The notes under the pieces are model-generated. The model had not been told where the DNA came from. It worked only from the letters and a program-made list of their open reading frames with translations, and made no database searches. A DNA stretch of 64,000 nt, taken from Terriglobales bacterium. GTDB taxonomy: Bacteria > Acidobacteriota > Terriglobia > Terriglobales > Acidobacteriaceae. Numbering within the stretch: position 1 is the first letter of the stretch; each line of letters opens with the position of its first letter. Of this stretch, positions 1-64,000 are shown one piece after another. The stretch covers positions 4,958 to 68,957 of the forward strand of contig DASZHW010000156.1 of the NCBI GenBank assembly GCA_035937515.1, read 5' to 3'. The translations under genes and the position numbers were made by a program.

Positions 1-80
1 TGGTCGAGGAAGTCACTCGCTGGTTAGTTTAGCAGCGACGGCCTTGAGGTTAGATGACGAAATAGCCGCGCGAAAGGCCT

Positions 81-120
81 GCCGAGCCTGGCTCGGCCTG
101 GACGGGTCAGAGACCCGTCC
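81..120 (-). other. two adjacent perfect GC-rich hairpins downstream of hutU (GCCGAGC-ctg-GCTCGGC and GGACGGGTC-aga-GACCCGTCC); terminator-like or REP-like
   Basis: 7-bp and 9-bp perfect stems read directly, 45-85 nt past the hutU stop on the minus strand; only a weak U tract follows. Confidence 0.35.
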
Positions 121-163
121 CTACACGGCATGTGCCAGTCCCCTACATGGCCTGTGTCAGCCA

Positions 164-1843
164 CTACTCTCCCATCGGAACTTTCACACCTGTTTCCTTC
201 GCAAACTTTTTCGCCTCGTCATAGCCGGCATCCACGTGCCGGATCACGCCCATGCCCGGGTCCGTGGTCAGGACGCGCTCGATCCGCTTGGCCATCATTT
301 CCGTGCCATCGGCCACGGTGACTTGTCCGGCGTGCAGCGAATAGCCAATTCCCACCCCACCGCCGTTGTGGATCGAAACCCACGAAGCTCCGGCGGCGGT
401 GTTCAATAACGCGTTCAACAGCGGCCAGTCGGCCACGGCGTCGCTGCCATCTTTCATGCTTTCGGTCTCGCGGAACGGGGATGCGACGGAACCGCAATCC
501 AGATGATCGCGCCCAATCACGATCGGCGCCTTGAGCTTGCCTTTCTTTACCAGATCATTCATGGCCAGCCCGAACTGCGCCCGCTCGCCATAACCCAGCC
601 AGCAGATGCGCGCGGGCAGCCCCTGAAATTTGATCCGCTTTCGCGCCAGATCAATCCAGCGGCGCAGAATGCGGTTGTCAGGAAACAGTTCCAGCACCAG
701 ATTATCGGTCACCGTGATATCCGACGGTTCGCCCGACAGCGCCACCCAGCGGAACGGCCCCCGTCCCTCGCAGAACAAAGGACGGATGTAAGCAGGAACG
801 AACCCGGGAACATCGTAGGCCTTCTTTACTCCGCGCTGGAACGCGAAGGTACGGATGTTGTTGCCGTAGTCGAAGGTGACGGCGCCCATCTTCTGCAGCC
901 GCAGCATGCCTTCCACATGAAGGGCCATCGAGTCTAAAGACCGTTCCTGGTAGGCTTGCGGATCGCGCTGCCGCAGTTCCAGCGCTTCCGCCAGGCTCAT
1001 TCCATTGGGGACATATCCATTCAGCGGATCATGGGCCGACGTCTGGTCCGTCAGGATGTCGGGAAGCACTCCACGCTCTGCCAGCTCCGGAATAATGTCG
1101 GCGCAATTTCCCACCAGCCCTACGGAAACGTTTTCTTTCTTGCGCACCGCGTTCTTCAGGATGCGCAGGGCTTCGTCGAGCGTGGTGACCATGAAATCGC
1201 AGTAGCCGGTCTTCAGGCGCTTCTTGATGCGCTCGGCATCGACGTCAATTCCGAGAAAGGCCGCACCGGCCATGGTCGCCGCCAGCGGCTGCGCTCCACC
1301 CATGCCGCCCATGCCGCCACTCACGATCAGCCGGCCAGCCAGATCGCCGCCGAAATGCTTTTCTCCCGCTGCCGCAAAAGTCTCGAACGTTCCTTGCACG
1401 ATGCCCTGCGAGCCGATGTAAATCCACGAGCCTGCCGTCATCTGGCCGTACATCATCAGGCCCGCCCGCTCCAGTTCGTTGAACTTCTCCCAGTTTGACC
1501 AGTGGCCCACCAGGTTGGAATTTGCGATGAGCACGCGAGGCGCGTGTTCATGGGTCTGGAACACCCCCACTGGCTTGCCCGACTGCACCAGCAGGGTTTC
1601 GTCATCCGCGAGATTCTTCAATGACGCGACAATCGCGTGATATGCCTCCCAGCTTCGCGCCGCCCGCCCCGTCCCGCCATAGACGACCAGGTCCTGGGGC
1701 CGCTCTGCGACTTCCTCGTCGACATTGTTCATCAGCATGCGCATGGCGGCTTCCTGCTGCCAGCCTTTGCATGAAATCTGGGTGCCGCGCGGAGCACGCA
1801 CCGGAACGTAGGTTGAGGGTTTGATCTCGGTTTCCACGGGCAT
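164..1843 (-). CDS. hutU: urocanate hydratase (urocanase)
   Basis: 559-aa ORF of full HutU length, with the characteristic [17 protein letters not shown]-binding motif and a conserved N-terminal region. Confidence 0.93.
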
Positions 1844-1924
1844 GGTTAGATGTTAGTACCTGGCAGTGAACTGTTCAAATGGGCGAGAAGTCTGACCTGC
1901 GAAGTCCTGGGTCCGAAGCCCGGC

Positions 1925-2329
1925 CTACCAGGTGCTATAGGGAGTTCCGTCGCTCGACATTTCGCCGGCGCCGCTGTGCACGTCGCTGATGCCGGTGTCC
2001 TGCTGATCCACCGACATGGTTGAATCTTCCTGATCCACGGTCCAGGTGCCGTTGCTTCCGGTCATCGGATCCGTGGGAATCTGCTTGATGTACCCCGCCT
2101 GCACCAGGTCGTCGAGAGACTGGGGCGCCTTCTGCTTGTCGAGGGTGTATTGCGAAATGAGCGACCGCAACTGGAACAGGTCCTGCTTCAGCACCGACTC
2201 CTTGGCCCGCAGAATGGACTGGTTATAGGCCGGGACCGAGATCGACACCAGGATCAGAATGAGGCTGATGACGATCATCAGCTCAATCAGAGTAAAGCCT
2301 CGATCCCGTCGCGGCGCGCTTGCTGTCAT
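1925..2329 (-). CDS. GspG-like type II secretion pseudopilin
   Basis: Prepilin N-terminal cleavage/methylation motif RGFTLIELMIV plus a hydrophobic helix; GspG-like body (LVQAGYIKQIPTDPMTG). Confidence 0.8.
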   Translation of the reverse strand: MTASAPRRDRGFTLIELMIVISLILILVSISVPAYNQSILRAKESVLKQDLFQLRSLISQYTLDKQKAPQSLDDLVQAGYIKQIPTDPMTGSNGTWTVDQEDSTMSVDQQDTGISDVHSGAGEMSSDGTPYSTW

Positions 2330-2803
2330 TTACCAGTCCTTGTATTCGGTGCCGTCCAGCCCCGTGCCCCGCGACTTGGTGAAGACATCGAAGACGTTCT
2401 GCCCGCCCCAGGAGTCCGAAGTGGGATCGTCCTGCATCGAGCGCAGCCCCCAATCCTCACCGGTCATCGGATCCTTGGGAATCCGGCGAAGAAAGCGCAC
2501 TTTCTTGCCGCCCACATCCACACCATTGACCAGCGTCTCCAGGTCGGGAGGATAACCTTCGGTGCCCACCTTGATCTGAAATGCCTGGCGATCAGCGGCA
2601 TCCTTGTAGCGGTCGATCGCGTCCCGTAGTTCCCAAAGATCATGCCGCAGTTCGTGCTCCTTTTCGCGCTTGATGGCCACTCGCGCCAGGGGCAACGCCA
2701 GCCCGGTCAGGACCACCAGGATGGCAGTGGCGACGATCAGCTCGATCAGGGTGAATCCGCGCGGCACGCGGCCCGGGACGGATTGTCGAAGGACAGACTG
2801 CAT
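2330..2803 (-). CDS. GspG-like type II secretion pseudopilin
   Basis: RGFTLIELIVATAIL prepilin motif; GspG-like body (LRRIPKDPMTGEDW); abuts the next pseudopilin gene with no gap. Confidence 0.8.
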   Translation of the reverse strand: MQSVLRQSVPGRVPRGFTLIELIVATAILVVLTGLALPLARVAIKREKEHELRHDLWELRDAIDRYKDAADRQAFQIKVGTEGYPPDLETLVNGVDVGGKKVRFLRRIPKDPMTGEDWGLRSMQDDPTSDSWGGQNVFDVFTKSRGTGLDGTEYKDW

Positions 2804-2930
2804 AGCCTATTATCGTCAAAACGGGTCAGGACTTTAAGCTTTCGGGAGCTGGGGCAACGCTTCCTGCCTTCCGTCCCTTTACGACCATTGCGGTGAAGAG
2901 CGTTCCCAGGACGCCAAGGCCGATTCGCTC

Positions 2931-5180
2931 TTACTGCACCGTGACCGTCGCCACGGCCCCGGCCACGGACATAAGTTGCATTGCCGGGTCGCGCGCCCCG
3001 CCTTTCGAGATCGTCAACGCGGACTGCCCGGCCGCTTTGGCGACGAAGGTCAAAGTGACCACCGTGCCTTGCCCGGGCACGCCGCTCGCGCCCGGTGGCC
3101 GGGTCGCGGTAATCTGCAAAGTCCCGGCGTCCTCGCGATGCACCAGCGCCACGGCCTGTCCATCCTGCGAAAGCAGGCCGCCGTTCGAGACGTTCGCCAC
3201 CTGCAAGATGTTGGGGTCGTAAGTGATCTGCAAGGGCACGGAATACACATTCTGCGCCCCGCGGAGCATCACATTCACGGCGAAGGTGGAGCCCACCGCC
3301 TGGGTAACGCTGGCCGGATCGAAGGCGAAACTGGCGGCGCTGGGCGCGGCCTGGGCGGCTGGGGCAGCGGCTGCGGCGGGCTGCGCCGAACTATCCCCAG
3401 CCGGCGGGGGAGGCGGTGTCTGACTGGCGCGCCGGAGTTCGATCGCCGCTGCCGTCCCCACCTCCAACGCCTTCTCATTCAAGTCAGTGAGTTCCCGGGC
3501 CCGCACAATGTGCGGGATCATGGCAAAGACGATCTCGTTTTCCTTGTGCTCGACGTTGCTCTGGGCGAACAGATATTTCAGGATGGGAATCTGCGCCAGT
3601 CCCGGAATCCCACTCAGCGAACGGATGTCCTGATCCTCCAGGATTCCACCCAGCAGGTTCACTTCGCCTTCCTTCAGCCGAATCTCATGCTCAATCTTCC
3701 GCTGCCCGATCACGGGCTGGCTGATGCCTCCGATGTTCGATTGCCCGGTAACCGATGAGATATCCATCGAAATCTTCAACGTGACTTCCCGCCCGGCATG
3801 GACCTTGGGCGTGATGTCGATATTCACGCCCACATCAAGATATTGAAATTGGGTGTTGACCAGGGGGTTGATGCCTACGCCGCCGATGCCGGGCTGGAAC
3901 GAACCGGTGGCCACGGGCACGCGATCGCCGATCTTGAGCGAAGCCTTCTGCCCATCCACGGCACGAATCTGCGGGTTCTGGATCAGTTTGGTATTGCTGT
4001 CGCTGAACAGCGCAGTGGCGGTGGCAGGCGGAATGGTGACGGTAAAATCGGTGGCATTCAGGTTCCCCAGGCGGTTCAGGTTAACCTGGTTTGCGGTTCC
4101 CGAGGTGGTCGTACTGGTGGTGGACGTAGTTGTGGTGGTGCTGCTGGTGTTGTTGATGTTGTTCTGCAGGGCCACGGTCATGCTGGTCGGGGGATTGATT
4201 CCCAGATTTCGTGTTTTGTCGCGGCTGACCTGCATGATTGCCACTTCCACAATCACTTCCGGACGCGCCTTGTCGAGATCGCCCACCAGTTTTTCCGCCA
4301 GGGCAATCTGGTCCGGCGTCCCGCGCACCACCAGCGCTCCCTGCGAAGGCAAGGGCTGAATGCGGGAAATTTCAAGAATCTGCCGGAGGGCGTTGACCAC
4401 ATCCTGGAGTTCGGTGGGCTGCGACAGATTGGCCATATAGAACGTCTTGATGACGCTTTGCTCAATTTCCTTCCGCTTGGCCGGATTGTCGGAAGCTACA
4501 AAAATGGTATTCGGCGTCACCGGCCGCCAGAATGTCTTCGATTCAAGAGCGATGATCTCGAGCGCGTCCTGCAGCGTGACCCCGTTCAGTTCGATCTTGA
4601 CCCGGCGCGAAGTGTAGTCCGGGTCAAACAGGACATTGATTCCCGCCAGCTTGCCCACGGTTTCATAAATGAGCTTGGTATCCTCGGTGAGCTTCAGGGT
4701 GATGGGGATGTTCGAAATGGCGGCCAGGTCCACCGGCCCCTGGGCTTCCTGCACCCGTTTCTGCAGGCCGGTTGGCGGCGGCGCCGGAGTGTTCGGCGGC
4801 GCGTTGGCAGCATCAATTAACTTCTGCGTACGCCGGATTTCCTGCTGAGCGATGAAACTCGCGCTATCGATCTGGGCTGCCTTCTGGAACTCCACCATGG
4901 CTTCCTGCAGCTTGCCGGCATCGCGCAACAACTGCCCACGATGCACGTGCGAGGCGCCGGCCAGGAAGCGGGTCCGCTCGTAGGCGGCGCGGTAGGCCAG
5001 ATCCCTGGGCTTTTGCTCGTAGGCCTGCCGGTAGTCTTCGTAAGCGGCTTCATAGTCCTGCCGAGCCTCCGCATCTTTCCCTTTGTTGTAGAAGGACTTG
5101 GCGCTCTCGGCCCCGGCGTGCAAGCCTACGGATAGAAAAAGCAACAGAATCGCTGCCGGGCGAATCAGGCGTGTCTTCAC
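2931..5180 (-). CDS. secretin (GspD/PilQ family) with TPR-like N-terminus and C-terminal cohesin-like domain
   Basis: Signal peptide, TPR-like helical region and secretin_N-type repeats; secretin core (LSGIPGLAQIPILKYLF); Pro/Ala linker, then a roughly 135-aa cohesin-like module (FAFDPASVT...VTLTFVAKAAG). GTG start. Confidence 0.85.
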   Translation of the reverse strand: MKTRLIRPAAILLLFLSVGLHAGAESAKSFYNKGKDAEARQDYEAAYEDYRQAYEQKPRDLAYRAAYERTRFLAGASHVHRGQLLRDAGKLQEAMVEFQKAAQIDSASFIAQQEIRRTQKLIDAANAPPNTPAPPPTGLQKRVQEAQGPVDLAAISNIPITLKLTEDTKLIYETVGKLAGINVLFDPDYTSRRVKIELNGVTLQDALEIIALESKTFWRPVTPNTIFVASDNPAKRKEIEQSVIKTFYMANLSQPTELQDVVNALRQILEISRIQPLPSQGALVVRGTPDQIALAEKLVGDLDKARPEVIVEVAIMQVSRDKTRNLGINPPTSMTVALQNNINNTSSTTTTTSTTSTTTSGTANQVNLNRLGNLNATDFTVTIPPATATALFSDSNTKLIQNPQIRAVDGQKASLKIGDRVPVATGSFQPGIGGVGINPLVNTQFQYLDVGVNIDITPKVHAGREVTLKISMDISSVTGQSNIGGISQPVIGQRKIEHEIRLKEGEVNLLGGILEDQDIRSLSGIPGLAQIPILKYLFAQSNVEHKENEIVFAMIPHIVRARELTDLNEKALEVGTAAAIELRRASQTPPPPPAGDSSAQPAAAAAPAAQAAPSAASFAFDPASVTQAVGSTFAVNVMLRGAQNVYSVPLQITYDPNILQVANVSNGGLLSQDGQAVALVHREDAGTLQITATRPPGASGVPGQGTVVTLTFVAKAAGQSALTISKGGARDPAMQLMSVAGAVATVTVQ

Positions 5181-5275
5181 TGGTCCCTCGCAGGCAGTCT
5201 TCCCTCGGGGTTCGATTTTTCTACCCCGGGCCAGGCCGCTTGAAAAATGCGCTGATGGAGATGTGATCTGGCTGG

Positions 5276-5284
5276 ATTATAGCA
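5276..5284 (-). promoter_or_regulatory. candidate extended -10 element (TGCTATAAT on minus strand) for the secretin operon
   Basis: Exact TGnTATAAT read on the minus strand about 95 nt upstream of the secretin GTG start; no good -35. Confidence 0.3.
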
Positions 5285-5527
5285 TCGCGTATCAGGCATG
5301 GAAGTCACTGCTGTGGTAGCAGTTAAACTCGTTGGTCTTAGTCCCAACTGCGTTACCCAAAAGGGCACTTGACGATCACTTTGGACTGTGGATTTCGCGT
5401 CTGCAATCCGCGCTCTCGCAGTCCCGAGTGCGGATGTCTGCACCTATGGATGCGGCATCACCCCCAGCAGAGGCCTCCGACCTGGCTCGACGGGCTTCCC
5501 CGCGTGTGAGATAACGTACTTGTCGCC

Positions 5528-6058
5528 ATGGCCCGCCAGCCCGCCCATCCAACCCGGCCCAATCCCGAGAAGAATCCCCGCCGCGACCCCACCGCCGCCG
5601 GCCAACGGGACGCCGCCGTCAACCGGGTTGCGGCCCACAACTACTTCCTGCTGGAAAAATTTGAAACCGGCGTCGCCCTGACCGGGACCGAGGTGAAATC
5701 AGTTCGCGCCGGCCTTGCCAACCTCAAGGATTCCTATGGCCTGCTGAAAGACGGCGAGCTCTGGCTGCTCAACTGCCACATCGGGCCCTATGAGCACGGC
5801 AACATCTTCAACCACGCCCCGCTGCGAACGCGCAAGCTATTGGTCCACAAGGAGGAGCTTCGCAAACTGGTGGGCAAGACTCAGATGAAGGGGCTAACCC
5901 TGATTCCCACACGTATGTACTTCAAGAATGGCCGGGTGAAAGTTGAGCTTGCGCTGGCCAAAGGCAAGCAGCTGTGGGACAAGCGGGAAACCGAGCGCCG
6001 CCGCACGGCGGACAAAGAGGCGAAAGAGGCGGTCGCGCGATCGCGCAAGGGACGCTAG
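5528..6058 (+). CDS. smpB: SsrA-binding protein SmpB
   Basis: Aligns by eye with E. coli SmpB (HNYFLLEKFETGVALTGTEVKSVR ... TRKLLVHKEEL ... LIPTRMYFKNGRVKVELALAKGK). N-terminus is about 15 aa longer than usual, so the start is uncertain. Confidence 0.9.
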   Translation: MARQPAHPTRPNPEKNPRRDPTAAGQRDAAVNRVAAHNYFLLEKFETGVALTGTEVKSVRAGLANLKDSYGLLKDGELWLLNCHIGPYEHGNIFNHAPLRTRKLLVHKEELRKLVGKTQMKGLTLIPTRMYFKNGRVKVELALAKGKQLWDKRETERRRTADKEAKEAVARSRKGR

Positions 6059-6207
6059 CTTCAGCGGGGTGGCCACCTTTTCAACCCACTTCTCGACGAA
6101 TGTGAGCCGCCCGGTTCTATCGCCGGTGAGTTACAATCCGCAGGCACACAAGCCGTATCTATCTGAGGCGCCAAGTTCGCAATCACGTTTGAGGAGGTCG
6201 ATCCCAA

Positions 6208-6912
6208 ATGGGAGATCACGCGCAGGTTCATGACGATTCCGGCCGGAGGCGATTTATGCGAGGCGTTCTCTCCGGTGCGGTCGCTGGAGTGGCAATGCAA
6301 GCCGGAACTGTGCTAGGTTTCACTCCGATGCTCAGCGCCCAAACCAATCTGACTCCCGATGCCGCTCTGCAGGAATTGCTCGCTGGCAATCAGCGTTTTG
6401 CCGCAAATCAGATGAGCTCGATCGAGCACGATTTGACCATCCTGAAAGAGCATACCGTCGAGAAACAGGAGCCCTTTGCCGCGGTGCTCTCCTGCGCCGA
6501 CTCCCGCGTGCCGGTCGAACTGGTCTTTGACCAGACGATTGGACATCTATTTGTCACCCGGGTGGCGGGAAATTTCGTGACTCCGGAAATCATCGCCACC
6601 CTGGAATATGGCGTTGCTGCGCTGGGAATCAAGGCGCTTCTCGTGCTCGGCCACAGCAATTGCGGAGCGGTGAAGGCGGCCATGAAAGCGGACGATGTCC
6701 CGGGTCAGATCAGCGCTTTGTACCCACATCTTCGCCATGCAGTGGAGCAATCAGGCGGGAACTTCGCCAAGGCCATCGAGCTCAACGCAGGAATTCAGGC
6801 GGAACTGCTGCGTACCTCCTCCACCGTCATCCGCGACGCGTTGAAGGCCGGCAAACTGAGAGTAGAGTCCGGAGTTTATGATCTTGCCACGGGCAAGGTC
6901 GCTTTGAGCTAG
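6208..6912 (+). CDS. beta-class carbonic anhydrase with twin-arginine signal
   Basis: CADSRVP and LGHSNCGAV zinc-ligand motifs; RRRFMRG Tat-like signal; strong GAGGAGG SD upstream. Confidence 0.85.
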   Translation: MGDHAQVHDDSGRRRFMRGVLSGAVAGVAMQAGTVLGFTPMLSAQTNLTPDAALQELLAGNQRFAANQMSSIEHDLTILKEHTVEKQEPFAAVLSCADSRVPVELVFDQTIGHLFVTRVAGNFVTPEIIATLEYGVAALGIKALLVLGHSNCGAVKAAMKADDVPGQISALYPHLRHAVEQSGGNFAKAIELNAGIQAELLRTSSTVIRDALKAGKLRVESGVYDLATGKVALS

Positions 6913-6966
6913 AGTCGTTTCCGTGAAAGATCGAGCGTAGCTTGTGCCGCTTGCAGAACTTTAGAA

Positions 6967-7947
6967 CTAGGGGAACTTGTATCCTGGTTTCAATTCGCAA
7001 CGATAAACCTTGGTCTGGTCTGCGTTCACGCGCGCGTTACAGTCCGCCCAACTCAGGTAGAGATTCGGTCCCAGCGGGAAGATGATGGTTTCCCCGTTGA
7101 CTTCGGCCTGCACGCTGACCCCTTCAGCCGTCCCCGGTAATGTAAAGTTCAGTGCCTGTCCGAAAATCACCGGATAGGAAGTGCGCACCATGTCGCTGAC
7201 CATGGGATGAAACACCTCCGCCTCCAGCAGGAACGTAGCCGTATCCGACCAGTTCAGAGCTGAGACTTCCAGAGAACGACCGCCGTTGGAGAAATCCGCA
7301 GCTTCGATCTGGGTAAAAGGACAAGGCCCGGCGATGCAGGAAGTCCGGGCGTTGCGGAATTCGTTGCCTTCTCCGGCATCGAGAGTCGCTGAGCCTGCGG
7401 ATGCCTTCCATTTTCCGTCGGGAGAACAGGGCGGCTGCTTACGGCAGGGCACATTGCCCTGGTTGGGCACTTCGAAGGACTTGACCGCGCTGCCCACGTT
7501 GGCCGCGGTCGTAGTCTTGATGGAATATCTCGCCAGCACATTGGACACCACCACATCGGTGTGCTTGGCTTTTTCCACTTCGCGCGAGATCGGCTGCAGA
7601 TGGGCCAAGTACAACTTGTCTCCGGCAAACTCGCGCATCTCAAGCGGCTCGTAATCGGCATGTTTGAACGTCAAGGTGATGGCCCGCCCGATCCAGATCC
7701 GGGTGCGGAGCGCGATCGCGAAGGAGCCGGAGGCGTCGGACTTGCCCACCCCGATGACCGAGCCATTGGACAGGGCGGAGATTTCAACGTCGGAGACGGG
7801 CAATTCTTTTCTGGGATCCGCATCCTGCCGGATCACTGCGCCGCGCAGTACCATGGACCGTTGGTGGGGACGCGTCCAAAGCAGGCCCGCGATCACGACT
7901 CCCGCCGCCACAATGATCGCCGCCCAAATCATCCGTCTGCCGCTCAT
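6967..7947 (-). CDS. hypothetical membrane-anchored protein (CarboxypepD_reg-like N-terminal beta domain)
   Basis: N-terminal TM helix and coding-like composition. ATG at 7947 preferred over the TTG at 7965. Confidence 0.5.
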   Translation of the reverse strand: MSGRRMIWAAIIVAAGVVIAGLLWTRPHQRSMVLRGAVIRQDADPRKELPVSDVEISALSNGSVIGVGKSDASGSFAIALRTRIWIGRAITLTFKHADYEPLEMREFAGDKLYLAHLQPISREVEKAKHTDVVVSNVLARYSIKTTTAANVGSAVKSFEVPNQGNVPCRKQPPCSPDGKWKASAGSATLDAGEGNEFRNARTSCIAGPCPFTQIEAADFSNGGRSLEVSALNWSDTATFLLEAEVFHPMVSDMVRTSYPVIFGQALNFTLPGTAEGVSVQAEVNGETIIFPLGPNLYLSWADCNARVNADQTKVYRCELKPGYKFP

Positions 7948-8114
7948 CCCGTCACCCTTCACCAAAAATATTCTACGACGCCAGATTGCCCGGCAGGTTT
8001 ATTGTCTGGCTGCGGCTGGCCGCTTCCCTGAGTCCAGCCGGTGTAACCATTCCTATAACCCTTCGGTGTTCTCCGGGATCGTTCGTCGAATCAGGATCAT
8101 TTAAGATCGGACAG

Positions 8115-9545
8115 GTGGACGAACGGAAGTCAGGCCCTACAAGCCGATCCCGGCGGCAACTGTTGAAGCAGATCGCCGGAATGGGAATCAGCCTGCCGCT
8201 GGCGGCGTGGGGATTGGCCCGTTCCCCGACCGCGCCTCCGGAACAGCATACCCGTCCCGCGCCTCCTCCAGTAAAAACCTTTCTATCCCCAGAGGATGAC
8301 CAGTTCCTGGAAGAGCTGGAGCGCATCACTTTCTGCTACTTCTGGGAGCAGGCCAACCCCCAGACCGGGCTGGTGAAAGACCGGTGCAGCGCGCGTAAAG
8401 CATCCACCGATCGCGCGGTGGTAGCCAGCATTGCGGCCACCGGTTTTGGACTCTCGGCCCTCTGCATCGGCGAGCAGCGCGGCTACATTTCCCTCAACGA
8501 GGCGCGCGCGCGAGTTCTGGCCGCAATGCGCTTTCTGTGGAAGACTTTGCCCAACCATCGGGGATTCTTTTATCACTTCGCCAACGTCAATACCGGCGAA
8601 AGGCTGTGGGACTCCGAGATTTCTTCCGTGGACACCGCCATACTGCTGTGTGGAATCCTGAGCTGCCGCCAGCACTTCCAGAATTCTGAGATCCGTGACT
8701 TGTCCGCCGAAATCTTCGGCCGGGTGGACTGGACCTGGCTGTCCGAAGACACCACCCTGCTACCCCACGGGTGGCTGCCCGAAGTCGGCTTCCTCCCTTT
8801 TCGCTGGGACTATTACAGCGAACTGATGATGATGTATCTGCTGGGCCTGGGATCCTCCTCCCATCCCCTGAAGACTCAGGCCTGGGACGCCTGGAAGCGA
8901 AATACGTTTGAATATGACGGTCTGCGCTACATTGGTTCTTTCGCGCCGCTGTTTGTGCACCAGTATTCCCAAGCCTGGTTTGATTTCCGGGGTAAACGCG
9001 ACCGCTACGCCGACTACTTTCATAACTCAGCCATCGCGACGGACGTGCACCGCCGTTTCTGTCTTGAGCTGGGAAAACAATTCCCTCATTACAGCGACGA
9101 CCTCTGGGGCATCACGGCTTCCGATTCGCAAAAGGGCTATGTGGTCTGGGGCGGCCCGCCCGCCATGGGACCGATTGACGGGACTGTCGTGCCCAGCGCG
9201 GCCGGTGGCTCACTCCCGTTTCTGACGCAGCCGGTGATGCGCGTGCTCCGCAACATCCGCAACAGCTACCCGGCGGCCTGGAGCACGTATGGATTTGTGG
9301 ACGCCTTCAACCCGAGTAACAATTGGTACGACAGTGACGTGGTCGGGATCGACACCGGAATCACCCTGGTGATGGCGGAAAACGCGCGCACCGGATTTGT
9401 GTGGGAGAGCTTCATGCAAAACGCGGAAGCTGTGCGCGGCATGCAACGCGCTGGATTCAAGCAGTACCAGACCCCGGAAAAACAATCCGGACCGCCGGCT
9501 TCGGCCAGCAGTCCGGGTGAATCCGGCAACCAGCAACTCAGCTAG
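8115..9545 (+). CDS. glucoamylase-like glycoside hydrolase (GH144 / DUF3131-type, putative beta-1,2-glucanase family) with Tat signal
   Basis: Motifs FWEQANPQTGLVKDR, ATGFGLSAL, YGFVDAFNP, VGIDTGITLVMAEN; SRSRRQLL twin-arginine signal. Start set at GTG 8115, which is uncertain. Confidence 0.6.
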   Translation: MDERKSGPTSRSRRQLLKQIAGMGISLPLAAWGLARSPTAPPEQHTRPAPPPVKTFLSPEDDQFLEELERITFCYFWEQANPQTGLVKDRCSARKASTDRAVVASIAATGFGLSALCIGEQRGYISLNEARARVLAAMRFLWKTLPNHRGFFYHFANVNTGERLWDSEISSVDTAILLCGILSCRQHFQNSEIRDLSAEIFGRVDWTWLSEDTTLLPHGWLPEVGFLPFRWDYYSELMMMYLLGLGSSSHPLKTQAWDAWKRNTFEYDGLRYIGSFAPLFVHQYSQAWFDFRGKRDRYADYFHNSAIATDVHRRFCLELGKQFPHYSDDLWGITASDSQKGYVVWGGPPAMGPIDGTVVPSAAGGSLPFLTQPVMRVLRNIRNSYPAAWSTYGFVDAFNPSNNWYDSDVVGIDTGITLVMAENARTGFVWESFMQNAEAVRGMQRAGFKQYQTPEKQSGPPASASSPGESGNQQLS

Positions 9546-10462
9546 TTGTTCGGGTGAGTATCGCTTTCCGCGCTGCCACTTGACGAGACCGCAGAGCCCG
9601 CGGCCGGCGCTTCACTGACCGCTTCAGGACTCACCGCTTCGGCAGATGGAAGCTTCGCGGTGGCCAGGATTTTCTCCAGTCTGGCAAGAACTTCGCTCCG
9701 GTCCACTTTGGCGATTTCGGCCTCGGGTTTGGTCTGATCTTTGCCGGTAGTCACAGCCAGGGCAAACTCGTAGCAGGTGCCGTTGCGGAAGGCGTGATAG
9801 TACTCCGCTTCGGTCTGGTCCGTGGACGCGGAGTCGCTGTTCTCGACTTTAGTGAAATCGTTGGCTCCGGCCTTCACCACTTCCGGCGTTTTGGGCTGCG
9901 AATCTGATTCCGGAAAGGCGAATTGCGAGCATTCGTTCGCCGTCATCCCCGGCTTGATGCTGAGGCTGATGAGCCCGGATTCGAAATCCGTCCCGGGATA
10001 AGAGTTATCCGGCAACTCGACCGCCGCCAGTGTGGTCCCGCCCGGCTGAACAAAATTCGTACCTTTCACCTCCATCGCGCTCCAGGCTGCCTTCGCGCTC
10101 TCGCCAGTTTGCAACTGATATTTCCGCGCGAAGCGGAACGACACGCCGTAATCGCGGTTCACATATGAAAGAGTGGATGCCCTCCGATTCTTGTTCTTCG
10201 CGGGCGTTGGTTGCGGAGCGGGAACCGCCGCCACCGGTGTGCTCGGAGCCGGAGTTGTGACCGGCGCCGATGGTTGGACCGCCTGCTGCACCACCGCGGG
10301 CTTGCTTCTCTGGGAACAGCTGCCAATGATGATCACCGCCGCGAACAGGCCCAGCGCGCCCAGAGCGCCCAGGGTTTGGTTCGTGATTCCGCGGCTGGGT
10401 TCTTCGGCCGCGCCGCGCTGAGTAGTGGTTGATTGCTTTCCGGACAAATTGAGCTGCGTCAT
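9542..10462 (-). CDS. hypothetical membrane-anchored, Pro-rich protein
   Basis: TM helix then a Pro/Ala-rich linker. ATG 10462 is preceded by GGGAGGAAAAT SD. Stop overlaps the convergent gene stop in a shared CTAG. Confidence 0.5.
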   Translation of the reverse strand: MTQLNLSGKQSTTTQRGAAEEPSRGITNQTLGALGALGLFAAVIIIGSCSQRSKPAVVQQAVQPSAPVTTPAPSTPVAAVPAPQPTPAKNKNRRASTLSYVNRDYGVSFRFARKYQLQTGESAKAAWSAMEVKGTNFVQPGGTTLAAVELPDNSYPGTDFESGLISLSIKPGMTANECSQFAFPESDSQPKTPEVVKAGANDFTKVENSDSASTDQTEAEYYHAFRNGTCYEFALAVTTGKDQTKPEAEIAKVDRSEVLARLEKILATAKLPSAEAVSPEAVSEAPAAGSAVSSSGSAESDTHPNN

Positions 10463-10780
10463 ATTTTCCTCCCGTGTCGACTGCGCCCAGGTAGAGTGCA
10501 CGGAGACGGCCAACGCAGAAAACGCTGATTCGGCGCGGGATACGCAGAAGTCTTATTATGGAAGCTGTGGGGCGGAAAACACGCTGTAGCAATGGCGACA
10601 CGCCCGGAGAGATCGATGCAGGTGCGAGCACCCTCGCTGCTGTGGCCGGTTGAGGGGGAAATGGCACCGTCTACTGCCACCCCGACGGCGTGGCGGGAAA
10701 TCGGTGGTGGCCACGCGTACAATCCTGGTGGTCCTTTCGAATTGCGCACGACGGTTTCAACGAACAGGGTTGAACGAAAA

Positions 10781-11566
10781 ATGAAGCTCGCTCTATCGCT
10801 CTTGCTGGCTGTCTCTCTCATGCTGCCAATCCCCCCGTCAGTGGCCCAGGCGCCGCCAGAGTCTCGCCGCCCGCCTGATGGTGGAACGCGCCAGGTGCTG
10901 GTGAGTATTCTTATTCCATCTGTTCCCAATGCGCCGTTCAGCGCCACTGTCGTCACCGAATGGATTCGACAACTGGCGGACGGCAGCACCATCACACTGG
11001 GAAATCGCAGAGCCATCGCGCGTGACAAAGCCGGCCGCATCTTCCAGGAACGCCGGTTGCTGGTGCCGAATGACGGTAAGCAGGAGTCGATCGTCACCCA
11101 GATTGAGATCAGCGACCCGGTGGCGCATGATCTCTATATCTGCGTGCCCCAGGAGCACGTTTGCCAAGTGGAGGTTTTTTCTCCTCCTGAATTCATACAC
11201 TCCGGGGAACCCGCCAACTTCGCCACCCGGCGGCCGGGCTCTCCGACTCTCGAGGATCTGGGCAAGCAATCCCGCGCCGGTCTGGAAACCGAGGGCACGC
11301 GTGAGACGACGGTCATCGAGTCGGGTGCGATCGGGAACGACACACCAATTATGGTCAGGCGGGAGTATTGGTACTCGCCCCAGCTTAGCGTCAATATCAT
11401 CAGCAAGCTTCAGGATCCGCGAGTGGGCACACAGAGTTTTGAAGTTTCCGATATCGTGCTCGGCGAGCCTGACGCCCAGTTGTTCAAAGTGCCGGGAAAC
11501 TCCAAGGTCATCGACCTGCGGAAGTCGGTGGACCTCCCATCGCCAAACGACGAGCCTCCCAACTGA
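10781..11566 (+). CDS. hypothetical secreted protein
   Basis: Internal ATG gives a classical signal peptide, MKLALSLLLAVSLMLPIPPSVAQA. The upstream part of the track ORF overlaps the divergent gene. Confidence 0.55.
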   Translation: MKLALSLLLAVSLMLPIPPSVAQAPPESRRPPDGGTRQVLVSILIPSVPNAPFSATVVTEWIRQLADGSTITLGNRRAIARDKAGRIFQERRLLVPNDGKQESIVTQIEISDPVAHDLYICVPQEHVCQVEVFSPPEFIHSGEPANFATRRPGSPTLEDLGKQSRAGLETEGTRETTVIESGAIGNDTPIMVRREYWYSPQLSVNIISKLQDPRVGTQSFEVSDIVLGEPDAQLFKVPGNSKVIDLRKSVDLPSPNDEPPN

Positions 11567-11651
11567 TCTCGTCGTGGCACTTGGCGGTGCGAGTTGCGCA
11601 GCGGCCCCTTGCGTAATTCCCTTCCGGCCGACGATACTGGGTTACACAATC

Positions 11652-13151
11652 ATGAAAACCAATCTTTCTCTTTCCGCGCCCGCAGAAGTTGAAACCGAGT
11701 GTCTGGTAGTTGTCGCCCTTGATAAAGGCGAAAAGGACAAGCCGCAGGTTTCCATCGAGTCTTCCGACGCCGCCGTCAAGAACGCGGCCGCAGAGCTGAT
11801 CGCGAGCGGGGAACTGACGGCCAAGTCTTTTGAGGTTACGCTGCTGCATGGCCCGGGAAAGCTGAAAGCCAAGCGGCTTCTTATTCTGGGCGGCGGCAAG
11901 GCCAAGACGTTCTCTGCTTTCGATCTGCGCCGGATCGCGGGTGCTGCCGTGCGAACCCTCAAATCGCGCGGCCTGCGCAGCTTTGCCATCGTGGCCCCGG
12001 AAGCCGGACTCAAACCTGAAGAAGCGGTCAAGGCTATCGTTGAAGGCGCGTTCGTCGGCAACTTCGATCCCGACTATTACAAGAGTGACCGCAAGGACCA
12101 GAAGATTGATGCGCTGACCGTGGTGGCGCGTGGCGACCAGGCGAAACTTCAGCAAGCCATGGACGAAGCCCGCATCATCGGCGAATCGCAGAACTTCACC
12201 CGCGATCTGGTCAATGAGCCCTCCAACCATATGACCCCGACCATCATGGCCGAGCGCGCCCAAAAAATGGCCGCGGAAGTCGGACTGAAATGCGAAGTCT
12301 ACGGCGCGGACAAAATCAAGGAACTCAAAATGGGCGCCTTCTGGAGCGTGGCCCAGGGTTCTGATGAGCCGCCAGCGCTGATTGTGTTGCGTTACGAACC
12401 GGCCGGCGCTCCGGAAAGGCCGGTGCTGGGGCTGGTCGGCAAGGGCATCACCTTCGACACCGGCGGCATTTCCATCAAGCCCGCCGACGGCATGGAAAAG
12501 ATGAAATATGACATGGCCGGCGGCGCCGCCATGATCGGCGCCATGCGCGCCATCGCCCTGCTCAAGCCCAAGGTGAAGATCACCGCCATCATCTGCGCCA
12601 CCGAAAACATGCCGTCAGGCAAGGCGCAGAAGCCGGGTGACGTGCAGATTGCCATGTCGGGCAAATCGATTGAGATCATCAACACCGACGCTGAAGGCCG
12701 CCTGGTGCTGGCCGACGGCCTCTACTATGCGCGCCAGCTGGGCTGCACTCACCTGATCGACGCGGCCACGCTCACCGGCGCAGTGGTGGTGGCGCTCGGC
12801 TACACCAACGCCGGCATCTTCGCCAACAACGAACCGATGTACGAGCGCTTCACCCAGGCTCTGGCCAAGGCCGGCGAGAAGATGTGGCGCATGCCGCTGG
12901 ATGACGAGTACAAGGAAATCATCCGCTCCAACATTGCCGATATCGTGAATTCCGGGGGACGCTGGGGCGGCGCCATCACCGCGGCCATGTTCCTCAAGGA
13001 GTTCGCCGAGGACACGCCCTGGCTGCACCTCGACATCGCCGGCACCGCGTGGATGGAAGACCAGAAGCCCTGGATCGCCAAGGGTCCCTCGGGAATCGCA
13101 GTACGCAGCCTGGTGGAGTTTGCCCGGGACTTTGCCGATAGCAAGATCTGA
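11652..13151 (+). CDS. pepA: leucyl aminopeptidase (M17)
   Basis: NTDAEGRLVLAD and VGKGITFDTGG motifs. The 740-aa track ORF is an artefactual N-terminal extension; the start was set at MKTNLSL. Confidence 0.9.
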   Translation: MKTNLSLSAPAEVETECLVVVALDKGEKDKPQVSIESSDAAVKNAAAELIASGELTAKSFEVTLLHGPGKLKAKRLLILGGGKAKTFSAFDLRRIAGAAVRTLKSRGLRSFAIVAPEAGLKPEEAVKAIVEGAFVGNFDPDYYKSDRKDQKIDALTVVARGDQAKLQQAMDEARIIGESQNFTRDLVNEPSNHMTPTIMAERAQKMAAEVGLKCEVYGADKIKELKMGAFWSVAQGSDEPPALIVLRYEPAGAPERPVLGLVGKGITFDTGGISIKPADGMEKMKYDMAGGAAMIGAMRAIALLKPKVKITAIICATENMPSGKAQKPGDVQIAMSGKSIEIINTDAEGRLVLADGLYYARQLGCTHLIDAATLTGAVVVALGYTNAGIFANNEPMYERFTQALAKAGEKMWRMPLDDEYKEIIRSNIADIVNSGGRWGGAITAAMFLKEFAEDTPWLHLDIAGTAWMEDQKPWIAKGPSGIAVRSLVEFARDFADSKI

Positions 13152-13239
13152 GAAGCATCCCTTCCACCCCGGTCCGCATCTCATGCGGGCCGATGTATGC
13201 GGGATCGGTGTGCAATCAACTTCACTCGGGAGGTCTTCT

Positions 13240-13455
13240 ATGAAGGCTTTGTTTGCTGTGGGGCTTGCTGTGCTGATCCTGGGGATTCTCTCGTTTTTTG
13301 TGGCCATTCCTCATTCCGAGAATCATGGCATCAAGGCGGGTGATGTCAATATCGGCGTTCAGACTCATGAGAGCGAGAAAGTTGCGCCCGCCATCAGCGT
13401 GGTGTTAGTCGTGGCCGGGGCCGGGCTGATGATCGCGGGCCGGGGCAAGGGCTAA
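13240..13455 (+). CDS. small two-TM membrane protein
   Basis: 71 aa with two hydrophobic helices; GGGAGG SD 8 nt upstream of the ATG. Confidence 0.5.
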   Translation: MKALFAVGLAVLILGILSFFVAIPHSENHGIKAGDVNIGVQTHESEKVAPAISVVLVVAGAGLMIAGRGKG

Positions 13456-13496
13456 CTCAAAAACGGGTGGTCCTGTTTTGCGGAGCGCAAAGAAAC

Positions 13497-13529
13497 AGCC
13501 TCCGGCCTGAGCCGGAGGCTTTTTTATTC
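13497..13529 (+). terminator. intrinsic terminator (possibly bidirectional)
   Basis: AGCCTCCGGC-ctga-GCCGGAGGCT followed by TTTTTTATT; lies between convergent genes. Confidence 0.75.
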
Positions 13530-13575
13530 TGGTCACGACCAAGGTCTTTACAGGTCCATCCTTACCGGTCCATCC

Positions 13576-13878
13576 TTATCGATCCCAGTCACGATCGGTG
13601 TGCCATTGGTGATTGTGGCCATCCCACCATCCGTGATACGAGTTCCAGCAGCGCTCCCGCTCGGCATTCAAATCACGCCGCCGCTGATCCGCCTGGTGGC
13701 TGCGTTCGCCGTGCTTGCGAATCGCCTCGTCAAGCTTCATTTCCCTGCGCTCGATTTCCCGCTGGCACTTGGCATGATCGTCTGCGTATGAGGCAGGCAC
13801 GCCAACCAGCATCGCAGTACCCAGAGCCATACTCGTAACCGCCGATATCGCAAACTTCTTAAATCGTTGTAGTTTCAA
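13576..13878 (-). CDS. small secreted His/Trp/Arg-rich protein
   Basis: TTG start preceded by AGGAGG; signal peptide ...MLVGVPASYA. The upstream part of the track ORF has no support. Confidence 0.45.
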   Translation of the reverse strand: MKLQRFKKFAISAVTSMALGTAMLVGVPASYADDHAKCQREIERREMKLDEAIRKHGERSHQADQRRRDLNAERERCWNSYHGWWDGHNHQWHTDRDWDR

Positions 13879-14086
13879 GCAGCCCTCCTGTCTGAATCTA
13901 GACCGCACTATTTTGATTGAAAGTTGTGCTTCAACGTTGCCCGTTCGCGGGATAAATGTGTTCTCCGGTCCCATTTTGGCGCTTGCCCCGAATTGGTTCA
14001 TTCGTGGCGGGCAGGATGTAGAGATACCTTTCGGGCAAGCCCACAAGGACAAACCCGAGGCGGAATCGACAGGTTCGCCTGCAGCG

Positions 14087-14116
14087 AAAAAAAGACGGGC
14101 ATGATCGCCCGTCTTT
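14087..14116 (-). terminator. intrinsic terminator of the RNase E/G gene
   Basis: On the minus strand, AAAGACGGGC-gatcat-GCCCGTCTTT followed by a T tract, about 65 nt after the stop. Confidence 0.7.
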
Positions 14117-14178
14117 CATTCGGTAGTGGCCATTCCGTAGTGGCGGTTAGCGAGAAGCCGCAGCCAGAAGCAGGCAGC

Positions 14179-16911
14179 TCAATTGATATCGAACTGCTCC
14201 TGGTGCAGCGCCGGATCACTCTTCACGATCACCGTCTTCTTGGTCAGCTCTTCCATCTCGGTCAGCGCTTTGCCGTTGTTGCCCTTGAGCGCCTTGGCGA
14301 CTTCCGGGTTCACCCGCAGCATCACGTCGGCATGCTCCAGATGCTTGGCGATCTTGCGCATCTCCAGGTAGATCTCATTGCACACCGTAGTCACTGACTT
14401 CACGAAGCCGGTGGACTGGCAATAGGGACACGGCGACCCGATGGTGCGCTCCAGTGATTGCTTCACCCGCTTGCGCGTGATGGCGACCAGTCCGAAATCG
14501 TTAAACTGCAGGACTTTGGACGGCGCACGGTCGGCGCGCAGGGCTTCTTCCAGAGCTTGCATCACTCGCTGCCGATTGCGCCGCTCATCCATGTCGATAA
14601 AGTCGATCACGATGATGCCACCCAGGTCGCGCAGCCGGATCTGGCGCACGATTTCCTTGATCGCGTCCACGTTGGTTTTGACGATGGTGTCTTCCAAGCG
14701 CGCGGTTTTTCCCACGTACTTGCCGGTGTTTACGTCGATCGCGACCAGCGCCTCGGTTTGATTGATCACAATGTAGCCGCCACTCTTCAGCCACACCTTC
14801 GACTTGAGCGCCTTGTTGATTTCCTCGCTCAGCCCGAATTGCTCGTAGAGCGGCACTTCCTTGGTATAGAGCTTGACCCGTTTGACCAGCGCGGGCTGGA
14901 AGCGGTTGGCGAAACGCAAGATGCGCTCGTATTCCTCGTCGCTGTCCACCCAGATGGCGGAGAAGTCGGAGGTGACCTGATCGCGCAGCACACGCTCCAC
15001 CACGTTGAGATCGTGATAGATGAGGGTTGGACCCTTGCCCGCGTCGGCGCGGCTCTTGATCTCAGCCCACAGGCCTTTCAGGAAGCGGATATCGGCGCGG
15101 AGTTCTTCTTCCGCGGCATTCATCGCCGCGGTGCGCACGATGAATCCCCCGTGGCCATTCTCGCGCTCACTCTGAATGATGCGCTTCAGGCGCTGCCGTT
15201 CTTCTTCGGAAGCGATCTTGCGCGAAACTCCGGTGTGATTCACGGTCGGCATGTACACCAGGAAGCGGCCGGGCAGGGCGATGTGGCTGGTGATGCGGGC
15301 ACCCTTCTTGCCGATCGGCTCTTTGGCAATCTGCACCAGGATTTCCTGGCCTTCCTTGAGCAGGTCAGTGATCAGCGGCATATTCTGCTGTTCGTTCCGC
15401 CGGAAGCGGCGTCCTCCGCCTCCACGGCGGCCGCCACGCTGGGGCCGGCGGTCGAATCCGGGACGAGGCGCGCGCTGAGTGTAGCCGGCGGTACCGGCGG
15501 GAGCGCGAACTTCAGCCCTGGCCTCGGTCATTCCGCTTCCCCCGGCTTCGGCGGCAAGAGCTGCTTCCGCTTCCGCCTGGGCCTCGTCGAGTTCGGCCTC
15601 CTCTTCCGCCTCGTCGTCGACTTCCTCGGCAGCGGCTACGTCCACAGCTTCAGGTGAAACCGGCTCCGCGGAAAATGGCACTTCGCTTACTGCAGGCTCC
15701 GCCGAGGCAGCGATTTCGTGCGGGGTCTCGTGCTGCTCACCTGCGGCGTGGGTTTCCTCTTCGAGTTCCTCGAAAGCGGCATCTTCCTCGAGTTCCTCGA
15801 CGTAGTGCGCCAGGTCGGCTTCTTCCTCTTCGATCTCTTCTTCCTCCACCGTGCCTGCTGCCGTCGCGGGCGGCTGGTCGGAATGCTCGGCCACCACTAT
15901 AAGTTTGTCATCTGATTCATCGGCGGTTTCCTCATCGTCATCGCCTTCTTCGGCGGCTTCACCGCCGAATACCGCGGCCACGTTCGCCTGATGAAGCCGC
16001 TTTTGTTCGCGGTCCCAATCGCTGGAGGCGTCAACTTCGCGATCCTGCGCGGGCCGCGCGACGAATTCCGCCCCAACTTCCTTTGGCGGTTCGGGGACCG
16101 TGCCGGCAAACATGGGTTCGTCGTCGGAAAAGATCTGAGCCAGCGGCGCCACCGGTTCGGGCGACGCAGTCGCCGGCCTACCCGCCTGGGGCGCGGGCCG
16201 GGACTGGGCCATCCGCTGATACTTGGAGATGGATTCTCCCGGCAAAATGATGGGCTGGTATCCCGGTGGCGGACCGTACTCGGGCCGTTCATGGCGATTG
16301 CTGCGCTCCGGCGGTTCGTTGCGTTCGGGCCGCTCGCCGCGTTCGAAACGGTCGGGGCGTTCGGCGCGCGGCGCCTCCCGCGGAGCTTCGGCCGGGGCCT
16401 GGGTGAACTTCGACTCCGGAAATTTTTCTCCACGGCGCCCGCGACGGCGGCGTCTCCCTCGGAAGCCGCCCCGGTTGTCTTGTGACTCGGCGGAACCGGA
16501 GGCCTCGCGGTGCTCCCCAGGAGTCGTGTCTCTAGGCTCCTGCACCCGGGACTCCTGCACCCGCGACTCGGACACAAATGGAACAGGTGTCTCTACCGGA
16601 TGGGTCTCGCCCGGCGGCTGGGCCTGATAGTGCTCGGCTGCCGGGCGGTTGGTGGGAATTTCGTCAACTTCGTCGGCGTCCTCCAACTCCATGAAGTCGG
16701 AGACGTAAAGGAACGCGTCCCGCTCCAGGCCGATGTCGACAAATGCCGATTGCATCCCCGGAAGCACCCGGGTCACACGTCCTTTGTAGATGGATCCGGC
16801 CAGGGTGTATTCGTTTTCGCGTTCGAGGTAGATTTCTGCGAGCAGATCATCTTCGACCAGCCCCACTTTGGTTTCGTGCGGGGTGGAAGACACAAACAAT
16901 TCTTTCGTCAT
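14179..16911 (-). CDS. rne: ribonuclease E/G family endoribonuclease with large internal low-complexity insertion
   Basis: N-terminal S1 segment (IYKGRVTRVLPGMQSAFVDIG); catalytic motifs AIDVNTG and IVIDFIDM; Zn-link CPYCQSTG. About 435 charged, repeat-rich residues are inserted after the first half of S1. Confidence 0.9.
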   Translation of the reverse strand: MTKELFVSSTPHETKVGLVEDDLLAEIYLERENEYTLAGSIYKGRVTRVLPGMQSAFVDIGLERDAFLYVSDFMELEDADEVDEIPTNRPAAEHYQAQPPGETHPVETPVPFVSESRVQESRVQEPRDTTPGEHREASGSAESQDNRGGFRGRRRRRGRRGEKFPESKFTQAPAEAPREAPRAERPDRFERGERPERNEPPERSNRHERPEYGPPPGYQPIILPGESISKYQRMAQSRPAPQAGRPATASPEPVAPLAQIFSDDEPMFAGTVPEPPKEVGAEFVARPAQDREVDASSDWDREQKRLHQANVAAVFGGEAAEEGDDDEETADESDDKLIVVAEHSDQPPATAAGTVEEEEIEEEEADLAHYVEELEEDAAFEELEEETHAAGEQHETPHEIAASAEPAVSEVPFSAEPVSPEAVDVAAAEEVDDEAEEEAELDEAQAEAEAALAAEAGGSGMTEARAEVRAPAGTAGYTQRAPRPGFDRRPQRGGRRGGGGRRFRRNEQQNMPLITDLLKEGQEILVQIAKEPIGKKGARITSHIALPGRFLVYMPTVNHTGVSRKIASEEERQRLKRIIQSERENGHGGFIVRTAAMNAAEEELRADIRFLKGLWAEIKSRADAGKGPTLIYHDLNVVERVLRDQVTSDFSAIWVDSDEEYERILRFANRFQPALVKRVKLYTKEVPLYEQFGLSEEINKALKSKVWLKSGGYIVINQTEALVAIDVNTGKYVGKTARLEDTIVKTNVDAIKEIVRQIRLRDLGGIIVIDFIDMDERRNRQRVMQALEEALRADRAPSKVLQFNDFGLVAITRKRVKQSLERTIGSPCPYCQSTGFVKSVTTVCNEIYLEMRKIAKHLEHADVMLRVNPEVAKALKGNNGKALTEMEELTKKTVIVKSDPALHQEQFDIN

Positions 16912-17292
16912 TCGGACTCCGGTCCCGGGCCGTCAAGCAGCCGCGGGATCACCGGATGAAAGGCAGAGTAAAGCTGGGAGGATCAAGCACTGCGATAGCC
17001 GTCCCAGACGTGGGACAGTTCGAGCCTCGGAGTTCTCTCCGTGGCTGTATTCGTTGCGTAAGATTAGGAATCTTTAGCACTTATCGCACTACGCCTGACG
17101 GGTTTGTGACCGCTCTCTCCAGATCTCTCGGTCTAAGAGGGGGCCGTTACCTGCCCGTGGCGTCTTGGCTCAATCCTGCCCGGCTCTTACTGCATTTCCA
17201 GCCGGCTTGTGCCCTCTTCACGCGAGGGCGATCGTAATTAATCTTGTTTTCCGCCGCGTCGAGCGCGGCCATTGCCCCCGTCTTCCTCCGGT

Positions 17293-18378
17293 TCAGTTCA
17301 CGAAACGGCGCATACGGACATTCATCACAATGCCCAACGCCAGAAACATGAACAGGACAGAAGACCCGCCATAACTCATCAGCGGCAGGGGTATTCCGGT
17401 AACCGGCATAAAGCCGACCACCATGCCGACATTGACCAGGATATGGAAGCTTAGCACTGCCACCACACCCATTACCACGAACGTGCCGGCGCGGTCGGGC
17501 GCCGTCTGGGCGTTCTGAGTCAATCGCATCAGCACTATGAAGTATAGCAGCAACACTGCCAAGGCTCCTACAAATCCGTGTTCCTCGGCGAATGCGGCGA
17601 AGATAAAGTCGGTCTGCGGGACCGGCAAGAATGCCAAATGGGTCTGGGAACCCTCCGAATTCCCCCATACTCCCCCTGAGCCCACCGCAATGAGCGACTG
17701 GTTCACCTGGTACCCGGAGCCCTGACTGTCGGCCTCGGGATGCATGAAGCTGGTCAGACGGTCCCGCTGGTACGGCTTCAAAGCATGCCATGCCAGGGGG
17801 AGAAGTAAAGCCGCCCCCAGGGTGACGATGGCAGCCTGCTTGAAGCGAACCCCGCCCAGAAACAAGCCGATGATGGCAATGGGCAGGTAGGTAAGGCCGG
17901 TCCCCAGGTCGGGCTGCCGCAGAACCATGAGCATGGGCACGATGACAATGGCCCCGGCTTTCATGAAGTCCGGCCAGGAGAGCTCTCTTTGATGCAGGTC
18001 GGCGAAATACTTGGCTACGGCCAGGATCAGGATGAGCTTGACCCACTCCGAGGGCTGGAAATGGCCTCCTCCCGGCATTTTCACCCAGCGCCGCGCGCCC
18101 AGGTACTTCTGACCAAAAATCAGCACCGTCATCAGCGACACAATGGCCGCGATATAGAGCCAGTGCACCCGGTCCAGCAGCTTCTGGTAGTTCACCAGGC
18201 TCACCAGGAACATTCCGACCATTCCGCCCGCAATCCAGTAGATCTGCCGGATGTGCGCTCCGGCAAACTTGGTATGCAGGGTCGCACTGTGGATCTCCAT
18301 GACTCCCAGCCCGCAGATCATCAGGATGAAGATCAGCAGCAGCCAGTCAAAATCGCGAAATGAAATGTAACGGGACAT
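17293..18378 (-). CDS. rodA: rod shape-determining protein RodA (SEDS family)
   Basis: 10-TM FtsW/RodA/SpoVE family pattern (GGGHFQPSE, LPVPQTDFIFA, TGIPLPLMSYGGSS); last gene of the mre operon. Confidence 0.92.
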   Translation of the reverse strand: MSRYISFRDFDWLLLIFILMICGLGVMEIHSATLHTKFAGAHIRQIYWIAGGMVGMFLVSLVNYQKLLDRVHWLYIAAIVSLMTVLIFGQKYLGARRWVKMPGGGHFQPSEWVKLILILAVAKYFADLHQRELSWPDFMKAGAIVIVPMLMVLRQPDLGTGLTYLPIAIIGLFLGGVRFKQAAIVTLGAALLLPLAWHALKPYQRDRLTSFMHPEADSQGSGYQVNQSLIAVGSGGVWGNSEGSQTHLAFLPVPQTDFIFAAFAEEHGFVGALAVLLLYFIVLMRLTQNAQTAPDRAGTFVVMGVVAVLSFHILVNVGMVVGFMPVTGIPLPLMSYGGSSVLFMFLALGIVMNVRMRRFVN

Positions 18379-18379
18379 G

Positions 18380-18442
18380 GTCGTCAGTCGTCGGTCTTCA
18401 GGAATTCGTCGTCGGTCGTTGGCCCTCGGCCGTTGGCCAATA
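18380..18442. repeat. heptamer tandem array, 9 units in exact register (GTCGTCA GTCGTCG GTCTTCA GGAATTC GTCGTCG GTCGTTG GCCCTCG GCCGTTG GCCAATA)
   Basis: Read directly. It begins 1 nt from the rodA start codon and is 51/63 identical to the array at 20580-20642. Confidence 0.9.
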
Positions 18443-18592
18443 CCTTTCCGTTCCTGTCTGCAGCCGGGTTTACTATTCTGGTTCCTCCACCTGTCATCTT
18501 GAGCGGAGTCGAAAGACCCCTACTCCATTAACTCCTGTCGCAGAGTAGCGCCGGCATCCTGCCCGCTGTCTCGAGGGCATCTCGCCCTCGGG

Positions 18593-20572
18593 CTACTGTA
18601 ACCCCGGCGCCGCCGTCGCCAGTGGCAAACGCGCATCCGGTAGATCCAGCAGGAAATGACCTCCGCGTATGGAATCGGCATCCCCATTCGTCGCGTCCCC
18701 GTCCGCGCCGTTCCACACTGCTCCGATATCCACTTTCTGACTGCCACCGGCCATTTTGCTGGGCTGGCGGCGTTGCTTCTCCACGTATGCCTTAATCACC
18801 TGGGCGGCGGTTCGAGCCGCCAGGTATCCGTGCTCGCCTTCCTCCAACAGGGCGCACACCACGATTTCCGGATTGCGCCGGGGCTCGACTCCGGCAAACC
18901 ATCCGTTGTCCTTGAAGTTGGCCTTGCCGGCCGCGCCCAGCTTGGCTTTCAGGGTATTGCTGATGGTCTGGGCGCTGCCGGTTTTGCCGGCAAAATCAAT
19001 GCCCTGCAAGTGCGATAGGGCAGCCGTCCCGCCCGGATTCACCACCCCCGCCATGGCGTCGGTAATCGTCTCCCAATTGGCAGGATCGATCGGAATCCTT
19101 ACCTCATCCGGCACGTTCGACGCCGGCACAATGCCCGGCGGCAAATCGCGCGGATTGGTGACATGCGGCCGCACCAGCAGGCCCCCGCTGGCAATGGCGC
19201 CAATCGCCCGAGCCAACTGGATGGGCGTCGCGGCCACAGCACCCTGCCCGATGCCCACCGAAATCGTCTCTCCCGCGTACCATTTTTGCTTGAAATTGCG
19301 GATCTTCCATTCCTCCGAAGGCATGACTCCGGTGACTTCCTGGGGAAGATCAATCCCGGTTTTTTGTCCCAGGCCAAACGCCATGGCGTATTTCGCGATG
19401 CGCTCGATGCCCAGCTTCTCCGCCAGGGTGTAGAAGAAAACGTCGCAGGACTGATAAATGGCCTTACTGATGTCGGTAATGCCGTGGGTACGGTGCTCGG
19501 CCACGACCCAGCATTTGAAATATCGTCCGTAGAACGACGCGCCTCCGGTGCAATTCACCTTCATGGCCTGCGCAATGCCTTCCTGCAGACCCGCAGTGGC
19601 CATGATGATTTTGAACACCGAACCGGGAGCCAGTTGCGCCTGAATGGCCTTGTTCAACAAGGGATGATCGGCGTCGTTGACCAGCTTCATCCACTCGTCA
19701 TTGGAAATTCGCACCGCAAAATCGTTGGGATTGTAGGTAGGACGGCTCACCAAGGCCAGGATTTCGCCGGTGCGAGGGTCCATGGCCACAATGGCCCCAT
19801 TTCTCCCCTCCAGAGCCTGTTCCGCGGCAATCTGCAAATCAATATCGAGGGTCAGCTTGAGCGCTTTTCCGGGTACCGCCGGCTTCTGGTCCAACTCTCC
19901 GACTTCCTTCCCCTTGCTGTTCACCAGCACCTGGCGGGAACCATTCTTGCCCATCAGGATCGAGTTGTATTCCAGCTCCACCCCTGACTTCCCCACCACG
20001 TCGCCGGGGTTGTAAAGCTCCCATCGGGCCTGGTTCAGCATCTGCTCGCTGACCTCGCCCACGTAGCCTACGAGATGGGCCATGAAACCGTTGCGGGGAT
20101 ACAGCCGCCGGTGGGCCATGATGGTGTCCAGTTCCGGCAGTTCGTTGCGGTGCGATTCGATGAACGCCAGTTCATCCTGGGTGATGTCTTCCTTGAGATA
20201 AATCGGCTGATACTGGGCAGTGCCGGTGAACTTGCGAATCCGCTCCCGCACTTCTTTGGGATCGAGATGCAGGCCCTGCGCGATCAGGTCCGCGTCCACG
20301 GTGAGATCGCGGGTGGAGTCGCGCAGCAGCAGGGCGGTGTAGGAGGGATAGTTGTCCACGATGATCCGGCCATCGCGGTCATAAATCTTGCCGCGGGGCG
20401 CCAGAATGGGAACCTCGCGAGTCTTGTTTTTCTCCGCTAGAGCGGCGTAGAACTCGCTCTGCACCACCTGCAGCCGCCACAGTCCGTAGGCCAGCACCAA
20501 AAAAATGACGAGGATGATGTATTGCACCGCGGTGAGACGGAATCCCGATACTTTTTCGTCGCGGCCAAACAT
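18593..20572 (-). CDS. mrdA: penicillin-binding protein 2 (elongasome transpeptidase)
   Basis: PBP dimerisation and transpeptidase domains (SVFK active-site-like motif, KTGSAQ); sits between mreD and rodA. Confidence 0.92.
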   Translation of the reverse strand: MFGRDEKVSGFRLTAVQYIILVIFLVLAYGLWRLQVVQSEFYAALAEKNKTREVPILAPRGKIYDRDGRIIVDNYPSYTALLLRDSTRDLTVDADLIAQGLHLDPKEVRERIRKFTGTAQYQPIYLKEDITQDELAFIESHRNELPELDTIMAHRRLYPRNGFMAHLVGYVGEVSEQMLNQARWELYNPGDVVGKSGVELEYNSILMGKNGSRQVLVNSKGKEVGELDQKPAVPGKALKLTLDIDLQIAAEQALEGRNGAIVAMDPRTGEILALVSRPTYNPNDFAVRISNDEWMKLVNDADHPLLNKAIQAQLAPGSVFKIIMATAGLQEGIAQAMKVNCTGGASFYGRYFKCWVVAEHRTHGITDISKAIYQSCDVFFYTLAEKLGIERIAKYAMAFGLGQKTGIDLPQEVTGVMPSEEWKIRNFKQKWYAGETISVGIGQGAVAATPIQLARAIGAIASGGLLVRPHVTNPRDLPPGIVPASNVPDEVRIPIDPANWETITDAMAGVVNPGGTAALSHLQGIDFAGKTGSAQTISNTLKAKLGAAGKANFKDNGWFAGVEPRRNPEIVVCALLEEGEHGYLAARTAAQVIKAYVEKQRRQPSKMAGGSQKVDIGAVWNGADGDATNGDADSIRGGHFLLDLPDARLPLATAAPGLQ

Positions 20573-20579
20573 GGGAATA

Positions 20580-20642
20580 GTCGTCGGTCGTCAGTCGTCA
20601 GCTGCTCGTCGTTGGTCGTTGGCCTTTGGTCGTTGGCCAATC
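20580..20642. repeat. heptamer tandem array, 9 units in exact register (GTCGTCG GTCGTCA GTCGTCA GCTGCTC GTCGTTG GTCGTTG GCCTTTG GTCGTTG GCCAATC)
   Basis: Read directly. It begins 7 nt from the mrdA start codon. 20608-20636 is the reverse complement of 20744-20772 at 26/29 positions. Confidence 0.9.
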
Positions 20643-20743
20643 ACGTTACTTTTTATTGTAGACCGGAGGGGAACGGCTTTTGTTGTCATCAACGGTGACG
20701 GAGGGACATCACCGGTTGGATGGATGAGCAGCTGTCGGATTTT

Positions 20744-20772
20744 CCAACGACCAATGACCGACGACCAACGAC
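20744..20772. repeat. inverted partner heptamer array (CCAACGA CCAATGA CCGACGA CCAACGA C)
   Basis: Read directly; ends 5 nt from the mreD stop codon. Confidence 0.9.
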
Positions 20773-20777
20773 GCTGG

Positions 20778-21296
20778 TCACGCTCTCTGCTTGAACCTAT
20801 CCAGCAGGGTAAACAGGATGGCGGCCGTAACTGCGTTCAGCAAGGCGGCTCCCACCTCATGGCTCCAACTCCATTCCACCGCCAGTTTCACCAGCCCGCG
20901 GGCCACGGTGAAGTACACCACCTCGTGGACGGCGAAGAAAAACAGGGTGACCAGGAAGCGGGCGCCGACATTCTCGATGTCCAGCTTCGCGCCCAGAGAA
21001 GACGCCCCAAAACCCACCACCGTCTTGGCAATTCCATAAATCCCGATGGGCTGATGGGTAAGGGAATCCTGCAGCAGGCCGATCAGCGATCCCGTGAGCA
21101 GTCCGGCTACGGGGCTTCTGCGGGCCACGGCGAAGAAAATCACCACCAGCAGTGGCAAGTCAAACAGCGAGAAGAAGTGGAACCGCAACGGCAGAAAGGC
21201 CTGCAGAAAGAGGGCGATGAGCGGAACCGCAATCGACACTGGAAGACTGAACCGGTAAACCTCCACTTGCTCCTGAGATGTGTAGGTGATGGGCAC
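20778..21296 (-). CDS. mreD: rod shape-determining protein MreD
   Basis: 172-aa polytopic membrane protein immediately after mreC; position and size are typical of MreD. Confidence 0.8.
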   Translation of the reverse strand: MPITYTSQEQVEVYRFSLPVSIAVPLIALFLQAFLPLRFHFFSLFDLPLLVVIFFAVARRSPVAGLLTGSLIGLLQDSLTHQPIGIYGIAKTVVGFGASSLGAKLDIENVGARFLVTLFFFAVHEVVYFTVARGLVKLAVEWSWSHEVGAALLNAVTAAILFTLLDRFKQRA

Positions 21297-21297
21297 G

Positions 21298-22434
21298 CTA
21301 TTGTGGTCTCTCCACTCCGGTCGCAGGTTGGCCGGCGGCGGGCGCGGGTTTTTGTGCCGTTTCCGGTTTCACCCGGGCTTGCACACCAGGATTGGCCGAA
21401 TGCGCGGATCCCGCGTCGCTGTTGGCCGCGCTCTTCGCTGTGGCTGCGGCTATGCCTGCGGACGCGGGTGAGGATGGACTGGCCACGGACGACGCGGCCG
21501 CCGGGTTCTTGCTGGCATCGCTTGCCGGCTTGTCCGGAACCGAGGGCAGCCGCTGGGTCAGAATGTCCACCGCCCGCACCCTGCCACTGTCCGACATCAC
21601 CGGAGCGCGGTCCTCTTTCTTGGTGATGACCAGAACCTCTTCCAACTTGCTCAAGTTGGCGCTGGGCCGGATGCGGATATTCATGAACAGGTCCGCGCCC
21701 GGAGAAACCTTGGTGATGGAGCCCACAGTGAGGCCCTTGGGAAAGATCTGATCGCCGCCGCTGGTCACGACCCGCTCTCCCGGCGCCACCTGCTCATCGG
21801 TCATCACTTTTTCCAGGGCCAACTCTCCCGCCGCCGTGCCCCGGACCACGCCTTGCAGGCGCGATCGGTCCAGGATGACGCCCATCCCGCTGGTCTGGTC
21901 GTTAATCAGAAGGACCTGGGAGGTGGAACCATACGCCCGTAACACCTTGCCCACAACTCCGTCGGCGGTGATCACCGCCATGTCCTTTTCAACCCCGTCT
22001 CCCGTGCCCTTGTCGATGTAGATGGACCGGGACTGTTCACTGCCGCTGGAGCCGATCACCTGTGCGGCCACGGTCTTGGCGATGTACTGCTCTTTGAACC
22101 CGAGCAACGCCTGCAAACGGCGGGCCTGCTCAGCATCGTCGCTCAGACGGACCTGCTCCAGCCGCAGGCGCTCGATCTCGAACTTGAGGTCGCGATTCTC
22201 CTGGCGCACGCCGCGCAGGTAAACATAGTCGTGCCAGAGATTGCCCAGACCGCTTTCGCACCAGACAATGGCTTTTTCGAGAGGACTGACTGCGCCCACC
22301 GTCCACAACCGGATCAGGCGGGTCGACTCGTCGTCGCTGCTGCGCTTGACCTGTACCGCCAGCCCCAGCACCTGTACAAACAGGATCGCCGCCAGGATGG
22401 TTACATTGCGATAGCGGCTGATCAGAGTTTCCAT
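21298..22434 (-). CDS. mreC: rod shape-determining protein MreC (with about 100-aa Ala/Ser/Pro-rich C-terminal tail)
   Basis: N-terminal TM, coiled coil (ENRDLKFEIERLRLEQ) and MreC beta-barrel region (GVVGKV, VVTSGGDQIFPKGLTVG). Confidence 0.88.
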   Translation of the reverse strand: METLISRYRNVTILAAILFVQVLGLAVQVKRSSDDESTRLIRLWTVGAVSPLEKAIVWCESGLGNLWHDYVYLRGVRQENRDLKFEIERLRLEQVRLSDDAEQARRLQALLGFKEQYIAKTVAAQVIGSSGSEQSRSIYIDKGTGDGVEKDMAVITADGVVGKVLRAYGSTSQVLLINDQTSGMGVILDRSRLQGVVRGTAAGELALEKVMTDEQVAPGERVVTSGGDQIFPKGLTVGSITKVSPGADLFMNIRIRPSANLSKLEEVLVITKKEDRAPVMSDSGRVRAVDILTQRLPSVPDKPASDASKNPAAASSVASPSSPASAGIAAATAKSAANSDAGSAHSANPGVQARVKPETAQKPAPAAGQPATGVERPQ

Positions 22435-22443
22435 TGAAAAACA

Positions 22444-22479
22444 GTTTCGGGTTTCTGGTTTCTGGTTTCTGGTTTCTAG
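22444..22479. repeat. heptamer tandem array GTTTCGG GTTTCTG x3 GTTTCTA
   Basis: Read directly; ends 9 nt from the mreC start codon. Confidence 0.9.
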
Positions 22480-22547
22480 ACGCCGGCAGTTCCATGGATT
22501 GTTCGGGCACGGGACGGGCTAGGATGCCCGCCCTCCACTAACCCACT

Positions 22548-22575
22548 GGAAACTAGAAACCGGAAACCAGAAACT
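22548..22575. repeat. inverted partner array GGAAACT AGAAACC GGAAACC AGAAACT
   Basis: Read directly; overlaps the mreB stop codon (TAG on minus = cta 22574-22576). Confidence 0.9.
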
Positions 22576-23635
22576 ATTCTATTGAGATCTTGCGCAGCAA
22601 CTTGAAATCGCTCAGCATCTTGCCCGTGCCCAGCACCACACTGCACAGCGGGTCGTCGGCGATCGAGACCGGCAATCCGGTTTCCTCGCGGATGCGCTTG
22701 TCCAGGTTCTTCAACAACGCCCCACCGCCGGTGAGCACGATGCCGCGGTCGCTGATATCGGCGGAAAGCTCGGGAGGGGTGCGCTCCAGAGCCACGCGAA
22801 TGGCATTCATGATGGTCGAAACGCACTCGCTCAGAGCTTCGCGGATTTCGCTGTCGTCGACGGTGATGGTCTTGGGCACGCCTTCGATCAGGTTGCGGCC
22901 CTTGATTTCCATGGTCAGAGGCTTTTCCAGCGGATACGCCGAGCCAATTTCCATCTTGATCTGCTCCGCGGTGCGCTCGCCCACCAGCAGATTGTATTTC
23001 CGCTTCAGGTAGTTCATCACCGCTTCGTCCATCTGGTTGCCGGCCATGCGCACGGAACGGGAATACACGATGCCGCTCAGCGAGATGACCGCGATATCGG
23101 TGGTGCCTCCGCCGATATCCACCACCATATTGCCGCTGGGTTCGGTGATGGGAAGTCCCGCGCCGATGGCGGCCACCATGGCCTGCTCCACCAGGTACAC
23201 CTCGCTGGCTTTGGCGCGATAGGCCGAGTCCATGACCGCCCGCTTTTCTACCTGGGTAATTTCCGAAGGCACGCCGATGACGATCCGCGGATGCACCAGC
23301 ATCTTGCGATTGTGCGCCTTCTGGATGAAGTAATTCAGCATCTTCTCGGTGACTTTGAAATCGGCAATCACGCCATCTTTCATGGGCTTGATGGCCACGA
23401 TATTGCCCGGGGTCCGGCCCAGCATCTCTTTGGCCTCTTTGCCCACGGCTTCGACTTCACCGGTGTTCTTGTTGATGGCCACGATGGAGGGCTCGTTCAC
23501 CACAATGCCCTTGCCCCGCGCGTACACCAGCGTGTTGGCGGTTCCCAGGTCAATGGCAAGATCGCTGGAAAAAATGCTGAACAGCGATCTCAGGTTGTGC
23601 AGGCGCGTCGAAGAATGGAATCCGTTAGATGACAT
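22574..23635 (-). CDS. mreB: rod shape-determining actin homolog MreB
   Basis: DLGTANTLVY, VVDIGGGTTD and IVLTGGGALL motifs; full length. Confidence 0.95.
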   Translation of the reverse strand: MSSNGFHSSTRLHNLRSLFSIFSSDLAIDLGTANTLVYARGKGIVVNEPSIVAINKNTGEVEAVGKEAKEMLGRTPGNIVAIKPMKDGVIADFKVTEKMLNYFIQKAHNRKMLVHPRIVIGVPSEITQVEKRAVMDSAYRAKASEVYLVEQAMVAAIGAGLPITEPSGNMVVDIGGGTTDIAVISLSGIVYSRSVRMAGNQMDEAVMNYLKRKYNLLVGERTAEQIKMEIGSAYPLEKPLTMEIKGRNLIEGVPKTITVDDSEIREALSECVSTIMNAIRVALERTPPELSADISDRGIVLTGGGALLKNLDKRIREETGLPVSIADDPLCSVVLGTGKMLSDFKLLRKISIE

Positions 23636-23796
23636 ACGCGATTTAGCTCTCTCGAACCGCTGTCATTGCCGGGCGTGCCCGGTTGCTTCCGTGCGGGTGG
23701 GGAACCGTGCCCTTAATTCTATGGGATAAACCCCGCTTCGCCCTCAAACCAAAGTTCCAGCACCTCGGGTGTTCCCGCCCAAGGCCAGGCGTTACC

Positions 23797-25092
23797 CTAC
23801 TGGATCACGATCTTTTTCTGTAACGTGTTGACCCCGCCCTTGGCATTCTGAGCCGTAATGGTGATCACACTCTCCCCCGGCGGCAGTGGAGGCATGAAAT
23901 AGTGAAAACTGCCATCGACACCGACTACCGGCACTTCCCGGCCGTTGACCATCACCCGCGCCCCCGCCTCGGTCTTTCCGGTCAACTCGATCACGCGGCC
24001 ATGCTGCATGAATGGATCCAGTTCCAGGTTGATGGCAGCGGTTTCCTTGCCCTTGGGAATGATGGTGAAGCGGTTCTTCTGGCTCTCCACCGACTCCTTC
24101 TCATTGGCGTCGTAGGACTGCACTACCCAGTAATACGCTCCTTCGCTCAATCCTGAAACAATTACGTCCGCGGTGTTGACCTTGCGATCCACAACCGTGG
24201 AAGAAAAGTAGGGGTTGTGCGAAATCCGCAGCCGATATCCCACCGCGTTGGCCATCGCCGTCCAGGAGAACTCCACCGGCTTGGGAGTGCCCGAAGTGAA
24301 CACCGGCATCATGTTGGCCGGCGAAATCGGTGTGGGCGGCCCGATCTCCTTCAACTTGGCCATGCGCGGCGATTGCGATTGGAAAGCCACCTTCTCCCAG
24401 TCCGCCAGGTGCACGACCTCGCCGTTCCGTGAAATCTCGCTCGACCCTTTCTTAACCAGAATCTCGTGCTGATCGGCTTTGGGATCGTTGTGCACCATGG
24501 CCGCGCTATCCGGTGCCAGGGAGGCGGTGGCCCCAGCCACGATCACTTGCGATTTCGATCCCTGGACATAGGTAGCGGTCGATAGATCCACGGTGCCCGT
24601 ACTGACGGCTACGGCTACATTGGTCTGCTGCTGGTCGTTGGCCGAATTCTCCTCAATCACGATCAGCGAATCCTGCTTCACCGTGTAGTTGGTCCCGTCA
24701 TTAAAGACGATCTTGGCCATGCCTTCCGAGCCGGTCTGAACCACGTCGCCTTTTTCCAGGGGCACGTTGTAATCAGCCGTCACCCAACTGTTGCTGCTCG
24801 CTTTCTTGACCCGCACCGTCCCATCCAGGGCGGTGATATGGGCCTGTTGTGAGTTGGTCGTGCCGGTCTTGGTGGTTCCCCCCGCCCCGGCAATGATCTC
24901 CAGCAACCGGCCCCCCAGGCTGCTGACCGATTTGACCCCCTTCTGGGTGAACTGGGGAAAGGCGAAATTCATCCCCACGCAAAACAGAATCAAGGCGAAC
25001 AATATGGCCAGGGCCACACTGCGATAGGTGACCGTCTTCCACGCAACATGGATTCCTGGTTTGCTACTCGAAGACACAAAGGCCCCGGACAC
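23797..25092 (-). CDS. FecR-domain membrane-anchored protein with C-terminal Ig/Fn3-like domains
   Basis: TM helix; FecR-like segment (GTVRVKKASSNSW...GDVVQTGSEGMAKIVFNDGT); beta-rich C-terminus. GTG start, uncertain. Confidence 0.6.
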   Translation of the reverse strand: MSGAFVSSSSKPGIHVAWKTVTYRSVALAILFALILFCVGMNFAFPQFTQKGVKSVSSLGGRLLEIIAGAGGTTKTGTTNSQQAHITALDGTVRVKKASSNSWVTADYNVPLEKGDVVQTGSEGMAKIVFNDGTNYTVKQDSLIVIEENSANDQQQTNVAVAVSTGTVDLSTATYVQGSKSQVIVAGATASLAPDSAAMVHNDPKADQHEILVKKGSSEISRNGEVVHLADWEKVAFQSQSPRMAKLKEIGPPTPISPANMMPVFTSGTPKPVEFSWTAMANAVGYRLRISHNPYFSSTVVDRKVNTADVIVSGLSEGAYYWVVQSYDANEKESVESQKNRFTIIPKGKETAAINLELDPFMQHGRVIELTGKTEAGARVMVNGREVPVVGVDGSFHYFMPPLPPGESVITITAQNAKGGVNTLQKKIVIQ

Positions 25093-25289
25093 CAGTCAAA
25101 CCCCAAAGAATATGGGATAAACGGAAGCGTAGCACAAGCATAACTCCCAGGGCAGGGGTGATTACCTTGGGTCGCACTCCCGGCGGCCATGTCCCGTGGT
25201 GCGCCGCGCGGCCCGCGCTTGCCGCACCCTCAGCCCCACCTGTAGCATAGGGGTTCACGGCTTTTCTTCCTTCCACCCAGGAGGCACTT

Positions 25290-26828
25290 ATGGCAACCGA
25301 CACTCTGCCCAGCCCAGCCATGCTCGGCAACAGCACTAACACCAAGGTTTATAAGAACTTCATCGACGGCGAGTGGGTTGAATCCTCGACCGGACAGACG
25401 TTCGAAAATCGCAATCCCGCCGACACCCGCGACGTAGTCGGGATCTTCCAGAAATCCGCCAAAGCCGACGTTGACGCCGCCGTCGAGGCCGCCCGCCAGG
25501 CCTTCGCCAAATGGCGCCTGGTGCCGGCTCCGCGACGCGCTGAAATCGTCTATCGCGCCGCCGAAATGCTGTTCGAGCGCAAGGAGGAGTGCGCCCGCGA
25601 CATGACCCGCGAAATGGGCAAGATTCTCAAGGAAACCCGAGGCGACACTCAGGAAGCCATCGACACCGCCTATTACATGGCCGGTGAAGGCCGCCGCATG
25701 TTCGGCCCTACCACGCCTTCGGAACTGCCCAATAAGTTCGCCATGGCGGTGCGGACTCCCATCGGCGTCTGCGGCATGATCACTCCGTGGAATTTCCCCA
25801 TGGCGATTCCGTCCTGGAAGATTCTTCCCGCCATCGTGTGCGGCAATACCTGCGTGATCAAGCCCGCCCAGGACACTCCGCTTTCCACCTTCAACCTGGT
25901 GCGTACCCTGGCCGATGCCGGCGTGCCCAAGGGCGTGATCAACATCGTGACCGGATTCGGTTCCCAGGTAGGCGGTCCGCTGATGGAGCATCCCGAAGTC
26001 CGCGCCATCTCGCTGACCGGCTCTACCGAGGTCGGACGCATCGTGGGCACGACCGCAGCCAAGAGTTTCAAACACTGTTCGCTCGAGCTGGGCGGTAAGA
26101 ATCCCATGATTGTGCTCGACGACGCCAACCTGGATCTGGCCATCGAAGGCGGCCTGTGGGGCGGCTTCGGCACCACCGGCCAGCGCTGCACCGCCACCAG
26201 CCGCATCATCGTGCAGAAGGGCGTCTATGTCGAGTTCGTGGAGCGCTATGTAGATCGCGCCCGGCGGCTCCGGGTGGGCAACGGCATCGATGAAAACACC
26301 GAGATGGGCCCGGCCATCAACGAAAGCCAGCTCAAGACCGACCTCAGCTATGTTGAAATCGGACGGGCCGAGGGCGCCAAACTGAAATGCGGCGGCAACC
26401 GGCTGGATCAGGGCGAATATCAGCATGGCTACTTTATGGAGCCCACCGTGTTCGCCGATGTTGATCCCAAAATGCGCATCGCCCAGGAAGAAATTTTCGG
26501 CCCCGTGGTTTCCATCATCCCTTGCGAAGATCTGGAAGACGCCATTGCCATCGCCAACGGCATCGAGTACGGACTGTCCTCGGCGCTTTATACGCGGGAT
26601 GTCAACAAGGCTTTCGTGGCCATGCGCGACCTGCATGCCGGAATTACCTACATCAATGCGCCGACGATTGGCGCAGAAGTCCATCTCCCCTTCGGCGGGG
26701 TGAAGGCCACGGGTAACGGACACCGGGAAGGCGGCATCGGCGCGATCGATTTCTATACGGAATGGAAGTCGGTGTACGTCGATTACTCGGACACGCTGCA
26801 GAAGGCGCAGATCGATCGGGGAGAGTAG
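25290..26828 (+). CDS. NAD(P)-dependent aldehyde dehydrogenase
   Basis: ALDH family motifs ([15 protein letters not shown], catalytic GQRCTA, EEIFGPV); GGAGG SD. Confidence 0.9.
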
Positions 26829-26834
26829 CTGAGC

Positions 26835-26869
26835 GTTCGCCTTTGGCCGTTGGCCTTTGGTCGTTGGCC
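26835..26869. repeat. heptamer tandem array GTTCGCC TTTGGCC GTTGGCC TTTGGTC GTTGGCC
   Basis: Read directly; starts 6 nt after the ALDH stop codon. Confidence 0.85.
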
Positions 26870-26896
26870 GCGCAAAGTGCCGAATCCAATCAGGCT

Positions 26897-26950
26897 CTTC
26901 TTTGCGTCCTTTGCGGTAGTTCTCTGCGATCTTTGCGATTAAAAGGTCTT
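26897..26950. repeat. CTTTGCG-type short-period repeat block (CTTCTTTGCGTCCTTTGCGGTAGTTCTCTGCGATCTTTGCGATTAAAAGG)
   Basis: Collinear similarity to the left arm of the 61104-61203 hairpin. An upstream GCGCAAAG (26870-26877) can pair with CTTTGCGt. Confidence 0.7.
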
Positions 26951-26967
26951 GCTTCAGGCGGAACCTC

Positions 26968-28185
26968 ATGCCCGCTACCCCAACCCGCGAAATCGCCGCC
27001 GCGCAACGTCTGGATAACGTCCGTTACGCGATTCGCGATCTGGCTTCGGTGGCGGACGAGGTCACCCGGCAGGGTCACAAAGTCCTTTCCCTCAACGTCG
27101 GCGATCCCAACATCTTCGATTTCGTAACTCCGCCCCACCTGATCGAAGCGGTTCACAAGGCGATGCGGGACAATAAAAACGGATACGCCCCATCCCCTGG
27201 AATCCCGGAAGCTCTGGAGGCTATCCGCGCCGAAGCCATCCGCAAGGACATCTCCACGGTTCGCGACGTGTTCGTGACTTCGGGGGCGAGCGAGGCGGTG
27301 GACATGTGCCTCACTGCTCTGGTCAATCCGGGCGAGAACATTCTCACTCCCAGTCCCGACTACCCGCTCTATTCGGCGGTGTTGTCGAAGCTCGGCATTC
27401 CGGTCGTTACCTACAATCTGAATGAAGACGATGGCTGGCAACCCGACCTGATCGATTTGCAGCGCAAAATTACGGGCCGCACCCGCGCCATCGTGCTGAT
27501 CAATCCCAACAATCCCACCGGCGCCATGTGCTCCCGCCGAATGCTGGAGCAACTGGCGGAACTGGCGCGGCGCAACAATCTGGTCGTTTTTTCCGATGAA
27601 ATTTACGACAAGCTGATCCTGGACGGAGGAGAATCCTCGCAGCAGGTTTCCATTGCCGCCGTCGCTCCCGACCTCCCGGTCGTGACCTTCGGCGGGCTAT
27701 CCAAGAATTATCTTGCGCCCGGCTGGCGCATCGGCTGGGGCATAGTCAGCGGAGATGCGGCCGCAGTCAAACCCTATGTCGAAGGCATTCACCGGCTGCT
27801 GCGTTCCCGCCTGTGCGCCAACCATCCCGAACAATATGCGATCAAGGCTGCGCTGGAGGGGCCGCAAGGCCATCTGATTGAAGTCCGCGACAAACTGCGG
27901 GCTCGCCGCGATCTCACCGTCCGCTGGTGCAATTCGACTCCACGATTGAGTTGCGTCTCTCCCCTTGGCGCGTTTTACGCCTTTCCTCGTCTCGATATCC
28001 AGGAGGGCGACGACGTCTTCGTGAAGGAGTTGTGCCGGCAAAAGCACGTGCTGGTGGTGCATGGCTCGGGCTTCGGCCAGAAGCCCGGCACCCGTCACTT
28101 CCGCATCGTATTCCTGCCCGACGAGCCGACCTTGACCCAGGCCTACGCGGCGATTGGCGACTTCATGGCGGAAAGATACAAGTAG
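26968..28185 (+). CDS. class I/II PLP-dependent aminotransferase (alanine/aspartate aminotransferase-like)
   Basis: SKNYLAPGWRIGW Lys motif, INPNNPTG, typical 405-aa length. Confidence 0.88.
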   Translation: MPATPTREIAAAQRLDNVRYAIRDLASVADEVTRQGHKVLSLNVGDPNIFDFVTPPHLIEAVHKAMRDNKNGYAPSPGIPEALEAIRAEAIRKDISTVRDVFVTSGASEAVDMCLTALVNPGENILTPSPDYPLYSAVLSKLGIPVVTYNLNEDDGWQPDLIDLQRKITGRTRAIVLINPNNPTGAMCSRRMLEQLAELARRNNLVVFSDEIYDKLILDGGESSQQVSIAAVAPDLPVVTFGGLSKNYLAPGWRIGWGIVSGDAAAVKPYVEGIHRLLRSRLCANHPEQYAIKAALEGPQGHLIEVRDKLRARRDLTVRWCNSTPRLSCVSPLGAFYAFPRLDIQEGDDVFVKELCRQKHVLVVHGSGFGQKPGTRHFRIVFLPDEPTLTQAYAAIGDFMAERYK

Positions 28186-28283
28186 CTTGCCATCGTGATG
28201 CGGGTGCGCTGATACGGAGCGGGCATTTTTCCGCAAGCGGCGAGGAAATCCCCCAAGTCCATTTTCGGCTGGCAAAGTACTGT

Positions 28284-29498
28284 CTACTTTGGCGGCTGGG
28301 CGGGTGCTGCCTTTTGCGGCGCGGTTTTTTCCGCGGGCGCGATCTGCAGCGGCGGGGCCGGGACCTGGTCCGACTTGCGGGTGTCGACTGACACCACATT
28401 GAAGCTGCCGCTATCGTCGCGCATTTGAATCGTGGTGGTGGCTTGGGTCCCGGAGGCTCCGGACCGCACGATATCGATCGTCCTGGTGTTCACGCGCAGA
28501 CCTGAGTCCGTAGCTCCGGGATTGGGCTGCTCGACCTGCTGTTCGGTTTTCCCTCCGGCCGAGTCTTTCTTTTGCACGGTCGTGACTCGCTGGTTCAAAT
28601 GCAGCTTGCCGTCGCCCGTAAATCCGGGGATTTCCTTGGTATAGGTCTCGACCGTGCTGGTCTTCTGCTGACCGGAGTCTTCAGTCTCCTTGCCCACCGT
28701 GCGCGAAATTTCCTCGAGGTTCCCGTCGGAGCCGGGACGCGAGACCCGTTCCTCGCTGGTGCGATTCTTGCCTTCTTCCTTGATGGTGCTCTGCTTCACC
28801 TCGCCCACTTGCCACTTGCCGGTGCCGTCCGGGATCAGCGTGGTGGTTTTCACGTCCACGTTGCCGCCGCCGCTGCGCTTCTGCACTTCCTGGGTCTGCT
28901 GCACCGCAGCCATGCTCCCGCCCTGGGGCATGTAAACCGTGGTCCTGGTTTCCTGTCCGTCCGCACTGGTCTTCCGTCTGTCCGCGACTTCCCGCTGCAC
29001 GACCTGCAGGCTCCCATTCGAATCCGGATTCGAAGTAGTGCGCACCAGCTTGCCATCCCCGTTGGCTGAACTCTGCGCTACTTCTTCCGTCACCTGGGTA
29101 AGACTGCGGTGTCCGTCCGAATCCCGGCCGTAGGACCGCACCACGGTCCGGGTGGTGGTGGCATTGACCTGGATGGTTTCGGTCTCCGTGTCGAGAAAGG
29201 GCTGGTAGGAACCGTCGGCTTCTCGCACCTCAACGCTTTTCTTGTCCACAGTCCGGTTGCCGGATTTGTTGTGGCTTTCCGTGGTGCGTGATGGCGTTCC
29301 GCTTCCGGAAGTCTGCGTGGTCGCAGTCCAAGGTTTATCGTTTTTATCTTTATCGTTGCCGGGAGGTGCAGTCTGCGCCTGTGCACACAGAACCGGAGCG
29401 GCGCAAAGAATCGCAGAGAGCAGGACCAGGCAGAGCGGGTTCAGTTGGCGGGCAGGGAGGTTCATGGGGGATGGGTCTCCCGAAGAAGTTTGATGCAC
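28284..29498 (-). CDS. hypothetical secreted Thr/Gly/Gln-rich repeat protein
   Basis: Signal peptide (LVLLSAILCAAPVLCAQA); internally repetitive beta-like modules (GDGKL...V..V). Confidence 0.5.
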   Translation of the reverse strand: MHQTSSGDPSPMNLPARQLNPLCLVLLSAILCAAPVLCAQAQTAPPGNDKDKNDKPWTATTQTSGSGTPSRTTESHNKSGNRTVDKKSVEVREADGSYQPFLDTETETIQVNATTTRTVVRSYGRDSDGHRSLTQVTEEVAQSSANGDGKLVRTTSNPDSNGSLQVVQREVADRRKTSADGQETRTTVYMPQGGSMAAVQQTQEVQKRSGGGNVDVKTTTLIPDGTGKWQVGEVKQSTIKEEGKNRTSEERVSRPGSDGNLEEISRTVGKETEDSGQQKTSTVETYTKEIPGFTGDGKLHLNQRVTTVQKKDSAGGKTEQQVEQPNPGATDSGLRVNTRTIDIVRSGASGTQATTTIQMRDDSGSFNVVSVDTRKSDQVPAPPLQIAPAEKTAPQKAAPAQPPK

Positions 29499-29690
29499 TG
29501 CTGACCATTATAGTCAGACCACAATTCTGCTGTGTGTCCACGGCCCAACTACTTCGAGAGCGAGCCGAGATGCCGGTTACCACAATGACGAAAGTTTATC
29601 GGGGACGGAGCTGCCTCCCCCGTTGTCTTGGCCTTTTATACAAAATCTGCTTAAATCAGGAATTACAACCCTCCCTCATCGGAAGCTCGC

Positions 29691-30431
29691 TTGATCGATA
29701 TCCATTGCCATCTTCTGCCGGCCGTAGACGACGGTTCCAAGTCCTGGGACATGTCGGTGGAAATGTGCCGCATGGCGGCCAAGGACGGCATTGAACACAT
29801 CGTCGCCACGCCCCACGCCAACGAACGCTTTCGCTACAACCGGGCGGACCTGGCCGGCCATCTCGAACATCTCCGGGGGCTGGTGGGGCAGTCACCGCAG
29901 TTGAGCCTGGGCTGCGACTTTCATCTTTCCTACGACAATCTGCAGGATGTTCTGGTTTCGCCCGAACGCTACACCATCGAAGGCAGCCACTATTTGCTGG
30001 TGGAGTTGAGCAACTACAGCATCCCGTCCCAGATCAACGAGTGTTTCACCCGAATGGCGGATGTGGGCATCAAGCCTGTCATCACTCATCCCGAACGCAA
30101 TCCCATCCTGCAGGACACCCAGCATCGGATCCTGGAATGGGTGGATCAGGGTTGCGCGGTGCAAGTGACCGCATCGGCCGTGACCGGCGGATGGGGACCG
30201 AAGGCGACTCGGATCGCCGAGTGGCTGCTCGAACGAGAGGCGGTCCATGTGCTGGCTACCGACGCTCACGACACCAGGCACCGCATCCCTTCCCTCTCCG
30301 CCGCTAGGGAAAAGGTGGCCAAGCTCCGTAGCGCCGAAGTGGCCCGGGCCCTGGTCGACGACAATCCTCGCGCCATCATACACGACGAGGAGCTGCCTTA
30401 CTTTCCCGACCCAGTGATGAATGACAAGTAG
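29691..30431 (+). CDS. PHP-family protein-tyrosine phosphatase (CpsB/YwqE-like)
   Basis: Canonical N-terminus MIDIHCHLLPAVDDG (TTG start), ATPH and THPER motifs. Confidence 0.8.
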   Translation: MIDIHCHLLPAVDDGSKSWDMSVEMCRMAAKDGIEHIVATPHANERFRYNRADLAGHLEHLRGLVGQSPQLSLGCDFHLSYDNLQDVLVSPERYTIEGSHYLLVELSNYSIPSQINECFTRMADVGIKPVITHPERNPILQDTQHRILEWVDQGCAVQVTASAVTGGWGPKATRIAEWLLEREAVHVLATDAHDTRHRIPSLSAAREKVAKLRSAEVARALVDDNPRAIIHDEELPYFPDPVMNDK

Positions 30432-30485
30432 TCGGTGGGCCGTCCTCTTGAGCGCCTGAGACGAGGGATCCCGGGGGCGCTATTT

Positions 30486-31010
30486 CTATTTCTGAGGGGG
30501 ATTCGCCAAGACCGGTTCGCCGACGGGAGTCGCAGTGACCGGGGCCGCAGAGGCGGCGGGCGTCGAATGAAGGGTCTTGGCCTGGGACGTCATGGCGCTT
30601 TCCGGGTTTAACAGGTGCTCGTGGTCTGGCCCCAGGCCTAGCTTGATCAGGGCCCGGGCGTCAGGAACCTGCTTGCTCTGCCAACCGTTCTCCGCCTGGT
30701 AACGTTCCATCGCCTTCTGGGAGCTGGCGTCCCAGGTCCCGGAGGCCGTTCCTTCCAGATAATGCTCGCGAATCAGCGCTTCCTGGATTTCGCGGGCCCG
30801 CGGCGGATCAATTTTCTCCTGCCCGCGGCGTCGCGCGCTCTTGCGTGACTTCTTGCCTTTGTGGGTAGCATGCGTGGACGCTGTCCCCTTGGTGTTCGCC
30901 GAAGCCGAGTTGGAACTGGTCTGTCCTGCCGCCACGCCGCATAGCAGAATGGCGGCGCATGCAGCGCCCAACAGGCCGGTCGGAATGAACCCGTAAAGTC
31001 GCAAAGTCAT
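30486..31010 (-). CDS. secreted protein with peptidoglycan-binding-like domain
   Basis: Signal peptide after an internal ATG; IQEALIREHYLEGTASGTWDASSQKAMERYQ resembles a PG_binding_1 repeat. Confidence 0.5.
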   Translation of the reverse strand: MTLRLYGFIPTGLLGAACAAILLCGVAAGQTSSNSASANTKGTASTHATHKGKKSRKSARRRGQEKIDPPRAREIQEALIREHYLEGTASGTWDASSQKAMERYQAENGWQSKQVPDARALIKLGLGPDHEHLLNPESAMTSQAKTLHSTPAASAAPVTATPVGEPVLANPPQK

Positions 31011-31126
31011 CGCCCCGGAAAGAGGTTTCTCAGCCCGCCGCCAGAGGATTTTGGCTCCTGGCGGGCAGGGGGAATGATCCCTGATTCCCGGCCCTGCTGC
31101 CAGTCCCCAACGGGCCAGCACCAAGG

Positions 31127-32701
31127 TTACGGAAGGGTACCGGCCAGGAAGATGGTTCCACCCTGGCGGCCCGCGCCCCGCTGGCGAACCAGGAACACCA
31201 CATCCTGTCCGCTCTTCAGCGTGCCCGAAACCCGGCTGAAGCCCTCCTCGCTGTTAACCGTCTCCCTATTAATCTCAAGGATAATATCGCCACGGGTCAA
31301 GCCGACATCTTCGGCAAAGGAACCAGGCTTTACATCCTGGACGATTACACCCTTGCCGGCGGGGACGTCGAGGCGGTCTGCCATCTCCTGGGTCAGGGAC
31401 CGTACATTTACCCCGAGCTTACTCTCCTTGGGACTTGCTTCCGCGCTCCCCTCCTCTTCATCGCCCAGACGCGCGGCAAACAGCTTGGCCCGGTCGGTGA
31501 CGGTGACCGTGGCTTCCTGTTTCTTGCTGCCGCGGATGAATCCGACGGTAACCTTGGAGCTGGGTTTGCGGGCCGCGATATCGGCGACCAGTTCATCGCC
31601 ATTTTTCACCGGCTTGCCATCGATCGCGACGATGGTGTCGCCCACCTTAAGGCCAGCCTGTTCGGCAGGACTGCCCGGAGTCACATCCGAGATGGTCACC
31701 CCCGAGCCGGTTCCGTACACTCGCGCGATGGCAGGATTCTCCACCGCGTTGAACATGATTCCAATGGAGCCGCGCGCTACCCGGTGGTCAGGACCGACGA
31801 GCTGGTTGTAAACCTGCACCACAGTATTGGAAGGCAAGGCGAAGCCTACGCCCGCATAAGCGTTAGTGTCGGTGAGGATCGCAGTGTTGATGCCGATCAC
31901 TTCGCCGGCCATGTTCACCAGGGGGCCTCCGGAATTGCCCGGGTTGATGGCGGCGTCGGTCTGAATAAATGACTGGAACTGCCGGTTGGGGACAATGTTG
32001 CGTCCTTTCGCGGAGACGATTCCGGCGGTCACGGTTTCCTGCAGTCCAAACGGACTCCCGACGGCCAACACCCAGTCCCCGACCTGCATGCCGTCAGAAT
32101 TCCCCAGCCTGGCCGTGGGCAGCGGCTTGTCGCTCTCAATCTTGATGACTGCCAGGTCGGTTTCCTGGTCCGAGCCAACCACCTTGGCGTCGCGCACCAG
32201 CCCCGGGGGATCGTCCTGCAGCTTCACCCGGATGCGGTCCGCTTTTTCGACGACATGGCGGTTGGTGACGATGTAGCCCTTGGGATCCACGATCACTCCC
32301 GAACCCAGCGATCTTTCCCGGATCGCGCCACCTCCGCCGCCCCCGGGTCCGCCCTGGCCGCCGAAAAAGCGGTCAAAGAAATCGTCGAACGGATTCGCGT
32401 CGTCGTCATTGGGATTGGCCCGGCGCCGGCGTTGGGTCTTGATGGTGGATTCGGTGTTGATATTTACCACGCTGGGCTCGAGCTGCTTGGCAATCTGTGA
32501 GAACTGGTTGGACAGCGTCTGCGGGGAAGGCACGCTCAGCATGGCCGCGTCGGAGGCCGTCTTTTTGTCCTGCCCTTTGACGTTATAGGACACCACGGTG
32601 CCAATCAGGATGCCGACGGTCAAGGTGAGCAGGATCAGGAGGGTATACGCGAAACCATTGGCCCTCAAACGTACCCAAACAGCGCTTGCGCCCGAATCCA
32701 T
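31127..32701 (-). CDS. Do/HtrA/DegP-family periplasmic serine protease with two PDZ domains
   Basis: Trypsin-like core (TNRHVV, DLAVIK, GNSGGPL), then two PDZ-like segments. Confidence 0.92.
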
Positions 32702-32730
32702 AAGGACTGCCTCCGAGATGATGACTTCTG

Positions 32731-32736
32731 ATTATA
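32731..32736 (-). promoter_or_regulatory. candidate -10 hexamer (TATAAT on minus strand) upstream of the htrA-like gene
   Basis: Exact TATAAT about 30 nt upstream of the ATG; no convincing -35. Confidence 0.2.
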
Positions 32737-32834
32737 CCTTCCGGGAAACAGGAGACGCCAAATCCGGCCGGACACACGGCTCCCCAGGGGTTAGACGCCC
32801 GCATCGAGCAAAAGTGTTGCACCGCGGCCCCGGG

Positions 32835-34445
32835 TCACGCCACGTGCGGCGAACCCGCCTCGCGCAGGTCGAGCTCGTGTTCGAGCTGGCGCAGGGTTTC
32901 GTCGTTGATCCGGCCCTGATTGCGCAAGCGCACTGCAGTCTGCCTTTCCATCCGCAGCAATTCGCGGGCGACGTGCGCCAGCCGCTTGTGATGTTTTGGG
33001 CCCAGGCCGCATGCGGCGGCGTCTTTTCCCGTGATCGCGTTCAGGCGCTGCTGATAGTGTTCTGCGAGGTCGTCGTACAGCGCGTCGAATTCGGATCCAT
33101 CCTGCTGACGCGATTCCCGCAGATAATCGAGCCCCGCCTGGATGATTTCCTGCCGCGCCGACTCCTCCTCTACATTCGGACCCTCCGCCACCGCTAGGCC
33201 GAGAATGCGCACCAGTAGGGGCAGCGTAAGCCCCTGCAGAACCAGGGTAACGAAGATCACACAGAAGGCGAGAAAAACAATCAGATTGCGCTGCGCAAAC
33301 AGTTGGCCGTTGGCCAGGGTCTGGGGCAGCGCGATGGCGGCCGCCAGCGCGATCACTCCGCGCATTCCGGCCCAGCCCAGCACCAAAATGCTGCGCGCCG
33401 AAGGCATTTTTTCATTCTGGTGAAGCAGGCGGGTGCGAATCCGGTTGGCAAGAAATGCACCTGGGAACAACCAGATCAGTCGTAGCGCGATCACCATGAA
33501 GCTGAACAGCGCGCCGTACCAGATCAGCGTCCGGTGACTATAGCCGTGAATTCCAGCCAGCACGAAAGGCAGTTGCAGGCCGATCATGACAAAAACCAGA
33601 CCGTTCAGGATGAAAGTCAGGGCTTCCCAGACTCCCCAGGCTTGCAGTCGCACGCCCGGTGAGAAAAATTCGGAACTGCGGCGGCTGAGGTAAAGGCCGC
33701 AGGTCACAACCGCCAGCACGCCGGAAGCACGCAGAGTATCCGCTCCCAGGTAGGTAGCGTAGGGCACCAGGATGCTGATGGCGATTTCGATGGGACCATC
33801 GTCAATGCGGCGCTCAATGCGATCCACAATCCAACCTACGATCAGGCCAATCACGATACCGGCCACCGTGAGGTAGGCCAGGCGAAACAGACCGTCCGAC
33901 AGCGATGGCGTCTGGTCACGCACCACCATGGCAATCCCGAACTCGAGCGCGAGCAGGCCGGTGGCGTCATTGACCAAGCTCTCGCCTTCGAGGATGTCCA
34001 CAATTTGTTTCGGCAGTCCGATGCGTCTGGCAATGGATGTGGCCGCCAGCGCATCCGTGGGCGCCACCACTGCGCCCAGCACAAAGCCGGTCTTCCAGTC
34101 GAACCCCGCAAACAGCCAGTGCGCGCCTGCCGCTACTCCCAGAACCGTGAACGCCACCAACCCAAAGGCCAGAAACATGATGCTCACCAGGTGGTAGTGA
34201 AATTCACGCCACGAAGTGAGCCAGGCGGCGGAGTAAAGCAACGGCGGAAGAATGATGTAGAAAACTACGTCAGGACGCAGAGTAAATCTGGGAAGTCCGG
34301 GAACGAAGCCGAGCAGGGTTCCCGCCAGCACCAGCACGATGGGATAAGGAAGCTGGAGCTTCCGCGCCAGCGATCCGAAGGCCACCACGAAAAGAAGCAG
34401 CAGCAGGAAAACCAGTTCCAACCCTTGAATGCCGCCAGTCTGCAT
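32835..34445 (-). CDS. Na+/H+ antiporter (CPA1, NhaP type) with cytoplasmic C-terminal domain
   Basis: About 12 TM segments; ATDALA, GESLVNDATG and GMRGVIALAAA motifs. Confidence 0.9.
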   Translation of the reverse strand: MQTGGIQGLELVFLLLLLFVVAFGSLARKLQLPYPIVLVLAGTLLGFVPGLPRFTLRPDVVFYIILPPLLYSAAWLTSWREFHYHLVSIMFLAFGLVAFTVLGVAAGAHWLFAGFDWKTGFVLGAVVAPTDALAATSIARRIGLPKQIVDILEGESLVNDATGLLALEFGIAMVVRDQTPSLSDGLFRLAYLTVAGIVIGLIVGWIVDRIERRIDDGPIEIAISILVPYATYLGADTLRASGVLAVVTCGLYLSRRSSEFFSPGVRLQAWGVWEALTFILNGLVFVMIGLQLPFVLAGIHGYSHRTLIWYGALFSFMVIALRLIWLFPGAFLANRIRTRLLHQNEKMPSARSILVLGWAGMRGVIALAAAIALPQTLANGQLFAQRNLIVFLAFCVIFVTLVLQGLTLPLLVRILGLAVAEGPNVEEESARQEIIQAGLDYLRESRQQDGSEFDALYDDLAEHYQQRLNAITGKDAAACGLGPKHHKRLAHVARELLRMERQTAVRLRNQGRINDETLRQLEHELDLREAGSPHVA

Positions 34446-34463
34446 CGTTGCGAAGTCTCCCCT

Positions 34464-34515
34464 TTGGGGCCGAAACTTGGGGCCGAAGCTTGGGGCCGAA
34501 GCTTGGAGCCGAAGC
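34464..34515. repeat. 13-nt tandem repeat x4 (TTGGGGCCGAAAC TTGGGGCCGAAGC TTGGGGCCGAAGC TTGGAGCCGAAGC)
   Basis: Read directly; lies in the 5-prime leader of the antiporter gene, 19-70 nt upstream of its ATG. Confidence 0.9.
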
Positions 34516-34672
34516 CCGCCGTCCGGTTCATTCTATGCTCAGCTTAATCTTCCTTCTTGCCGTCTTTTTCTGGCGGTCGTGAGAGCGCCTTCTGGGTTTC
34601 AAGGGGGCGCCGTCCCGGGGGCACGGCGTGGCGGGCGCAAACCCAAGCTTCTGGGATCCGGGGAAAAAGTGC

Positions 34673-34701
34673 TTGACGTGACCGGACAGTTACGTTACTA
34701 T
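34673..34701 (+). promoter_or_regulatory. candidate sigma-70 promoter TTGACG-N17-TACTAT for the SRPBCC-ArsR-DUF899 operon
   Basis: Hexamers and 17-nt spacing read directly, about 45 nt upstream of ATG 34748. A GTGAC...GTCAC inverted repeat overlaps the -35 to +1 region. Confidence 0.4.
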
Positions 34702-34747
34702 TTTGTCACATAATAATTCCCCGATTGAAAACGCAAAGGAGAAAACG

Positions 34748-35176
34748 ATGAAGCTGGACGACATGATCCTCGACGTTGAGCAGCAGATAGAAATCAAAGC
34801 CCCGCCGGAGAAGGTGTTCGCGGCGGTCCTGCATCGCTTCGGAAAAGGCAACACCACACCGGACGGCAAATCCATGCAATTACTTCTGGAGGCGAAACCC
34901 GGAGGGCGCTGGTACCGCGACCGCGGCAACGGGATCGGGCACCTGTGGGGCTTCGTGCAGGTCATCAGGCCGCCCACGCTGCTGGAATTGAGCGGCCCCA
35001 TGTTCATGTCGTACCCCGTGAACAACCATGTGGAAGTCAAAATCGCGGAGGCTGCGGGAGGCTGCAGACTGTCTCTCCACCACCGCGCCATCGGCATGAT
35101 CGATCCTGAGCATCGCAAGGGTGTGGGAACGGGATGGAGTCACATGCTCGATGACATCAGAAAGGACTGCGCGTAG
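34748..35176 (+). CDS. SRPBCC / Aha1-domain protein
   Basis: AAGGAG SD 6 nt upstream. IEIKAPPEKVF start and WxxxL pattern are typical of the AHSA1/SRPBCC family commonly paired with ArsR. Confidence 0.7.
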   Translation: MKLDDMILDVEQQIEIKAPPEKVFAAVLHRFGKGNTTPDGKSMQLLLEAKPGGRWYRDRGNGIGHLWGFVQVIRPPTLLELSGPMFMSYPVNNHVEVKIAEAAGGCRLSLHHRAIGMIDPEHRKGVGTGWSHMLDDIRKDCA

Positions 35177-35201
35177 CGGCGTGCGAAAAATCGCTGCTGG
35201 G

Positions 35202-35558
35202 ATGGCCGACGAACTGGACCCGGTGTGGAAGGCGCTCTCCGATCCTACGCGGCGCGCGATTCTGGATTTTTTGCGGGATCGTCCCCGCACCACGACCGAA
35301 ATCGTGGAGTGGTTCCCGCGCCTGACCCGCTTCGGGGTGATGAAACATCTCGAGGTGCTGCGCCAGGCTGGGCTGGTCCAAACTCGCGAACAGGGAAGGC
35401 AGCGGGTGAACTCGTTAAACGTCTTCCCCATACGCCGGATCTACGAGCGCTGGGTGACCCCGTTTCAGGAGCTGTGGTCAAGCCAGCTCCTGGGGATCAA
35501 GGCCCTGGCCGAAAAGGAAAGCAGCGGTGGCAAACGACGGTCGCGCAAAAAGGATTAG
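35202..35558 (+). CDS. ArsR/SmtB-family transcriptional regulator
   Basis: LSDPTRRAILDFL...TTTEIVEWF...VMKHLEVLRQAGLV winged-HTH signature. Start is uncertain (alternative 35151). Confidence 0.8.
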   Translation: MADELDPVWKALSDPTRRAILDFLRDRPRTTTEIVEWFPRLTRFGVMKHLEVLRQAGLVQTREQGRQRVNSLNVFPIRRIYERWVTPFQELWSSQLLGIKALAEKESSGGKRRSRKKD

Positions 35559-35648
35559 GATTTCAGGTTGTCATAGCGATCAGAGCAGGAAAGCAACTCG
35601 AATCTGTTGAAAACCAAAAAACCAAGGAAGGAATTACGGAGAACGCAT

Positions 35649-36461
35649 ATGAGCGAACTACTTACCCGCACAGCAATTCAAAACCATGAAGTCGTTTCCT
35701 CTCAGGAATGGATCGCCGCTCGAAAAGAGCTGCTCCGGAAAGAGAAGGAATTTACCCGCCTGCGTGACGAGCTAAGCCGGCAGCGCCGCGAACTTCCGTG
35801 GGAGAAAGTCGAAAAGCAATACGTCTTTGACGGGCCCAACGGCAAGGAGACCCTGGCCGGGCTCTTTGACGGCCGCAGCCAATTGATCGTGTATCACTTC
35901 ATGTTCGGTCCGGGATGGGAGGCAGGATGTCCGAGCTGTTCCTATCTGGCCGATCACTTCGACGGCACCTTGATCCATCTCGCGCATCGCGACGTTACGC
36001 TGGCCGTGATCTCACGAGCGCCCCTCGATCAAGTCGAGACCTTCAAGAAACGCATGGGCTGGCGCTTCCGCTGGGTGTCGTCGTTCGCCAACGAATTCAA
36101 TCGCGACTATCACGTGTCGTTTACCAAGGATGAACTGGCCGCTGGCAAGGTGGACTACAACTACGGACCGTTGCAGTTCCCCATTGAGGAAGCGCCCGGG
36201 ACGAGTGTGTTCTACAAGAATGAGGCCGGCGAAATCTTCCACACTTATTCCGCCTATTCTCGCGGGCTCGATATCTTGATCGGCACCTACAACTTCCTGG
36301 ACCTCGCCCCTAAAGGCCGCGACGAAGAGGGCTTGACCCACTCGATGGCCTGGGTCCGTCACCATGACCGGTACGACGCGGGATACTTCGTCGATCCAAA
36401 GCAGGAATACATCGCCCCCAAGAAAACGGATTCGTCCTGCTGTGGAGACCACCACTCGTGA
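35649..36461 (+). CDS. DUF899 thioredoxin-like family protein
   Basis: WIAARKELLRKEKEFTRLRDEL...LIVYHFMFGP...CPSCS pattern characteristic of DUF899. Confidence 0.8.
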   Translation: MSELLTRTAIQNHEVVSSQEWIAARKELLRKEKEFTRLRDELSRQRRELPWEKVEKQYVFDGPNGKETLAGLFDGRSQLIVYHFMFGPGWEAGCPSCSYLADHFDGTLIHLAHRDVTLAVISRAPLDQVETFKKRMGWRFRWVSSFANEFNRDYHVSFTKDELAAGKVDYNYGPLQFPIEEAPGTSVFYKNEAGEIFHTYSAYSRGLDILIGTYNFLDLAPKGRDEEGLTHSMAWVRHHDRYDAGYFVDPKQEYIAPKKTDSSCCGDHHS

Positions 36462-37030
36462 GTACTGATGGTTTGAGCATAGATCGTTGCTGCGAACTGG
36501 CGTCGGGCAGGTCTACTGCTGAAGTGAGAGCGGAGCGGACCACCGTTGGTGGTCCCCTTCCTCCCTCTTCGCCGGTAAGAGCTTCGGCGGTGCGAGCTTG
36601 GGCGCTGCGAGCTGGAACGTCTGCCGGGTGGGTCGTTCCAGGGACAGTCCTGGCGCTCTTGCCAAAGTGTCCGGCGTGCCTGGCAGCCTACGTTCTGATT
36701 GGAACCGGAGTCGGAGTTTCGGTTCTCGCCGCGACTTACCTGCGAATGATTCTGGTCATGCTGTGCCTGTCGTCGATTTTGTATTTTGCGGCAAAACGGG
36801 TGCGCGTTGTTTCGCGCGCATTACTTCGCTTCCCACACCGTCTTGCCGCCGACCACGGTCCTGAGCACTTTGGTTCCCAGAACTTTTTCCGGCGCGACCG
36901 AGGTAATGTCCCGGTCCAGCACCACCAGGTCGGCCAACATGCCCGGAGCCAGAGTTCCCTTCTCCTTCTCCGTAAACTCGGCGAAGGCCGAGCCCGTGGT
37001 ATAGGCGGAGATGGCCTGCTCCATATTTAG
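36458..37030 (+). CDS. possible small membrane protein with CPAC motif (3-prime end doubtful)
   Basis: GTGA overlap with the DUF899 stop; hydrophobic core LALLPKCPACLAAYVLIGTGVGV...LVMLCLSSILYFAA. The reading frame then runs 210 nt antisense into the convergent amidohydrolase. Confidence 0.3.
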   Translation: MSTDGLSIDRCCELASGRSTAEVRAERTTVGGPLPPSSPVRASAVRAWALRAGTSAGWVVPGTVLALLPKCPACLAAYVLIGTGVGVSVLAATYLRMILVMLCLSSILYFAAKRVRVVSRALLRFPHRLAADHGPEHFGSQNFFRRDRGNVPVQHHQVGQHARSQSSLLLLRKLGEGRARGIGGDGLLHI

Positions 37031-38506
37031 CTTCTGTTCGGGATAGTATTCCTTCTTGCCGTCTTCGCTCTTGCGGGTCACCGCGGCATAGAGCCCGCGA
37101 AAGGGCGTAACCGGTTCGACGGGATAGTCAGTCCCGAGGGCCAACGGCACTCCCTTCTTGAGAAACTCCGCCCAGGCATAGGAATGAGCGGCACGCTTCG
37201 GTCCCAGGCGCGCCTCTGCCCAGTTCATGTCGGTGAGCAGATGATTGGGCTGCATGGAAGCGATGACTTTGAGTTGCTTGAACTTCGCCACCTGCAGCGG
37301 ATTAGTGACCTGGGCGTGCTCCACCCGCAAACGGAGATCGGGGCTGGCGGCCACCCCGAAAGCATCGAGCGCCATCTGCACTCCCTTGTCACCGATCGCG
37401 TGGAATCCAATCTGAAAGCCCGCAGCCACGCGCTCCTTGGTCATCTGATTGAGCTTGTCCTGGTCGTACTGCGGAAGCCCGAAATTGGCGGCGTTGTCGG
37501 CGTAAGGGTCGATCAGGGCGGCGGTGCTCGAGCCCAGCGATCCATCCATGTAGCCCTTGAGCATGCCGGTGCGCAGCATCTTGTCCGACTGCGCATGCGC
37601 CGAGCGGTGGGCCTGCAGTAGATCGATGGGATCATCGAACGGCATCCATTCCGAGATGCGCACGGTCAACTTGCCCTCGCGCTCGATCTCCTCAAGAATC
37701 TGGAAATCGTCCCAGGAGAGCTTCGAGTCTCCGGAATCGGAGTTGTCCTGCGCTGAGGTGATGCCGTTCTGCGCCAGATCCTGCAGGGCGGCCTCGATGG
37801 CCCGCCGGCGCCGGTCGTGATTGGGTTTGGGAATGACGGCGCTCAGGGCTTCGCGCGCGGTCTCGCGCAAGATGCCGGTGGCCTGTCCGGTGGAGTCACG
37901 ATCGATCTTGCCGCCGGCGGGATCCTTGCTGGCGACGGTGATGCTGGCCAACTGCAGAGCGCGGGTGTTGGCGACCGCGATGTGTCCATCCACGCGTTGC
38001 AGGAAGATTGGATTCCTGGTGGTGACTTCGTCCAGGTCCCAGCGGCTGGGGAGCTCTTTCACCGGCCACAGAGTCTGGTCCCAACCCCCGCCCACAATCC
38101 ACTCCCCGGGTTCGGCAGTTTCCGCTCGCACCCGCACCCGGTCGCGGAATTCGGTCAGCGATTTCACTCCCACCAGGTCTACGGTCAGACGTTGAAAGCC
38201 GGCATTGGCCAGATGCATGTGGGCGTCGTTAAATCCGGGCATCATGAAATGGCCGCCAAGATCGACAACCTGGGTGGCAGGCCCTTTGAGTTTTATGATG
38301 TCGTGCTCAGCGCCGACCGCCTCGATGCGGTCGCCCAGGATAGCCAGAGCTTCGGCGTGCTCGATGGCCCGAAACGCGGAGGTCGCGGCCACGCCGGTAT
38401 AAATGTTTGCGTGTAGAAAGATGACATCCGCTCGAGGTTGCGAAGGCAAAGTCTGAGCCGTCGCGGAAACCGCGATCCACAGCACAACCGTGGCTTTCAG
38501 TTTCAT
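36821..38506 (-). CDS. amidohydrolase-3 family metal-dependent hydrolase (YtcJ-like), secreted
   Basis: PGFNDAHMHL metal motif, HAIGD, GTDYPVE; signal peptide after the internal ATG. Start overlaps the upstream stop (ATGA). Confidence 0.85.
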   Translation of the reverse strand: MKLKATVVLWIAVSATAQTLPSQPRADVIFLHANIYTGVAATSAFRAIEHAEALAILGDRIEAVGAEHDIIKLKGPATQVVDLGGHFMMPGFNDAHMHLANAGFQRLTVDLVGVKSLTEFRDRVRVRAETAEPGEWIVGGGWDQTLWPVKELPSRWDLDEVTTRNPIFLQRVDGHIAVANTRALQLASITVASKDPAGGKIDRDSTGQATGILRETAREALSAVIPKPNHDRRRRAIEAALQDLAQNGITSAQDNSDSGDSKLSWDDFQILEEIEREGKLTVRISEWMPFDDPIDLLQAHRSAHAQSDKMLRTGMLKGYMDGSLGSSTAALIDPYADNAANFGLPQYDQDKLNQMTKERVAAGFQIGFHAIGDKGVQMALDAFGVAASPDLRLRVEHAQVTNPLQVAKFKQLKVIASMQPNHLLTDMNWAEARLGPKRAAHSYAWAEFLKKGVPLALGTDYPVEPVTPFRGLYAAVTRKSEDGKKEYYPEQKLNMEQAISAYTTGSAFAEFTEKEKGTLAPGMLADLVVLDRDITSVAPEKVLGTKVLRTVVGGKTVWEAK

Positions 38507-39765
38507 GCGGCTGCTCCGGCCAGGCCGAGCAGAGTCAGGAGGATGCGCTTCAGTCCCAGCTCGCGCCCGCTGCAGTCGAACCATTCCTGCAAGGTATGGG
38601 CGCCGCCACCGGTGCCGCCGCCGCCGATCGCAATGGCTTCCCTTCCCAGGGACAGCGGAATATTGGCATCCGTGGAGGCGCGCTGCACCTGGGCGGCGTT
38701 TCCCAGATGGGAGTCCACGGCGCGAATCACCTGCAAGATGCGCGCGTTGGGATACAGCTCGCCGGCAGGACGGTTGCCGATCACCACCAGCTCGCAACTC
38801 AATCCGTAGGAGCGGCGTGGGCTGGAGGCACGCGCTTCGGTGGCTTGCGATTCCTCCTCCACAGCGCGGTCCAGCGCCTGCCGCAGCGCGCGTTCCAGGC
38901 GCTCCATTTCCGCCATCGAGGTGGAACGAATGTCCACCCGCATGCTGGCGGACTCCGGGATTGAGTTGACCGAAGTGCCGCCGCGAATCACGCCTACATT
39001 GAACGTGGTCTTGGGCGATGCCGGCACCGGGGTCTGCGAGAACGTATGAATGGCCCGCGCCAGCACCAGGATCGGATTGGGTGCGCCAAAATCACTCCAG
39101 GAGTGTCCCCCGGGACCGCGGACGATCACTTCGAAGCGGCGGCTGCCCAGAGCCTCGGCCACGATCGTGTCCGCGCCCGCGCCATCCAGCACCAGGCTGT
39201 AATGAATGGATTCCTTCCAGCGCGGCGTGGAAAAAATGTGCCGCATGCCGCGCAGATCGCCTTCTCCTTCTTCACCCACATTTCCGATAAACAGGAAGGG
39301 CAAAGCATGCCGGATGTGCAGCGCCTGCAGTGCGGCCGCGATGGCCAGCATGGCCGTGATTCCCGCGCCGTTGTCGGAAACTCCCGGGCCGTACAGACGG
39401 CCGCCCTGTTGCCGGATATTCAGCGGGGTGCCGGCGGGAAAAACTGTGTCCAGGTGGGCGCTGAGCGAGACATGGCCGTGCCCATAACCGGCATGTGTGC
39501 CGAAAACATTGCCCACCTCATCGCTGCAAACCGAGTCGAGTCCGAGTTCGCGAAACTTTTCCGCCAGCCACTGGCCGCGCGCGCTTTCGCCGAAAGGCGG
39601 CGCCGCGATGCGGGCCAGTTCCAGTTGCCACTGAGCGAACTGCGGCTCCTGGGCCCGCATCCACGAAAACGCTGAGCGCATTTCCGGCAGCGCGGCCAGG
39701 TGGGCGATCTCCTGCTGCACGCCCGGAATCAGCTCCGGCATTTCGGCTTGGGGGCGGGAAGGCAT
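38503..39765 (-). CDS. M20/M25/M40 family metallopeptidase
   Basis: HLDTVF, GVSDNGAG and NVGEEGEG metal-ligand motifs. Confidence 0.85.
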   Translation of the reverse strand: MPSRPQAEMPELIPGVQQEIAHLAALPEMRSAFSWMRAQEPQFAQWQLELARIAAPPFGESARGQWLAEKFRELGLDSVCSDEVGNVFGTHAGYGHGHVSLSAHLDTVFPAGTPLNIRQQGGRLYGPGVSDNGAGITAMLAIAAALQALHIRHALPFLFIGNVGEEGEGDLRGMRHIFSTPRWKESIHYSLVLDGAGADTIVAEALGSRRFEVIVRGPGGHSWSDFGAPNPILVLARAIHTFSQTPVPASPKTTFNVGVIRGGTSVNSIPESASMRVDIRSTSMAEMERLERALRQALDRAVEEESQATEARASSPRRSYGLSCELVVIGNRPAGELYPNARILQVIRAVDSHLGNAAQVQRASTDANIPLSLGREAIAIGGGGTGGGAHTLQEWFDCSGRELGLKRILLTLLGLAGAAA

Positions 39766-40085
39766 AGTCGGCGGACGACTGATCTGCCATCTTACAACGC
39801 TGGGTCTAGACTTGGATGTGGCGTCGAGGACGCGTCGGGATTACGGCGGGCCAGGTAATCATTACGTCTTGCAACATGCCCGCTGGTTACGCCTTCTTCG
39901 GCGGTTGATCGATGCGGACCGCCGGTGCGGAAAAAGCATCTGAAAACTCGAGTGTGACCACCCGGCCTTGGCGGACGTTGACCACCAGTGCGGGCCGAAA
40001 GCAGGCGAGGCAGGTGCCTCATGTCAAGGAATGGGCCTTTTGAGGATTGCCTTGCGCGCGGCTGGGATGCGGGCGAGACACGCGC

Positions 40086-41321
40086 CTATCGTGGGCTCAG
40101 GCACTGCCTGATTTCCGCTTCGCTCAGAGTGTGGTCTGAGCTTTTGGCGCGTTGATAAATCCGCTCTACGACATCATCGGTCGCGGGCACGCCATGGCGT
40201 TCCAGCCAGAACAATACGTTTGACTTGCCGCTCATGGGCCCGATGTCGATGATCTGCTCCCGTCCGAACAGGTGCGAGGGCACACCGGAGTAGACGGCGT
40301 TGGCCAATTCCATATCTTGCTTTTTGTACGCCTTGATCACGGCCGCGGCATGGACCCCGGTGGCGGTGCGGAATGCATCTTCGCCGACGACCGGATAGTT
40401 CGGCGGAATGGGCACGCCGGTGGCTTTCGATATCATCTGGCAATACTCCGGCAGTCGGGTCAGATCCTGGTCCGCCCAGGGCGGGATGCCCATCAGTTTG
40501 AGATTCACCAGCATCTGGTCCATCTGGGTGTTGCCTACACGCTCGCCGATTCCCAGGCCGCAGGCATGAACACATTCGGCGCCCGCTATCAATGCAGCCA
40601 TGGAATTGGCGACCGCCAGGCCGCGGTCGCAGTGGCCGTGCCAGTCCACCCGAATGTTTTCGCCCGAGGGCTTTACCACCTCGGAGATGACGAAGCCCAC
40701 CAGGGCAAACACTCCCATCGGGGTGGCATGTCCGGCGGTGTCACAGATCACGATCGCACGCGCGCCGCAGGCGATCGCGGTCGAATAGAGGCGCTTGACC
40801 ATTTCTGGATCGCAGCGGGTTGTGTCCTCGGTGACGTACATCGGCTCGAGACCCAACGACACTGCGTACCTGACCGCCTTTTCCGTGGTCTTAACCAGGA
40901 AGTCGTCGGTCCAGTCTTCGGTGTAGCGACGAATCGGGCTGGATCCAATAAAGGTCGCGGCCTGAATGTTCAGCCCGGTGCGCTGAACGATTTCGGCGAT
41001 GGGGCGAATGTCATGCTCGAGCGTGCGGGCGGCGCAGTTGGCGCGGATTTTCAGCTTGTGGCCGACGATCTCGCGGGCCAGGGCTTCCACGTCCGCGACC
41101 GCGCGGGGACCCGCTCCCGGCAGGCCCAGGTCGAGAGAATTGATGCCCAGGGCTTCCATCAGGTGAAGGATTTGGATTTTTTCTTCGATCGAGGGATCGC
41201 GCACTGAAGGCGACTGCAACCCGTCGCGCAGGGTCTCGTCGTTGAGCAGGACCCCGCCGGCAGGGCGCAGGTTGGCGGAGCCCATGCGGTTCCAGTCGTA
41301 GATGAGTTCGGAAGTGTTCAC
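40086..41321 (-). CDS. HMGL-like / 2-isopropylmalate-homocitrate synthase family protein (catalytic domain only)
   Basis: LNDETLRDGLQSP, CDTAGHATP and HGHCDRGLAVANS motifs; 411 aa with no LeuA regulatory domain evident. Confidence 0.78.
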   Translation of the reverse strand: MNTSELIYDWNRMGSANLRPAGGVLLNDETLRDGLQSPSVRDPSIEEKIQILHLMEALGINSLDLGLPGAGPRAVADVEALAREIVGHKLKIRANCAARTLEHDIRPIAEIVQRTGLNIQAATFIGSSPIRRYTEDWTDDFLVKTTEKAVRYAVSLGLEPMYVTEDTTRCDPEMVKRLYSTAIACGARAIVICDTAGHATPMGVFALVGFVISEVVKPSGENIRVDWHGHCDRGLAVANSMAALIAGAECVHACGLGIGERVGNTQMDQMLVNLKLMGIPPWADQDLTRLPEYCQMISKATGVPIPPNYPVVGEDAFRTATGVHAAAVIKAYKKQDMELANAVYSGVPSHLFGREQIIDIGPMSGKSNVLFWLERHGVPATDDVVERIYQRAKSSDHTLSEAEIRQCLSPR

Positions 41322-41444
41322 GAAAAGTCAGACTACAGTTCGGGGAAGAACGATTACCTCAGCGGCGGAAGCCGCCATAAGAAACGAACCCCTGGACGCA
41401 GCCCTGAAGGGCTGTTCCACCCAAACTGGTTTTCCGCCGCTCTC

Positions 41445-41771
41445 TTACTTCTTCGCCGGCACGGTCAGACCGAAGATCGATGTCTGTCCCTGCCCCGCCA
41501 CATTCAGGCCGCTCACGCCCCCCGGGTTCGGCAAATAGAGCGTCTTGCAGTGCTCGCAACGATAGACTTCCGCGTCCGGTCCCCAGGCCTTCTCGGCATC
41601 ACCACAGGCTTGCTCGACCACGTCGGTGGTGTAGAACCAGCGCTTGAGATGGCCACCACAGAACTTGCCCTTGACGTCCTTCTCGTTGCAGGACCGCTGT
41701 CCCACTTTCTTGATTTTTACTTTGTGATGGGGAAGCTGCGGCGGAGCAGTCGCGGTTTCGGTGGTGGCCAA
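41445..41771 (-). CDS. hypothetical Cys-rich (zinc-ribbon-like) protein
   Basis: 108 aa with C..C and CEHC pairs; coding-like composition. Confidence 0.45.
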   Translation of the reverse strand: MATTETATAPPQLPHHKVKIKKVGQRSCNEKDVKGKFCGGHLKRWFYTTDVVEQACGDAEKAWGPDAEVYRCEHCKTLYLPNPGGVSGLNVAGQGQTSIFGLTVPAKK

Positions 41772-41856
41772 GGGCTATCCTCGTGGCTGCGGCAAAGTGC
41801 CCGCCGGATTCACGAATTCATTTTACTCGAAGCGGTTTCGGCGGAGCCATAGCGGT

Positions 41857-42345
41857 TCAATCGAATTCTTTCTTCGGCGCAACTTGGTCGGATCCCACGC
41901 GGCCACCGGCGATGTCGGCGGCGAAATAATTCTCGCCTTTCACCGGTCCGCCCGCCATCCGGCGCAGCATGGCAATTTGCCCAACATGGGTCAAGGCATC
42001 GGCGACCGGGCCCTGAAACAGTCTTTCGGCGGGCGTGTGCAGCGGTTCGTCGGAGGCCAAATAATCGTCGAAACTCTTCAGCGCGACGAAGAAGCGGGTG
42101 GTTTCCTCGCCCCAGGGCAGGGGCTGGGAATCTTTCCACGTCTGCTTCCCCCGGGCGATAGACAAGCCCCAATCCATCAGGTCGCCGATGTGGGCTAGAA
42201 TCTGCCCCGCAGTCCGGCTCGACTCGTAAGCGTGGAAATCGGCGAACCCCGTGGGCACGTTGCGCACGGCCTTGCCGCCGCGATAGGCAAGCGTGGCCAG
42301 GGTATGGCGCAAGAGTTCGCGTTTCGGATCAGAACTCGCAGTCAT
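41857..42345 (-). CDS. DinB-superfamily protein
   Basis: Four-helix pattern with HxxxxxD/H-type segments (ILAHIGDLMDW, LTHVGQIAMLRR); 4 nt downstream of the ALDH gene. Confidence 0.55.
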   Translation of the reverse strand: MTASSDPKRELLRHTLATLAYRGGKAVRNVPTGFADFHAYESSRTAGQILAHIGDLMDWGLSIARGKQTWKDSQPLPWGEETTRFFVALKSFDDYLASDEPLHTPAERLFQGPVADALTHVGQIAMLRRMAGGPVKGENYFAADIAGGRVGSDQVAPKKEFD

Positions 42346-42349
42346 GGCG

Positions 42350-43924
42350 CTACCTCCGTTTTTTGTTCTTCACCGCTCCCATGGCCCGGACCGCGCCCCG
42401 CAGCCGCCGGCCTAACCCGCGGGCAAATTGCCAATCGAGCAGCCCTTCCATCTGGCGCGCGAAGGCCTTTCCATACCCGTACCACCAGATTTTTTCCATT
42501 CCCGGCAGCCGGTCGGAGTCGATGTATTTCATCCGCCCCATTTCTTCCAGGCCAAAGCGTCCATGAGAACGGCCTATGCCACTCGCCTTCACGCCGCCGT
42601 GTGGGGCTTCGCTGATGCCGAAACAGGAGACAGCATCGTTCACCATGACCGTTCCCGCCTCAATGCGCCGTGCCAGCGCGTCTCCGCGGGCCCGATCTCG
42701 AGTCCATACGCTGGCCGCCAGACCGAATTCCGAATCGTTGGCCAGACCGATGGCTTGGTCGTCGCTGTCGAACGGCATTACCGGCAGCACCGGCCCGAAC
42801 GTCTCTTCACGCATGATGCGCATGCCGTGAGTGACGTCCGCCAATACGGTCGGTGCATAGTAGTTCGCCCCGATTTCCGGGAGCCGTTTCCCGCCCGCCA
42901 GCACGCGCGCTCCCTGCACCCGGGCTTCTTCCACCTGCGATTCCACATTCAACAGCTGGCGCTGGTGGATCAGGGGGCCAATGTCGGTTTCAGGATCGAT
43001 CCCGCTGCCCACTCGCAATTGCCGGGTATGGCGCACGCAGGCCTCGAGAAATGGCCCGTACAAACTGCGATGCACATAGCAACGCTCGACCGAAAGACAG
43101 GCCTGCCCGGCGTTGACGAACGCGCCCCAGACGGCGCCTCGGGAAGCGATTTCGATATCGGCATCGTCGAGCACCAGCATCGCATCCTTGCCGCCCAGCT
43201 CGAGCACTACCGGCAGCAGGCGCGCAGCGGCGCTCTGTGCGATCCGCCTCCCGGTGGGTACGCTCCCGGTAAAGACCAGCTTGTCTATGGTGGCGTTGAT
43301 CAGGGCTGCCCCGGTTGTGCCATTGCCGACGACTACCTGGAAAATTTCCTCGGGCACTCCTGCCTCATACAGGAGCGACGCCAGTTCAAGGGCGGTGAGC
43401 GAGGTAAACTCCGAGGGCTTGACCACCACTGCATTGCCCGCCACCAGTGCAGCCAGGCTTTCCGTGGCTGGAATCGAAAAGGGGTAGTTCCATGGCGAGA
43501 TGATTGCGATCACACCGTAGGGCTCGCGAACCAGGCGGCCGGACTTGGTCTTCATGGCCAGATTACCGTGAGGGATAGGTTCGTCCCGCAGCAAGCGGTA
43601 GGCGTCGTCAATCAAGAAGCGCGCGGCGTCGAGCACCACCAGCACCTCGGTGAGCAGCGCCTCGACGTAAGGTTTGCCGGCTTCGCGGGTAACCAGCTGC
43701 GCGACCTGGGATTTTTTCCGGTGCAGCAAGGCCTGGAAGGCACGCAGAATCGCAATTCGCTTGCGCACGCCCATCCCTGCCCAGGCCGGCTGCGCGGCCC
43801 GAGTTCGGGCCACCGCGGCATGAACCTCAGTTTCTGAAGCGCATTCGAATTGCTGGAGAATCTCCCCGGTTGCGGGATTAGTTGAGGCCACCTTCGGCGC
43901 GACGACCTGCAGATTGGAAGCCAT
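42350..43924 (-). CDS. NAD(P)-dependent aldehyde dehydrogenase
   Basis: ISPWNYPF, LELGGKDA, GQACLSVER and EETFGPV motifs. Start set at MASNLQV. Confidence 0.88.
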   Translation of the reverse strand: MASNLQVVAPKVASTNPATGEILQQFECASETEVHAAVARTRAAQPAWAGMGVRKRIAILRAFQALLHRKKSQVAQLVTREAGKPYVEALLTEVLVVLDAARFLIDDAYRLLRDEPIPHGNLAMKTKSGRLVREPYGVIAIISPWNYPFSIPATESLAALVAGNAVVVKPSEFTSLTALELASLLYEAGVPEEIFQVVVGNGTTGAALINATIDKLVFTGSVPTGRRIAQSAAARLLPVVLELGGKDAMLVLDDADIEIASRGAVWGAFVNAGQACLSVERCYVHRSLYGPFLEACVRHTRQLRVGSGIDPETDIGPLIHQRQLLNVESQVEEARVQGARVLAGGKRLPEIGANYYAPTVLADVTHGMRIMREETFGPVLPVMPFDSDDQAIGLANDSEFGLAASVWTRDRARGDALARRIEAGTVMVNDAVSCFGISEAPHGGVKASGIGRSHGRFGLEEMGRMKYIDSDRLPGMEKIWWYGYGKAFARQMEGLLDWQFARGLGRRLRGAVRAMGAVKNKKRR

Positions 43925-43980
43925 ACTCTGGAAAAGTCTACGCGGGCGGGGGCGCGTGCGCCACATGGCCGCGTCTGCAG

Positions 43981-44730
43981 CTAGTATTCCACGCTCACCA
44001 GATACAGCCCACTCGCCGGAGCTGTCGCACCTGCGGCTGAGCGCGTGCGCGCTTCGAGAATGCGTGTGATATCAGAAGGCTGCAGCGTGCCCTTTCCAGC
44101 AAGCAAAAAGGTCCCCACAAGATTTCGCACCAGGTGGTGAAGAAACCCGTTGCCGCGGACCGTGTAGACGAGCTCGTCCCCCTGGTGTTCCCAGCCGGAA
44201 GACAAAATTCGCCGGACGTTCGACCCCTCTTCCTCCTTTTTCCGCTCCGGGTCCACCGCGGCGAACGAGGTGAAATCGTGTTCCCCCATGATCGCGGATG
44301 CAGCCTGTTGCATCAAACCTTCGTCCAGGGGATAGGGATAGTGCCAGACATAGCGTGCCAGAAAAGGCGGGCATATCGATCCGCGATACATGCGGTAGCG
44401 ATAGGTTTTGGCGCGGGCGGCCTTGCGGGCGTGGAATGCGGGCGGCATCTCGGCCGCCTCAAGCACGCGGATCGCGGCGGGCAAAACGTCATTAAGCGCG
44501 CTCACCAGATTCTCCGCCGGGATGGAGGATTGGATTGCGAAAGTGGCCACTTGGCCGAGGGCATGCACGCCGGCATCGGTGCGCCCGGAGCCCTGGGGCA
44601 AGACCTTTTCCCCGGTGACTCGTCCAACCGCAGAGGCCAGCGTCCCCTGGATGGTGGCCGACTCGGGCTGGACCTGCCACCCAGCGAAGTCCGTACCGTC
44701 GTAGGCCAGGACCAATTTGAGATTGCGCAT
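43981..44730 (-). CDS. truA: tRNA pseudouridine(38-40) synthase
   Basis: YDGTDFAGWQVQ and GSGRTDAGVHALGQV catalytic-Asp motif. Confidence 0.92.
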   Translation of the reverse strand: MRNLKLVLAYDGTDFAGWQVQPESATIQGTLASAVGRVTGEKVLPQGSGRTDAGVHALGQVATFAIQSSIPAENLVSALNDVLPAAIRVLEAAEMPPAFHARKAARAKTYRYRMYRGSICPPFLARYVWHYPYPLDEGLMQQAASAIMGEHDFTSFAAVDPERKKEEEGSNVRRILSSGWEHQGDELVYTVRGNGFLHHLVRNLVGTFLLAGKGTLQPSDITRILEARTRSAAGATAPASGLYLVSVEY

Positions 44731-44996
44731 CGCGTTTGTTTGGAGTCGTCCCGGAGGCCTCGCTCATCCAATCGGTTTGGCAAATCTTTACAAAGCTTTA
44801 CCGATTGCCGCGGCGTGACGCAAACCCGGGCTGGCGCGTCATTTATACTATTGCATTCACAACCCGACCCGGGACCAAAAGTAAGGACGGCGCCCAGCAC
44901 AAAAATGAAACCTGGGGCGCGCAAAATGCGTATCAACGCTTGATTTCCAGAAGCCTAGGCCATCTTCGCGATCAGCTTGTGCAGGGAGAGAATCGA

Positions 44997-47066
44997 ATGT
45001 ACTTGTCGGCTTTGCATTGTGCCCTCCGGCGGACGCTGGCAGTCGTCCTGGCCGGAGTTTTGACCGCAAGCAGCTGGGCGCAAACCGCCCAGCCCGCACC
45101 CCCGCCAAACGGTCCGCAACCGCAGCGCTTCGTGGTCTCGGACTACAGCAAGCCCCAGTCTCACTTTCCGAATCCGATCGCCCCCTACCGGCCGCAAAGC
45201 TTGCCTGCGCCGGATTTGAGCAATACGTCGCGAATTACGCAGTTGATGAGGGACGGAAAGCTGTACCTGTCGATCGATGACGCGGTGGCGCTAGCTCTGG
45301 AGAATAACCTTGACATCGCCATCCAGCGCTACAACCTGGCCATCGCCGATACCGATATTCTGCGCGCCAAGGCGGGAGGCAGCACGCTGGGCGTCAACAG
45401 CGGCGTGGTGACCAATACTCCCGGCGGCGGCACCGGTGGTCTCAGCGGATCGGTCGGTTCGGGCACCGGAGGCACCAGCGCCGGACTGGGCGGAGCCGGC
45501 ACCGGCGCAGGCGGATTGGTCAATTCCACTCTGGGCAGTGGTCCCCCCATCACCAGTTTCGATCCCGTGCTTTCGGGCACGCTGCAGATGGATAGGGCGT
45601 TCACCCAGTCCTCGAGCATTTTCAGCCCCATCCCGGTGGCGAACTCTAATACCGGAACGGCCACCTTCAGCTACTTGCAGGGCTTCCAGACCGGCACCAA
45701 CCTGTCGGTGGGATTCAACAATACTCACAGTACAACCAACAGTCCGACGGCGACCTACAGTCCGTTTTTAAGTTCCGGATTCAAGTTCCAGCTTACCCAG
45801 CACCTGTTGCAGGGCTTCGGCTTCGCCCCCAACACCCGCTTTATCAAGATCGCCAAGAACAACCGCGAGATTTCTGACGTCGCCTTCCGGCTGCAAATCA
45901 TCACCACCGTGGACCAGATCCAGAACATATACTGGGACCTGGTCTTCGCCTACGAGAATGTGCGGGTACAGAACGAATCGCTGGCGTTCGCGGACAAGAC
46001 GCTTTCCGACACCAGGAAACAGGTGGAAATCGGCACGCTGGCGCCCATCGAAGTAGTGCGTGCGCAGAGCACCGTGGCCAGCGATCAGCAACAACTCACG
46101 CTGGCGCAGACCAACCTGCAATTGCAGCAGTTGCTGATGAAGAACGCGCTGAGCCGCACGCTGGTGGACCCCAGCCTGGCCGATGCCGCAGTGATTCCGA
46201 CCTCCACCATGCAACTGCCGCAACAGGAACCCGTAGTACCCATACAGGATCTGGTGAATGATGCGCTCAGCCATCGGGCCGAGCTGGCGGAAGCTCGCAT
46301 CACCCTGGCAAACTCCGAAATCAGCAACAAGGCGGTGCGCAGCTCGCTGTTGCCGACTCTGGACATGTACGCATACTACGGAGGAACCGGCATCGGCGGA
46401 AACGTGGCCTTGCCCCCCTGCACCGGAACCAGCGGCCCTTTCGAAGCCTGCTTTGATCCCGCCAACGCAGCGCCGCCCTTCCGCAACGGTGGCCCCGTGG
46501 GTTATGGCAGCGCGCTGAGCCAGCTGGTGGATTCGAGCTCTCCCGACAAGGGTGTGGGCCTCACTCTGACCATTCCGCTGCGCAACCGGGTGGCCCAGGC
46601 AACCCAGATTCGCTCTGAACTGGAATATCGCCAGTCGCAAATGCGATTGCAGCAGCTGGAAAACCAGATTCGCATTGAAGTGCGCAGCGCGCAGTTTAAC
46701 GTGCAGCAGAACCGGGCCAGTGTGGCCTCGGCCCAGGCTGCGGTAGATCTGGGCCGCCAGTCCCTGGACGCTGAACAGAAGAAGTATGCTCTGGGGGCCT
46801 CCACCACTACCCTGGTACTGCAGAATCAGAGCGCCCTGGCGCAGGCCGAATCCACCCTGGTATCGGCCATGGCGGCGTATGAGAAAGCGCAGGTCGAACT
46901 GGATCGGGCCACCGGACGGTTGCTGGATCACTCCGGCGTCCAGATTTCCGATGCGGAGCGCGGGGAAGTGACCCATATGCCGAACGTTCCTTTTGTGGCT
47001 CCACGGGTAGAAGCGCAGCCCCCGGTTGTGCCACCTGCTCCACAGCCGACCGCACCACCACAGTAG
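44997..47066 (+). CDS. TolC-family outer membrane efflux protein with Gly-rich insertion
   Basis: Signal peptide after the internal ATG; two OEP repeats (ALENNLDIAIQRYN..., ALSHRAELAEARI...); Gly/Thr/Ser insertion in the first repeat. Confidence 0.8.
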   Translation: MYLSALHCALRRTLAVVLAGVLTASSWAQTAQPAPPPNGPQPQRFVVSDYSKPQSHFPNPIAPYRPQSLPAPDLSNTSRITQLMRDGKLYLSIDDAVALALENNLDIAIQRYNLAIADTDILRAKAGGSTLGVNSGVVTNTPGGGTGGLSGSVGSGTGGTSAGLGGAGTGAGGLVNSTLGSGPPITSFDPVLSGTLQMDRAFTQSSSIFSPIPVANSNTGTATFSYLQGFQTGTNLSVGFNNTHSTTNSPTATYSPFLSSGFKFQLTQHLLQGFGFAPNTRFIKIAKNNREISDVAFRLQIITTVDQIQNIYWDLVFAYENVRVQNESLAFADKTLSDTRKQVEIGTLAPIEVVRAQSTVASDQQQLTLAQTNLQLQQLLMKNALSRTLVDPSLADAAVIPTSTMQLPQQEPVVPIQDLVNDALSHRAELAEARITLANSEISNKAVRSSLLPTLDMYAYYGGTGIGGNVALPPCTGTSGPFEACFDPANAAPPFRNGGPVGYGSALSQLVDSSSPDKGVGLTLTIPLRNRVAQATQIRSELEYRQSQMRLQQLENQIRIEVRSAQFNVQQNRASVASAQAAVDLGRQSLDAEQKKYALGASTTTLVLQNQSALAQAESTLVSAMAAYEKAQVELDRATGRLLDHSGVQISDAERGEVTHMPNVPFVAPRVEAQPPVVPPAPQPTAPPQ

Positions 47067-47077
47067 TCGGAACGGAG

Positions 47078-47137
47078 TCACGCAGAGGCCGAACCAGTCC
47101 TGACCGAAGGAGGAGAAGGACATCTGCCTCTGCGTGA
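47078..47137. repeat. perfect 12-bp inverted repeat TCACGCAGAGGC-N36-GCCTCTGCGTGA
   Basis: Read directly, 12 nt after the TolC-like stop; no U tract. Confidence 0.8.
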
Positions 47138-47186
47138 ATCCCGGCGGCCATTTCGCCGCGGCCTCCCTCCGGTTTATGCTCTCCGC

Positions 47187-48020
47187 GTGAACCTTTCCGT
47201 CGTCCTGATCACGTACAACGAGCAGTCCAATCTGGCGCGAACGCTGGCAAGCGTGCAGTCGCTGGTGCGCGATGGCGCCGGAGAAATCATCGTCGTAGAT
47301 TCGGCTTCGACCGATCGCACGGTAGAGATCGCGAAGTCTTTCGGCGCCCGGGTTTTCGTCGAGGACTGGAAAGGCTACGCGGCACAGAAAAATTCAGCCA
47401 TCGAGAAGGCATCTGGAGAATGGATTCTGAGCCTGGATGCGGATGAAGAGCTTAGTCACGGCGCCGTGCATGCGATCGGGCAGATCCTCGGACCCGACGC
47501 ACAGAAGTACGCAACCGTCTCCGCCGTCTGGTTTGCCCGCAAGAATCATTTCCTCGGGCGCTGGATCCGGCACGGCGGATTTTATCCCGACCGCAAGCTT
47601 CGACTTTTCCGGCGCGGCCAGGCAAGCTTCTCCGCGCGCGCAGTTCATGAAACAGTCTCCACTAGCGGACCCACCGCAGTGGCCGAACATGACTTCAATC
47701 TGGGCCAGAGCATCGCCCTGATCCACCACTCCTACCCCACACTCTCCGACTACCTTGACCACATGAACCGCTATTCCTCGCTGGGTGCAGAAATGGCGGT
47801 GGCCGATGGACGTGCCGGATTCAGTGTCATCAACATCGCCGTTCGCCCCTGGCTGACGTTTTTCTATAACTATTTTCTGCGGCTGGGTTTTCTCGACGGC
47901 CGGGAAGGACTGCTGCTGCACCTGTATCACGCGGTGTACGTTTCCTGGAAATATGCCAAGGCGTGGGAGCTGACGAAAACAAGAGCAGATTCCTCGCGGA
48001 CTAAAGTCCACTCGGAATGA
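47187..48020 (+). CDS. family 2 glycosyltransferase
   Basis: LSVVLITYNE, VVDSASTD and SLDADE (DxD) motifs; GTG start. Confidence 0.85.
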   Translation: MNLSVVLITYNEQSNLARTLASVQSLVRDGAGEIIVVDSASTDRTVEIAKSFGARVFVEDWKGYAAQKNSAIEKASGEWILSLDADEELSHGAVHAIGQILGPDAQKYATVSAVWFARKNHFLGRWIRHGGFYPDRKLRLFRRGQASFSARAVHETVSTSGPTAVAEHDFNLGQSIALIHHSYPTLSDYLDHMNRYSSLGAEMAVADGRAGFSVINIAVRPWLTFFYNYFLRLGFLDGREGLLLHLYHAVYVSWKYAKAWELTKTRADSSRTKVHSE

Positions 48021-48044
48021 CAAACTGGAATTGAGAACCGAAAA

Positions 48045-48398
48045 TTAACCCGCTCGGGTTCCGTCCGGGACCGGGCTTTCCGGCACGGCCAGCACGGGAC
48101 GCACGCCGTCGACATAGCCGACGTCGAACAGCATTCCTTCCGACAGCACACCCCGCATCTTGCGCGGCTCCAGATTGACGACGAACAGCGCCTGCCTGCC
48201 TTCGATCTCCCGTGGGTCGGCACGCTCCGTCTTCATGCCGGCGACGATGGTGCGCTCGTGATCGCCAAAGCTCACTCGCAACTGGACCAGTTTGTCGGAA
48301 TTGGGCACATCGGCCACAGCGACGATTGTCCCAACGCGAATGTCAATCTGATTGAGAACTTCCACGGAAACCACGGGCTTGAGGGGTGCGGGAGTCAT
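48045..48398 (-). CDS. tRNA-binding domain protein (CsaA/EMAP-like)
   Basis: IDIRVGTIV...SDKLVQL...VVNLEPRKMRGVLSEGML signature. ATG 48398 preferred; the GTG at 48425 lies inside a repeat arm. Confidence 0.8.
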   Translation of the reverse strand: MTPAPLKPVVSVEVLNQIDIRVGTIVAVADVPNSDKLVQLRVSFGDHERTIVAGMKTERADPREIEGRQALFVVNLEPRKMRGVLSEGMLFDVGYVDGVRPVLAVPESPVPDGTRAG

Positions 48399-48404
48399 GC
48401 TTCT

Positions 48405-48489
48405 GAAGATAACCACAGAGGACACTGGGGCACAGAGAAAAGTTCGCAGATGATCTTCCTCAGCGCTCTCTCTGTCCTCTGCGGTTATG
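48405..48489. repeat. CCTCTGYGG-type hairpin element (GATAACCACAGAGGACA ... TGTCCTCTGCGGTTATG)
   Basis: Arms complementary at 15/17. Fills the spacer between the P-loop gene stop (inside the right arm) and the csaA-like start. Confidence 0.8.
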
Positions 48490-49093
48490 CCTTTCTCAGC
48501 TTTTCTCTCACAAATTCAACGATCTCGGGCGTGACGTATTCCGGCGGCGAAATGCGAAACAGGGGACATCCCGCTGCTGGCTTCAGGGAAACCTCCTGCC
48601 AGGCCGGTTTCTGCCCCTGGTTTTCGTGCAGGATGACCGCATCCGCCTGGTCGAGAAATTCCTGGGCTGACTTCTTGAAGTCGGCGGTGGCAGGATCAAG
48701 GACGCTGAGATAGAGATCGGGCCGCAGGAACTTGAGAATGCTGTTCGACTCCAGGATCGCGTTCTCCGCCTCGTCCAGCCGACGACGAATTGCGGGCATG
48801 GCTTCGGCCAGACGTCCCTGCTCGCTGCGCACCCACCAGGCGCGCGCTGCTCCCGCAACCAGAAAACGTGACGTGTCCGATTCCCCGGAGCGGTCTTTCT
48901 CCTCAGCGATCCCCCAACTGTGATCGCCGGTGGCGCACAGGCAGGGCTTTCCATCTCTCGAGCAGACGCCGTGTCCATACTGCGTGACCTTGAGCGCGGT
49001 CCAGTTGTGTTCCGGCAGAGCCGCGATCAGGCCGGCGACGACGCTGGTCTTGCCCACGCTGCGCGAGTGCCCGCCAATGATGATGATGGCCAT
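48485..49093 (-). CDS. BioD/CobQ-like P-loop protein (function unknown)
   Basis: MAIIIIGGHSRSVGKTSVVAGL resembles the dethiobiotin-synthetase-type P-loop. Start set at an internal ATG. Confidence 0.5.
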   Translation of the reverse strand: MAIIIIGGHSRSVGKTSVVAGLIAALPEHNWTALKVTQYGHGVCSRDGKPCLCATGDHSWGIAEEKDRSGESDTSRFLVAGAARAWWVRSEQGRLAEAMPAIRRRLDEAENAILESNSILKFLRPDLYLSVLDPATADFKKSAQEFLDQADAVILHENQGQKPAWQEVSLKPAAGCPLFRISPPEYVTPEIVEFVREKLRKA

Positions 49094-49097
49094 GGGA

Positions 49098-49146
49098 ATT
49101 CGTCTTCGGCCCTTGGTCGTTGGTCGTTGGCACTTCGCCGTTTCGT
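49098..49146. repeat. heptamer array (GTCTTCG GCCCTTG GTCGTTG GTCGTTG GCACTTC GCCGTTT)
   Basis: Read directly; starts 8 nt from the P-loop gene start codon. Confidence 0.85.
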
Positions 49147-49160
49147 AAATGCCTTCAGCA

Positions 49161-49199
49161 TTGGTTTTGGCCGACGGCCAATGACCAAGAACCAACGAC
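49161..49199. repeat. inverted partner heptamer array (..GCCGACG GCCAATG ACCAAGA ACCAACG AC)
   Basis: Read directly; abuts the lpxD stop codon (cta 49199-49201). Confidence 0.85.
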
Positions 49200-50206
49200 T
49201 ATTTCTTAGCCAGACGCGCCAGAACTGCCAGCTGCTTCAGATATTCACGCACCGGACGTGCCGGAGTTCCCCAGAATGCCACGCCCTTGCCGCGCAGCAC
49301 CTTGTTGGGGAGAACGCCGCCTTGTCCGCCCAGCATTACGCCTTCTTCGATGCGAGCATGCTCGCCAATACCCACCTGGCCGCCCAGCACTACGTTCTTC
49401 TCGATCACAATGCCGCCGGACAGTCCGGTCTGGGCCGCGATCACCACATCTTCCCCAATCTGACAGTTGTGTCCGATGTGCACCAGGTTATCGATCTTGG
49501 TGCCGCGCCCGATGCGAGTCACCTCCAGGGCGCCGCGGTCAATGGTGGTATTCGCGCCGATCTCCACATCGTCTCCAATTTCGAGACGGCCGACCTGGGG
49601 AAACTTTTCGTAGTGTCCCGATGCCGGGTCGCGAACATAGCCGAAGCCGTCGCTGCCCAGCACCGCTCCGGCATGAACGATCACGCGGTTGCCGAGGCGG
49701 GCGCCAGGGTAGATCGTGACGTTCGGGTAGAGCTGACAGTCGCGTCCGATGCTGGCGTGGGCGCCGACTACCCCGCCTGCGCCGATCCGGGTGCGATCAC
49801 CGATTTCCGCCTTCTCCCCGATGGCCGCTCGTTCCGCCACCATCACGTCTTTGCCCAGCCGGGCCGACCCATGGACCACTGCGCTGGAGTGGGTTCCAGG
49901 CTGGGTCCCGGCTCCGGAATTCAGAAGCCGCGCCGCGCGCGCGAATGCCAGCTTGGGATGCTGCGCGATGAGCAGCGGCTTGGCGCTGGCCTTGCTCCCG
50001 GTGAACTCCGCCCGGGCAAATTCCCCGACGATCACGGCAGCGGCGCGTGATCGCAATGCGGAGCCCAAGTGCCTTATGTCCTCGACAAAGACCAGGTCGC
50101 CAGTCCCTGCCAGCGCGATGCTGGCGATTCCGCTGACCTCCACGGCTCCATCTCCGACCACTTGCGCCTGCACCGATTCGGCAACCGTCCTGAGTGACCG
50201 CTTCAT
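49199..50206 (-). CDS. lpxD: UDP-3-O-acylglucosamine N-acyltransferase
   Basis: LpxD N-terminal domain followed by a long hexapeptide-repeat LbH region; 335 aa. Confidence 0.92.
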   Translation of the reverse strand: MKRSLRTVAESVQAQVVGDGAVEVSGIASIALAGTGDLVFVEDIRHLGSALRSRAAAVIVGEFARAEFTGSKASAKPLLIAQHPKLAFARAARLLNSGAGTQPGTHSSAVVHGSARLGKDVMVAERAAIGEKAEIGDRTRIGAGGVVGAHASIGRDCQLYPNVTIYPGARLGNRVIVHAGAVLGSDGFGYVRDPASGHYEKFPQVGRLEIGDDVEIGANTTIDRGALEVTRIGRGTKIDNLVHIGHNCQIGEDVVIAAQTGLSGGIVIEKNVVLGGQVGIGEHARIEEGVMLGGQGGVLPNKVLRGKGVAFWGTPARPVREYLKQLAVLARLAKK

Positions 50207-50278
50207 GGCATCTTTGTATACGTTTGGCAGAGGAAAGAAAAGCCGGAGGAAGTCTGACAGCGTCCCAAAACTCGAGGA

Positions 50279-50331
50279 CCACGAAGTACACGAAGGTACA
50301 AATCTCCGAAGTCCCTTCGTGCGCCTTGGTG
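50279..50331. repeat. CACGAAGG-type hairpin (CCACGAAGTACACGAAGG ... CCCTTCGTGCGCCTTGGTG)
   Basis: Complementary arms read directly, upstream of lpxD. Confidence 0.75.
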
Positions 50332-50379
50332 TGCTTTCGAGTGCAGTCCAGAGGCCTGCCGGGGGACTAAAATGCTGGC

Positions 50380-50523
50380 ATGGAGAAGAAAATCTTCTGG
50401 GTCAGCTTTACCGTGCTGGGGCTGGCCGCAGATTTTATTCTGCCCATCTGGTGGGCACTGGGCGCAACCATCCCCATTGCTTATGCCAGCTGGTGGATTG
50501 CCTACCGCAGCGACTGGTTTTAA
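50380..50523 (+). CDS. possible 47-aa Trp-rich two-helix membrane peptide (not in ORF track)
   Basis: MEKKIFWVSFTVLGLAADFILPIWWALGATIPIAYASWWIAYRSDWF. Third-position GC about 70% by my count; weak SD. Confidence 0.3.
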   Translation: MEKKIFWVSFTVLGLAADFILPIWWALGATIPIAYASWWIAYRSDWF

Positions 50524-50551
50524 GACGCAGGCCGAGTCCCGCGGCGTCATG

Positions 50552-50578
50552 AAAAAAAGCCCCGATGCCAATCGGGGC
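50552..50578 (-). terminator. intrinsic terminator of the SYLF-domain gene
   Basis: Minus strand GCCCCGAT-tggc-ATCGGGGC followed by TTTTTTT, 20 nt after the stop. Confidence 0.75.
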
Positions 50579-50597
50579 CTGGAAACAGGAACGCGAA

Positions 50598-51293
50598 CTA
50601 CTTACTCGCCGCCGTCTTGGCCCACTTGGCCAACACATTCAGGAACGGATAGGCGTTGGGAGGAGCGGGAATAGTGCCGGTCAACGAGGTCTTGAAGGGC
50701 ACCATGCGGCCGTAGAACTGGCGGGTTGCGTCTTTGTCCTGGTCAATGGCGGCCCCGCTGAGCTCCAGTCCAGCGAACAGTCCACGCGCTCGGGAATAGC
50801 TGAGCACCTGCGCCTTCAGTTTCCAGTCAGTATCGGCGGCGGCGTGACGGCCCACCGGCCCGGCGGCCACGCTGGCATCGGCCCCCAGTTTGAACTGGCT
50901 GCTCAGCAGGTTCTTCATGCCATTGTCGTTCATGATCAGCATCACCAGGTCTACCGCCTGGGCGCCAATCTGCAGACCGAAACTGCCGCCCTTGATGCTG
51001 AAGAACGCGGGTGCGCTCCAGCCCTTCGCAGTGCGGCAGCTGGCGACACCGCGTCCAAAACGCGCGCCCACAATGAATCCGCCCTTGAGCATGGTGGGCA
51101 CCACGGCAACACACTGGGCTGACCCCAGGACTTCTTCCGGAATGCCCTGGTCGGGAGCTGCCTCGATTTCATCCAGCACCGTACCGGCGGCTTTGATGCG
51201 GTCGTCGGCTTTGGTTGTGTCCTCGTCATCATCCTTAGCCCACACCGGGAAAGCAAAACAGAGAACCAAACACAGAACGAGAAGTCTTTTCAT
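50598..51293 (-). CDS. SYLF (Ysc84/DUF500) lipid-binding domain protein, secreted
   Basis: Signal peptide; GGFIVGARFGRGV...FSIKGGSFGLQIGAQ pattern typical of the SYLF domain. Confidence 0.72.
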   Translation of the reverse strand: MKRLLVLCLVLCFAFPVWAKDDDEDTTKADDRIKAAGTVLDEIEAAPDQGIPEEVLGSAQCVAVVPTMLKGGFIVGARFGRGVASCRTAKGWSAPAFFSIKGGSFGLQIGAQAVDLVMLIMNDNGMKNLLSSQFKLGADASVAAGPVGRHAAADTDWKLKAQVLSYSRARGLFAGLELSGAAIDQDKDATRQFYGRMVPFKTSLTGTIPAPPNAYPFLNVLAKWAKTAASK

Positions 51294-51447
51294 GTTCTTC
51301 CTTGCTTTCGGGAGTTTCCAGAACCTACTTCCAGCTTAACACAGTGATTTTAGCGGATTTAGACAGATGCGGGGGGCGTCAGACGGAATTTTAGTGGGGC
51401 CCACAAGGTCAGAAAAACGTCTTGTCCTGGATCATTTTGCTGAAGGC

Positions 51448-51477
51448 AAAAAAAATCGGGGTCAGCCGCGGCGACCC
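51448..51477 (-). terminator. intrinsic terminator downstream of the LuxR-type regulator
   Basis: Minus strand GGGTCGCCGCGGCTGACCCC hairpin followed by a T8 run. Confidence 0.6.
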
Positions 51478-51602
51478 TAAAATCTCCGCTTCCAACCCCG
51501 TCTCCCAGGTTCTGTGGTAGGTGAAGCGAGTATGCGGCGGAGCGAGCGAAGCGACAAGATTACCTAGGTCATTGGCCCAAAGTAACTATGTCTCGAGCCG
51601 GC

Positions 51603-52277
51603 TTATTTCGCCGTGACCAGCGAGTGAGTAATGGCATGGACGGAGAGTGCGATGCGGTTCTGCACTCCTACCTTGCGCATCAACTTGGCCACGTGGGCTT
51701 TGACAGTGCGCTCCTCAATCCCGAGCGCGGAGCCGATTTCCTTGTTGGACCGTCCGGCCACCAGCATTTCCAGAACTTCCTTCTCCCGGTCGGTAAAGGT
51801 GACCCGGCCGGCCGGAAAGATGCGGCCCGGAGCGGAACTTACGCGCTCGATGAACATGGAGAGCACGCGGCGCGGGGCCCAGACCGAGCCTTGATTCACT
51901 ACCCGGATGGCCTGCACAAACTCGGCAGGAGAAGCGGCTTCATCCACATAGCCCTTGGCCCCTGAAGCCACGGCCTTCAAAATGGTTTCCTCGTCCATGC
52001 CCGAACCTGTCACAATGATGCGCAGGTCGGGACGGCTGGCCTTGAGGCTGGCCATGAGATCAAAGAGGTTCTGCCCGTTGCGGTTGCCCAGCAGCACCAG
52101 ATCAACGTTCGGCAGGGTGGCGATATCGGGAAGAGAGGCGGCAATCAGCTCGAAGTCGGTCTCCGAGTCGAACAAGGCGCGAAATCCAACGAAACGTAGC
52201 GGATCGCTTTCCACGACTGCAAGACGAATGACCGGTTTTTTTGCTGGTGACGCCTTCATGGCAGCTGCTGCCTTCAT
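51603..52277 (-). CDS. NarL/FixJ-type response regulator with degenerate (pseudo) receiver domain
   Basis: LuxR HTH (FTDREKEVLEMLVAGRSNKEIGSALGIEERTVKAHV). Receiver-like N-terminus has VVESDP in place of DD and DLVLLG in place of the phospho-acceptor D. Confidence 0.85.
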   Translation of the reverse strand: MKAAAAMKASPAKKPVIRLAVVESDPLRFVGFRALFDSETDFELIAASLPDIATLPNVDLVLLGNRNGQNLFDLMASLKASRPDLRIIVTGSGMDEETILKAVASGAKGYVDEAASPAEFVQAIRVVNQGSVWAPRRVLSMFIERVSSAPGRIFPAGRVTFTDREKEVLEMLVAGRSNKEIGSALGIEERTVKAHVAKLMRKVGVQNRIALSVHAITHSLVTAK

Positions 52278-52423
52278 AGGGTTCCCTGTTTGATCGCGAT
52301 GCCTTTTGGTTTCGAAACTGGCCTAGCATAACTGATTTGCCCACGAGCGGAACCATCTTGCAACGGTTTGGCGATTACGCCGGTAACGTGGTAAGCATCA
52401 GGAAAAAGGACAAATAACTGCAC

Positions 52424-52870
52424 ATGAAACCACATGGAAACATCGTGCGAGGGGTGGTGGCGATACTGCTGCTGAGCGGGCTCGCCGCCTGGACTCAGAC
52501 TACCTATCAACCTAAATTCCGGGGCGATCCGGCGCGCTCGGACTCGGAAGCAGCCGCCCTGGGCTACATGCGCACCGTCATTCGCGCGCAGAAACTCTAC
52601 AAGAAAAAGAATGACAAGTACGCCAGTTCACTAGCGGACCTGGTCCATACCGGGTCGTTCACCAAGCGCATGGTCAATCCCGAGCGTGGCGACTACTCCG
52701 TGGGCTTTCGTCCACACAAAGAAAAAGGAAAGGACGAAGACGGATACCAGTTGACCCTCACTCCCAAGCAACTGGACGCAGATCACCGCTCCTTCTATGC
52801 CGAAGAGGACGGTGTGATCCACGCCGATGACCAGGGCCCCGCGACTGACAAGTCGCCGGTGGTGAAGTAA
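52424..52870 (+). CDS. hypothetical secreted protein (pilin-like globular segment)
   Basis: Signal peptide. SEAAALGYMRTVIRAQKLY resembles the post-helix segment of type IV pilin-like proteins, but there is no prepilin motif. Confidence 0.5.
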   Translation: MKPHGNIVRGVVAILLLSGLAAWTQTTYQPKFRGDPARSDSEAAALGYMRTVIRAQKLYKKKNDKYASSLADLVHTGSFTKRMVNPERGDYSVGFRPHKEKGKDEDGYQLTLTPKQLDADHRSFYAEEDGVIHADDQGPATDKSPVVK

Positions 52871-52875
52871 ATGGA

Positions 52876-52955
52876 GTGGCTAGTGGTCAGTGAGCAGTCG
52901 CCCGTGACTGGTTACTGCTCACTCATCACTGACCACTGATTACTGTCCACTGATC
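52876..52955. repeat. heptamer array, 11 units (GTGGCTA GTGGTCA GTGAGCA GTCGCCC GTGACTG GTTACTG CTCACTC ATCACTG ACCACTG ATTACTG TCCACTG), internally palindromic
   Basis: Read directly, between convergent genes. The last units encode the final codons and stop of the 52940..53650 gene. Confidence 0.9.
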
Positions 52956-53650
52956 TCCGCCGCTTTGCCATCCCGGTAGATTATGGTCACCGGTTTCCCA
53001 CCGTTTGGATAGTGAACCGTTTTTACCGATGCGTCGGTTTGCCGTTCGGGAACCCCCATCCCGATGGCGAAGTCCGACTGAAATTCGTTCATCCCCAGCT
53101 TGACCTGATGTTGCGCGATGGATTCCCAAACATCCGCGGACCAGTGCTTGTAGAGGTCGCGAGGATCCTGGATGTAGAAAATTTCGTCGGAGAAAAGCTT
53201 GTAACTGTCCCCGGTCAGCCAGCCCACAGGAAGCGCGTAGCTCTTGCCTTCCAGTTCGAAAACAGCCATCACCTGGCGCAGGTGGGCCGAACCAGGCGCG
53301 GTGTCCTCGACCACGTCTTTAATGTCCAGTTTCTGGATGGGGAGCAGGAGACCGGCCTCGCGCGAAAAGTCGGTTCGGCGGCGTGCGCGATCGTAGGGAT
53401 AGTAAGTGTAGCGGTAGCCCTCTTTGACCCACACCGGCTGCTGGGTGAGCTGTTTCGCCGATTTCAAGTCGTAGGGATAGAGCTTCTTGGGCACTACGTA
53501 GTAGTCCGGGTTGAGCGCCAGTTCATGCTTCGCCGCGGGTTCTGCCGCAGGGGAGCGGCGCTCGTAGGCAACATAAGCCGCGCGAAGGCCGGCCACCGCG
53601 ATCGCCGCCACCAACACCAACTGAATTTTGCGTTTCGATTGCGGACTCAT
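52940..53650 (-). CDS. hypothetical membrane-anchored protein
   Basis: N-terminal TM helix and coding-like composition. Confidence 0.5.
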   Translation of the reverse strand: MSPQSKRKIQLVLVAAIAVAGLRAAYVAYERRSPAAEPAAKHELALNPDYYVVPKKLYPYDLKSAKQLTQQPVWVKEGYRYTYYPYDRARRRTDFSREAGLLLPIQKLDIKDVVEDTAPGSAHLRQVMAVFELEGKSYALPVGWLTGDSYKLFSDEIFYIQDPRDLYKHWSADVWESIAQHQVKLGMNEFQSDFAIGMGVPERQTDASVKTVHYPNGGKPVTIIYRDGKAAEISGQ

Positions 53651-53753
53651 ATTGCCGCTGCCCTCACGCGGAGCCTCCTGCGGAAGTGTAAACTATCAGG
53701 TTGAGCATCCCAGTCAGCTTCAGGGAGCGCCGTCGTACCCAGGAGAAATCGGA

Positions 53754-54071
53754 GTGAGTCTTACGGAGAGCGAAGTCATCAGCGCCCTGAAACAATGCTA
53801 TGACCCAGAAATCCCGGTCAATATTGTCGATCTCGGCTTGATCTACGGGGTCCGCTTTGAACCTGCGCCGGAGGAGAAACAGGACGTCACCGTAGAAATG
53901 ACGCTGACGGCTCAGGGCTGTCCCTCGCACGTCATGATTGGGGAGCAGGTAAAAGCCCGGGTGGAACAATTGCCGGGCGTGCGCCAGGCTACGGTCAACG
54001 TGGTGTGGAATCCGCCATGGACCCCCGATCGCTTAAGCCCCGACGCCCGCAAGCAGCTGGGCATCGAGTAG
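53754..54071 (+). CDS. DUF59 / SufT-like Fe-S cluster assembly protein
   Basis: YDPEIPVNIVDLGLIY and LTAQGCPSH motifs. GTG start after AGGAGA. Confidence 0.8.
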   Translation: MSLTESEVISALKQCYDPEIPVNIVDLGLIYGVRFEPAPEEKQDVTVEMTLTAQGCPSHVMIGEQVKARVEQLPGVRQATVNVVWNPPWTPDRLSPDARKQLGIE

Positions 54072-54353
54072 TCAGCCGTTCAGCAGAGAATCGTACCAGG
54101 CCCGCGAGCGATTTTCGGCGGCCTCGGCCAGACGTTCTCCCACCCGCGTGGCCACTTCAAGAAATTGATTGCTGCTCTCGATGTAGCCGGGCAGCTTCCT
54201 GCGCACTTCGGCGAATTTTTCCGGATACTCCGAGGCCAGCGTTGCCAGCCCGACGCCGGCCACGATGATTCCCGCCGTCCACTTTCGCTTCAGAAACAGG
54301 GCTGTACCCAGGCCCGCAGAACTTCCCACCAGCGCCACCTTCCAGTTTTCCAT
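54072..54353 (-). CDS. hypothetical small membrane protein
   Basis: 93 aa with two hydrophobic segments; stop abuts the convergent DUF59 stop. Confidence 0.4.
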   Translation of the reverse strand: MENWKVALVGSSAGLGTALFLKRKWTAGIIVAGVGLATLASEYPEKFAEVRRKLPGYIESSNQFLEVATRVGERLAEAAENRSRAWYDSLLNG

Positions 54354-54434
54354 CCCGCCCCTCCACCTTCCCCGATTGTATCCGGACTTCAGACCCGGTA
54401 CTTTATATTGCCCAACTTACCACGGAGGACTTGG

Positions 54435-55604
54435 ATGCCAAAACCAGGCGGGATATTTGTGCCGGCATGGATCTTTTTTCTTCTTGTGACCAGCCTGGCG
54501 ACGGGAGCCGCAGCCCAGGCCAAACCTCGAGCGCGAGACCTGGGAGTTCCGTTTGACGGCACGCCCGGCCCATTCAATGCCATCACCGACGTCAAGGGCG
54601 TCGAAGTCGGACATACCACTCTGATTTCCGGCGAGGGCGCTCTCAAAGTGGGGGTCGGCCCGGTGCGCACCGGAGTCACCGCGATTCTGCCCCGAGGCAA
54701 GGATTCGCTCGACCCCGTATTCGCCGGATGGTTCGCTCTGAACGGCAACGGCGAGATGACTGGAACCGCCTGGCTGGAGGATTCCGGCTTCCTTGATGGA
54801 CCGGTGATGATCACCAATACCCACAGTGTGGGCGTGGTGCGCGATGCTGTGATCGCCTGGCGAGTGAAGCGCGCGCCGCCGGACTCCGAGGGCTATTCCT
54901 GGTCGCTGCCGGTCGTCGCCGAGACCGCGGACGACGACTTGAACGACATGAACGGATTTCACGTCAAGCCCGAGCACGTGGTCCATGCTCTGGACACCGC
55001 CACCGGCGGACCGGTTGAGGAAGGCAGCGTCGGCGGGGGCACGGGCATGGTCTGTAACGAGTTCAAAGGCGGGATCGGGAGCTCCTCCCGCGTGCTCGAC
55101 ACCAAGTCTGGCGGCTACACGGTAGGCGTGCTGGTGCAGTGCAATTACGGATACCGCAGCCAGCTGCGTATCGCGGGAGTTCCGGTCGGCCGGGAGATTT
55201 CCGAGCAAACGGTGAAGGGCGATGATATTGGATCCATCATTGTGGTCGTGGCCACGGACGCGCCGTTGATTCCGACGCAGCTCAAACGCGTGGCCAGGCG
55301 CGTGTCGCTTGGCTTGGGGCGAGACGGAAGCTTTTCCGGAGACGGTTCGGGGGACATTTTCATCGCGTTCTCCACCGCCAACCCCGGCGCCGCCACGCCG
55401 ACCGGCGTGCGCCAACTGACGATGCTCCCCAACCAGCGCCTCAATCCCATTTTTCTTGCCACCGTACAGGCCACGGAAGAAGCCGTGATCAATGCCATGG
55501 TGGCGGCAAAGACGATGAAGGGGATCAACGACTTCGAAGTCATCGGTCTTCCCCAGGACAAGTTGCGTGAAGTGCTGAAGAAGTACAACCGGCTGGTGAA
55601 GTAG
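54435..55604 (+). CDS. DmpA/P1 (S58) family aminopeptidase, secreted
   Basis: ITDVKGVEVGHTT start of the domain and GGGTGMVC autoprocessing-site region; GGAGGA SD before the internal ATG. Confidence 0.82.
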   Translation: MPKPGGIFVPAWIFFLLVTSLATGAAAQAKPRARDLGVPFDGTPGPFNAITDVKGVEVGHTTLISGEGALKVGVGPVRTGVTAILPRGKDSLDPVFAGWFALNGNGEMTGTAWLEDSGFLDGPVMITNTHSVGVVRDAVIAWRVKRAPPDSEGYSWSLPVVAETADDDLNDMNGFHVKPEHVVHALDTATGGPVEEGSVGGGTGMVCNEFKGGIGSSSRVLDTKSGGYTVGVLVQCNYGYRSQLRIAGVPVGREISEQTVKGDDIGSIIVVVATDAPLIPTQLKRVARRVSLGLGRDGSFSGDGSGDIFIAFSTANPGAATPTGVRQLTMLPNQRLNPIFLATVQATEEAVINAMVAAKTMKGINDFEVIGLPQDKLREVLKKYNRLVK

Positions 55605-55722
55605 CGTCTAGTGTGGCGCGGGCTCCCTCGCCCGCGAAGGCCGCGGAGCTTCGCCCGCCTGGACGAGTCCCCCCTCGACTCTCGCTCAGGATGGGCTTCG
55701 ACCCATCCCCACGCATTTTCTC

Positions 55723-56472
55723 TCAATAGATCGTGTATCCCGGCGCCGGTGTCCTCAGATCCGGTTTCGACGCCATCAGCAACAACGCTCCCATCTTCTT
55801 GAAGGCGCGCAGGTCTTGCAGACTATGGAAGGACTTCGTCTGATAGTCGTCCGGTGTGGGCGTGTCGTCGGGAATGCGGCGGGCTTCGACGTTCTCGAAA
55901 GCATGCTTCTGCAACAACTCCACATACTCCGCTTCAGAACGGACGTGGACGGGCACCTTAAGCTTATCCACCCATTGCAGCGAGTATGGATTGTCCTTGT
56001 ACAAATTGATCAGGATGAACAAACGCCCGTGCGGCGCCATGACCCGAAACAGCTCATTCAGCGTGCGATCCTGATCGGGATAGTAGTAAAACGATTCGAC
56101 CGACAAAACCTTGTCAAAGAAATTTTCCTCCCAGGGAATCTGCTGGGCCGATCCCCAGACGTACAGAATATTCTCGAAATCTTTGGACGCCGCGCGCGCC
56201 TGGCGCACCATTTCGTCGGAGACATCGAGGCCTACGACCTGGCCGAAACCTTCAGGGCCGTCGCCCACCAGCCGCGACAGCAGCCGTGTGGCCCAGCCCG
56301 AGCCGCATCCCAGATCGAGCACACGTTCGCCCGGGCGGAGATCCATCAGCCGCAGGGTTTTCTCAGTGATATCGAGATGATGGTTCTCCATCTTCTCGCC
56401 TTCACCGGCCAGCGCCCAGCGATTGAATTCCAGTTGCAGCTTCTCATCGGGGGTCTGGGGTTTCTCGGGCAA
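55723..56472 (-). CDS. class I SAM-dependent methyltransferase
   Basis: VLDLGCGSGW motif I. TTG start, uncertain. Confidence 0.82.
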   Translation of the reverse strand: MPEKPQTPDEKLQLEFNRWALAGEGEKMENHHLDITEKTLRLMDLRPGERVLDLGCGSGWATRLLSRLVGDGPEGFGQVVGLDVSDEMVRQARAASKDFENILYVWGSAQQIPWEENFFDKVLSVESFYYYPDQDRTLNELFRVMAPHGRLFILINLYKDNPYSLQWVDKLKVPVHVRSEAEYVELLQKHAFENVEARRIPDDTPTPDDYQTKSFHSLQDLRAFKKMGALLLMASKPDLRTPAPGYTIY

Positions 56473-56473
56473 C

Positions 56474-56557
56474 CTGGGCTCCCTCGTGGACCTTGGTTTC
56501 CTTCGTGGTTTGCGCCTTTGATTTTATAACCACCCAGGTCACGAAGGGACACGAAGG
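56474..56557. repeat. CCTTCGTGG-type hairpin (…CCCTCGTGGACCTTGGTTTCCTTCGTGGTT - loop - AACCACCCAGGTCACGAAGGGACACGAAGG)
   Basis: About 30-nt arms with 10-nt periodicity, complementary by eye; lies in the divergent region between the methyltransferase and the small Cys-rich ORF. Confidence 0.8.
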
Positions 56558-56578
56558 TATGCTACAGTCTTGCTCCTG

Positions 56579-56731
56579 ATGGCGGACCCTCAGCCCAAGC
56601 CTGAGCCACTCTACTGTCCTAACTGCGCCAGGGAAACCACCGATCCGCTGACTTGCGGCGATTGCTCAGCCGTCATTTGCCGCAACTGTGGCACACCCCT
56701 GGAATCGCCGGACGAATTGGGGATGGGATAA
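56579..56731 (+). CDS. possible 50-aa zinc-ribbon peptide (not in ORF track)
   Basis: MADPQPKPEPLYCPNCARETTDPLTCGDCSAVICRNCGTPLESPDELGMG has three CxxC pairs. Third-position GC about 68% by my count. Ends 6 nt before the permease ATG; no clear SD. Confidence 0.4.
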   Translation: MADPQPKPEPLYCPNCARETTDPLTCGDCSAVICRNCGTPLESPDELGMG

Positions 56732-56737
56732 CTGCTC

Positions 56738-58159
56738 ATGAGCCTGCCGCCGGTTTCGCCCCCCTCCGCCGCGAACTCTGATTCCCGGCCCAGTCTGGTT
56801 CGCGGACTTTCGCTTTTGGACTCCGTCCTGCTCCTGGTCAGCGGCATCATTGGCTCTTCGATTTTTCTTACCGCCAAAGATATTGCCGGCCCGCTGCCGC
56901 AACCGATGCTGTTCCTGCTGGTCTGGGTCCTGGGCGCAGTGATTTCCCTGTTCGGTTGCGTTGCTTTCGCCGAACTCGGCTCCATGTTCCCCGATTCCGG
57001 CGGCCAATATGTCTATCTGCGTGAAGCCTACGGCGACCTTCCCGCATTTCTCTATGGCTGGATGCTGTTCAGCGTGGCCAACGGCGGCACCATCGCCGCC
57101 CTCTGTGTGGCCTCGGCGGCTTACATGGGGCAAATCATACCTGTGATCTCCCGGGAACACGTCGTGCTCTCGCTGGCGGGCGTCACCGTCACTCGCGCTC
57201 ACGTTGTGGGTTTGTTCCTGATCGCCTTAGTCACCTACGTCAATGTGGTCGGACTGCGTTGGGGAAAACTGCTGCAGAACGTATCCACCTGGACCAAGTT
57301 TGGCGCCATGGCGGCTTTCGTGGTGCTGGGATTTGCCATCGGCAAAGGCAGTTGGACGAACTTCAGCGGACATGGTGTCGGCCTGACCATGGGCCTGGGG
57401 CCGGCACAATTTATTTCTGCCCTGGGCGTGGGCCTGATTGCAGTTTTCTGGGCCTATGACGGATGGGTCTACATCACCTGGGTCGCAGGCGAGGTCAAGG
57501 AGCCGCGCCGTAACGTTCCCCGCGCCATGGTACTGGGCATCCTGGTCGTCGGCGTCATTTACATGGCCATGAACGTAACTTACGTTTACGCCATGCCGTT
57601 GAGCGAAATCGCCACGCACGAGACCATCGCTCACGCTGCCGCTGCCGCACTGTTTTCCCCGCACGCCGCTCTCTGGCTCTCCGCTACCATTGCCGTCTCC
57701 TGCTTCAGTGCCGCCGCCACCTGCACGCTCTCGGGGGCGCGGGTTTGTCTGGCCATGGCCCAGGACGGCGCCTTTTTTCCGCGCATGGCGGAAATCCATC
57801 CCAAGTGGCGCACTCCCGCGTTCGGCCTGATCGGCCTGGGAATCTGGGCGGCAGTTCTGGCGTTGAGCGGACGCTATGACCAGCTTTACACCTACGTTAT
57901 CTATGGCATGGTGCTGTCGTACACGCTCACTGTGATTGGCCTGTTTGTCCTCCGCTGGAAGCGGCCCGACATTCCGCGCCCGTACCGCTGTGCGGGATAT
58001 CCCTGGCTGCCGGGGATCTATGTACTGGTCGGGAGCGCGTGGACGCTGAATACGATCCTCACCCGGCCGACCGAGGCTTTCTGGGGCACTGCGATCATTC
58101 TGCTCGGCGTGCCCGGCTATTTGTATTGGAAACGAAAACGCCGGAAAGAAATCACGTAG
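56738..58159 (+). CDS. APC-superfamily amino acid permease
   Basis: 12-TM pattern; SGIIGSSIFL and FAELGSMFPDSGGQYVY motifs. Confidence 0.9.
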   Translation: MSLPPVSPPSAANSDSRPSLVRGLSLLDSVLLLVSGIIGSSIFLTAKDIAGPLPQPMLFLLVWVLGAVISLFGCVAFAELGSMFPDSGGQYVYLREAYGDLPAFLYGWMLFSVANGGTIAALCVASAAYMGQIIPVISREHVVLSLAGVTVTRAHVVGLFLIALVTYVNVVGLRWGKLLQNVSTWTKFGAMAAFVVLGFAIGKGSWTNFSGHGVGLTMGLGPAQFISALGVGLIAVFWAYDGWVYITWVAGEVKEPRRNVPRAMVLGILVVGVIYMAMNVTYVYAMPLSEIATHETIAHAAAAALFSPHAALWLSATIAVSCFSAAATCTLSGARVCLAMAQDGAFFPRMAEIHPKWRTPAFGLIGLGIWAAVLALSGRYDQLYTYVIYGMVLSYTLTVIGLFVLRWKRPDIPRPYRCAGYPWLPGIYVLVGSAWTLNTILTRPTEAFWGTAIILLGVPGYLYWKRKRRKEIT

Positions 58160-58178
58160 CCCGGGTACCTCCGCATCC

Positions 58179-58241
58179 CCTGTGTCCTCCGTGGTCAGGC
58201 CGGCGGACTTTGGATTCACCACGGAGTACGCGGAGGACAGG
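58179..58241. repeat. CCTCCGTGG-type hairpin (CCTGTGTCCTCCGTGGT ... ACCACGGAG-tacgc-GGAGGACAGG) overlapping the SD of the second permease
   Basis: Arms read directly. GGAGGA at 58232-58237 lies 8 nt before ATG 58246. Confidence 0.85.
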
Positions 58242-58245
58242 GAGA

Positions 58246-59736
58246 ATGTCCCAGTCAAAACCCGTTCCCGGCCAACCTGTTCCCGGCCAACCTGGAAATA
58301 TCAACTCCCTCTCCTCTGCCGTTGTGGCCGGCAATGCTGAGGCTCCCAACCAACCCAAGCGCGTCCTGGGCTTTCGCGATCTGGTGCTGTTCTACGTAGT
58401 TACCGGCATCAGCCTGCGTTGGATCGCAACCGCGGCGGCCGCTGGGCCCAGCTCGATCGTGATCTGGATCGGAGCCTGGCTGGTTTTTTATATCCCGCTG
58501 GCTTTTTCCGTCGTGGAACTGTCGTCGCGCTATCCCGACGAGGGCGGGCTTTATGTCTGGAGCAAGAAAGCGTTCGGCGATTTTTCCGGATTCATGTCGG
58601 CGTGGGCTTACTGGACCAGCAATCTGCCTTACTTCCCTGCCGTACTTTATTTCGCCGCCAGCAATGTCATTTTCATGCGGCAGAGCGCTTGGGGGCATCT
58701 CTCGAACGACGCCGCCTTCTACATTATTTTTTCGCTGCTCGCCTTGACCCTGGCGACGGTAGTGAACGTGGTCGGTCTGGACGTCGGCAAGTGGTTGCAC
58801 AACCTGGGCGCGATCGCGATGTGGGTTCCGGCGGTGATCGTGATTGTGATGGGTGGAATCGCGTGGCACCGCTTTGGTTCGGCGAACGCATTCACCTTGC
58901 ACACCATGACACCCAGCATTCACTTCAAGGACATTATTTTCTGGTCTTTGCTGGTGTTCGCCTTCGGAGGATGTGAAACCGGTTCATTCCTGGGTGGCGA
59001 GATCAAGAATCCGCGGCGCACTATTCCGTGGGCGGTGTTCGCGGCGGGCGTAACCGTGGCATTTTGCTACATCATCGGAACTGTGGGTGTGCTGGTGGCG
59101 CTGCCATCCGGAGAGGTCAGCAACCTGCAAGGCTTGGTCCAGGCAATCGCCAAGACGGTCGAGCGGGTTGGATATTACTGGACGCTGCCGTTGGCGGCGT
59201 TTCTGATTGCCCTGAGCAATGTCGGCGCGGCCGCCGCCTATCTGGCCGCGGTGGCCCGGTTGCCATTCGTTGCCGGCATTGACCATTTTCTGCCGCCGGC
59301 GTTCGGCATGCTGCATCCGCGCTGGAAAACTCCGTGGGTCTCGCTGCTCATACAATATTTTGTCGGGATACTGTTCATCTTTCTCGGACAAGCCGGAACC
59401 AGCGTGAAAGGCGCCTATGACGTACTAGCCAGCATGACCGTGATTACCTACTTCATTCCCTACTTGTACGTATTTGGCGCCATGATCAAATTGCAGCGCG
59501 AGCCCGCAGGGCCGGAGGTAATCCGGGTTCCAGGGGGAAAGCCTGTGGCCTTCTCGATCTCCGTGATCGGTCTGCTCACCACCACCGCCACAATCCTGCT
59601 GTCTGTCGTGCCTCCTGCGGATGACCCTAACAAGCCGCTGGCGGTGTTGAAGATTGTGGGAGGCACGGCAGTGCTGATGGCTGCGGGAGGGTGGATTTAT
59701 TGGGCGGGAAAGAGAAGAGCTGCACGCTCTTCGTAG
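58246..59736 (+). CDS. APC-superfamily amino acid permease (second paralog type)
   Basis: 12-TM pattern; ELSSRYPDEGGLYVW motif. Start set at MSQSKPV after the GGAGGA SD. Confidence 0.9.
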   Translation: MSQSKPVPGQPVPGQPGNINSLSSAVVAGNAEAPNQPKRVLGFRDLVLFYVVTGISLRWIATAAAAGPSSIVIWIGAWLVFYIPLAFSVVELSSRYPDEGGLYVWSKKAFGDFSGFMSAWAYWTSNLPYFPAVLYFAASNVIFMRQSAWGHLSNDAAFYIIFSLLALTLATVVNVVGLDVGKWLHNLGAIAMWVPAVIVIVMGGIAWHRFGSANAFTLHTMTPSIHFKDIIFWSLLVFAFGGCETGSFLGGEIKNPRRTIPWAVFAAGVTVAFCYIIGTVGVLVALPSGEVSNLQGLVQAIAKTVERVGYYWTLPLAAFLIALSNVGAAAAYLAAVARLPFVAGIDHFLPPAFGMLHPRWKTPWVSLLIQYFVGILFIFLGQAGTSVKGAYDVLASMTVITYFIPYLYVFGAMIKLQREPAGPEVIRVPGGKPVAFSISVIGLLTTTATILLSVVPPADDPNKPLAVLKIVGGTAVLMAAGGWIYWAGKRRAARSS

Positions 59737-59805
59737 CGCCGGCCTCTGGCCGGCTGTCTGGCAGGCGTCCCGCCCGCCCATCGGGCCGCCGGGACGGCGG
59801 CGCTA
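59737..59805. repeat. GC-rich nested hairpins between convergent genes (GCCGGC-ctct-GGCCGGC; CGTCCCG...CGGGACG)
   Basis: Read directly; no U tract. Confidence 0.6.
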
Positions 59806-61005
59806 CTAAACCGGCGTCGCCGTCTTTCTCTCCGGATTGAAGAACGGCAGCTTTACGATCTTTGCCGTCACCTGCTGCCGGATCGCCTCGATGGTGATTT
59901 CCATCTGTAGCTTCGTCCCAATCTGTGAGTGAGCTGTGTCCACGCTGGCGAGCGCGATCATCTTTTTCAGCACCGGCGACCATGTGGTGGTCGTTGCCTT
60001 GCCGACCTGCTTGTCGTCCAGATAAACGGGAACCGCCACGCGCGAGGCCTGGCTGGGGGCTGCGGGCGTGAGGCCGAACTTCTCGTAGCGCTCTTCCACC
60101 TCGGTCCAATCGATTTCCAGCCCAACAAACTGCCGCGGCACGCCGTGTGCCTGGTCCTTTGCCAGCGCGGCTCGGCCAATAAAGTTCTCTTTCTCCAGGT
60201 GGACCATCTTGCCGAAGCCCAGCTCGTAGGGTGAATATTTCTGCGACGAGATCAGCGCCTTTTTGCTGCTGGTGTAATCCACCTCGATCAGCAACAATCC
60301 GGCCTCGACCCGGGCCACATCCAGCGCCAGCATCCCCGCGGCGTGGATATCGAACTGCTTGCCCTTGTCCATCAGGGTGTCCCACACCTTCACCGCGTCG
60401 CTCCACGGAACCCAGATTTCATAACCCAGGTCGCCGGTGTATCCGGTGCGGGAGATGTCCACGAACACATTGCCGATCTTGCCGCGGGTCACGCGGAAGT
60501 ATTTGAGATTGGCGATGTCGGCAGCCTCCGCAACCGATTTCAGCAACTTGCCAGAAGTCGGCCCCTGCAACGCCAAGGCGGCTACTTTCTCGGAAATATC
60601 TTCCACCTGCACATCCATGTTCAGGCCGTTCTGGCGGAACCAGCGCAGGCTGGGATCAGCGGCCGTCCAGCGATACCTGCTGTCTTCGAGCCGCGTAATT
60701 GTGCCGTCGTCGATGACCTTGCCCTGCTCGTCGCACCAGCAGCAGTAAATCACCTGACCGACTCTCACCTTGGTGATATCGCGCGTGATCACGCGGTTCA
60801 CCAGTTTGGTGGCGTCTTTGCCGGTGATCAGATACTTGTAGAGCGGCGTAATGTCGATCAGGGCGCAAGCATTGCGGATGGCGTTGTACTCGTGCTCGTG
60901 ATGCACTTCGTACACGCTGACGGCGTAATACCCCGACCATTCGCGGTAGTTCAGGCTCTGGCACAGGGCGAAAGTTCTTTCGTGAAAGGCGGTTCCGACG
61001 GGCAA
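59806..61005 (-). CDS. aminomethyltransferase (GcvT) family folate-binding protein
   Basis: GcvT-like N-terminal and C-terminal barrel; ALIDITPLYKY, ALALQGP and GYTGDLGYEIW motifs. Confidence 0.82.
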   Translation of the reverse strand: MPVGTAFHERTFALCQSLNYREWSGYYAVSVYEVHHEHEYNAIRNACALIDITPLYKYLITGKDATKLVNRVITRDITKVRVGQVIYCCWCDEQGKVIDDGTITRLEDSRYRWTAADPSLRWFRQNGLNMDVQVEDISEKVAALALQGPTSGKLLKSVAEAADIANLKYFRVTRGKIGNVFVDISRTGYTGDLGYEIWVPWSDAVKVWDTLMDKGKQFDIHAAGMLALDVARVEAGLLLIEVDYTSSKKALISSQKYSPYELGFGKMVHLEKENFIGRAALAKDQAHGVPRQFVGLEIDWTEVEERYEKFGLTPAAPSQASRVAVPVYLDDKQVGKATTTTWSPVLKKMIALASVDTAHSQIGTKLQMEITIEAIRQQVTAKIVKLPFFNPERKTATPV

Positions 61006-61103
61006 GGTGGTTTCCTCGGGAAGAAGGCTGTCGCAAGTGGATTATAAGCAGCGTTGGTGCGCTGACGCCAGTGCTCCGATGACTGCTGGTCACGAGGGTC
61101 TGC

Positions 61104-61203
61104 TTTTCTTTGCGACGTTTGCGGTGCCTTTGCGAACTCTGCGGTCAAAAGCTCTCTCAACCGCAAAGGGCGCAAAGGAAATTCCGCCAAGAACGCAAAG
61201 AAC
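61104..61203. repeat. CTTTGCG-type 100-nt hairpin (TTCTTTGCGACGTTTGCGGTGCCTTTGCGAACTCTGCGGTC - loop - CAACCGCAAAGGGCGCAAAGGAAATTCCGCCAAGAACGCAAAGAAC)
   Basis: Arms complementary by eye, period about 10 nt; lies in the divergent region. Confidence 0.85.
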
Positions 61204-61433
61204 CCCGCCCACTCCGATGCCTGCAGACAAAACTTAGTCTTCCCGGTAGAATTGCGTTTCGTTTTACTATCGTTCAAACCATGACGTCACCCTGGAGCAT
61301 CATTCTTACCTGGACGGTTCTTCCCAGCGGGCTCTAGTCCGCGTTTCTTCGCTGCATTTCGGAAACTGTTAGAATCCTGGCAATCTTGCATAACAAGTGC
61401 TGTCCATTCACGGACTGAGAATCGAAAGCTGGC

Positions 61434-63032
61434 ATGCCGTCTAATTCCAAGTATGACGCGATCATCATCGGCGGGGGCCACAACGGCCTCACGACCGCCG
61501 CCTATCTGGCGCGGGCAGGGAAAAAAGTTCTGGTGCTGGAGCGTCGTCACGTGCTCGGCGGCGCCGCCGTCACCGAAGAGGTCTTTCCCGGATTCAAGTT
61601 CTCGGTGTGCTCCTACGTGGTCTCGCTGCTGCGCCCGGAGATCATTCGCGATCTCGATCTGCCCCGCCATGGCCTGGAAATCCTGCCGCTCGACGGCACG
61701 TTCACCCCCATGCCCAGCGGTGACTATCTATGGCGGGTCAACGATCACGGCAAGACGCATCGCGAGATTGCGCGGCACTCGAAAGTTGACGCCGAAGCGT
61801 ACGACGAATTCGGCAAGGCCATGCAGGCCATGTGCCGCTTCGTAAAGCCGATCCTGAGCATGGTGCCGCCGGACCCGGCCACGCTGAATCCGAAGGAACT
61901 GATGAAGCTCCTGTTCATCGGCCGTCGCTTTCAGGGCATGACCAGCGAGGACAAATACAACCAGGTGCAGTTGATGACGATGAGCGCCATCGACTTCCTG
62001 GATCAGTGGTTCGAGACGGATGTGCTCAAAGCGACGATGTCCGCTTCAGGCATCATCGGGACTTTCCTGGGCGTACGTTCGCCGGGAACCGCCTACGTTT
62101 TGCTCCATCACTACATGGGAGAAATTGATGGCGCCTTCCGTTCCTGGGGATTTGCCCGCGGAGGCACAGGCGCGATTTCCAACGCCATCGCCGATGCGGC
62201 CCGCGAAGCCGGAGCTGAAATCCGCACCAAGGCCGCCATCGCGCAGATCATCGTGAAGAATGGCAAAGCCAAGGGCGTGGTCCTCGCCGACGGCGACGAG
62301 ATCTACGCGGATATCATTTCTTCCAGCGTCGATCCCCGGCTGACCTTCACAAAACTGATCGAAGCCGGAACCCTCCCAGGCGAATTTCTGGAAGAAGTGA
62401 ACCGCTACAAATTTCGCGGATCGTCGGGCAAGGTAAACCTGGCTCTCGACGCGCTGCCGAATTTCAAGTGCATGCCGGGACCGGGCGCTCACCTGCGGGG
62501 AGCGATCTCGATTTCTCCCAGCGTCGAGTACATGGAGAAAGCGTATGACGACGCCAAGTACGGCAATTTCTCCCGTCGTCCCTACATTGACATGGTCATT
62601 CCCACGTTGACCGATCCTTCGGTCGCGCCCCCGGGCAAGCACATCATGTCCTGTTTCGTGCAGTACGCGCCTTACAAGCTGCGCCCGGGGCTCAATTGGG
62701 ACGAGCAGAAAGAAGCTTTTGGCGACAACGTGATCAACACCATCGCCGAATACGCCCCCAACATCAAGGACATCATCCTGCACCGCCAGGTGGTCACGCC
62801 GCTCGACCTGGAGCGCGAGTTCGGCCTGAGCGAAGGCAACATTTTCCAGGGAGAGCTCTCTCTGGAGCAGCTCTTCTTCCTGCGTCCGGTGCCGGGGTGG
62901 GCGCAATTCCGCACGCCGATCAAGAACCTTTACATGTGCGGATCCGCAACCCATCCCGGCGGCGGCATCATGGGCGGGCCTGGGCGCCTCGCGGCTCTCG
63001 AAATCCTCAAAGACTTCAAGGGAGCGGCCTAG
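61434..63032 (+). CDS. phytoene desaturase (CrtI)-family FAD-dependent oxidoreductase
   Basis: YDAIIIGGGHNGLTTAAYLARAGKKVLVLE dinucleotide fold; C-terminal GSATHPGGGIMG motif. Confidence 0.85.
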   Translation: MPSNSKYDAIIIGGGHNGLTTAAYLARAGKKVLVLERRHVLGGAAVTEEVFPGFKFSVCSYVVSLLRPEIIRDLDLPRHGLEILPLDGTFTPMPSGDYLWRVNDHGKTHREIARHSKVDAEAYDEFGKAMQAMCRFVKPILSMVPPDPATLNPKELMKLLFIGRRFQGMTSEDKYNQVQLMTMSAIDFLDQWFETDVLKATMSASGIIGTFLGVRSPGTAYVLLHHYMGEIDGAFRSWGFARGGTGAISNAIADAAREAGAEIRTKAAIAQIIVKNGKAKGVVLADGDEIYADIISSSVDPRLTFTKLIEAGTLPGEFLEEVNRYKFRGSSGKVNLALDALPNFKCMPGPGAHLRGAISISPSVEYMEKAYDDAKYGNFSRRPYIDMVIPTLTDPSVAPPGKHIMSCFVQYAPYKLRPGLNWDEQKEAFGDNVINTIAEYAPNIKDIILHRQVVTPLDLEREFGLSEGNIFQGELSLEQLFFLRPVPGWAQFRTPIKNLYMCGSATHPGGGIMGGPGRLAALEILKDFKGAA

Positions 63033-63050
63033 GTGGCGGATAGAAAGACC

Positions 63051-64000
63051 ATGCCGGAAACAAAAAGCCGGTCGGCGAACCGCAACGTGGTCATCATTGG
63101 CGGCGGCCACAACGGACTGGTCACCGCCTTCTACCTGGCTAAGGCCGGATTCAAACCGCTGGTACTGGAGCGCCGCGGCCAAACGGGTGGCGCTGCCATC
63201 ACCGAAGAATTTCATCCCGGATTCCGCTGCTCCACTCTCGCCCACGCTGCCGGCCCGCTGCGGCCCGACATTGTCCGGGACATGCAACTGGAGAAGCACG
63301 GCCTCAAAATGATTATGCCCGAGGTCGAAGTAACTTCGCTCACCCCTGACGGCCGCGCGCTCACGCTTTACAGAGATACGGAAAAATCCTGCCAGGAGAT
63401 TGCGAAGTTTTCCCAGAAGGACGCCACCAAGTATCCCCAGTTCCAGAGTTCGCTGGCCAAGATGGGCCGGGTGATTGGCAAAGCGCTCACCCTGGCTCCG
63501 CCGGACATTGACAATCCAACCTCAGGCGATCTCTGGGGCATGCTCAATACCGGCCGCTCCATCCGCAAGCTGGGCCGGCGTGATATGTACCGTCTGCTGC
63601 GCTGGGGCCCGATGGCGGTGGCCGATCTGGTGGCAGAGTATTTCGAGACCGAACTGCTGCGCGCCACCATCGCCGCCCGCGGAATCTTTGGCACCTTCCT
63701 GGGGCCGTGGTCCGCAGGGAGCAGTCTGGTCCTGCTTATCCGGGCGGCGGGCGACGAGCATCCTGCGGGAAGTTGTTGGTTCGCCGCAGGAGGCATGGGC
63801 GCGGTCACCCAGGCGATGGCCTCCGCGGCGCAGCAAGCCGGCGCTGAAATCCGAACCGGAGCGGAAGTCATTGAAGTTCGGGTCAAGGACGGTGCGGCCA
63901 GCGGAGTTGTGCTCTCGAACGGCGAAGAGATCAGCGCCCGGGCGGTCATCTCCAACGCGGATCCCAAGCGCACACTCCTCAAATTGGTGGACCCGGCACA
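63051..64000 (+). CDS. second CrtI-family FAD-dependent oxidoreductase (partial, runs off window)
   Basis: My own translation gives MPETKSRSANRNVVIIGGGHNGLVTAFYLAKAGFKPLVLE..., open to the window end. Paralogous to the upstream gene. Confidence 0.8.
   Translation, partial: MPETKSRSANRNVVIIGGGHNGLVTAFYLAKAGFKPLVLERRGQTGGAAITEEFHPGFRCSTLAHAAGPLRPDIVRDMQLEKHGLKMIMPEVEVTSLTPDGRALTLYRDTEKSCQEIAKFSQKDATKYPQFQSSLAKMGRVIGKALTLAPPDIDNPTSGDLWGMLNTGRSIRKLGRRDMYRLLRWGPMAVADLVAEYFETELLRATIAARGIFGTFLGPWSAGSSLVLLIRAAGDEHPAGSCWFAAGGMGAVTQAMASAAQQAGAEIRTGAEVIEVRVKDGAASGVVLSNGEEISARAVISNADPKRTLLKLVDPA

Follow-up and report, generated by a model that had tools for sequence, protein, structure and literature searches.

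What a long, disordered stretch inside the S1 domain does for a ribonuclease that ends without a C-terminal tail is the question raised by a gene in the 64,000-nucleotide stretch of DNA analysed here (the window), which comes from a soil acidobacterium. The gene (14179–16911, on the minus strand like all features described below) is a single uninterrupted open reading frame coding for a 910-residue Rne/Rng family protein with predicted endonuclease activity, the only member of this family found in the host's 75%-complete genome. The protein scores 484.6 bits against TIGR00757 (Rne/Rng family; curated cut-off 325.95), 507.8 bits against the RNase G equivalog NF008689, which is below the cut-off of 594 and may have been lowered by the split of the alignment around the insert, and 264.1 bits against NF008074 (RNase E, enterobacterial type), far below the cut-off of 908. 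Pfam places RNase_E_G at residues 546–816 and the small domain at 827–909; since the latter extends to the stop codon, the ribonuclease has no C-terminal tail, as an earlier sequence-only reading of this DNA had stated. Asp726, Asp770 and the Zn-link residues Cys828 and Cys831 (14419–14742) align with E. coli D303, D346, C404 and C407, which we take to be the catalytic and Zn-link residues, respectively, and R593 and T594 align with residues that presumably belong to the 5' sensor. D726, N728, D770, R593, T594, C828 and C831 are invariant among 116 aligned sequences, and the Zn link reads CPYCQSTG, with one consensus G replaced by S. Judged from its sequence, the enzyme has an intact catalytic core and RNase G-like ancestry. 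It shares with RNase G (Rng/CafA) the best-scoring core, the protein end at the small domain and the mre genes upstream, here an mreB-mreC-mreD-mrdA(PBP2)-rodA cluster on the same strand (17293–23635); the E. coli RNase G gene presumably likewise lies behind mre genes. It differs from RNase G in falling below the equivalog cut-off, in its large non-catalytic region and in standing alone as an Rne/Rng protein in the genome as far as it is assembled.

In a phmmer comparison with solved structures, residues 4–72 align with residues 3–72 of E. coli RNase E and residues 509–847 with residues 85–423, and residues 74–508 (435 residues; 15388–16692) occupy the place of a 12-residue loop of the E. coli S1 domain. 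A split of S1 by an insert of this size had been read from the sequence alone, with the first half ending at FLYVSDF (residue 73), the second resuming at residue 514 (ITDLL) and 397 residues following; all of this matches, and of the span proposed, 15382–16692, only the lower end deviates, lying a trivial two codons past the aligned 15388. In a first AlphaFold model, built on a less diverse alignment of 116 close sequences, S1 was unfolded (pLDDT 40–65), and a Foldseek alignment of this model was limited to the part after the insert. In the second model, both the first half of S1 (residues 39–73, 16693–16797; pLDDT 90–98 over residues 31–70) and the second half (residues 509–552, 15256–15387) reach pLDDT 90–98, and the range 39–552 matches the E. 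coli S1 domain (1smx) with a Z score of 12.0 and an rmsd of 2.2 Å over 81 of 87 residues. According to the model, S1 thus folds from two halves that flank the insert and is rebuilt around a disordered loop. In both models, most of the insert itself stays under pLDDT 50, and Pfam returns nothing for it at E ≤ 1, arguing against a known folded domain at this place, and the ESM Atlas returned only Acidobacteriota clusters (<0.9) and no structural match to it.

Glu (17.9%), Ala (14.7%), Pro (10.3%) and Arg (10.1%) are abundant in the insert, and Ala, Glu, Pro and Val together make up 48% of it. Every Arg-rich, ERP-type and acidic block quoted in the sequence-only reading is present. A first Arg-rich block (residues 147–160, 16432–16473) is followed by an FPESKF-type motif (residues 164–169), which is patchy and has its pattern in 23 of 60 inserts of the class, and by weakly conserved, mixed-charge ERP-type repeats (residues 184–211, 16279–16362). 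Next comes the motif LPGESISKY (residues 223–231, 16219–16245), conserved class-wide and a candidate binding microdomain, and then an acidic, Ala/Glu-rich linker with isolated predicted helices (approximately residues 318–456, 15544–15960). A second Arg-rich block (residues 488–505), preceded by a strand-like A-x-V-R motif (residues 466–471; together 15397–15516), lies directly before S1 resumes.

The giant insert is not specific to the host genome and is common to the whole class, Terriglobia: the 60 loci sampled from 13 families all carry an insert of 258–859 residues and a C-terminal tail of at most one residue. Insert length varies threefold, yet the order of an Arg block, an LPGE-S/T/K motif, an acidic linker and an Arg block is kept, with the first Arg block preceding the motif in 56, the acidic linker in 55 and the terminal Arg block within the last 110 residues in all 60 inserts. 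LPGE-S/T/K is found in 60/60 inserts versus 0.2 on average after local shuffling, and the full nine-residue motif in 57/60; of 120 further long homologues, 119 have the motif and one has an L-to-M variant of it. Among the genome's open reading frames, a search turned up no second credible motif-bearing protein. In a sister clade (13 loci), the inserts are just as large and have other motifs, namely FERxxD-type repeats in 12 and KDAxxQExI-type motifs in 11 loci, both absent from the 60 class inserts. An A-x-V-R ... F/Y ... RR pattern before the last Arg block is seen in 29/60 class and 11/13 sister inserts (shuffle means 4.5 and 0.7), and is a lead only, since it was written after both sets had been viewed and misses the window's own variant.

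The gammaproteobacterial RNase E non-catalytic region, as described in the accessible text of Ait-Bara et al. (PMC4435900), shares with the host insert its disorder, AEPV bias, Arg-rich blocks, tandem repeats and lineage-specific conserved microdomains, the traits by which an RNase E scaffold is recognized. RNase E microdomains turn over lineage by lineage in that account, and the motif difference between the class and its sister clade corresponds to such turnover. In contrast to the host region, which is internal and closed by S1 at both ends, the E. coli-type region is a C-terminal tail and has a membrane helix, a microdomain that, according to the same text, nearly all gammaproteobacterial RNase E proteins possess; a simple scan of the host insert for a membrane-targeting amphipathic helix was negative, with at most five large hydrophobic residues per 14-residue window without internal proline. 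The sequence-only reading had proposed that the scaffold moved from the C-terminus into S1. Disorder, a sequence typical of RNase E non-catalytic regions and the missing tail bear out the scaffold-like character; relocation is not supported, as the core is nearer to RNase G than to RNase E by the scores given above, the gene sits behind rodA and the mre genes, and giant inserts are nested within medium and short loops in a core-only tree. This nesting suggests that the loop of an RNase G-like enzyme expanded in place. In one distant clade of the same tree, large inserts had a separate origin.

The giant insert is an oversized form of an already known S1 insertion. Published S1 inserts comprise approximately 50–150 residues, in contrast to 435 here, and the available text of Hardwick 2011 (PMC3045602) and Voss 2014 (PMC4245959) limits them to alphaproteobacteria (or Gram-negative proteobacteria) and plants. 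In Caulobacter crescentus RNase E (PDB 4OXP; Z 21.7, rmsd 1.9 Å, 175 residues), a charged, predicted disordered insert occupies the same S1 loop. This enzyme keeps its C-terminal scaffold, whereas the host enzyme has no tail and a conserved motif of its own in the insert. The sequence-only reading had taken the Caulobacter insert for a helicase docking site, which the accessible part of Voss 2014 does not bear out: the RhlB site is mapped there to fragment 1–274, containing S1, the insert and the 5' sensor together, and not to the insert itself (PMC4245959). New here are the lack of RNase Y with retention of RNase J and a leader without an Rfam match. Of 61 class genomes, 3 were found to have RNase Y and 60 to have RNase J; among genomes of other classes, RNase Y accompanies 1/14 split (giant) genes versus 38/46 unsplit ones, a pattern that, the genomes being related, represents essentially one or two events. 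The exceptions are three class genomes of one family that have RNase Y and eight genomes with an unsplit gene that lack it.

We hypothesize, with a probability of roughly 60%, that the S1 loop takes over the function that the non-catalytic region has in RNase E, and that it is probably a built-in docking platform for putative partners. A surface loop of S1 would have grown into the 435-residue disordered region, whose two Arg blocks would bind RNA beside the S1 clamp. LPGESISKY may fold upon binding a conserved protein partner, with PNPase, RNase J or a DEAD-box helicase as candidates, and condensate formation may be favoured by the alternation of charged blocks. In a lineage that lacks RNase Y, the enzyme would be the chief endonuclease of mRNA decay and could tune its own level via a structured leader. 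Gene neighbourhood does not name the partner: among 173 loci with limited flanks, a single one has RNase J next to the gene, a single one has PNPase there and none has a DEAD-box helicase. One complex prediction job, combining the motif peptide (residues 203–242), RNase J and the enzyme's own residues 509–910, yielded no answer (score 0.00). Several observations speak against a scaffold, including the missing membrane helix, the RNase Y exceptions, the narrow distribution of the leader described below, and the position of the Caulobacter insert in the RNA-binding cleft, which, as far as the source goes, favours a regulatory role. In addition, about 25 distant homologues combine an S1 insert of 180–420 residues with a tail of 79–425 residues, indicating that a large insert does not in every case stand in for a tail.

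The gap between rodA and the ribonuclease gene (16912–17292, 381 nt) contains a conserved structured leader with a hairpin over the ribosome-binding site, a candidate autoregulatory 5' UTR. Its folding z is −4.19, and it matches 36 loci versus 2 for the neighbouring intergenic gap. Two-sided changes were counted in 18 of 48 pairs, on the same alignment from which the structure was derived, and the long-range helices barely vary; the folding z of the last 200 nt is mixed among 30 leaders, with seven at −2.4 or lower. Detection of the leader by a DNA profile was confined to the window's own family and to contigs labelled Terriglobales/Acidobacteriaceae, with matches in 4 of 58 non-training class loci, all of the own family, and in none of the 13 sister loci. 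Rfam gave no match in the window at gathering scores (best E 0.47, to an unrelated family), and no sigma-70-like promoter was found in the leader. According to the accessible part of PMC11321048, RNase E of E. coli and Caulobacter is autoregulated through its disordered region together with a structured 5' UTR, and an rne-II motif (RF01756) is listed in PMC2864571. The host leader resembles these elements as a long structured leader before an RNase E/G gene with a disordered region and differs in having no meaningful Rfam match, its autoregulatory function being that of a candidate. A wider proposal, which we regard as tentative and doubtful as a whole, is that Terriglobia and the sister clade independently reinvented RNase E: RNase Y would have been lost and an RNase G-type enzyme would have become the centre of a degradosome or condensate turned 'inside-out', with the S1 loop as scaffold, RNase J- or PNPase-type partners docked in Terriglobia by the class-specific nine-residue motif, and feedback via the undescribed structured 5' leader.

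Alternatively, the loop could mainly be a cis-acting gate, with LPGESISKY docking either on the core of the enzyme that carries it or on an adjacent subunit, and with the acidic region mimicking RNA, so that access to the cleavage channel is controlled, as proposed for the small Caulobacter insert. In the available text of PMC4245959, a helix of that insert fills the predicted RNA site, its acidic residues may mimic RNA, and deletion of the Arabidopsis insert lowers activity. The LPGESISKY region reaches pLDDT 73–74 against approximately 40 around it in both single-chain models, and the raised confidence (≥50 over residues 212–240) includes a non-helical part; however, undocked loop helices score equally or higher (79–84), and the raised value is hence not diagnostic of docking. 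Likewise, 21 core positions are preferentially conserved in motif-bearing proteins, most sharply K876 (99% versus 8%), but shared ancestry alone predicts class-specific core residues. An insert of 260–860 residues is also more than a gate needs, and we consider this explanation rather unlikely. It is less plausible still that the loop is a tolerated, slippage-driven expansion in which only the Arg blocks are selected, for RNA avidity or condensation and without a protein partner. Lengths of 258 to 890 residues, a mostly unconserved sequence, short tandem repeats and the separate origin of large inserts in the distant clade would all fit, whereas the near-invariance of a nine-residue hydrophobic motif across class inserts and further long homologues is not predicted by an RNA-only or neutral role. 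We give little credence to the idea that the motif serves as an anchor, replacing the E. coli membrane helix and attaching the enzyme either to the membrane or to the machinery of cell-wall elongation. Such an anchor would fit the conserved place of the gene behind mreBCD-pbp2-rodA, with rodA directly upstream within the fetched flank in 57/60 class loci, and the scan detected no membrane helix in the insert; however, rodA also adjoins the gene in 13/20 relatives that have short or medium loops and lack an insert of the class type, indicating that the gene order predates the motif, and the long conserved leader suggests that the ribonuclease gene is separately controlled. Finally, an artefact or removable element (mis-assembly, gene fusion, folded inserted domain, intein or intron) is refuted by conservation of the insert in 60 independent genomes, the frame is open throughout, the 119 next-best homologues are full-length (92–100% of the query covered, 69–88% identity), some contigs from RNA libraries agree almost completely with portions of the insert (no difference over 237 nt, two over 301 nt; the runs share only 5–16% of words, and the contigs are uninformative on expression level, strand and transcript ends), and the one such contig with a joint skipping 15351–16703 has a short side of only 23 letters at 85% likeness, as expected from a short-loop homologue of another organism.

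A review table of 2011 (PMC3071783), in the part that was accessible, lists a Fibrobacteres/Acidobacteria group with a 511-residue RNase E/G and no degradosome predicted. Terriglobia carry several hundred scaffold-like residues inside the catalytic domain, where they are overlooked by tail-based surveys and behind 'ribonuclease G' gene names. If the loop is only a gate or linker, the finding would be a size record for a known insertion. With one near-invariant nine-residue motif, a sister clade with other motifs and a candidate feedback RNA, the role of S1 inserts becomes approachable in this group, and if the loop is a scaffold, degradosome function would be independent of a free terminal tail.

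The ribonuclease gene (14179-16911, minus strand; 910 residues in the ORF listing of the window) is the final gene of an mreB-mreC-mreD-pbp2-rodA cluster, and its product passes the Rne/Rng family cut-off, misses both the RNase G and RNase E cut-offs and scores nearer RNase G. It is the sole Rne/Rng member found in its genome, which is 75% complete. The labels of its homologues indicate an origin in Terriglobales (class Terriglobia, Acidobacteriota). Pfam places an RNase_E_G domain at residues 546-816 and the small domain at residues 827-909. The aspartates of the catalytic site, the residues of the 5' sensor and the cysteines of the Zn-link, named for the roles of their E. coli counterparts, align with E. 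coli RNase E and are invariant in 116 homologues. Because this alignment splits into two pieces (residues 4-72 and 509-847), 435 residues (74-508) stand in place of 12. A first AlphaFold model, built with close homologues as input, left S1 unfolded; a second, built with 149 more diverse sequences, folded both S1 halves (pLDDT 90-98) and placed most of the insert below 50. Residues 39-552 of the second model superimpose on the crystal structure of E. coli S1 (Z 12.0, rmsd 2.2 Å, 81 of 87 residues), and the model also matches the fragment of the Caulobacter enzyme that comprises S1 and the 5' sensor (Z 21.7, rmsd 1.9 Å, 175 residues). The model thus rebuilds S1 around the insert, which has no Pfam match, and the possibility raised in the sequence-only reading, that S1 is complete before residue 73 and followed by a known folded domain, fails.

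In a search of the class Terriglobia the family was matched in 119 of 121 genomes. In all 60 class loci, picked non-randomly from the listed loci for spread over 13 families, the insert measures 258-859 residues (median 410), and the C-terminal extension past the small domain is at most one residue long. For the phylum's other classes, 20 loci chosen among unsplit matches show loops of 22-237 residues, and 13 further loci chosen for a split match (the sister clade, from another class of the phylum; L175-L187) have inserts of 293-547 residues. Of 150 representatives taken at 50% identity, ten are without the N-terminal part and the other 140 were parsed; 98 of the 140 have an insert of at least 150 residues, and 53 of these 98 combine the class motif (LPGESISKY, residues 223-231, in the window's protein) with the lack of a tail. 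About 25 distant Rne/Rng representatives (P0315-P0390), which combine an S1 insert of 180-420 residues with a C-terminal tail of 79-425 residues, apparently expanded independently. Side observations concern two class genomes (G334 and G389) with two separate matches each to the catalytic part, and therefore either a duplicate gene or bin contamination, and the 1034-residue protein P0242, possibly a tandem double, in which two stretches match and a full Rne/Rng unit begins near residue 530.

A FastTree phylogeny of the part that follows the insert (233 sequences, arbitrary midpoint root) groups 114 motif-bearing and three motif-less proteins in one clade (0.988), with a second giant-insert clade as its sister (0.999); proteins with medium loops, then those with short ones, branch outside both. 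With the root arbitrary, this topology suggests that the giant insert would have arisen by stepwise growth in place.

The 60 class inserts differ freely in length and in most of their sequence but share one order of parts: an Arg block ahead of the class motif (56/60), the motif itself, an acidic linker (55/60) and a last Arg block just before S1 resumes (60/60). The LPGE-S/T/K pattern occurs in all 60, versus 0.2 in local shuffles, and the full nine-mer in 57. Its four-letter start alone is found in one of nine medium inserts and none of the 13 sister inserts. The latter carry FERxxD-type repeats (12/13, 1-3 copies) and a KDAxxQExI-type motif (11/13), both absent from the class inserts. In L047 and L052, two loci of one family, an LPGET variant near the insert start, ahead of the first Arg block, suggests that the motif was moved or copied. 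No membrane helix turned up in a simple scan of the insert.

Between rodA and the ribonuclease start codon lies a conserved structured leader of 381 nt (16912-17292, minus strand), which matches 36 of 173 loci versus two for the adjoining pbp2-rodA gap, some loci lacking one region. It folds well below shuffles (z -4.19), and aligning 28 leaders yields 48 consensus pairs with 95% of cells paired. Two-sided changes occur in 18 pairs, more than in any of the 500 shuffles or slid controls, the structure being derived from the same alignment as the counts; covariation lies mainly in peripheral hairpins, and the ribosome-binding site lies within one conserved hairpin. Searching with a DNA profile gives one copy in the window's own genome, and hits among non-training sequences in 29 of 55 named contigs and in four of 58 class loci, all of the window's family, with none in 33 non-class loci. 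The leader has no Rfam match, and no publication on it was found in the open-access literature, including the accessible part of PMC2864571. RNase E of E. coli and Caulobacter is autoregulated via a structured 5' UTR and requires its disordered region for this, according to the accessible part of PMC11321048. By analogy, we infer that the leader may act in ribonuclease autoregulation, and consider it a candidate for a new type of cis-regulatory RNA in Terriglobales.

Downstream of the ribonuclease gene lie small ORFs of 158 residues (13576-14052, minus strand) and 111 residues (13120-13455, plus strand), without Pfam matches and each adjoining the gene in only one of 80 named loci. A leucyl aminopeptidase (M17; 10929-13151, plus strand) probably starts near 11650, since in the ORF as listed its domains begin only around residue 261. 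Directly upstream of mreB is a FecR-like plus Ig-like protein (23797-25092, minus strand).

RNase J was detected in 60 of 61 class genomes and RNase Y in three. Among 60 hand-picked genomes outside the class, RNase J was detected in 44, and RNase Y in one of 14 with a split gene versus 38 of 46 with an unsplit one, a lead rather than a test because the genomes compared are related. The window's genome has genes for PNPase, a DEAD-box helicase and RNase J. Its PNPase (L163:1135-3570, contig C138) ends in about 110 low-complexity residues with RGG/GGR repeats, possibly a second condensate-prone component. In the sister-clade genome G291 (contig C28; L175, L215) the gene immediately downstream of the ribonuclease encodes RNase J, the only such case in 173 loci.

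S1 inserts at the same site occur in alphaproteobacteria and plants, with no assigned role in the accessible parts of PMC4245959 and PMC3045602, but these span about 50-150 residues rather than 258-859. The sequence-only reading took the Caulobacter insert for a helicase docking site; the accessible part of PMC4245959 maps RhlB to fragment 1-274 and not to the insert. As far as its accessible text goes, a 2011 review predicted no degradosome in the Fibrobacteres/Acidobacteria group (PMC3071783), and no open-access publication on the acidobacterial S1 insert was found. The disorder, AEPV-rich bias, tandem repeats and lineage-specific microdomains described for the RNase E tail in the accessible part of PMC4435900 are shared by the insert. 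We hypothesize, with a probability of about 0.6, that the insert corresponds in function to the non-catalytic region of RNase E: its Arg blocks would bind RNA, one conserved motif would bind a partner, and its charge blocks may condense. Computation shows the insert's anatomy, the S1 fold, the conservation and the gene content, and the binding events are all inferred. The insert might instead gate the RNA channel in cis, which we regard as unlikely; an RNA-only or neutral expansion is more doubtful still, and a tether to the elongation machinery is improbable. A frameshift or assembly artefact joining two genes does not hold, and an artefactual insert is hardly credible. The Terriglobia insert is a real, class-wide and oversized variant of a known insertion, and the sequences provide good evidence for a scaffold-like role that would involve a putative partner.

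Follow-up and report, generated by a model that had tools for sequence, protein, structure and literature searches.

Parts of the spacers between the cell-shape genes of this bacterium consist of tandem repeats with a period of seven nucleotides, and the question is whether these repeats act in the expression of the genes that they adjoin or are by-products of DNA-level processes. The window (the whole 64,000-nucleotide stretch that was analysed) carries an mreB-mreC-mreD-pbp2-rodA operon on the minus strand, with rne downstream of rodA. This operon assignment, made in a preliminary description, was confirmed with Pfam, and the host is, as stated there, not a cyanobacterium: its relatives are MAGs of Terriglobia (Acidobacteriota), an uncultured soil group with 60% GC.

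Scanning for at least 16 matches out of 21 at lag 7 gave seven arrays in the window, against a mean of 0.10 and a maximum of 2 in 200 first-order Markov simulations. At a threshold of 0.8, five arrays had period 7 and none had a period of 4-6, 8 or 10-12, and in 39 related genomes, where arrays recur in corresponding spacers of the mre operon, 125 period-7 arrays were found versus 0-16 at any other period, all 125 of them outside genes. The six array loci described earlier all lie where they had been placed and are of period 7, both by TRF and when written unit by unit in rows of seven. Several details had to be corrected: the units, called exact, are imperfect, with neighbouring units agreeing at 4-7 of 7 bases; more than the reported three unit types are present; a CCACTAC pair at 14117-14150 has a period of 14, not 7; and the arrays do not fill whole spacers, the arms being separated by non-repeat loops that measure 14-100 nt in the window and reach about 400 nt in relatives. 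The arrays and loops of the window are as follows.

22544..22577, minus strand: T-rich stop-proximal arm of the mreB-mreC spacer (mRNA: UAG UUUCUGG UUUCCGG UUUCUAG UUUCCAG), the first triplet being the mreB stop codon (22574-22576)
22485..22543, minus strand: mreB-mreC loop, with an inner hairpin GGAGGGCGGGC AUCCUA GCCCGUCC
22435..22484, minus strand: A-rich start-proximal arm of the mreB-mreC spacer (CUAGAAA CCAGAAA CCAGAAA CCAGAAA CCCGAAA CUG), ending 9 nt from the mreC AUG (22434-22432), which lacks a Shine-Dalgarno (SD) sequence
20743..20780, minus strand: stop-proximal arm of the mreD-pbp2 spacer, the mreD stop UGA (20778-20780) followed by GUCGUUG GUCGUCG GUCAUUG GUCGUUG
20643..20742, minus strand: mreD-pbp2 loop, with CGUCAC and TACAAT (20655-20660)
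20573..20642, minus strand: composite start-proximal array before pbp2, with four CCAACGA-type units (20608-20642), a GAGCAGC junction, three CUGACGA-type units (20580-20600) and CUAUUCCC, directly after which comes the SD-less pbp2 AUG (20572-20570)
18379..18442, minus strand: single composite start-proximal array before rodA, with four CCAACGR-type units, a GAAUUCC junction, UGAAGAC CGACGAC UGACGAC and C, directly followed by the rodA AUG (18378-18376)
14111..14178, minus strand: following the RNase E/G stop codon, two 14-nt repeats and units of a degenerate GCUUCUN type
26829..26871, plus strand: single stop-proximal T-rich array (GCCUUUG GCCGUUG GCCUUUG GUCGUUG GCC), beginning 6 nt past the stop codon of an aldehyde dehydrogenase gene (26826-26828)
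49147..49201, minus strand: stop-proximal arm after lpxD, the stop UAG (49199-49201) leading directly into UCGUUGG UUCUUGG UCAUUGG CCGUCGG, then a short loop
49094..49146, minus strand: start-proximal arm (CCAACGA CCAACGA CCAAGGG CCGAAGA CGAAUUCCC), reaching the AUG (49093-49091) of a 202-aa ORF that has no match in Pfam
52871..52955, no strand assigned: inverted pair between convergent ORFs (GUGGCUA GUGGUCA GUGAGCA ... CUCACUC AUCACUG ACCACUG AUUACUG UCCACUG), extending over the final 5 codons of ORF 52940-53650 on the minus strand

The claim that the arrays are intergenic held in the scan of the window and of related loci, except that the last 16 nt of 52876-52955 lie in an ORF. In 777 kb of related loci 149 arrays were scored as non-coding and 21 as coding; 20 of these 21 were re-checked, and all were within known spacers and had been miscalled by a crude ORF caller. 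A single case of an array within a coding linker was seen, at L102. At the RNase E/G spacer, where the units of the window are degenerate, relatives have clear (GCUUCUA)4-5 arrays, and a terminator-like hairpin with a T-run lies 3' of the degenerate units at 14093-14110.

The copies are members of a related family, as proposed, in which a module of four heptads is the preferred array length and recurs at non-orthologous sites. The identity of 51/63 between 18380-18442 and 20580-20642 is exact and is obtained only in that register. These two arrays are related, and each is made of two sub-arrays (three CTGACGA-type units, a register-keeping 7-nt junction and four CCAACGA-type units), not of one nine-unit run. 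The junction GACGA(A/C)..TTCC adjoining an ATG was found again at 18401-18412, 20573-20582 and 49094-49105.

The position of the arrays follows a rule. In co-directional spacers, T-rich arrays (GTTTCYR, GTCGTTG, CAGTCGT) start -4 to +10 nt from the upstream stop codon and A-rich arrays (YRGAAAC, CCAACGA, CTGACGA) finish 0-35 nt 5' of the downstream start. Beyond the mre operon 98 arrays were examined, some of them at independent metagenome loci; the A-rich strand pointed with its 3' end to the nearest gene boundary in 76 versus 12 cases. Examples of this polarity outside the operon are L047, L051, L137 and L157. About one third of the arrays are single; those before rodA have no partner and showed no pairing with the stop-proximal region.

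Three spacers of the mre operon carry arrays, recurrently across about 40 related genomes, and none were found in the 380-nt rodA-rne spacer. The array-preceded genes mreC, pbp2 and rodA lack an SD sequence, whereas mreD and rne have one: a 4-mer SD core preceded mreC, pbp2 and rodA in fractions of 0.03, 0.05 and 0.11 of the genomes, compared with 0.93 for mreD and 1.00 for rne.

Inverted pairs were predicted to fold much more stably than shuffled sequences (z = -3.8 to -6.2; -5.4, -6.2 and -4.2 for the three stop-to-start helices of the window), and the arm-arm duplex energies were -38.5 and -54.3 kcal/mol compared with -21 and -27 for shuffled arms. The predicted helices of about 30-45 bp span from stop codon to start codon, as the preliminary description had it; the first paired base lies at a median of 2 nt within the stop codon, and in paired spacers the helix, predicted at about 42-44 bp, takes in the stop codon and ends at a median of 2-6 nt upstream of the AUG. 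Of the suggested hairpin in the transcript, the predicted fold was borne out and support for a particular strand was not, since the antisense sequence folds equally well or better and the order of the arms is symmetric. For the mreD-pbp2 spacer as a whole the MFE was -104.5 kcal/mol for the antisense and -95.3 kcal/mol for the sense strand, and the sense strand folded better in only 3 of 37 spacers; a G-U signature that would point to selection for the sense RNA is therefore absent. Likewise, the order T-rich first and A-rich second in an inverted pair is the same after reverse complementation and therefore does not identify the transcribed strand. Compensatory changes, sought by comparing orthologous mreB-mreC spacers, were found in 0 of 22 pairs of that stem, because its GUUUC/GAAAC cores are invariant.

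Arrays were retained at orthologous spacers, and the two arms switch unit class jointly. In the mreD-pbp2 spacer the class of the 5' arm (GTCGTTG, CAGTCGT or GGACCTC) equalled that of the 3' arm in 36/38 genomes, the two exceptions being L041, which is a hybrid, and L032, which falls under the counting threshold and is CAGTC-like by eye. Pairwise identity was 0.83-0.87 for the arms versus 0.73 for mreB four-fold sites, and arms can differ quickly between close relatives, e.g. the window and L044. At least 11 class switches are needed on the protein tree. Given that the loop types are also incongruent with this tree, the switches may go back to recombination that transferred a small number of spacer alleles; the joint change of the arms could result from DNA-level homogenisation or template switching between them, or from exchange of whole spacers. 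The loops carry conserved elements. The inner hairpin of the mreB-mreC loop is almost unchanged in 28 relatives with that loop type, and in the mreD-pbp2 loop, which is homologous across arm classes and occurs with nested outer and inner stems, CGUCAC and TACAAT are retained in all three classes (about 38 genomes). These two motifs are a candidate internal promoter; no sigma-70 promoter match was found in this loop. The three outcomes named in advance as refuting the proposal, namely arrays equally common in coding and intergenic DNA, folding equal to that of shuffled sequences and random occurrence at orthologous loci without covariation of the arms, were each tested for and none was found.

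We tentatively propose, at a probability of about 0.45, that the arrays are cis-acting mRNA modules, consisting of an SD-independent leader and an anti-leader that would either couple translation or govern processing. The A/C-rich array, typically four heptads (CCAACGA-CCAAGGG-CCAACGA-CCAACGA) and often then CUGACGA units, would form the last 30-70 nt before the start and stand in for the SD sequence as a G-poor, weakly structured leader, and the G/U-rich array would begin at or a few nt from the stop codon of the upstream gene. Where both are present they would form a helix at the base of which the stop codon lies opposite the nucleotides that immediately precede the AUG. On a polycistronic transcript, which we infer for this operon, such a helix would mask the downstream initiation region, and a ribosome terminating at the upstream stop would open the first 12-15 bp and free the leader beside it, so that translation of mreC and pbp2 would be coupled to that of mreB and mreD over 140-210 nt. 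The helix might also be a processing or stability element, and the spacer loop carries further conserved elements. The 7-nt period itself would most likely stem from a replication-slippage bias to heptanucleotides, possibly reinforced by OB-fold RNA chaperones, one per heptamer. Translation coupling through an inhibitory mRNA structure that is opened by an upstream ribosome occurs in phage MS2 and several E. coli operons. The proposed arrangement is similar in that the downstream initiation region is paired with the end of the upstream cistron and would be unmasked by the terminating ribosome; it differs in that the partners are repeat arrays, the stop-start distance is 140-210 nt and the arrangement here is a predicted one. 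Coupling is impossible for pairs between convergent genes, which exist (52871..52955). Pairing is not the whole story, because many arrays are single, as before rodA, after the aldehyde dehydrogenase gene and after rne.

It is less likely, though a serious possibility, that the arrays are functionless products of 7-nt slippage, hairpin template switching or spread of a palindromic element that are tolerated in spacers. In most prokaryotic genomes no long simple repeat is commoner than the heptanucleotide, and slippage of the polymerase has been named as the cause (Mrazek 2007, cited through PMC4679880 and PMC4692102). The symmetry of the pairs under reverse complementation, the antisense folding, the rapid arm turnover between the window and L044, the discordance of spacer alleles with the protein tree and the L102 array inside a coding linker are all compatible with such an origin; many of the metagenome matches are terminal on their contigs, which fits dispersed repeats, and the four-heptad module at non-orthologous sites resembles a copied element. 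However, the arrays are not scattered but lie no more than a few nt from a stop or start codon and with fixed polarity, and functionless repeats would leave an initiation signal still needed by the genes behind them, which are SD-less though other genes of the operon are not. They are also kept at three spacers while four-fold sites are only 73% identical and the rodA-rne spacer has none. No 7-nt copy-number variation was seen among four population samples at 99.9% identity, and a scan of 150 kb found no arrays in a Granulicella megaplasmid, which shares order and GC content with this lineage; this indicates that slippage bias alone is insufficient.

Two further explanations appear improbable, the second slightly more so. 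The arrays could be multimeric sites for a putative single-strand binder with a 7-nt footprint (cold-shock-domain or S1-type OB-fold), with binding and not the hairpin being primary; once bound, it would prevent leaders from closing or would unwind the helix, and would thereby tie expression to the chaperone level. This would account for the strict period, the four-heptad preference and the single arrays, and NNACTGA units (TAACTGA, CCACTGA, CGACTGA, CAACTGA) recur in Beggiatoaceae, in cyanobacteria and here. The preferred sequence of CspB is GTCTTTG/T, which the T-rich units GUCUUUG, GCCUUUG and GUCGUUG resemble. CspB binds direct repeats of heptamers, each heptamer taking up a single protein molecule (Sachs 2012; Morgan 2007; both cited through PMC4679880). 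Yet the units differ between spacers (GAAACYR, CCAACGA, CTGACGA, GAGGUCC), and a given site preserves the complementarity of its arms and not one sequence, which fits a structure better. Alternatively, RNase III could cleave the pairs, or 3'-5' exonucleases could be halted by them, so that the mre transcript would be divided into segments of unequal half-life; if so, this would set the ratio MreB : MreCD : PBP2/RodA. RNase III needs a duplex of roughly 20 bp, which the helices exceed, and they sit exactly at cistron boundaries; pairs in convergent spacers and past terminal genes would suit 3'-end protection. No paired helix is followed by a U-run, so intrinsic termination, also considered, was rejected. 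A precedent from Haemophilus is a 5'-UTR element that is targeted by RNase III and associated with a repeat tract, as outlined in PMC12721329. Processing leaves the single arrays, the SD-less starts and the 7-nt period unexplained.

Among known repeats, palindromes of the REP/BIME and CGTC/GTAG-tagged types are also dispersed, intergenic and imperfect, often follow stop codons in operons and have proposed roles in mRNA stability (PMC3733652). They differ in that each is one stem-loop of 20-40 nt whose tetranucleotide tag is unpaired, accompanied in the GTAG type by a tyrosine transposase, whereas here the arms are tandem heptads 14-400 nt apart and CGTC lies inside the paired repeat. GGGAATC (Xanthomonas) and GGGGAYT (Nostoc) heptamers likewise occupy corresponding intergenic spacers of related species, where their length and sequence vary and inverted pairs occasionally occur (Rehm 2015, PMC4692102), but these G-rich units form G-quadruplexes, whereas the units here are free of G-runs and are predicted to pair as duplexes. 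TAACTGA repeats of marine Beggiatoaceae, some cyanobacteria and Bacteroidetes are heptamers a few nt upstream of starts that apparently replace the SD sequence, including at essential genes, and a translational role with OB-fold binders was proposed (MacGregor 2015, PMC4679880). Two positions separate the CGACTGA unit found here from TAACTGA. Of the sets in the BOGUAY genome, 169 are direct and a single one is inverted (PMC4679880), whereas here inverted stop-to-start pairs are common and several unrelated units occur.

The comparison with the STRR of heterocyst-forming cyanobacteria proved apt and closer than first stated. STRR are also tandem 7-nt units of several families per genome, intergenic and dispersed, and able to form inter-cistron hairpins, and the Nostoc PCC 7120 units ccactga/ctactga and ttgtcag (= CTGACAA) were found here too; the present arrays differ in coming from Terriglobia at 60% GC and in their GC-richer dominant units (CCAACGA, CTGACGA, GAGGTCC, GAAACYR). 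For the STRR hairpin between hupS and hupL, a role in transcript stability or in translational coupling was proposed (PMC2670836). In the STRR literature we found no rule of T-rich stop-proximal and A-rich start-proximal arrays. Like the STRR and the TAACTGA repeats, the arrays are heptanucleotide repeats of an established kind and not a new category; they are an acidobacterial counterpart of the cyanobacterial STRR, with a stop/start polarity rule documented across about 40 genomes.

All six loci that had been described as period-7 arrays in the window proved, in position as well as in period, to be such arrays when examined with TRF and with our own lag-7 scan. The scan returned 7 arrays in the window, where 200 Markov simulations averaged 0.10; with a stricter threshold, period 7 gave 5 arrays, and periods 4-6, 8 and 10-12 had none. 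In the related loci and the window together (~800 kb) there were 125 period-7 arrays compared with 0-16 at periods 4-16 (period 14, a multiple of 7, was left out); that is, a period of 7 is over-represented in both. Array loci number six per 64 kb in the window, and at least 6 unit types occur across the loci compared. The preliminary description had presented the units as exact, but they are imperfect and adjacent units share 4-7 of 7 bases. The two arrays at 18380-18442 and 20580-20642, for which the reported identity of 51/63 was exact, keep the heptad register, but each consists of a CTGACGA-type and a CCAACGA-type sub-array separated by a 7-nt junction, and the repeat at 14117-14150 has period 14, not 7. 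Sub-arrays are made of 3-6 head-to-tail 7-nt units (TRF and own lag-7 scan), and one four-heptad module (TTGG-CCAACGA-CCAAGGG-CCAACGA-CCAACGA-CG) is repeated at several non-orthologous sites. The arrays do not constitute whole spacers as had been proposed, given that in the window the arms of a pair are separated by loops of 14-100 nt. They are, nevertheless, real, non-random and conserved.

The window has a GC content of 60%. The nearest MreC relatives carry Terriglobales names, and the window itself matches four JGI metagenome contigs at 99.9% identity. A scan with MreC, using one genome per species, gave 38 Terriglobia-type MAG loci (69-87% MreC identity) and one Nitrospirota outgroup. The genes of the mre region in the window were assigned by Pfam.

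Genes of the mre region in the window
22574-23635, minus strand, mreB
21298-22434, minus strand, mreC
20778-21296, minus strand, mreD
18593-20572, minus strand, PBP2-type transpeptidase gene (pbp2)
17293-18378, minus strand, rodA
14179-16911, minus strand, RNase E/G gene (rne)

Arrays in the orthologous spacers
mreB-mreC spacer (39 loci, 128-172 nt): stop end 25, start end 27
mreD-pbp2 spacer (38 loci): stop end 31, start end 30
pbp2-rodA spacer (35 loci): stop end 0, start end 26
rodA-rne spacer (25 loci, about 380 nt): none

No arrays were present in the compared spacers of the Nitrospirota outgroup, and 150 kb of the megaplasmid of Granulicella tundricola (61% GC; a member of the same order) had zero period-7 arrays. 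This indicated that the array trait is lineage-specific rather than an effect of base composition and, with the caveat that the Granulicella sequence is a plasmid, that arrays are not general to Terriglobales.

The suggested restriction to intergenic DNA was borne out, since non-coding calls were obtained for 149 of 170 arrays though 84% of the DNA is coding. These calls came from a crude ORF caller, which also gave long spurious antisense ORFs over arrays; when 20 of the 21 arrays called coding were re-listed, all were miscalls, i.e. known spacers under spurious ORFs. The 52.9-kb locus is mostly outside coding sequence, as had been stated, with its last 16 nt overlapping an ORF end. Among the metagenome loci one true coding array was found (L102, about 2141-2183), a CCAACGA array in a linker immediately ahead of a GTPase P-loop (...VAIIGHPNVGKS), which translates as PTTNDQGPTTD; as the CCAACGA unit has no stop codon in any frame it is able to invade disordered linkers. 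In the JGI annotation, 37-aa and 41-aa ORFs lie in or beside the spacers flanking rodA (13938-14051 and 15163-15288 of the locus L001, i.e. about 18384-18497 and 17147-17272 in the window). The 37-aa ORF reads through the rodA array and was rejected as a real upstream ORF because the closest relative does not conserve it; with this lack of conservation, both ORFs are probably gene-calling artefacts on repeat DNA.

The position of the arrays follows a simple rule. In the gene sense, T-rich units (GUUUCYR, GUCGUUG, CAGUCGU, GCUUCUA) make up the arrays that touch a stop codon (-4 to +10 nt), and A-rich units (YRGAAAC, CCAACGA, CUGACGA) those whose end lies 0-35 nt ahead of a start codon. Outside the mre operon 98 arrays were scored, many of them from independent metagenome contigs: the A-rich strand pointed its 3' end toward the nearest gene boundary in 76 cases versus 12, and the complete order of stop, arm, loop, arm and start recurred in individual examples. 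The predicted duplex between the arms of a paired spacer comprises 42-44 pairs (median); its first pair falls within the stop codon (median position -2), and 2-6 nt separate its other end from the AUG. Folding was stronger than in shuffled controls, as the preliminary description would predict (z = -5.4 for mreB-mreC, -6.2 for mreD-pbp2, -4.2 for the lpxD spacer and -3.8 for the convergent spacer). The pbp2-rodA spacer, with its single array, had z = -2.4 and no array stem, and its two ends did not pair with each other in any genome compared.

The arrays were also compared with several known classes of element. A search of the whole window against Rfam 15 at the gathering threshold gave no matches, and no terminator-like site (GC-rich stem followed by a U-run) coincided with an array pair, the only one in the vicinity being at 14093-14110, after rne. 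REP/BIME elements are built differently: they are single stem-loops of 20-40 nt bearing a GTAG or CGTC tag that stays unpaired, whereas the arms here are tandem arrays of 28-45 nt spaced 14 to about 400 nt apart, with CGTC inside the paired repeat. G-quadruplex formation was ruled out by the lack of G-runs in the units.

The genes preceded by arrays also differ in their translation signals. A GGAG core was present upstream of mreD in 93% and of rne in 100% of the genomes, as compared to 3% for mreC, 5% for pbp2 and 11% for rodA, and the starts of these last three genes had almost no predicted anti-Shine-Dalgarno (SD) pairing. Thus, direct heptamers 0-35 nt upstream of start codons take the place of an SD, as in TAACTGA-type repeats. 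A different tandem array is found in the 5' leader of the minus-strand Na+/H+ exchanger gene (start at 34445): four copies of the 13-nt unit TTGGGGCCGAAGC (94% matches) at 34464-34515, 19 nt upstream of the start and followed by an SD-like AAAGGGGAG stretch.

The arms and loops were compared across about 40 genomes. MreB was 100% identical to that of the window in nearly all of them (loci L005-L046), MreC was 69-87% and PBP2 66-95% identical, and four-fold sites of mreB were 57-100% identical between genomes (mean 73%); the arms of the mreB-mreC spacer were 83-87% identical. In the mreD-pbp2 spacer three arm classes were found, one or two substitutions per unit apart (GGTCGTT, GGTCGTC, GGACGTC), and the classes of the 5' and 3' arms agreed in 36/38 genomes, the remaining two being one hybrid and one whose 5' arm did not reach the counting threshold. 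Two of the loci (L017 and L028) have an outer stem with an inner one nested in it. The protein tree demands at least 11 changes of arm class. The expectation of arm-arm covariation thus held for mreD-pbp2, in which the arm classes change together. In the mreB-mreC stem none of the 22 pairs had compensatory double changes, but as its cores are invariant this result has no bearing on the question.

Two features of the loops were conserved.

Conserved loop features in the window
20655-20660, minus strand, TACAAT in the mreD-pbp2 loop, with CGTCAC about 34 nt upstream
about 22508-22533, minus strand, mreB-mreC loop hairpin GGAGGACGGGCGTCCTCGCCCGTC (alignment A4 columns 93-118), nearly invariant in 28 relatives

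The CGTCAC...TACAAT combination is kept in all three arm classes (about 38 genomes) and may be an internal promoter for pbp2-rodA. A sigma-70 consensus scan of this loop gave no -35 partner for TACAAT, so that a canonical sigma-70 promoter is unsupported and the motif is kept as a lead only. An unrelated mreB-mreC loop is carried by seven relatives, among them the closest, L044 (97% identical to the window), and spacer alleles thus do not follow the protein tree. Given that loop types are incongruent with the tree, the matching arm classes could well have arisen by exchange of whole spacers instead of by repeated compensatory evolution. A palindromic dispersed repeat (GTCATCCTGAGCG...CGCTCAGGATGAC) was found inserted in one mreD-pbp2 spacer (471 nt; L019:11687-12158), and it also adjoins a heptamer array in a metagenome contig (L062, about 9760-9830).

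Independent metagenome loci were found by scanning with the pattern CCAACGACCAACGAC. About half of the matches listed belonged to an unrelated dispersed element at ~43% GC, and those at 55-61% GC were independent loci that obey the positional rule. The former is a longer element (...gtgcacgcgcgtgacaaccaa-(CCAACGA)n-gtcacgacacagcctatctcaataagcgcctcttttactaa...) with an embedded heptamer array, shared by dozens of contigs (L049, L053, L055-L056, L058-L061, L063-L064 and others) and judged to be an unrelated element from an unrelated organism. CCAACGA-type or other heptamer arrays were also located directly upstream of starts in four contigs with a GC content of 0.53-0.69 (L050, L054, L078, L103), so that heptamer arrays of the start-proximal kind extend beyond Terriglobia. 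In one of these metagenome spacers the downstream ORF begins MVTGLIGKKVGMTQ and reads as rplC; the upstream gene is presumably rpsJ. Many metagenome matches to arrays sit at contig ends. In practice, arrays cause breaks in short-read assemblies and lead gene callers astray.

The arrays are the same kind of element as the short tandemly repeated repetitive heptanucleotide sequences (STRRs) of heterocyst-forming cyanobacteria, the TAACTGA repeats and the heptamers of Xanthomonas and Nostoc. The comparison with STRRs made in the preliminary description was apt, as CCACTGA/CTACTGA and TTGTCAG are units both in Nostoc and here; units in Calothrix include TTGGTCA. To our knowledge, the function of STRRs has not been established in more than three decades, and they and related repeats have been unexplained since 1990. 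The present host is not a heterocyst-forming cyanobacterium, its closest genomes all being Terriglobia/Terriglobales MAGs. For the STRR hairpins of hupS-hupL, transcript stabilisation or translation coupling has already been suggested (PMC2670836), and the TAACTGA repeats of Beggiatoaceae are likewise reported in place of an SD (PMC4679880); their unit is TAACTGA, whereas the units here are CGACTGA (= CTGACGA), CCAACGA, GAAACYR, GAGGTCC and CCACTGA. Literature searches for the exact array sequences gave nothing relevant, and no description of such arrays was found for Acidobacteria. What is new here is the host lineage, the quantified positional rule, and the evidence from about 40 genomes of SD-less starts and co-varying arms.

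The most economical account, to which we assign a probability of roughly 0.45, is that the arrays are cis-acting mRNA modules consisting of an SD-independent leader and an anti-leader. The A/C-rich array would serve as leader before the start codon and the G/U-rich array as anti-leader at the upstream stop codon, the two forming a helix that the terminating ribosome must open. By this opening, translation of the two genes would be coupled over a long spacer with other signals in its loop, and the helix could double as a processing or stability element. The 7-nt period itself is probably due to the general slippage bias that favours heptanucleotides (Mrazek 2007, as cited in PMC4679880 and PMC4692102), and OB-fold proteins, each binding a single heptamer (PMC4679880), may add to it. 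That the arrays act primarily as RNase III or stability elements, for which the long predicted duplexes would be suitable, is improbable; the single array of the pbp2-rodA spacer forms no such stem.

Functionless DNA-level repeats are a more serious rival, if still an unlikely one. Heptanucleotides are the commonest long simple repeats in most prokaryotes, which is attributed to slippage. Phase-variation (contingency) repeats were rejected, as four metagenome copies at 99.9% identity, a small sample, differed by point differences and one 1-nt insertion and by no 7-nt indel. The polarity of the pairs was rejected as proof of function on the transcript strand: a T-rich arm followed by an A-rich arm is symmetric under reverse complementation, and pair polarity is therefore uninformative on the functional strand. 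Folding of sense versus antisense sequence, meant to reveal a G-U signature of sense RNA, gave the opposite outcome, the antisense strand being no less stable than the sense strand. Evidence on the functional strand can come only from single arrays and from the context of starts and stops. That protein binding is the primary function of the arrays is rather improbable.

Comparative material as clean as that of this lineage, in which about 40 related genomes carry one and the same essential operon, is unusual, and "function unknown" can be replaced by specific testable predictions, namely translational coupling and a dependence both on complementary arms and on the 7-nt period. Whether tandem heptads are a general, programmable cross-phylum device for SD-independent translation is a wider proposition that we consider doubtful. 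If true, an A/C-rich leader of four heptads would attract either ribosomes or OB-fold chaperones, with one chaperone to each heptad, and a complementary array at the upstream stop would tie initiation to upstream termination across hundreds of nucleotides. STRR, TAACTGA and related repeats would then have a common function, which would explain the occurrence of NNACTGA/CCAACGA-type units in cyanobacterial, Beggiatoaceae, Bacteroidetes-like and acidobacterial DNA.
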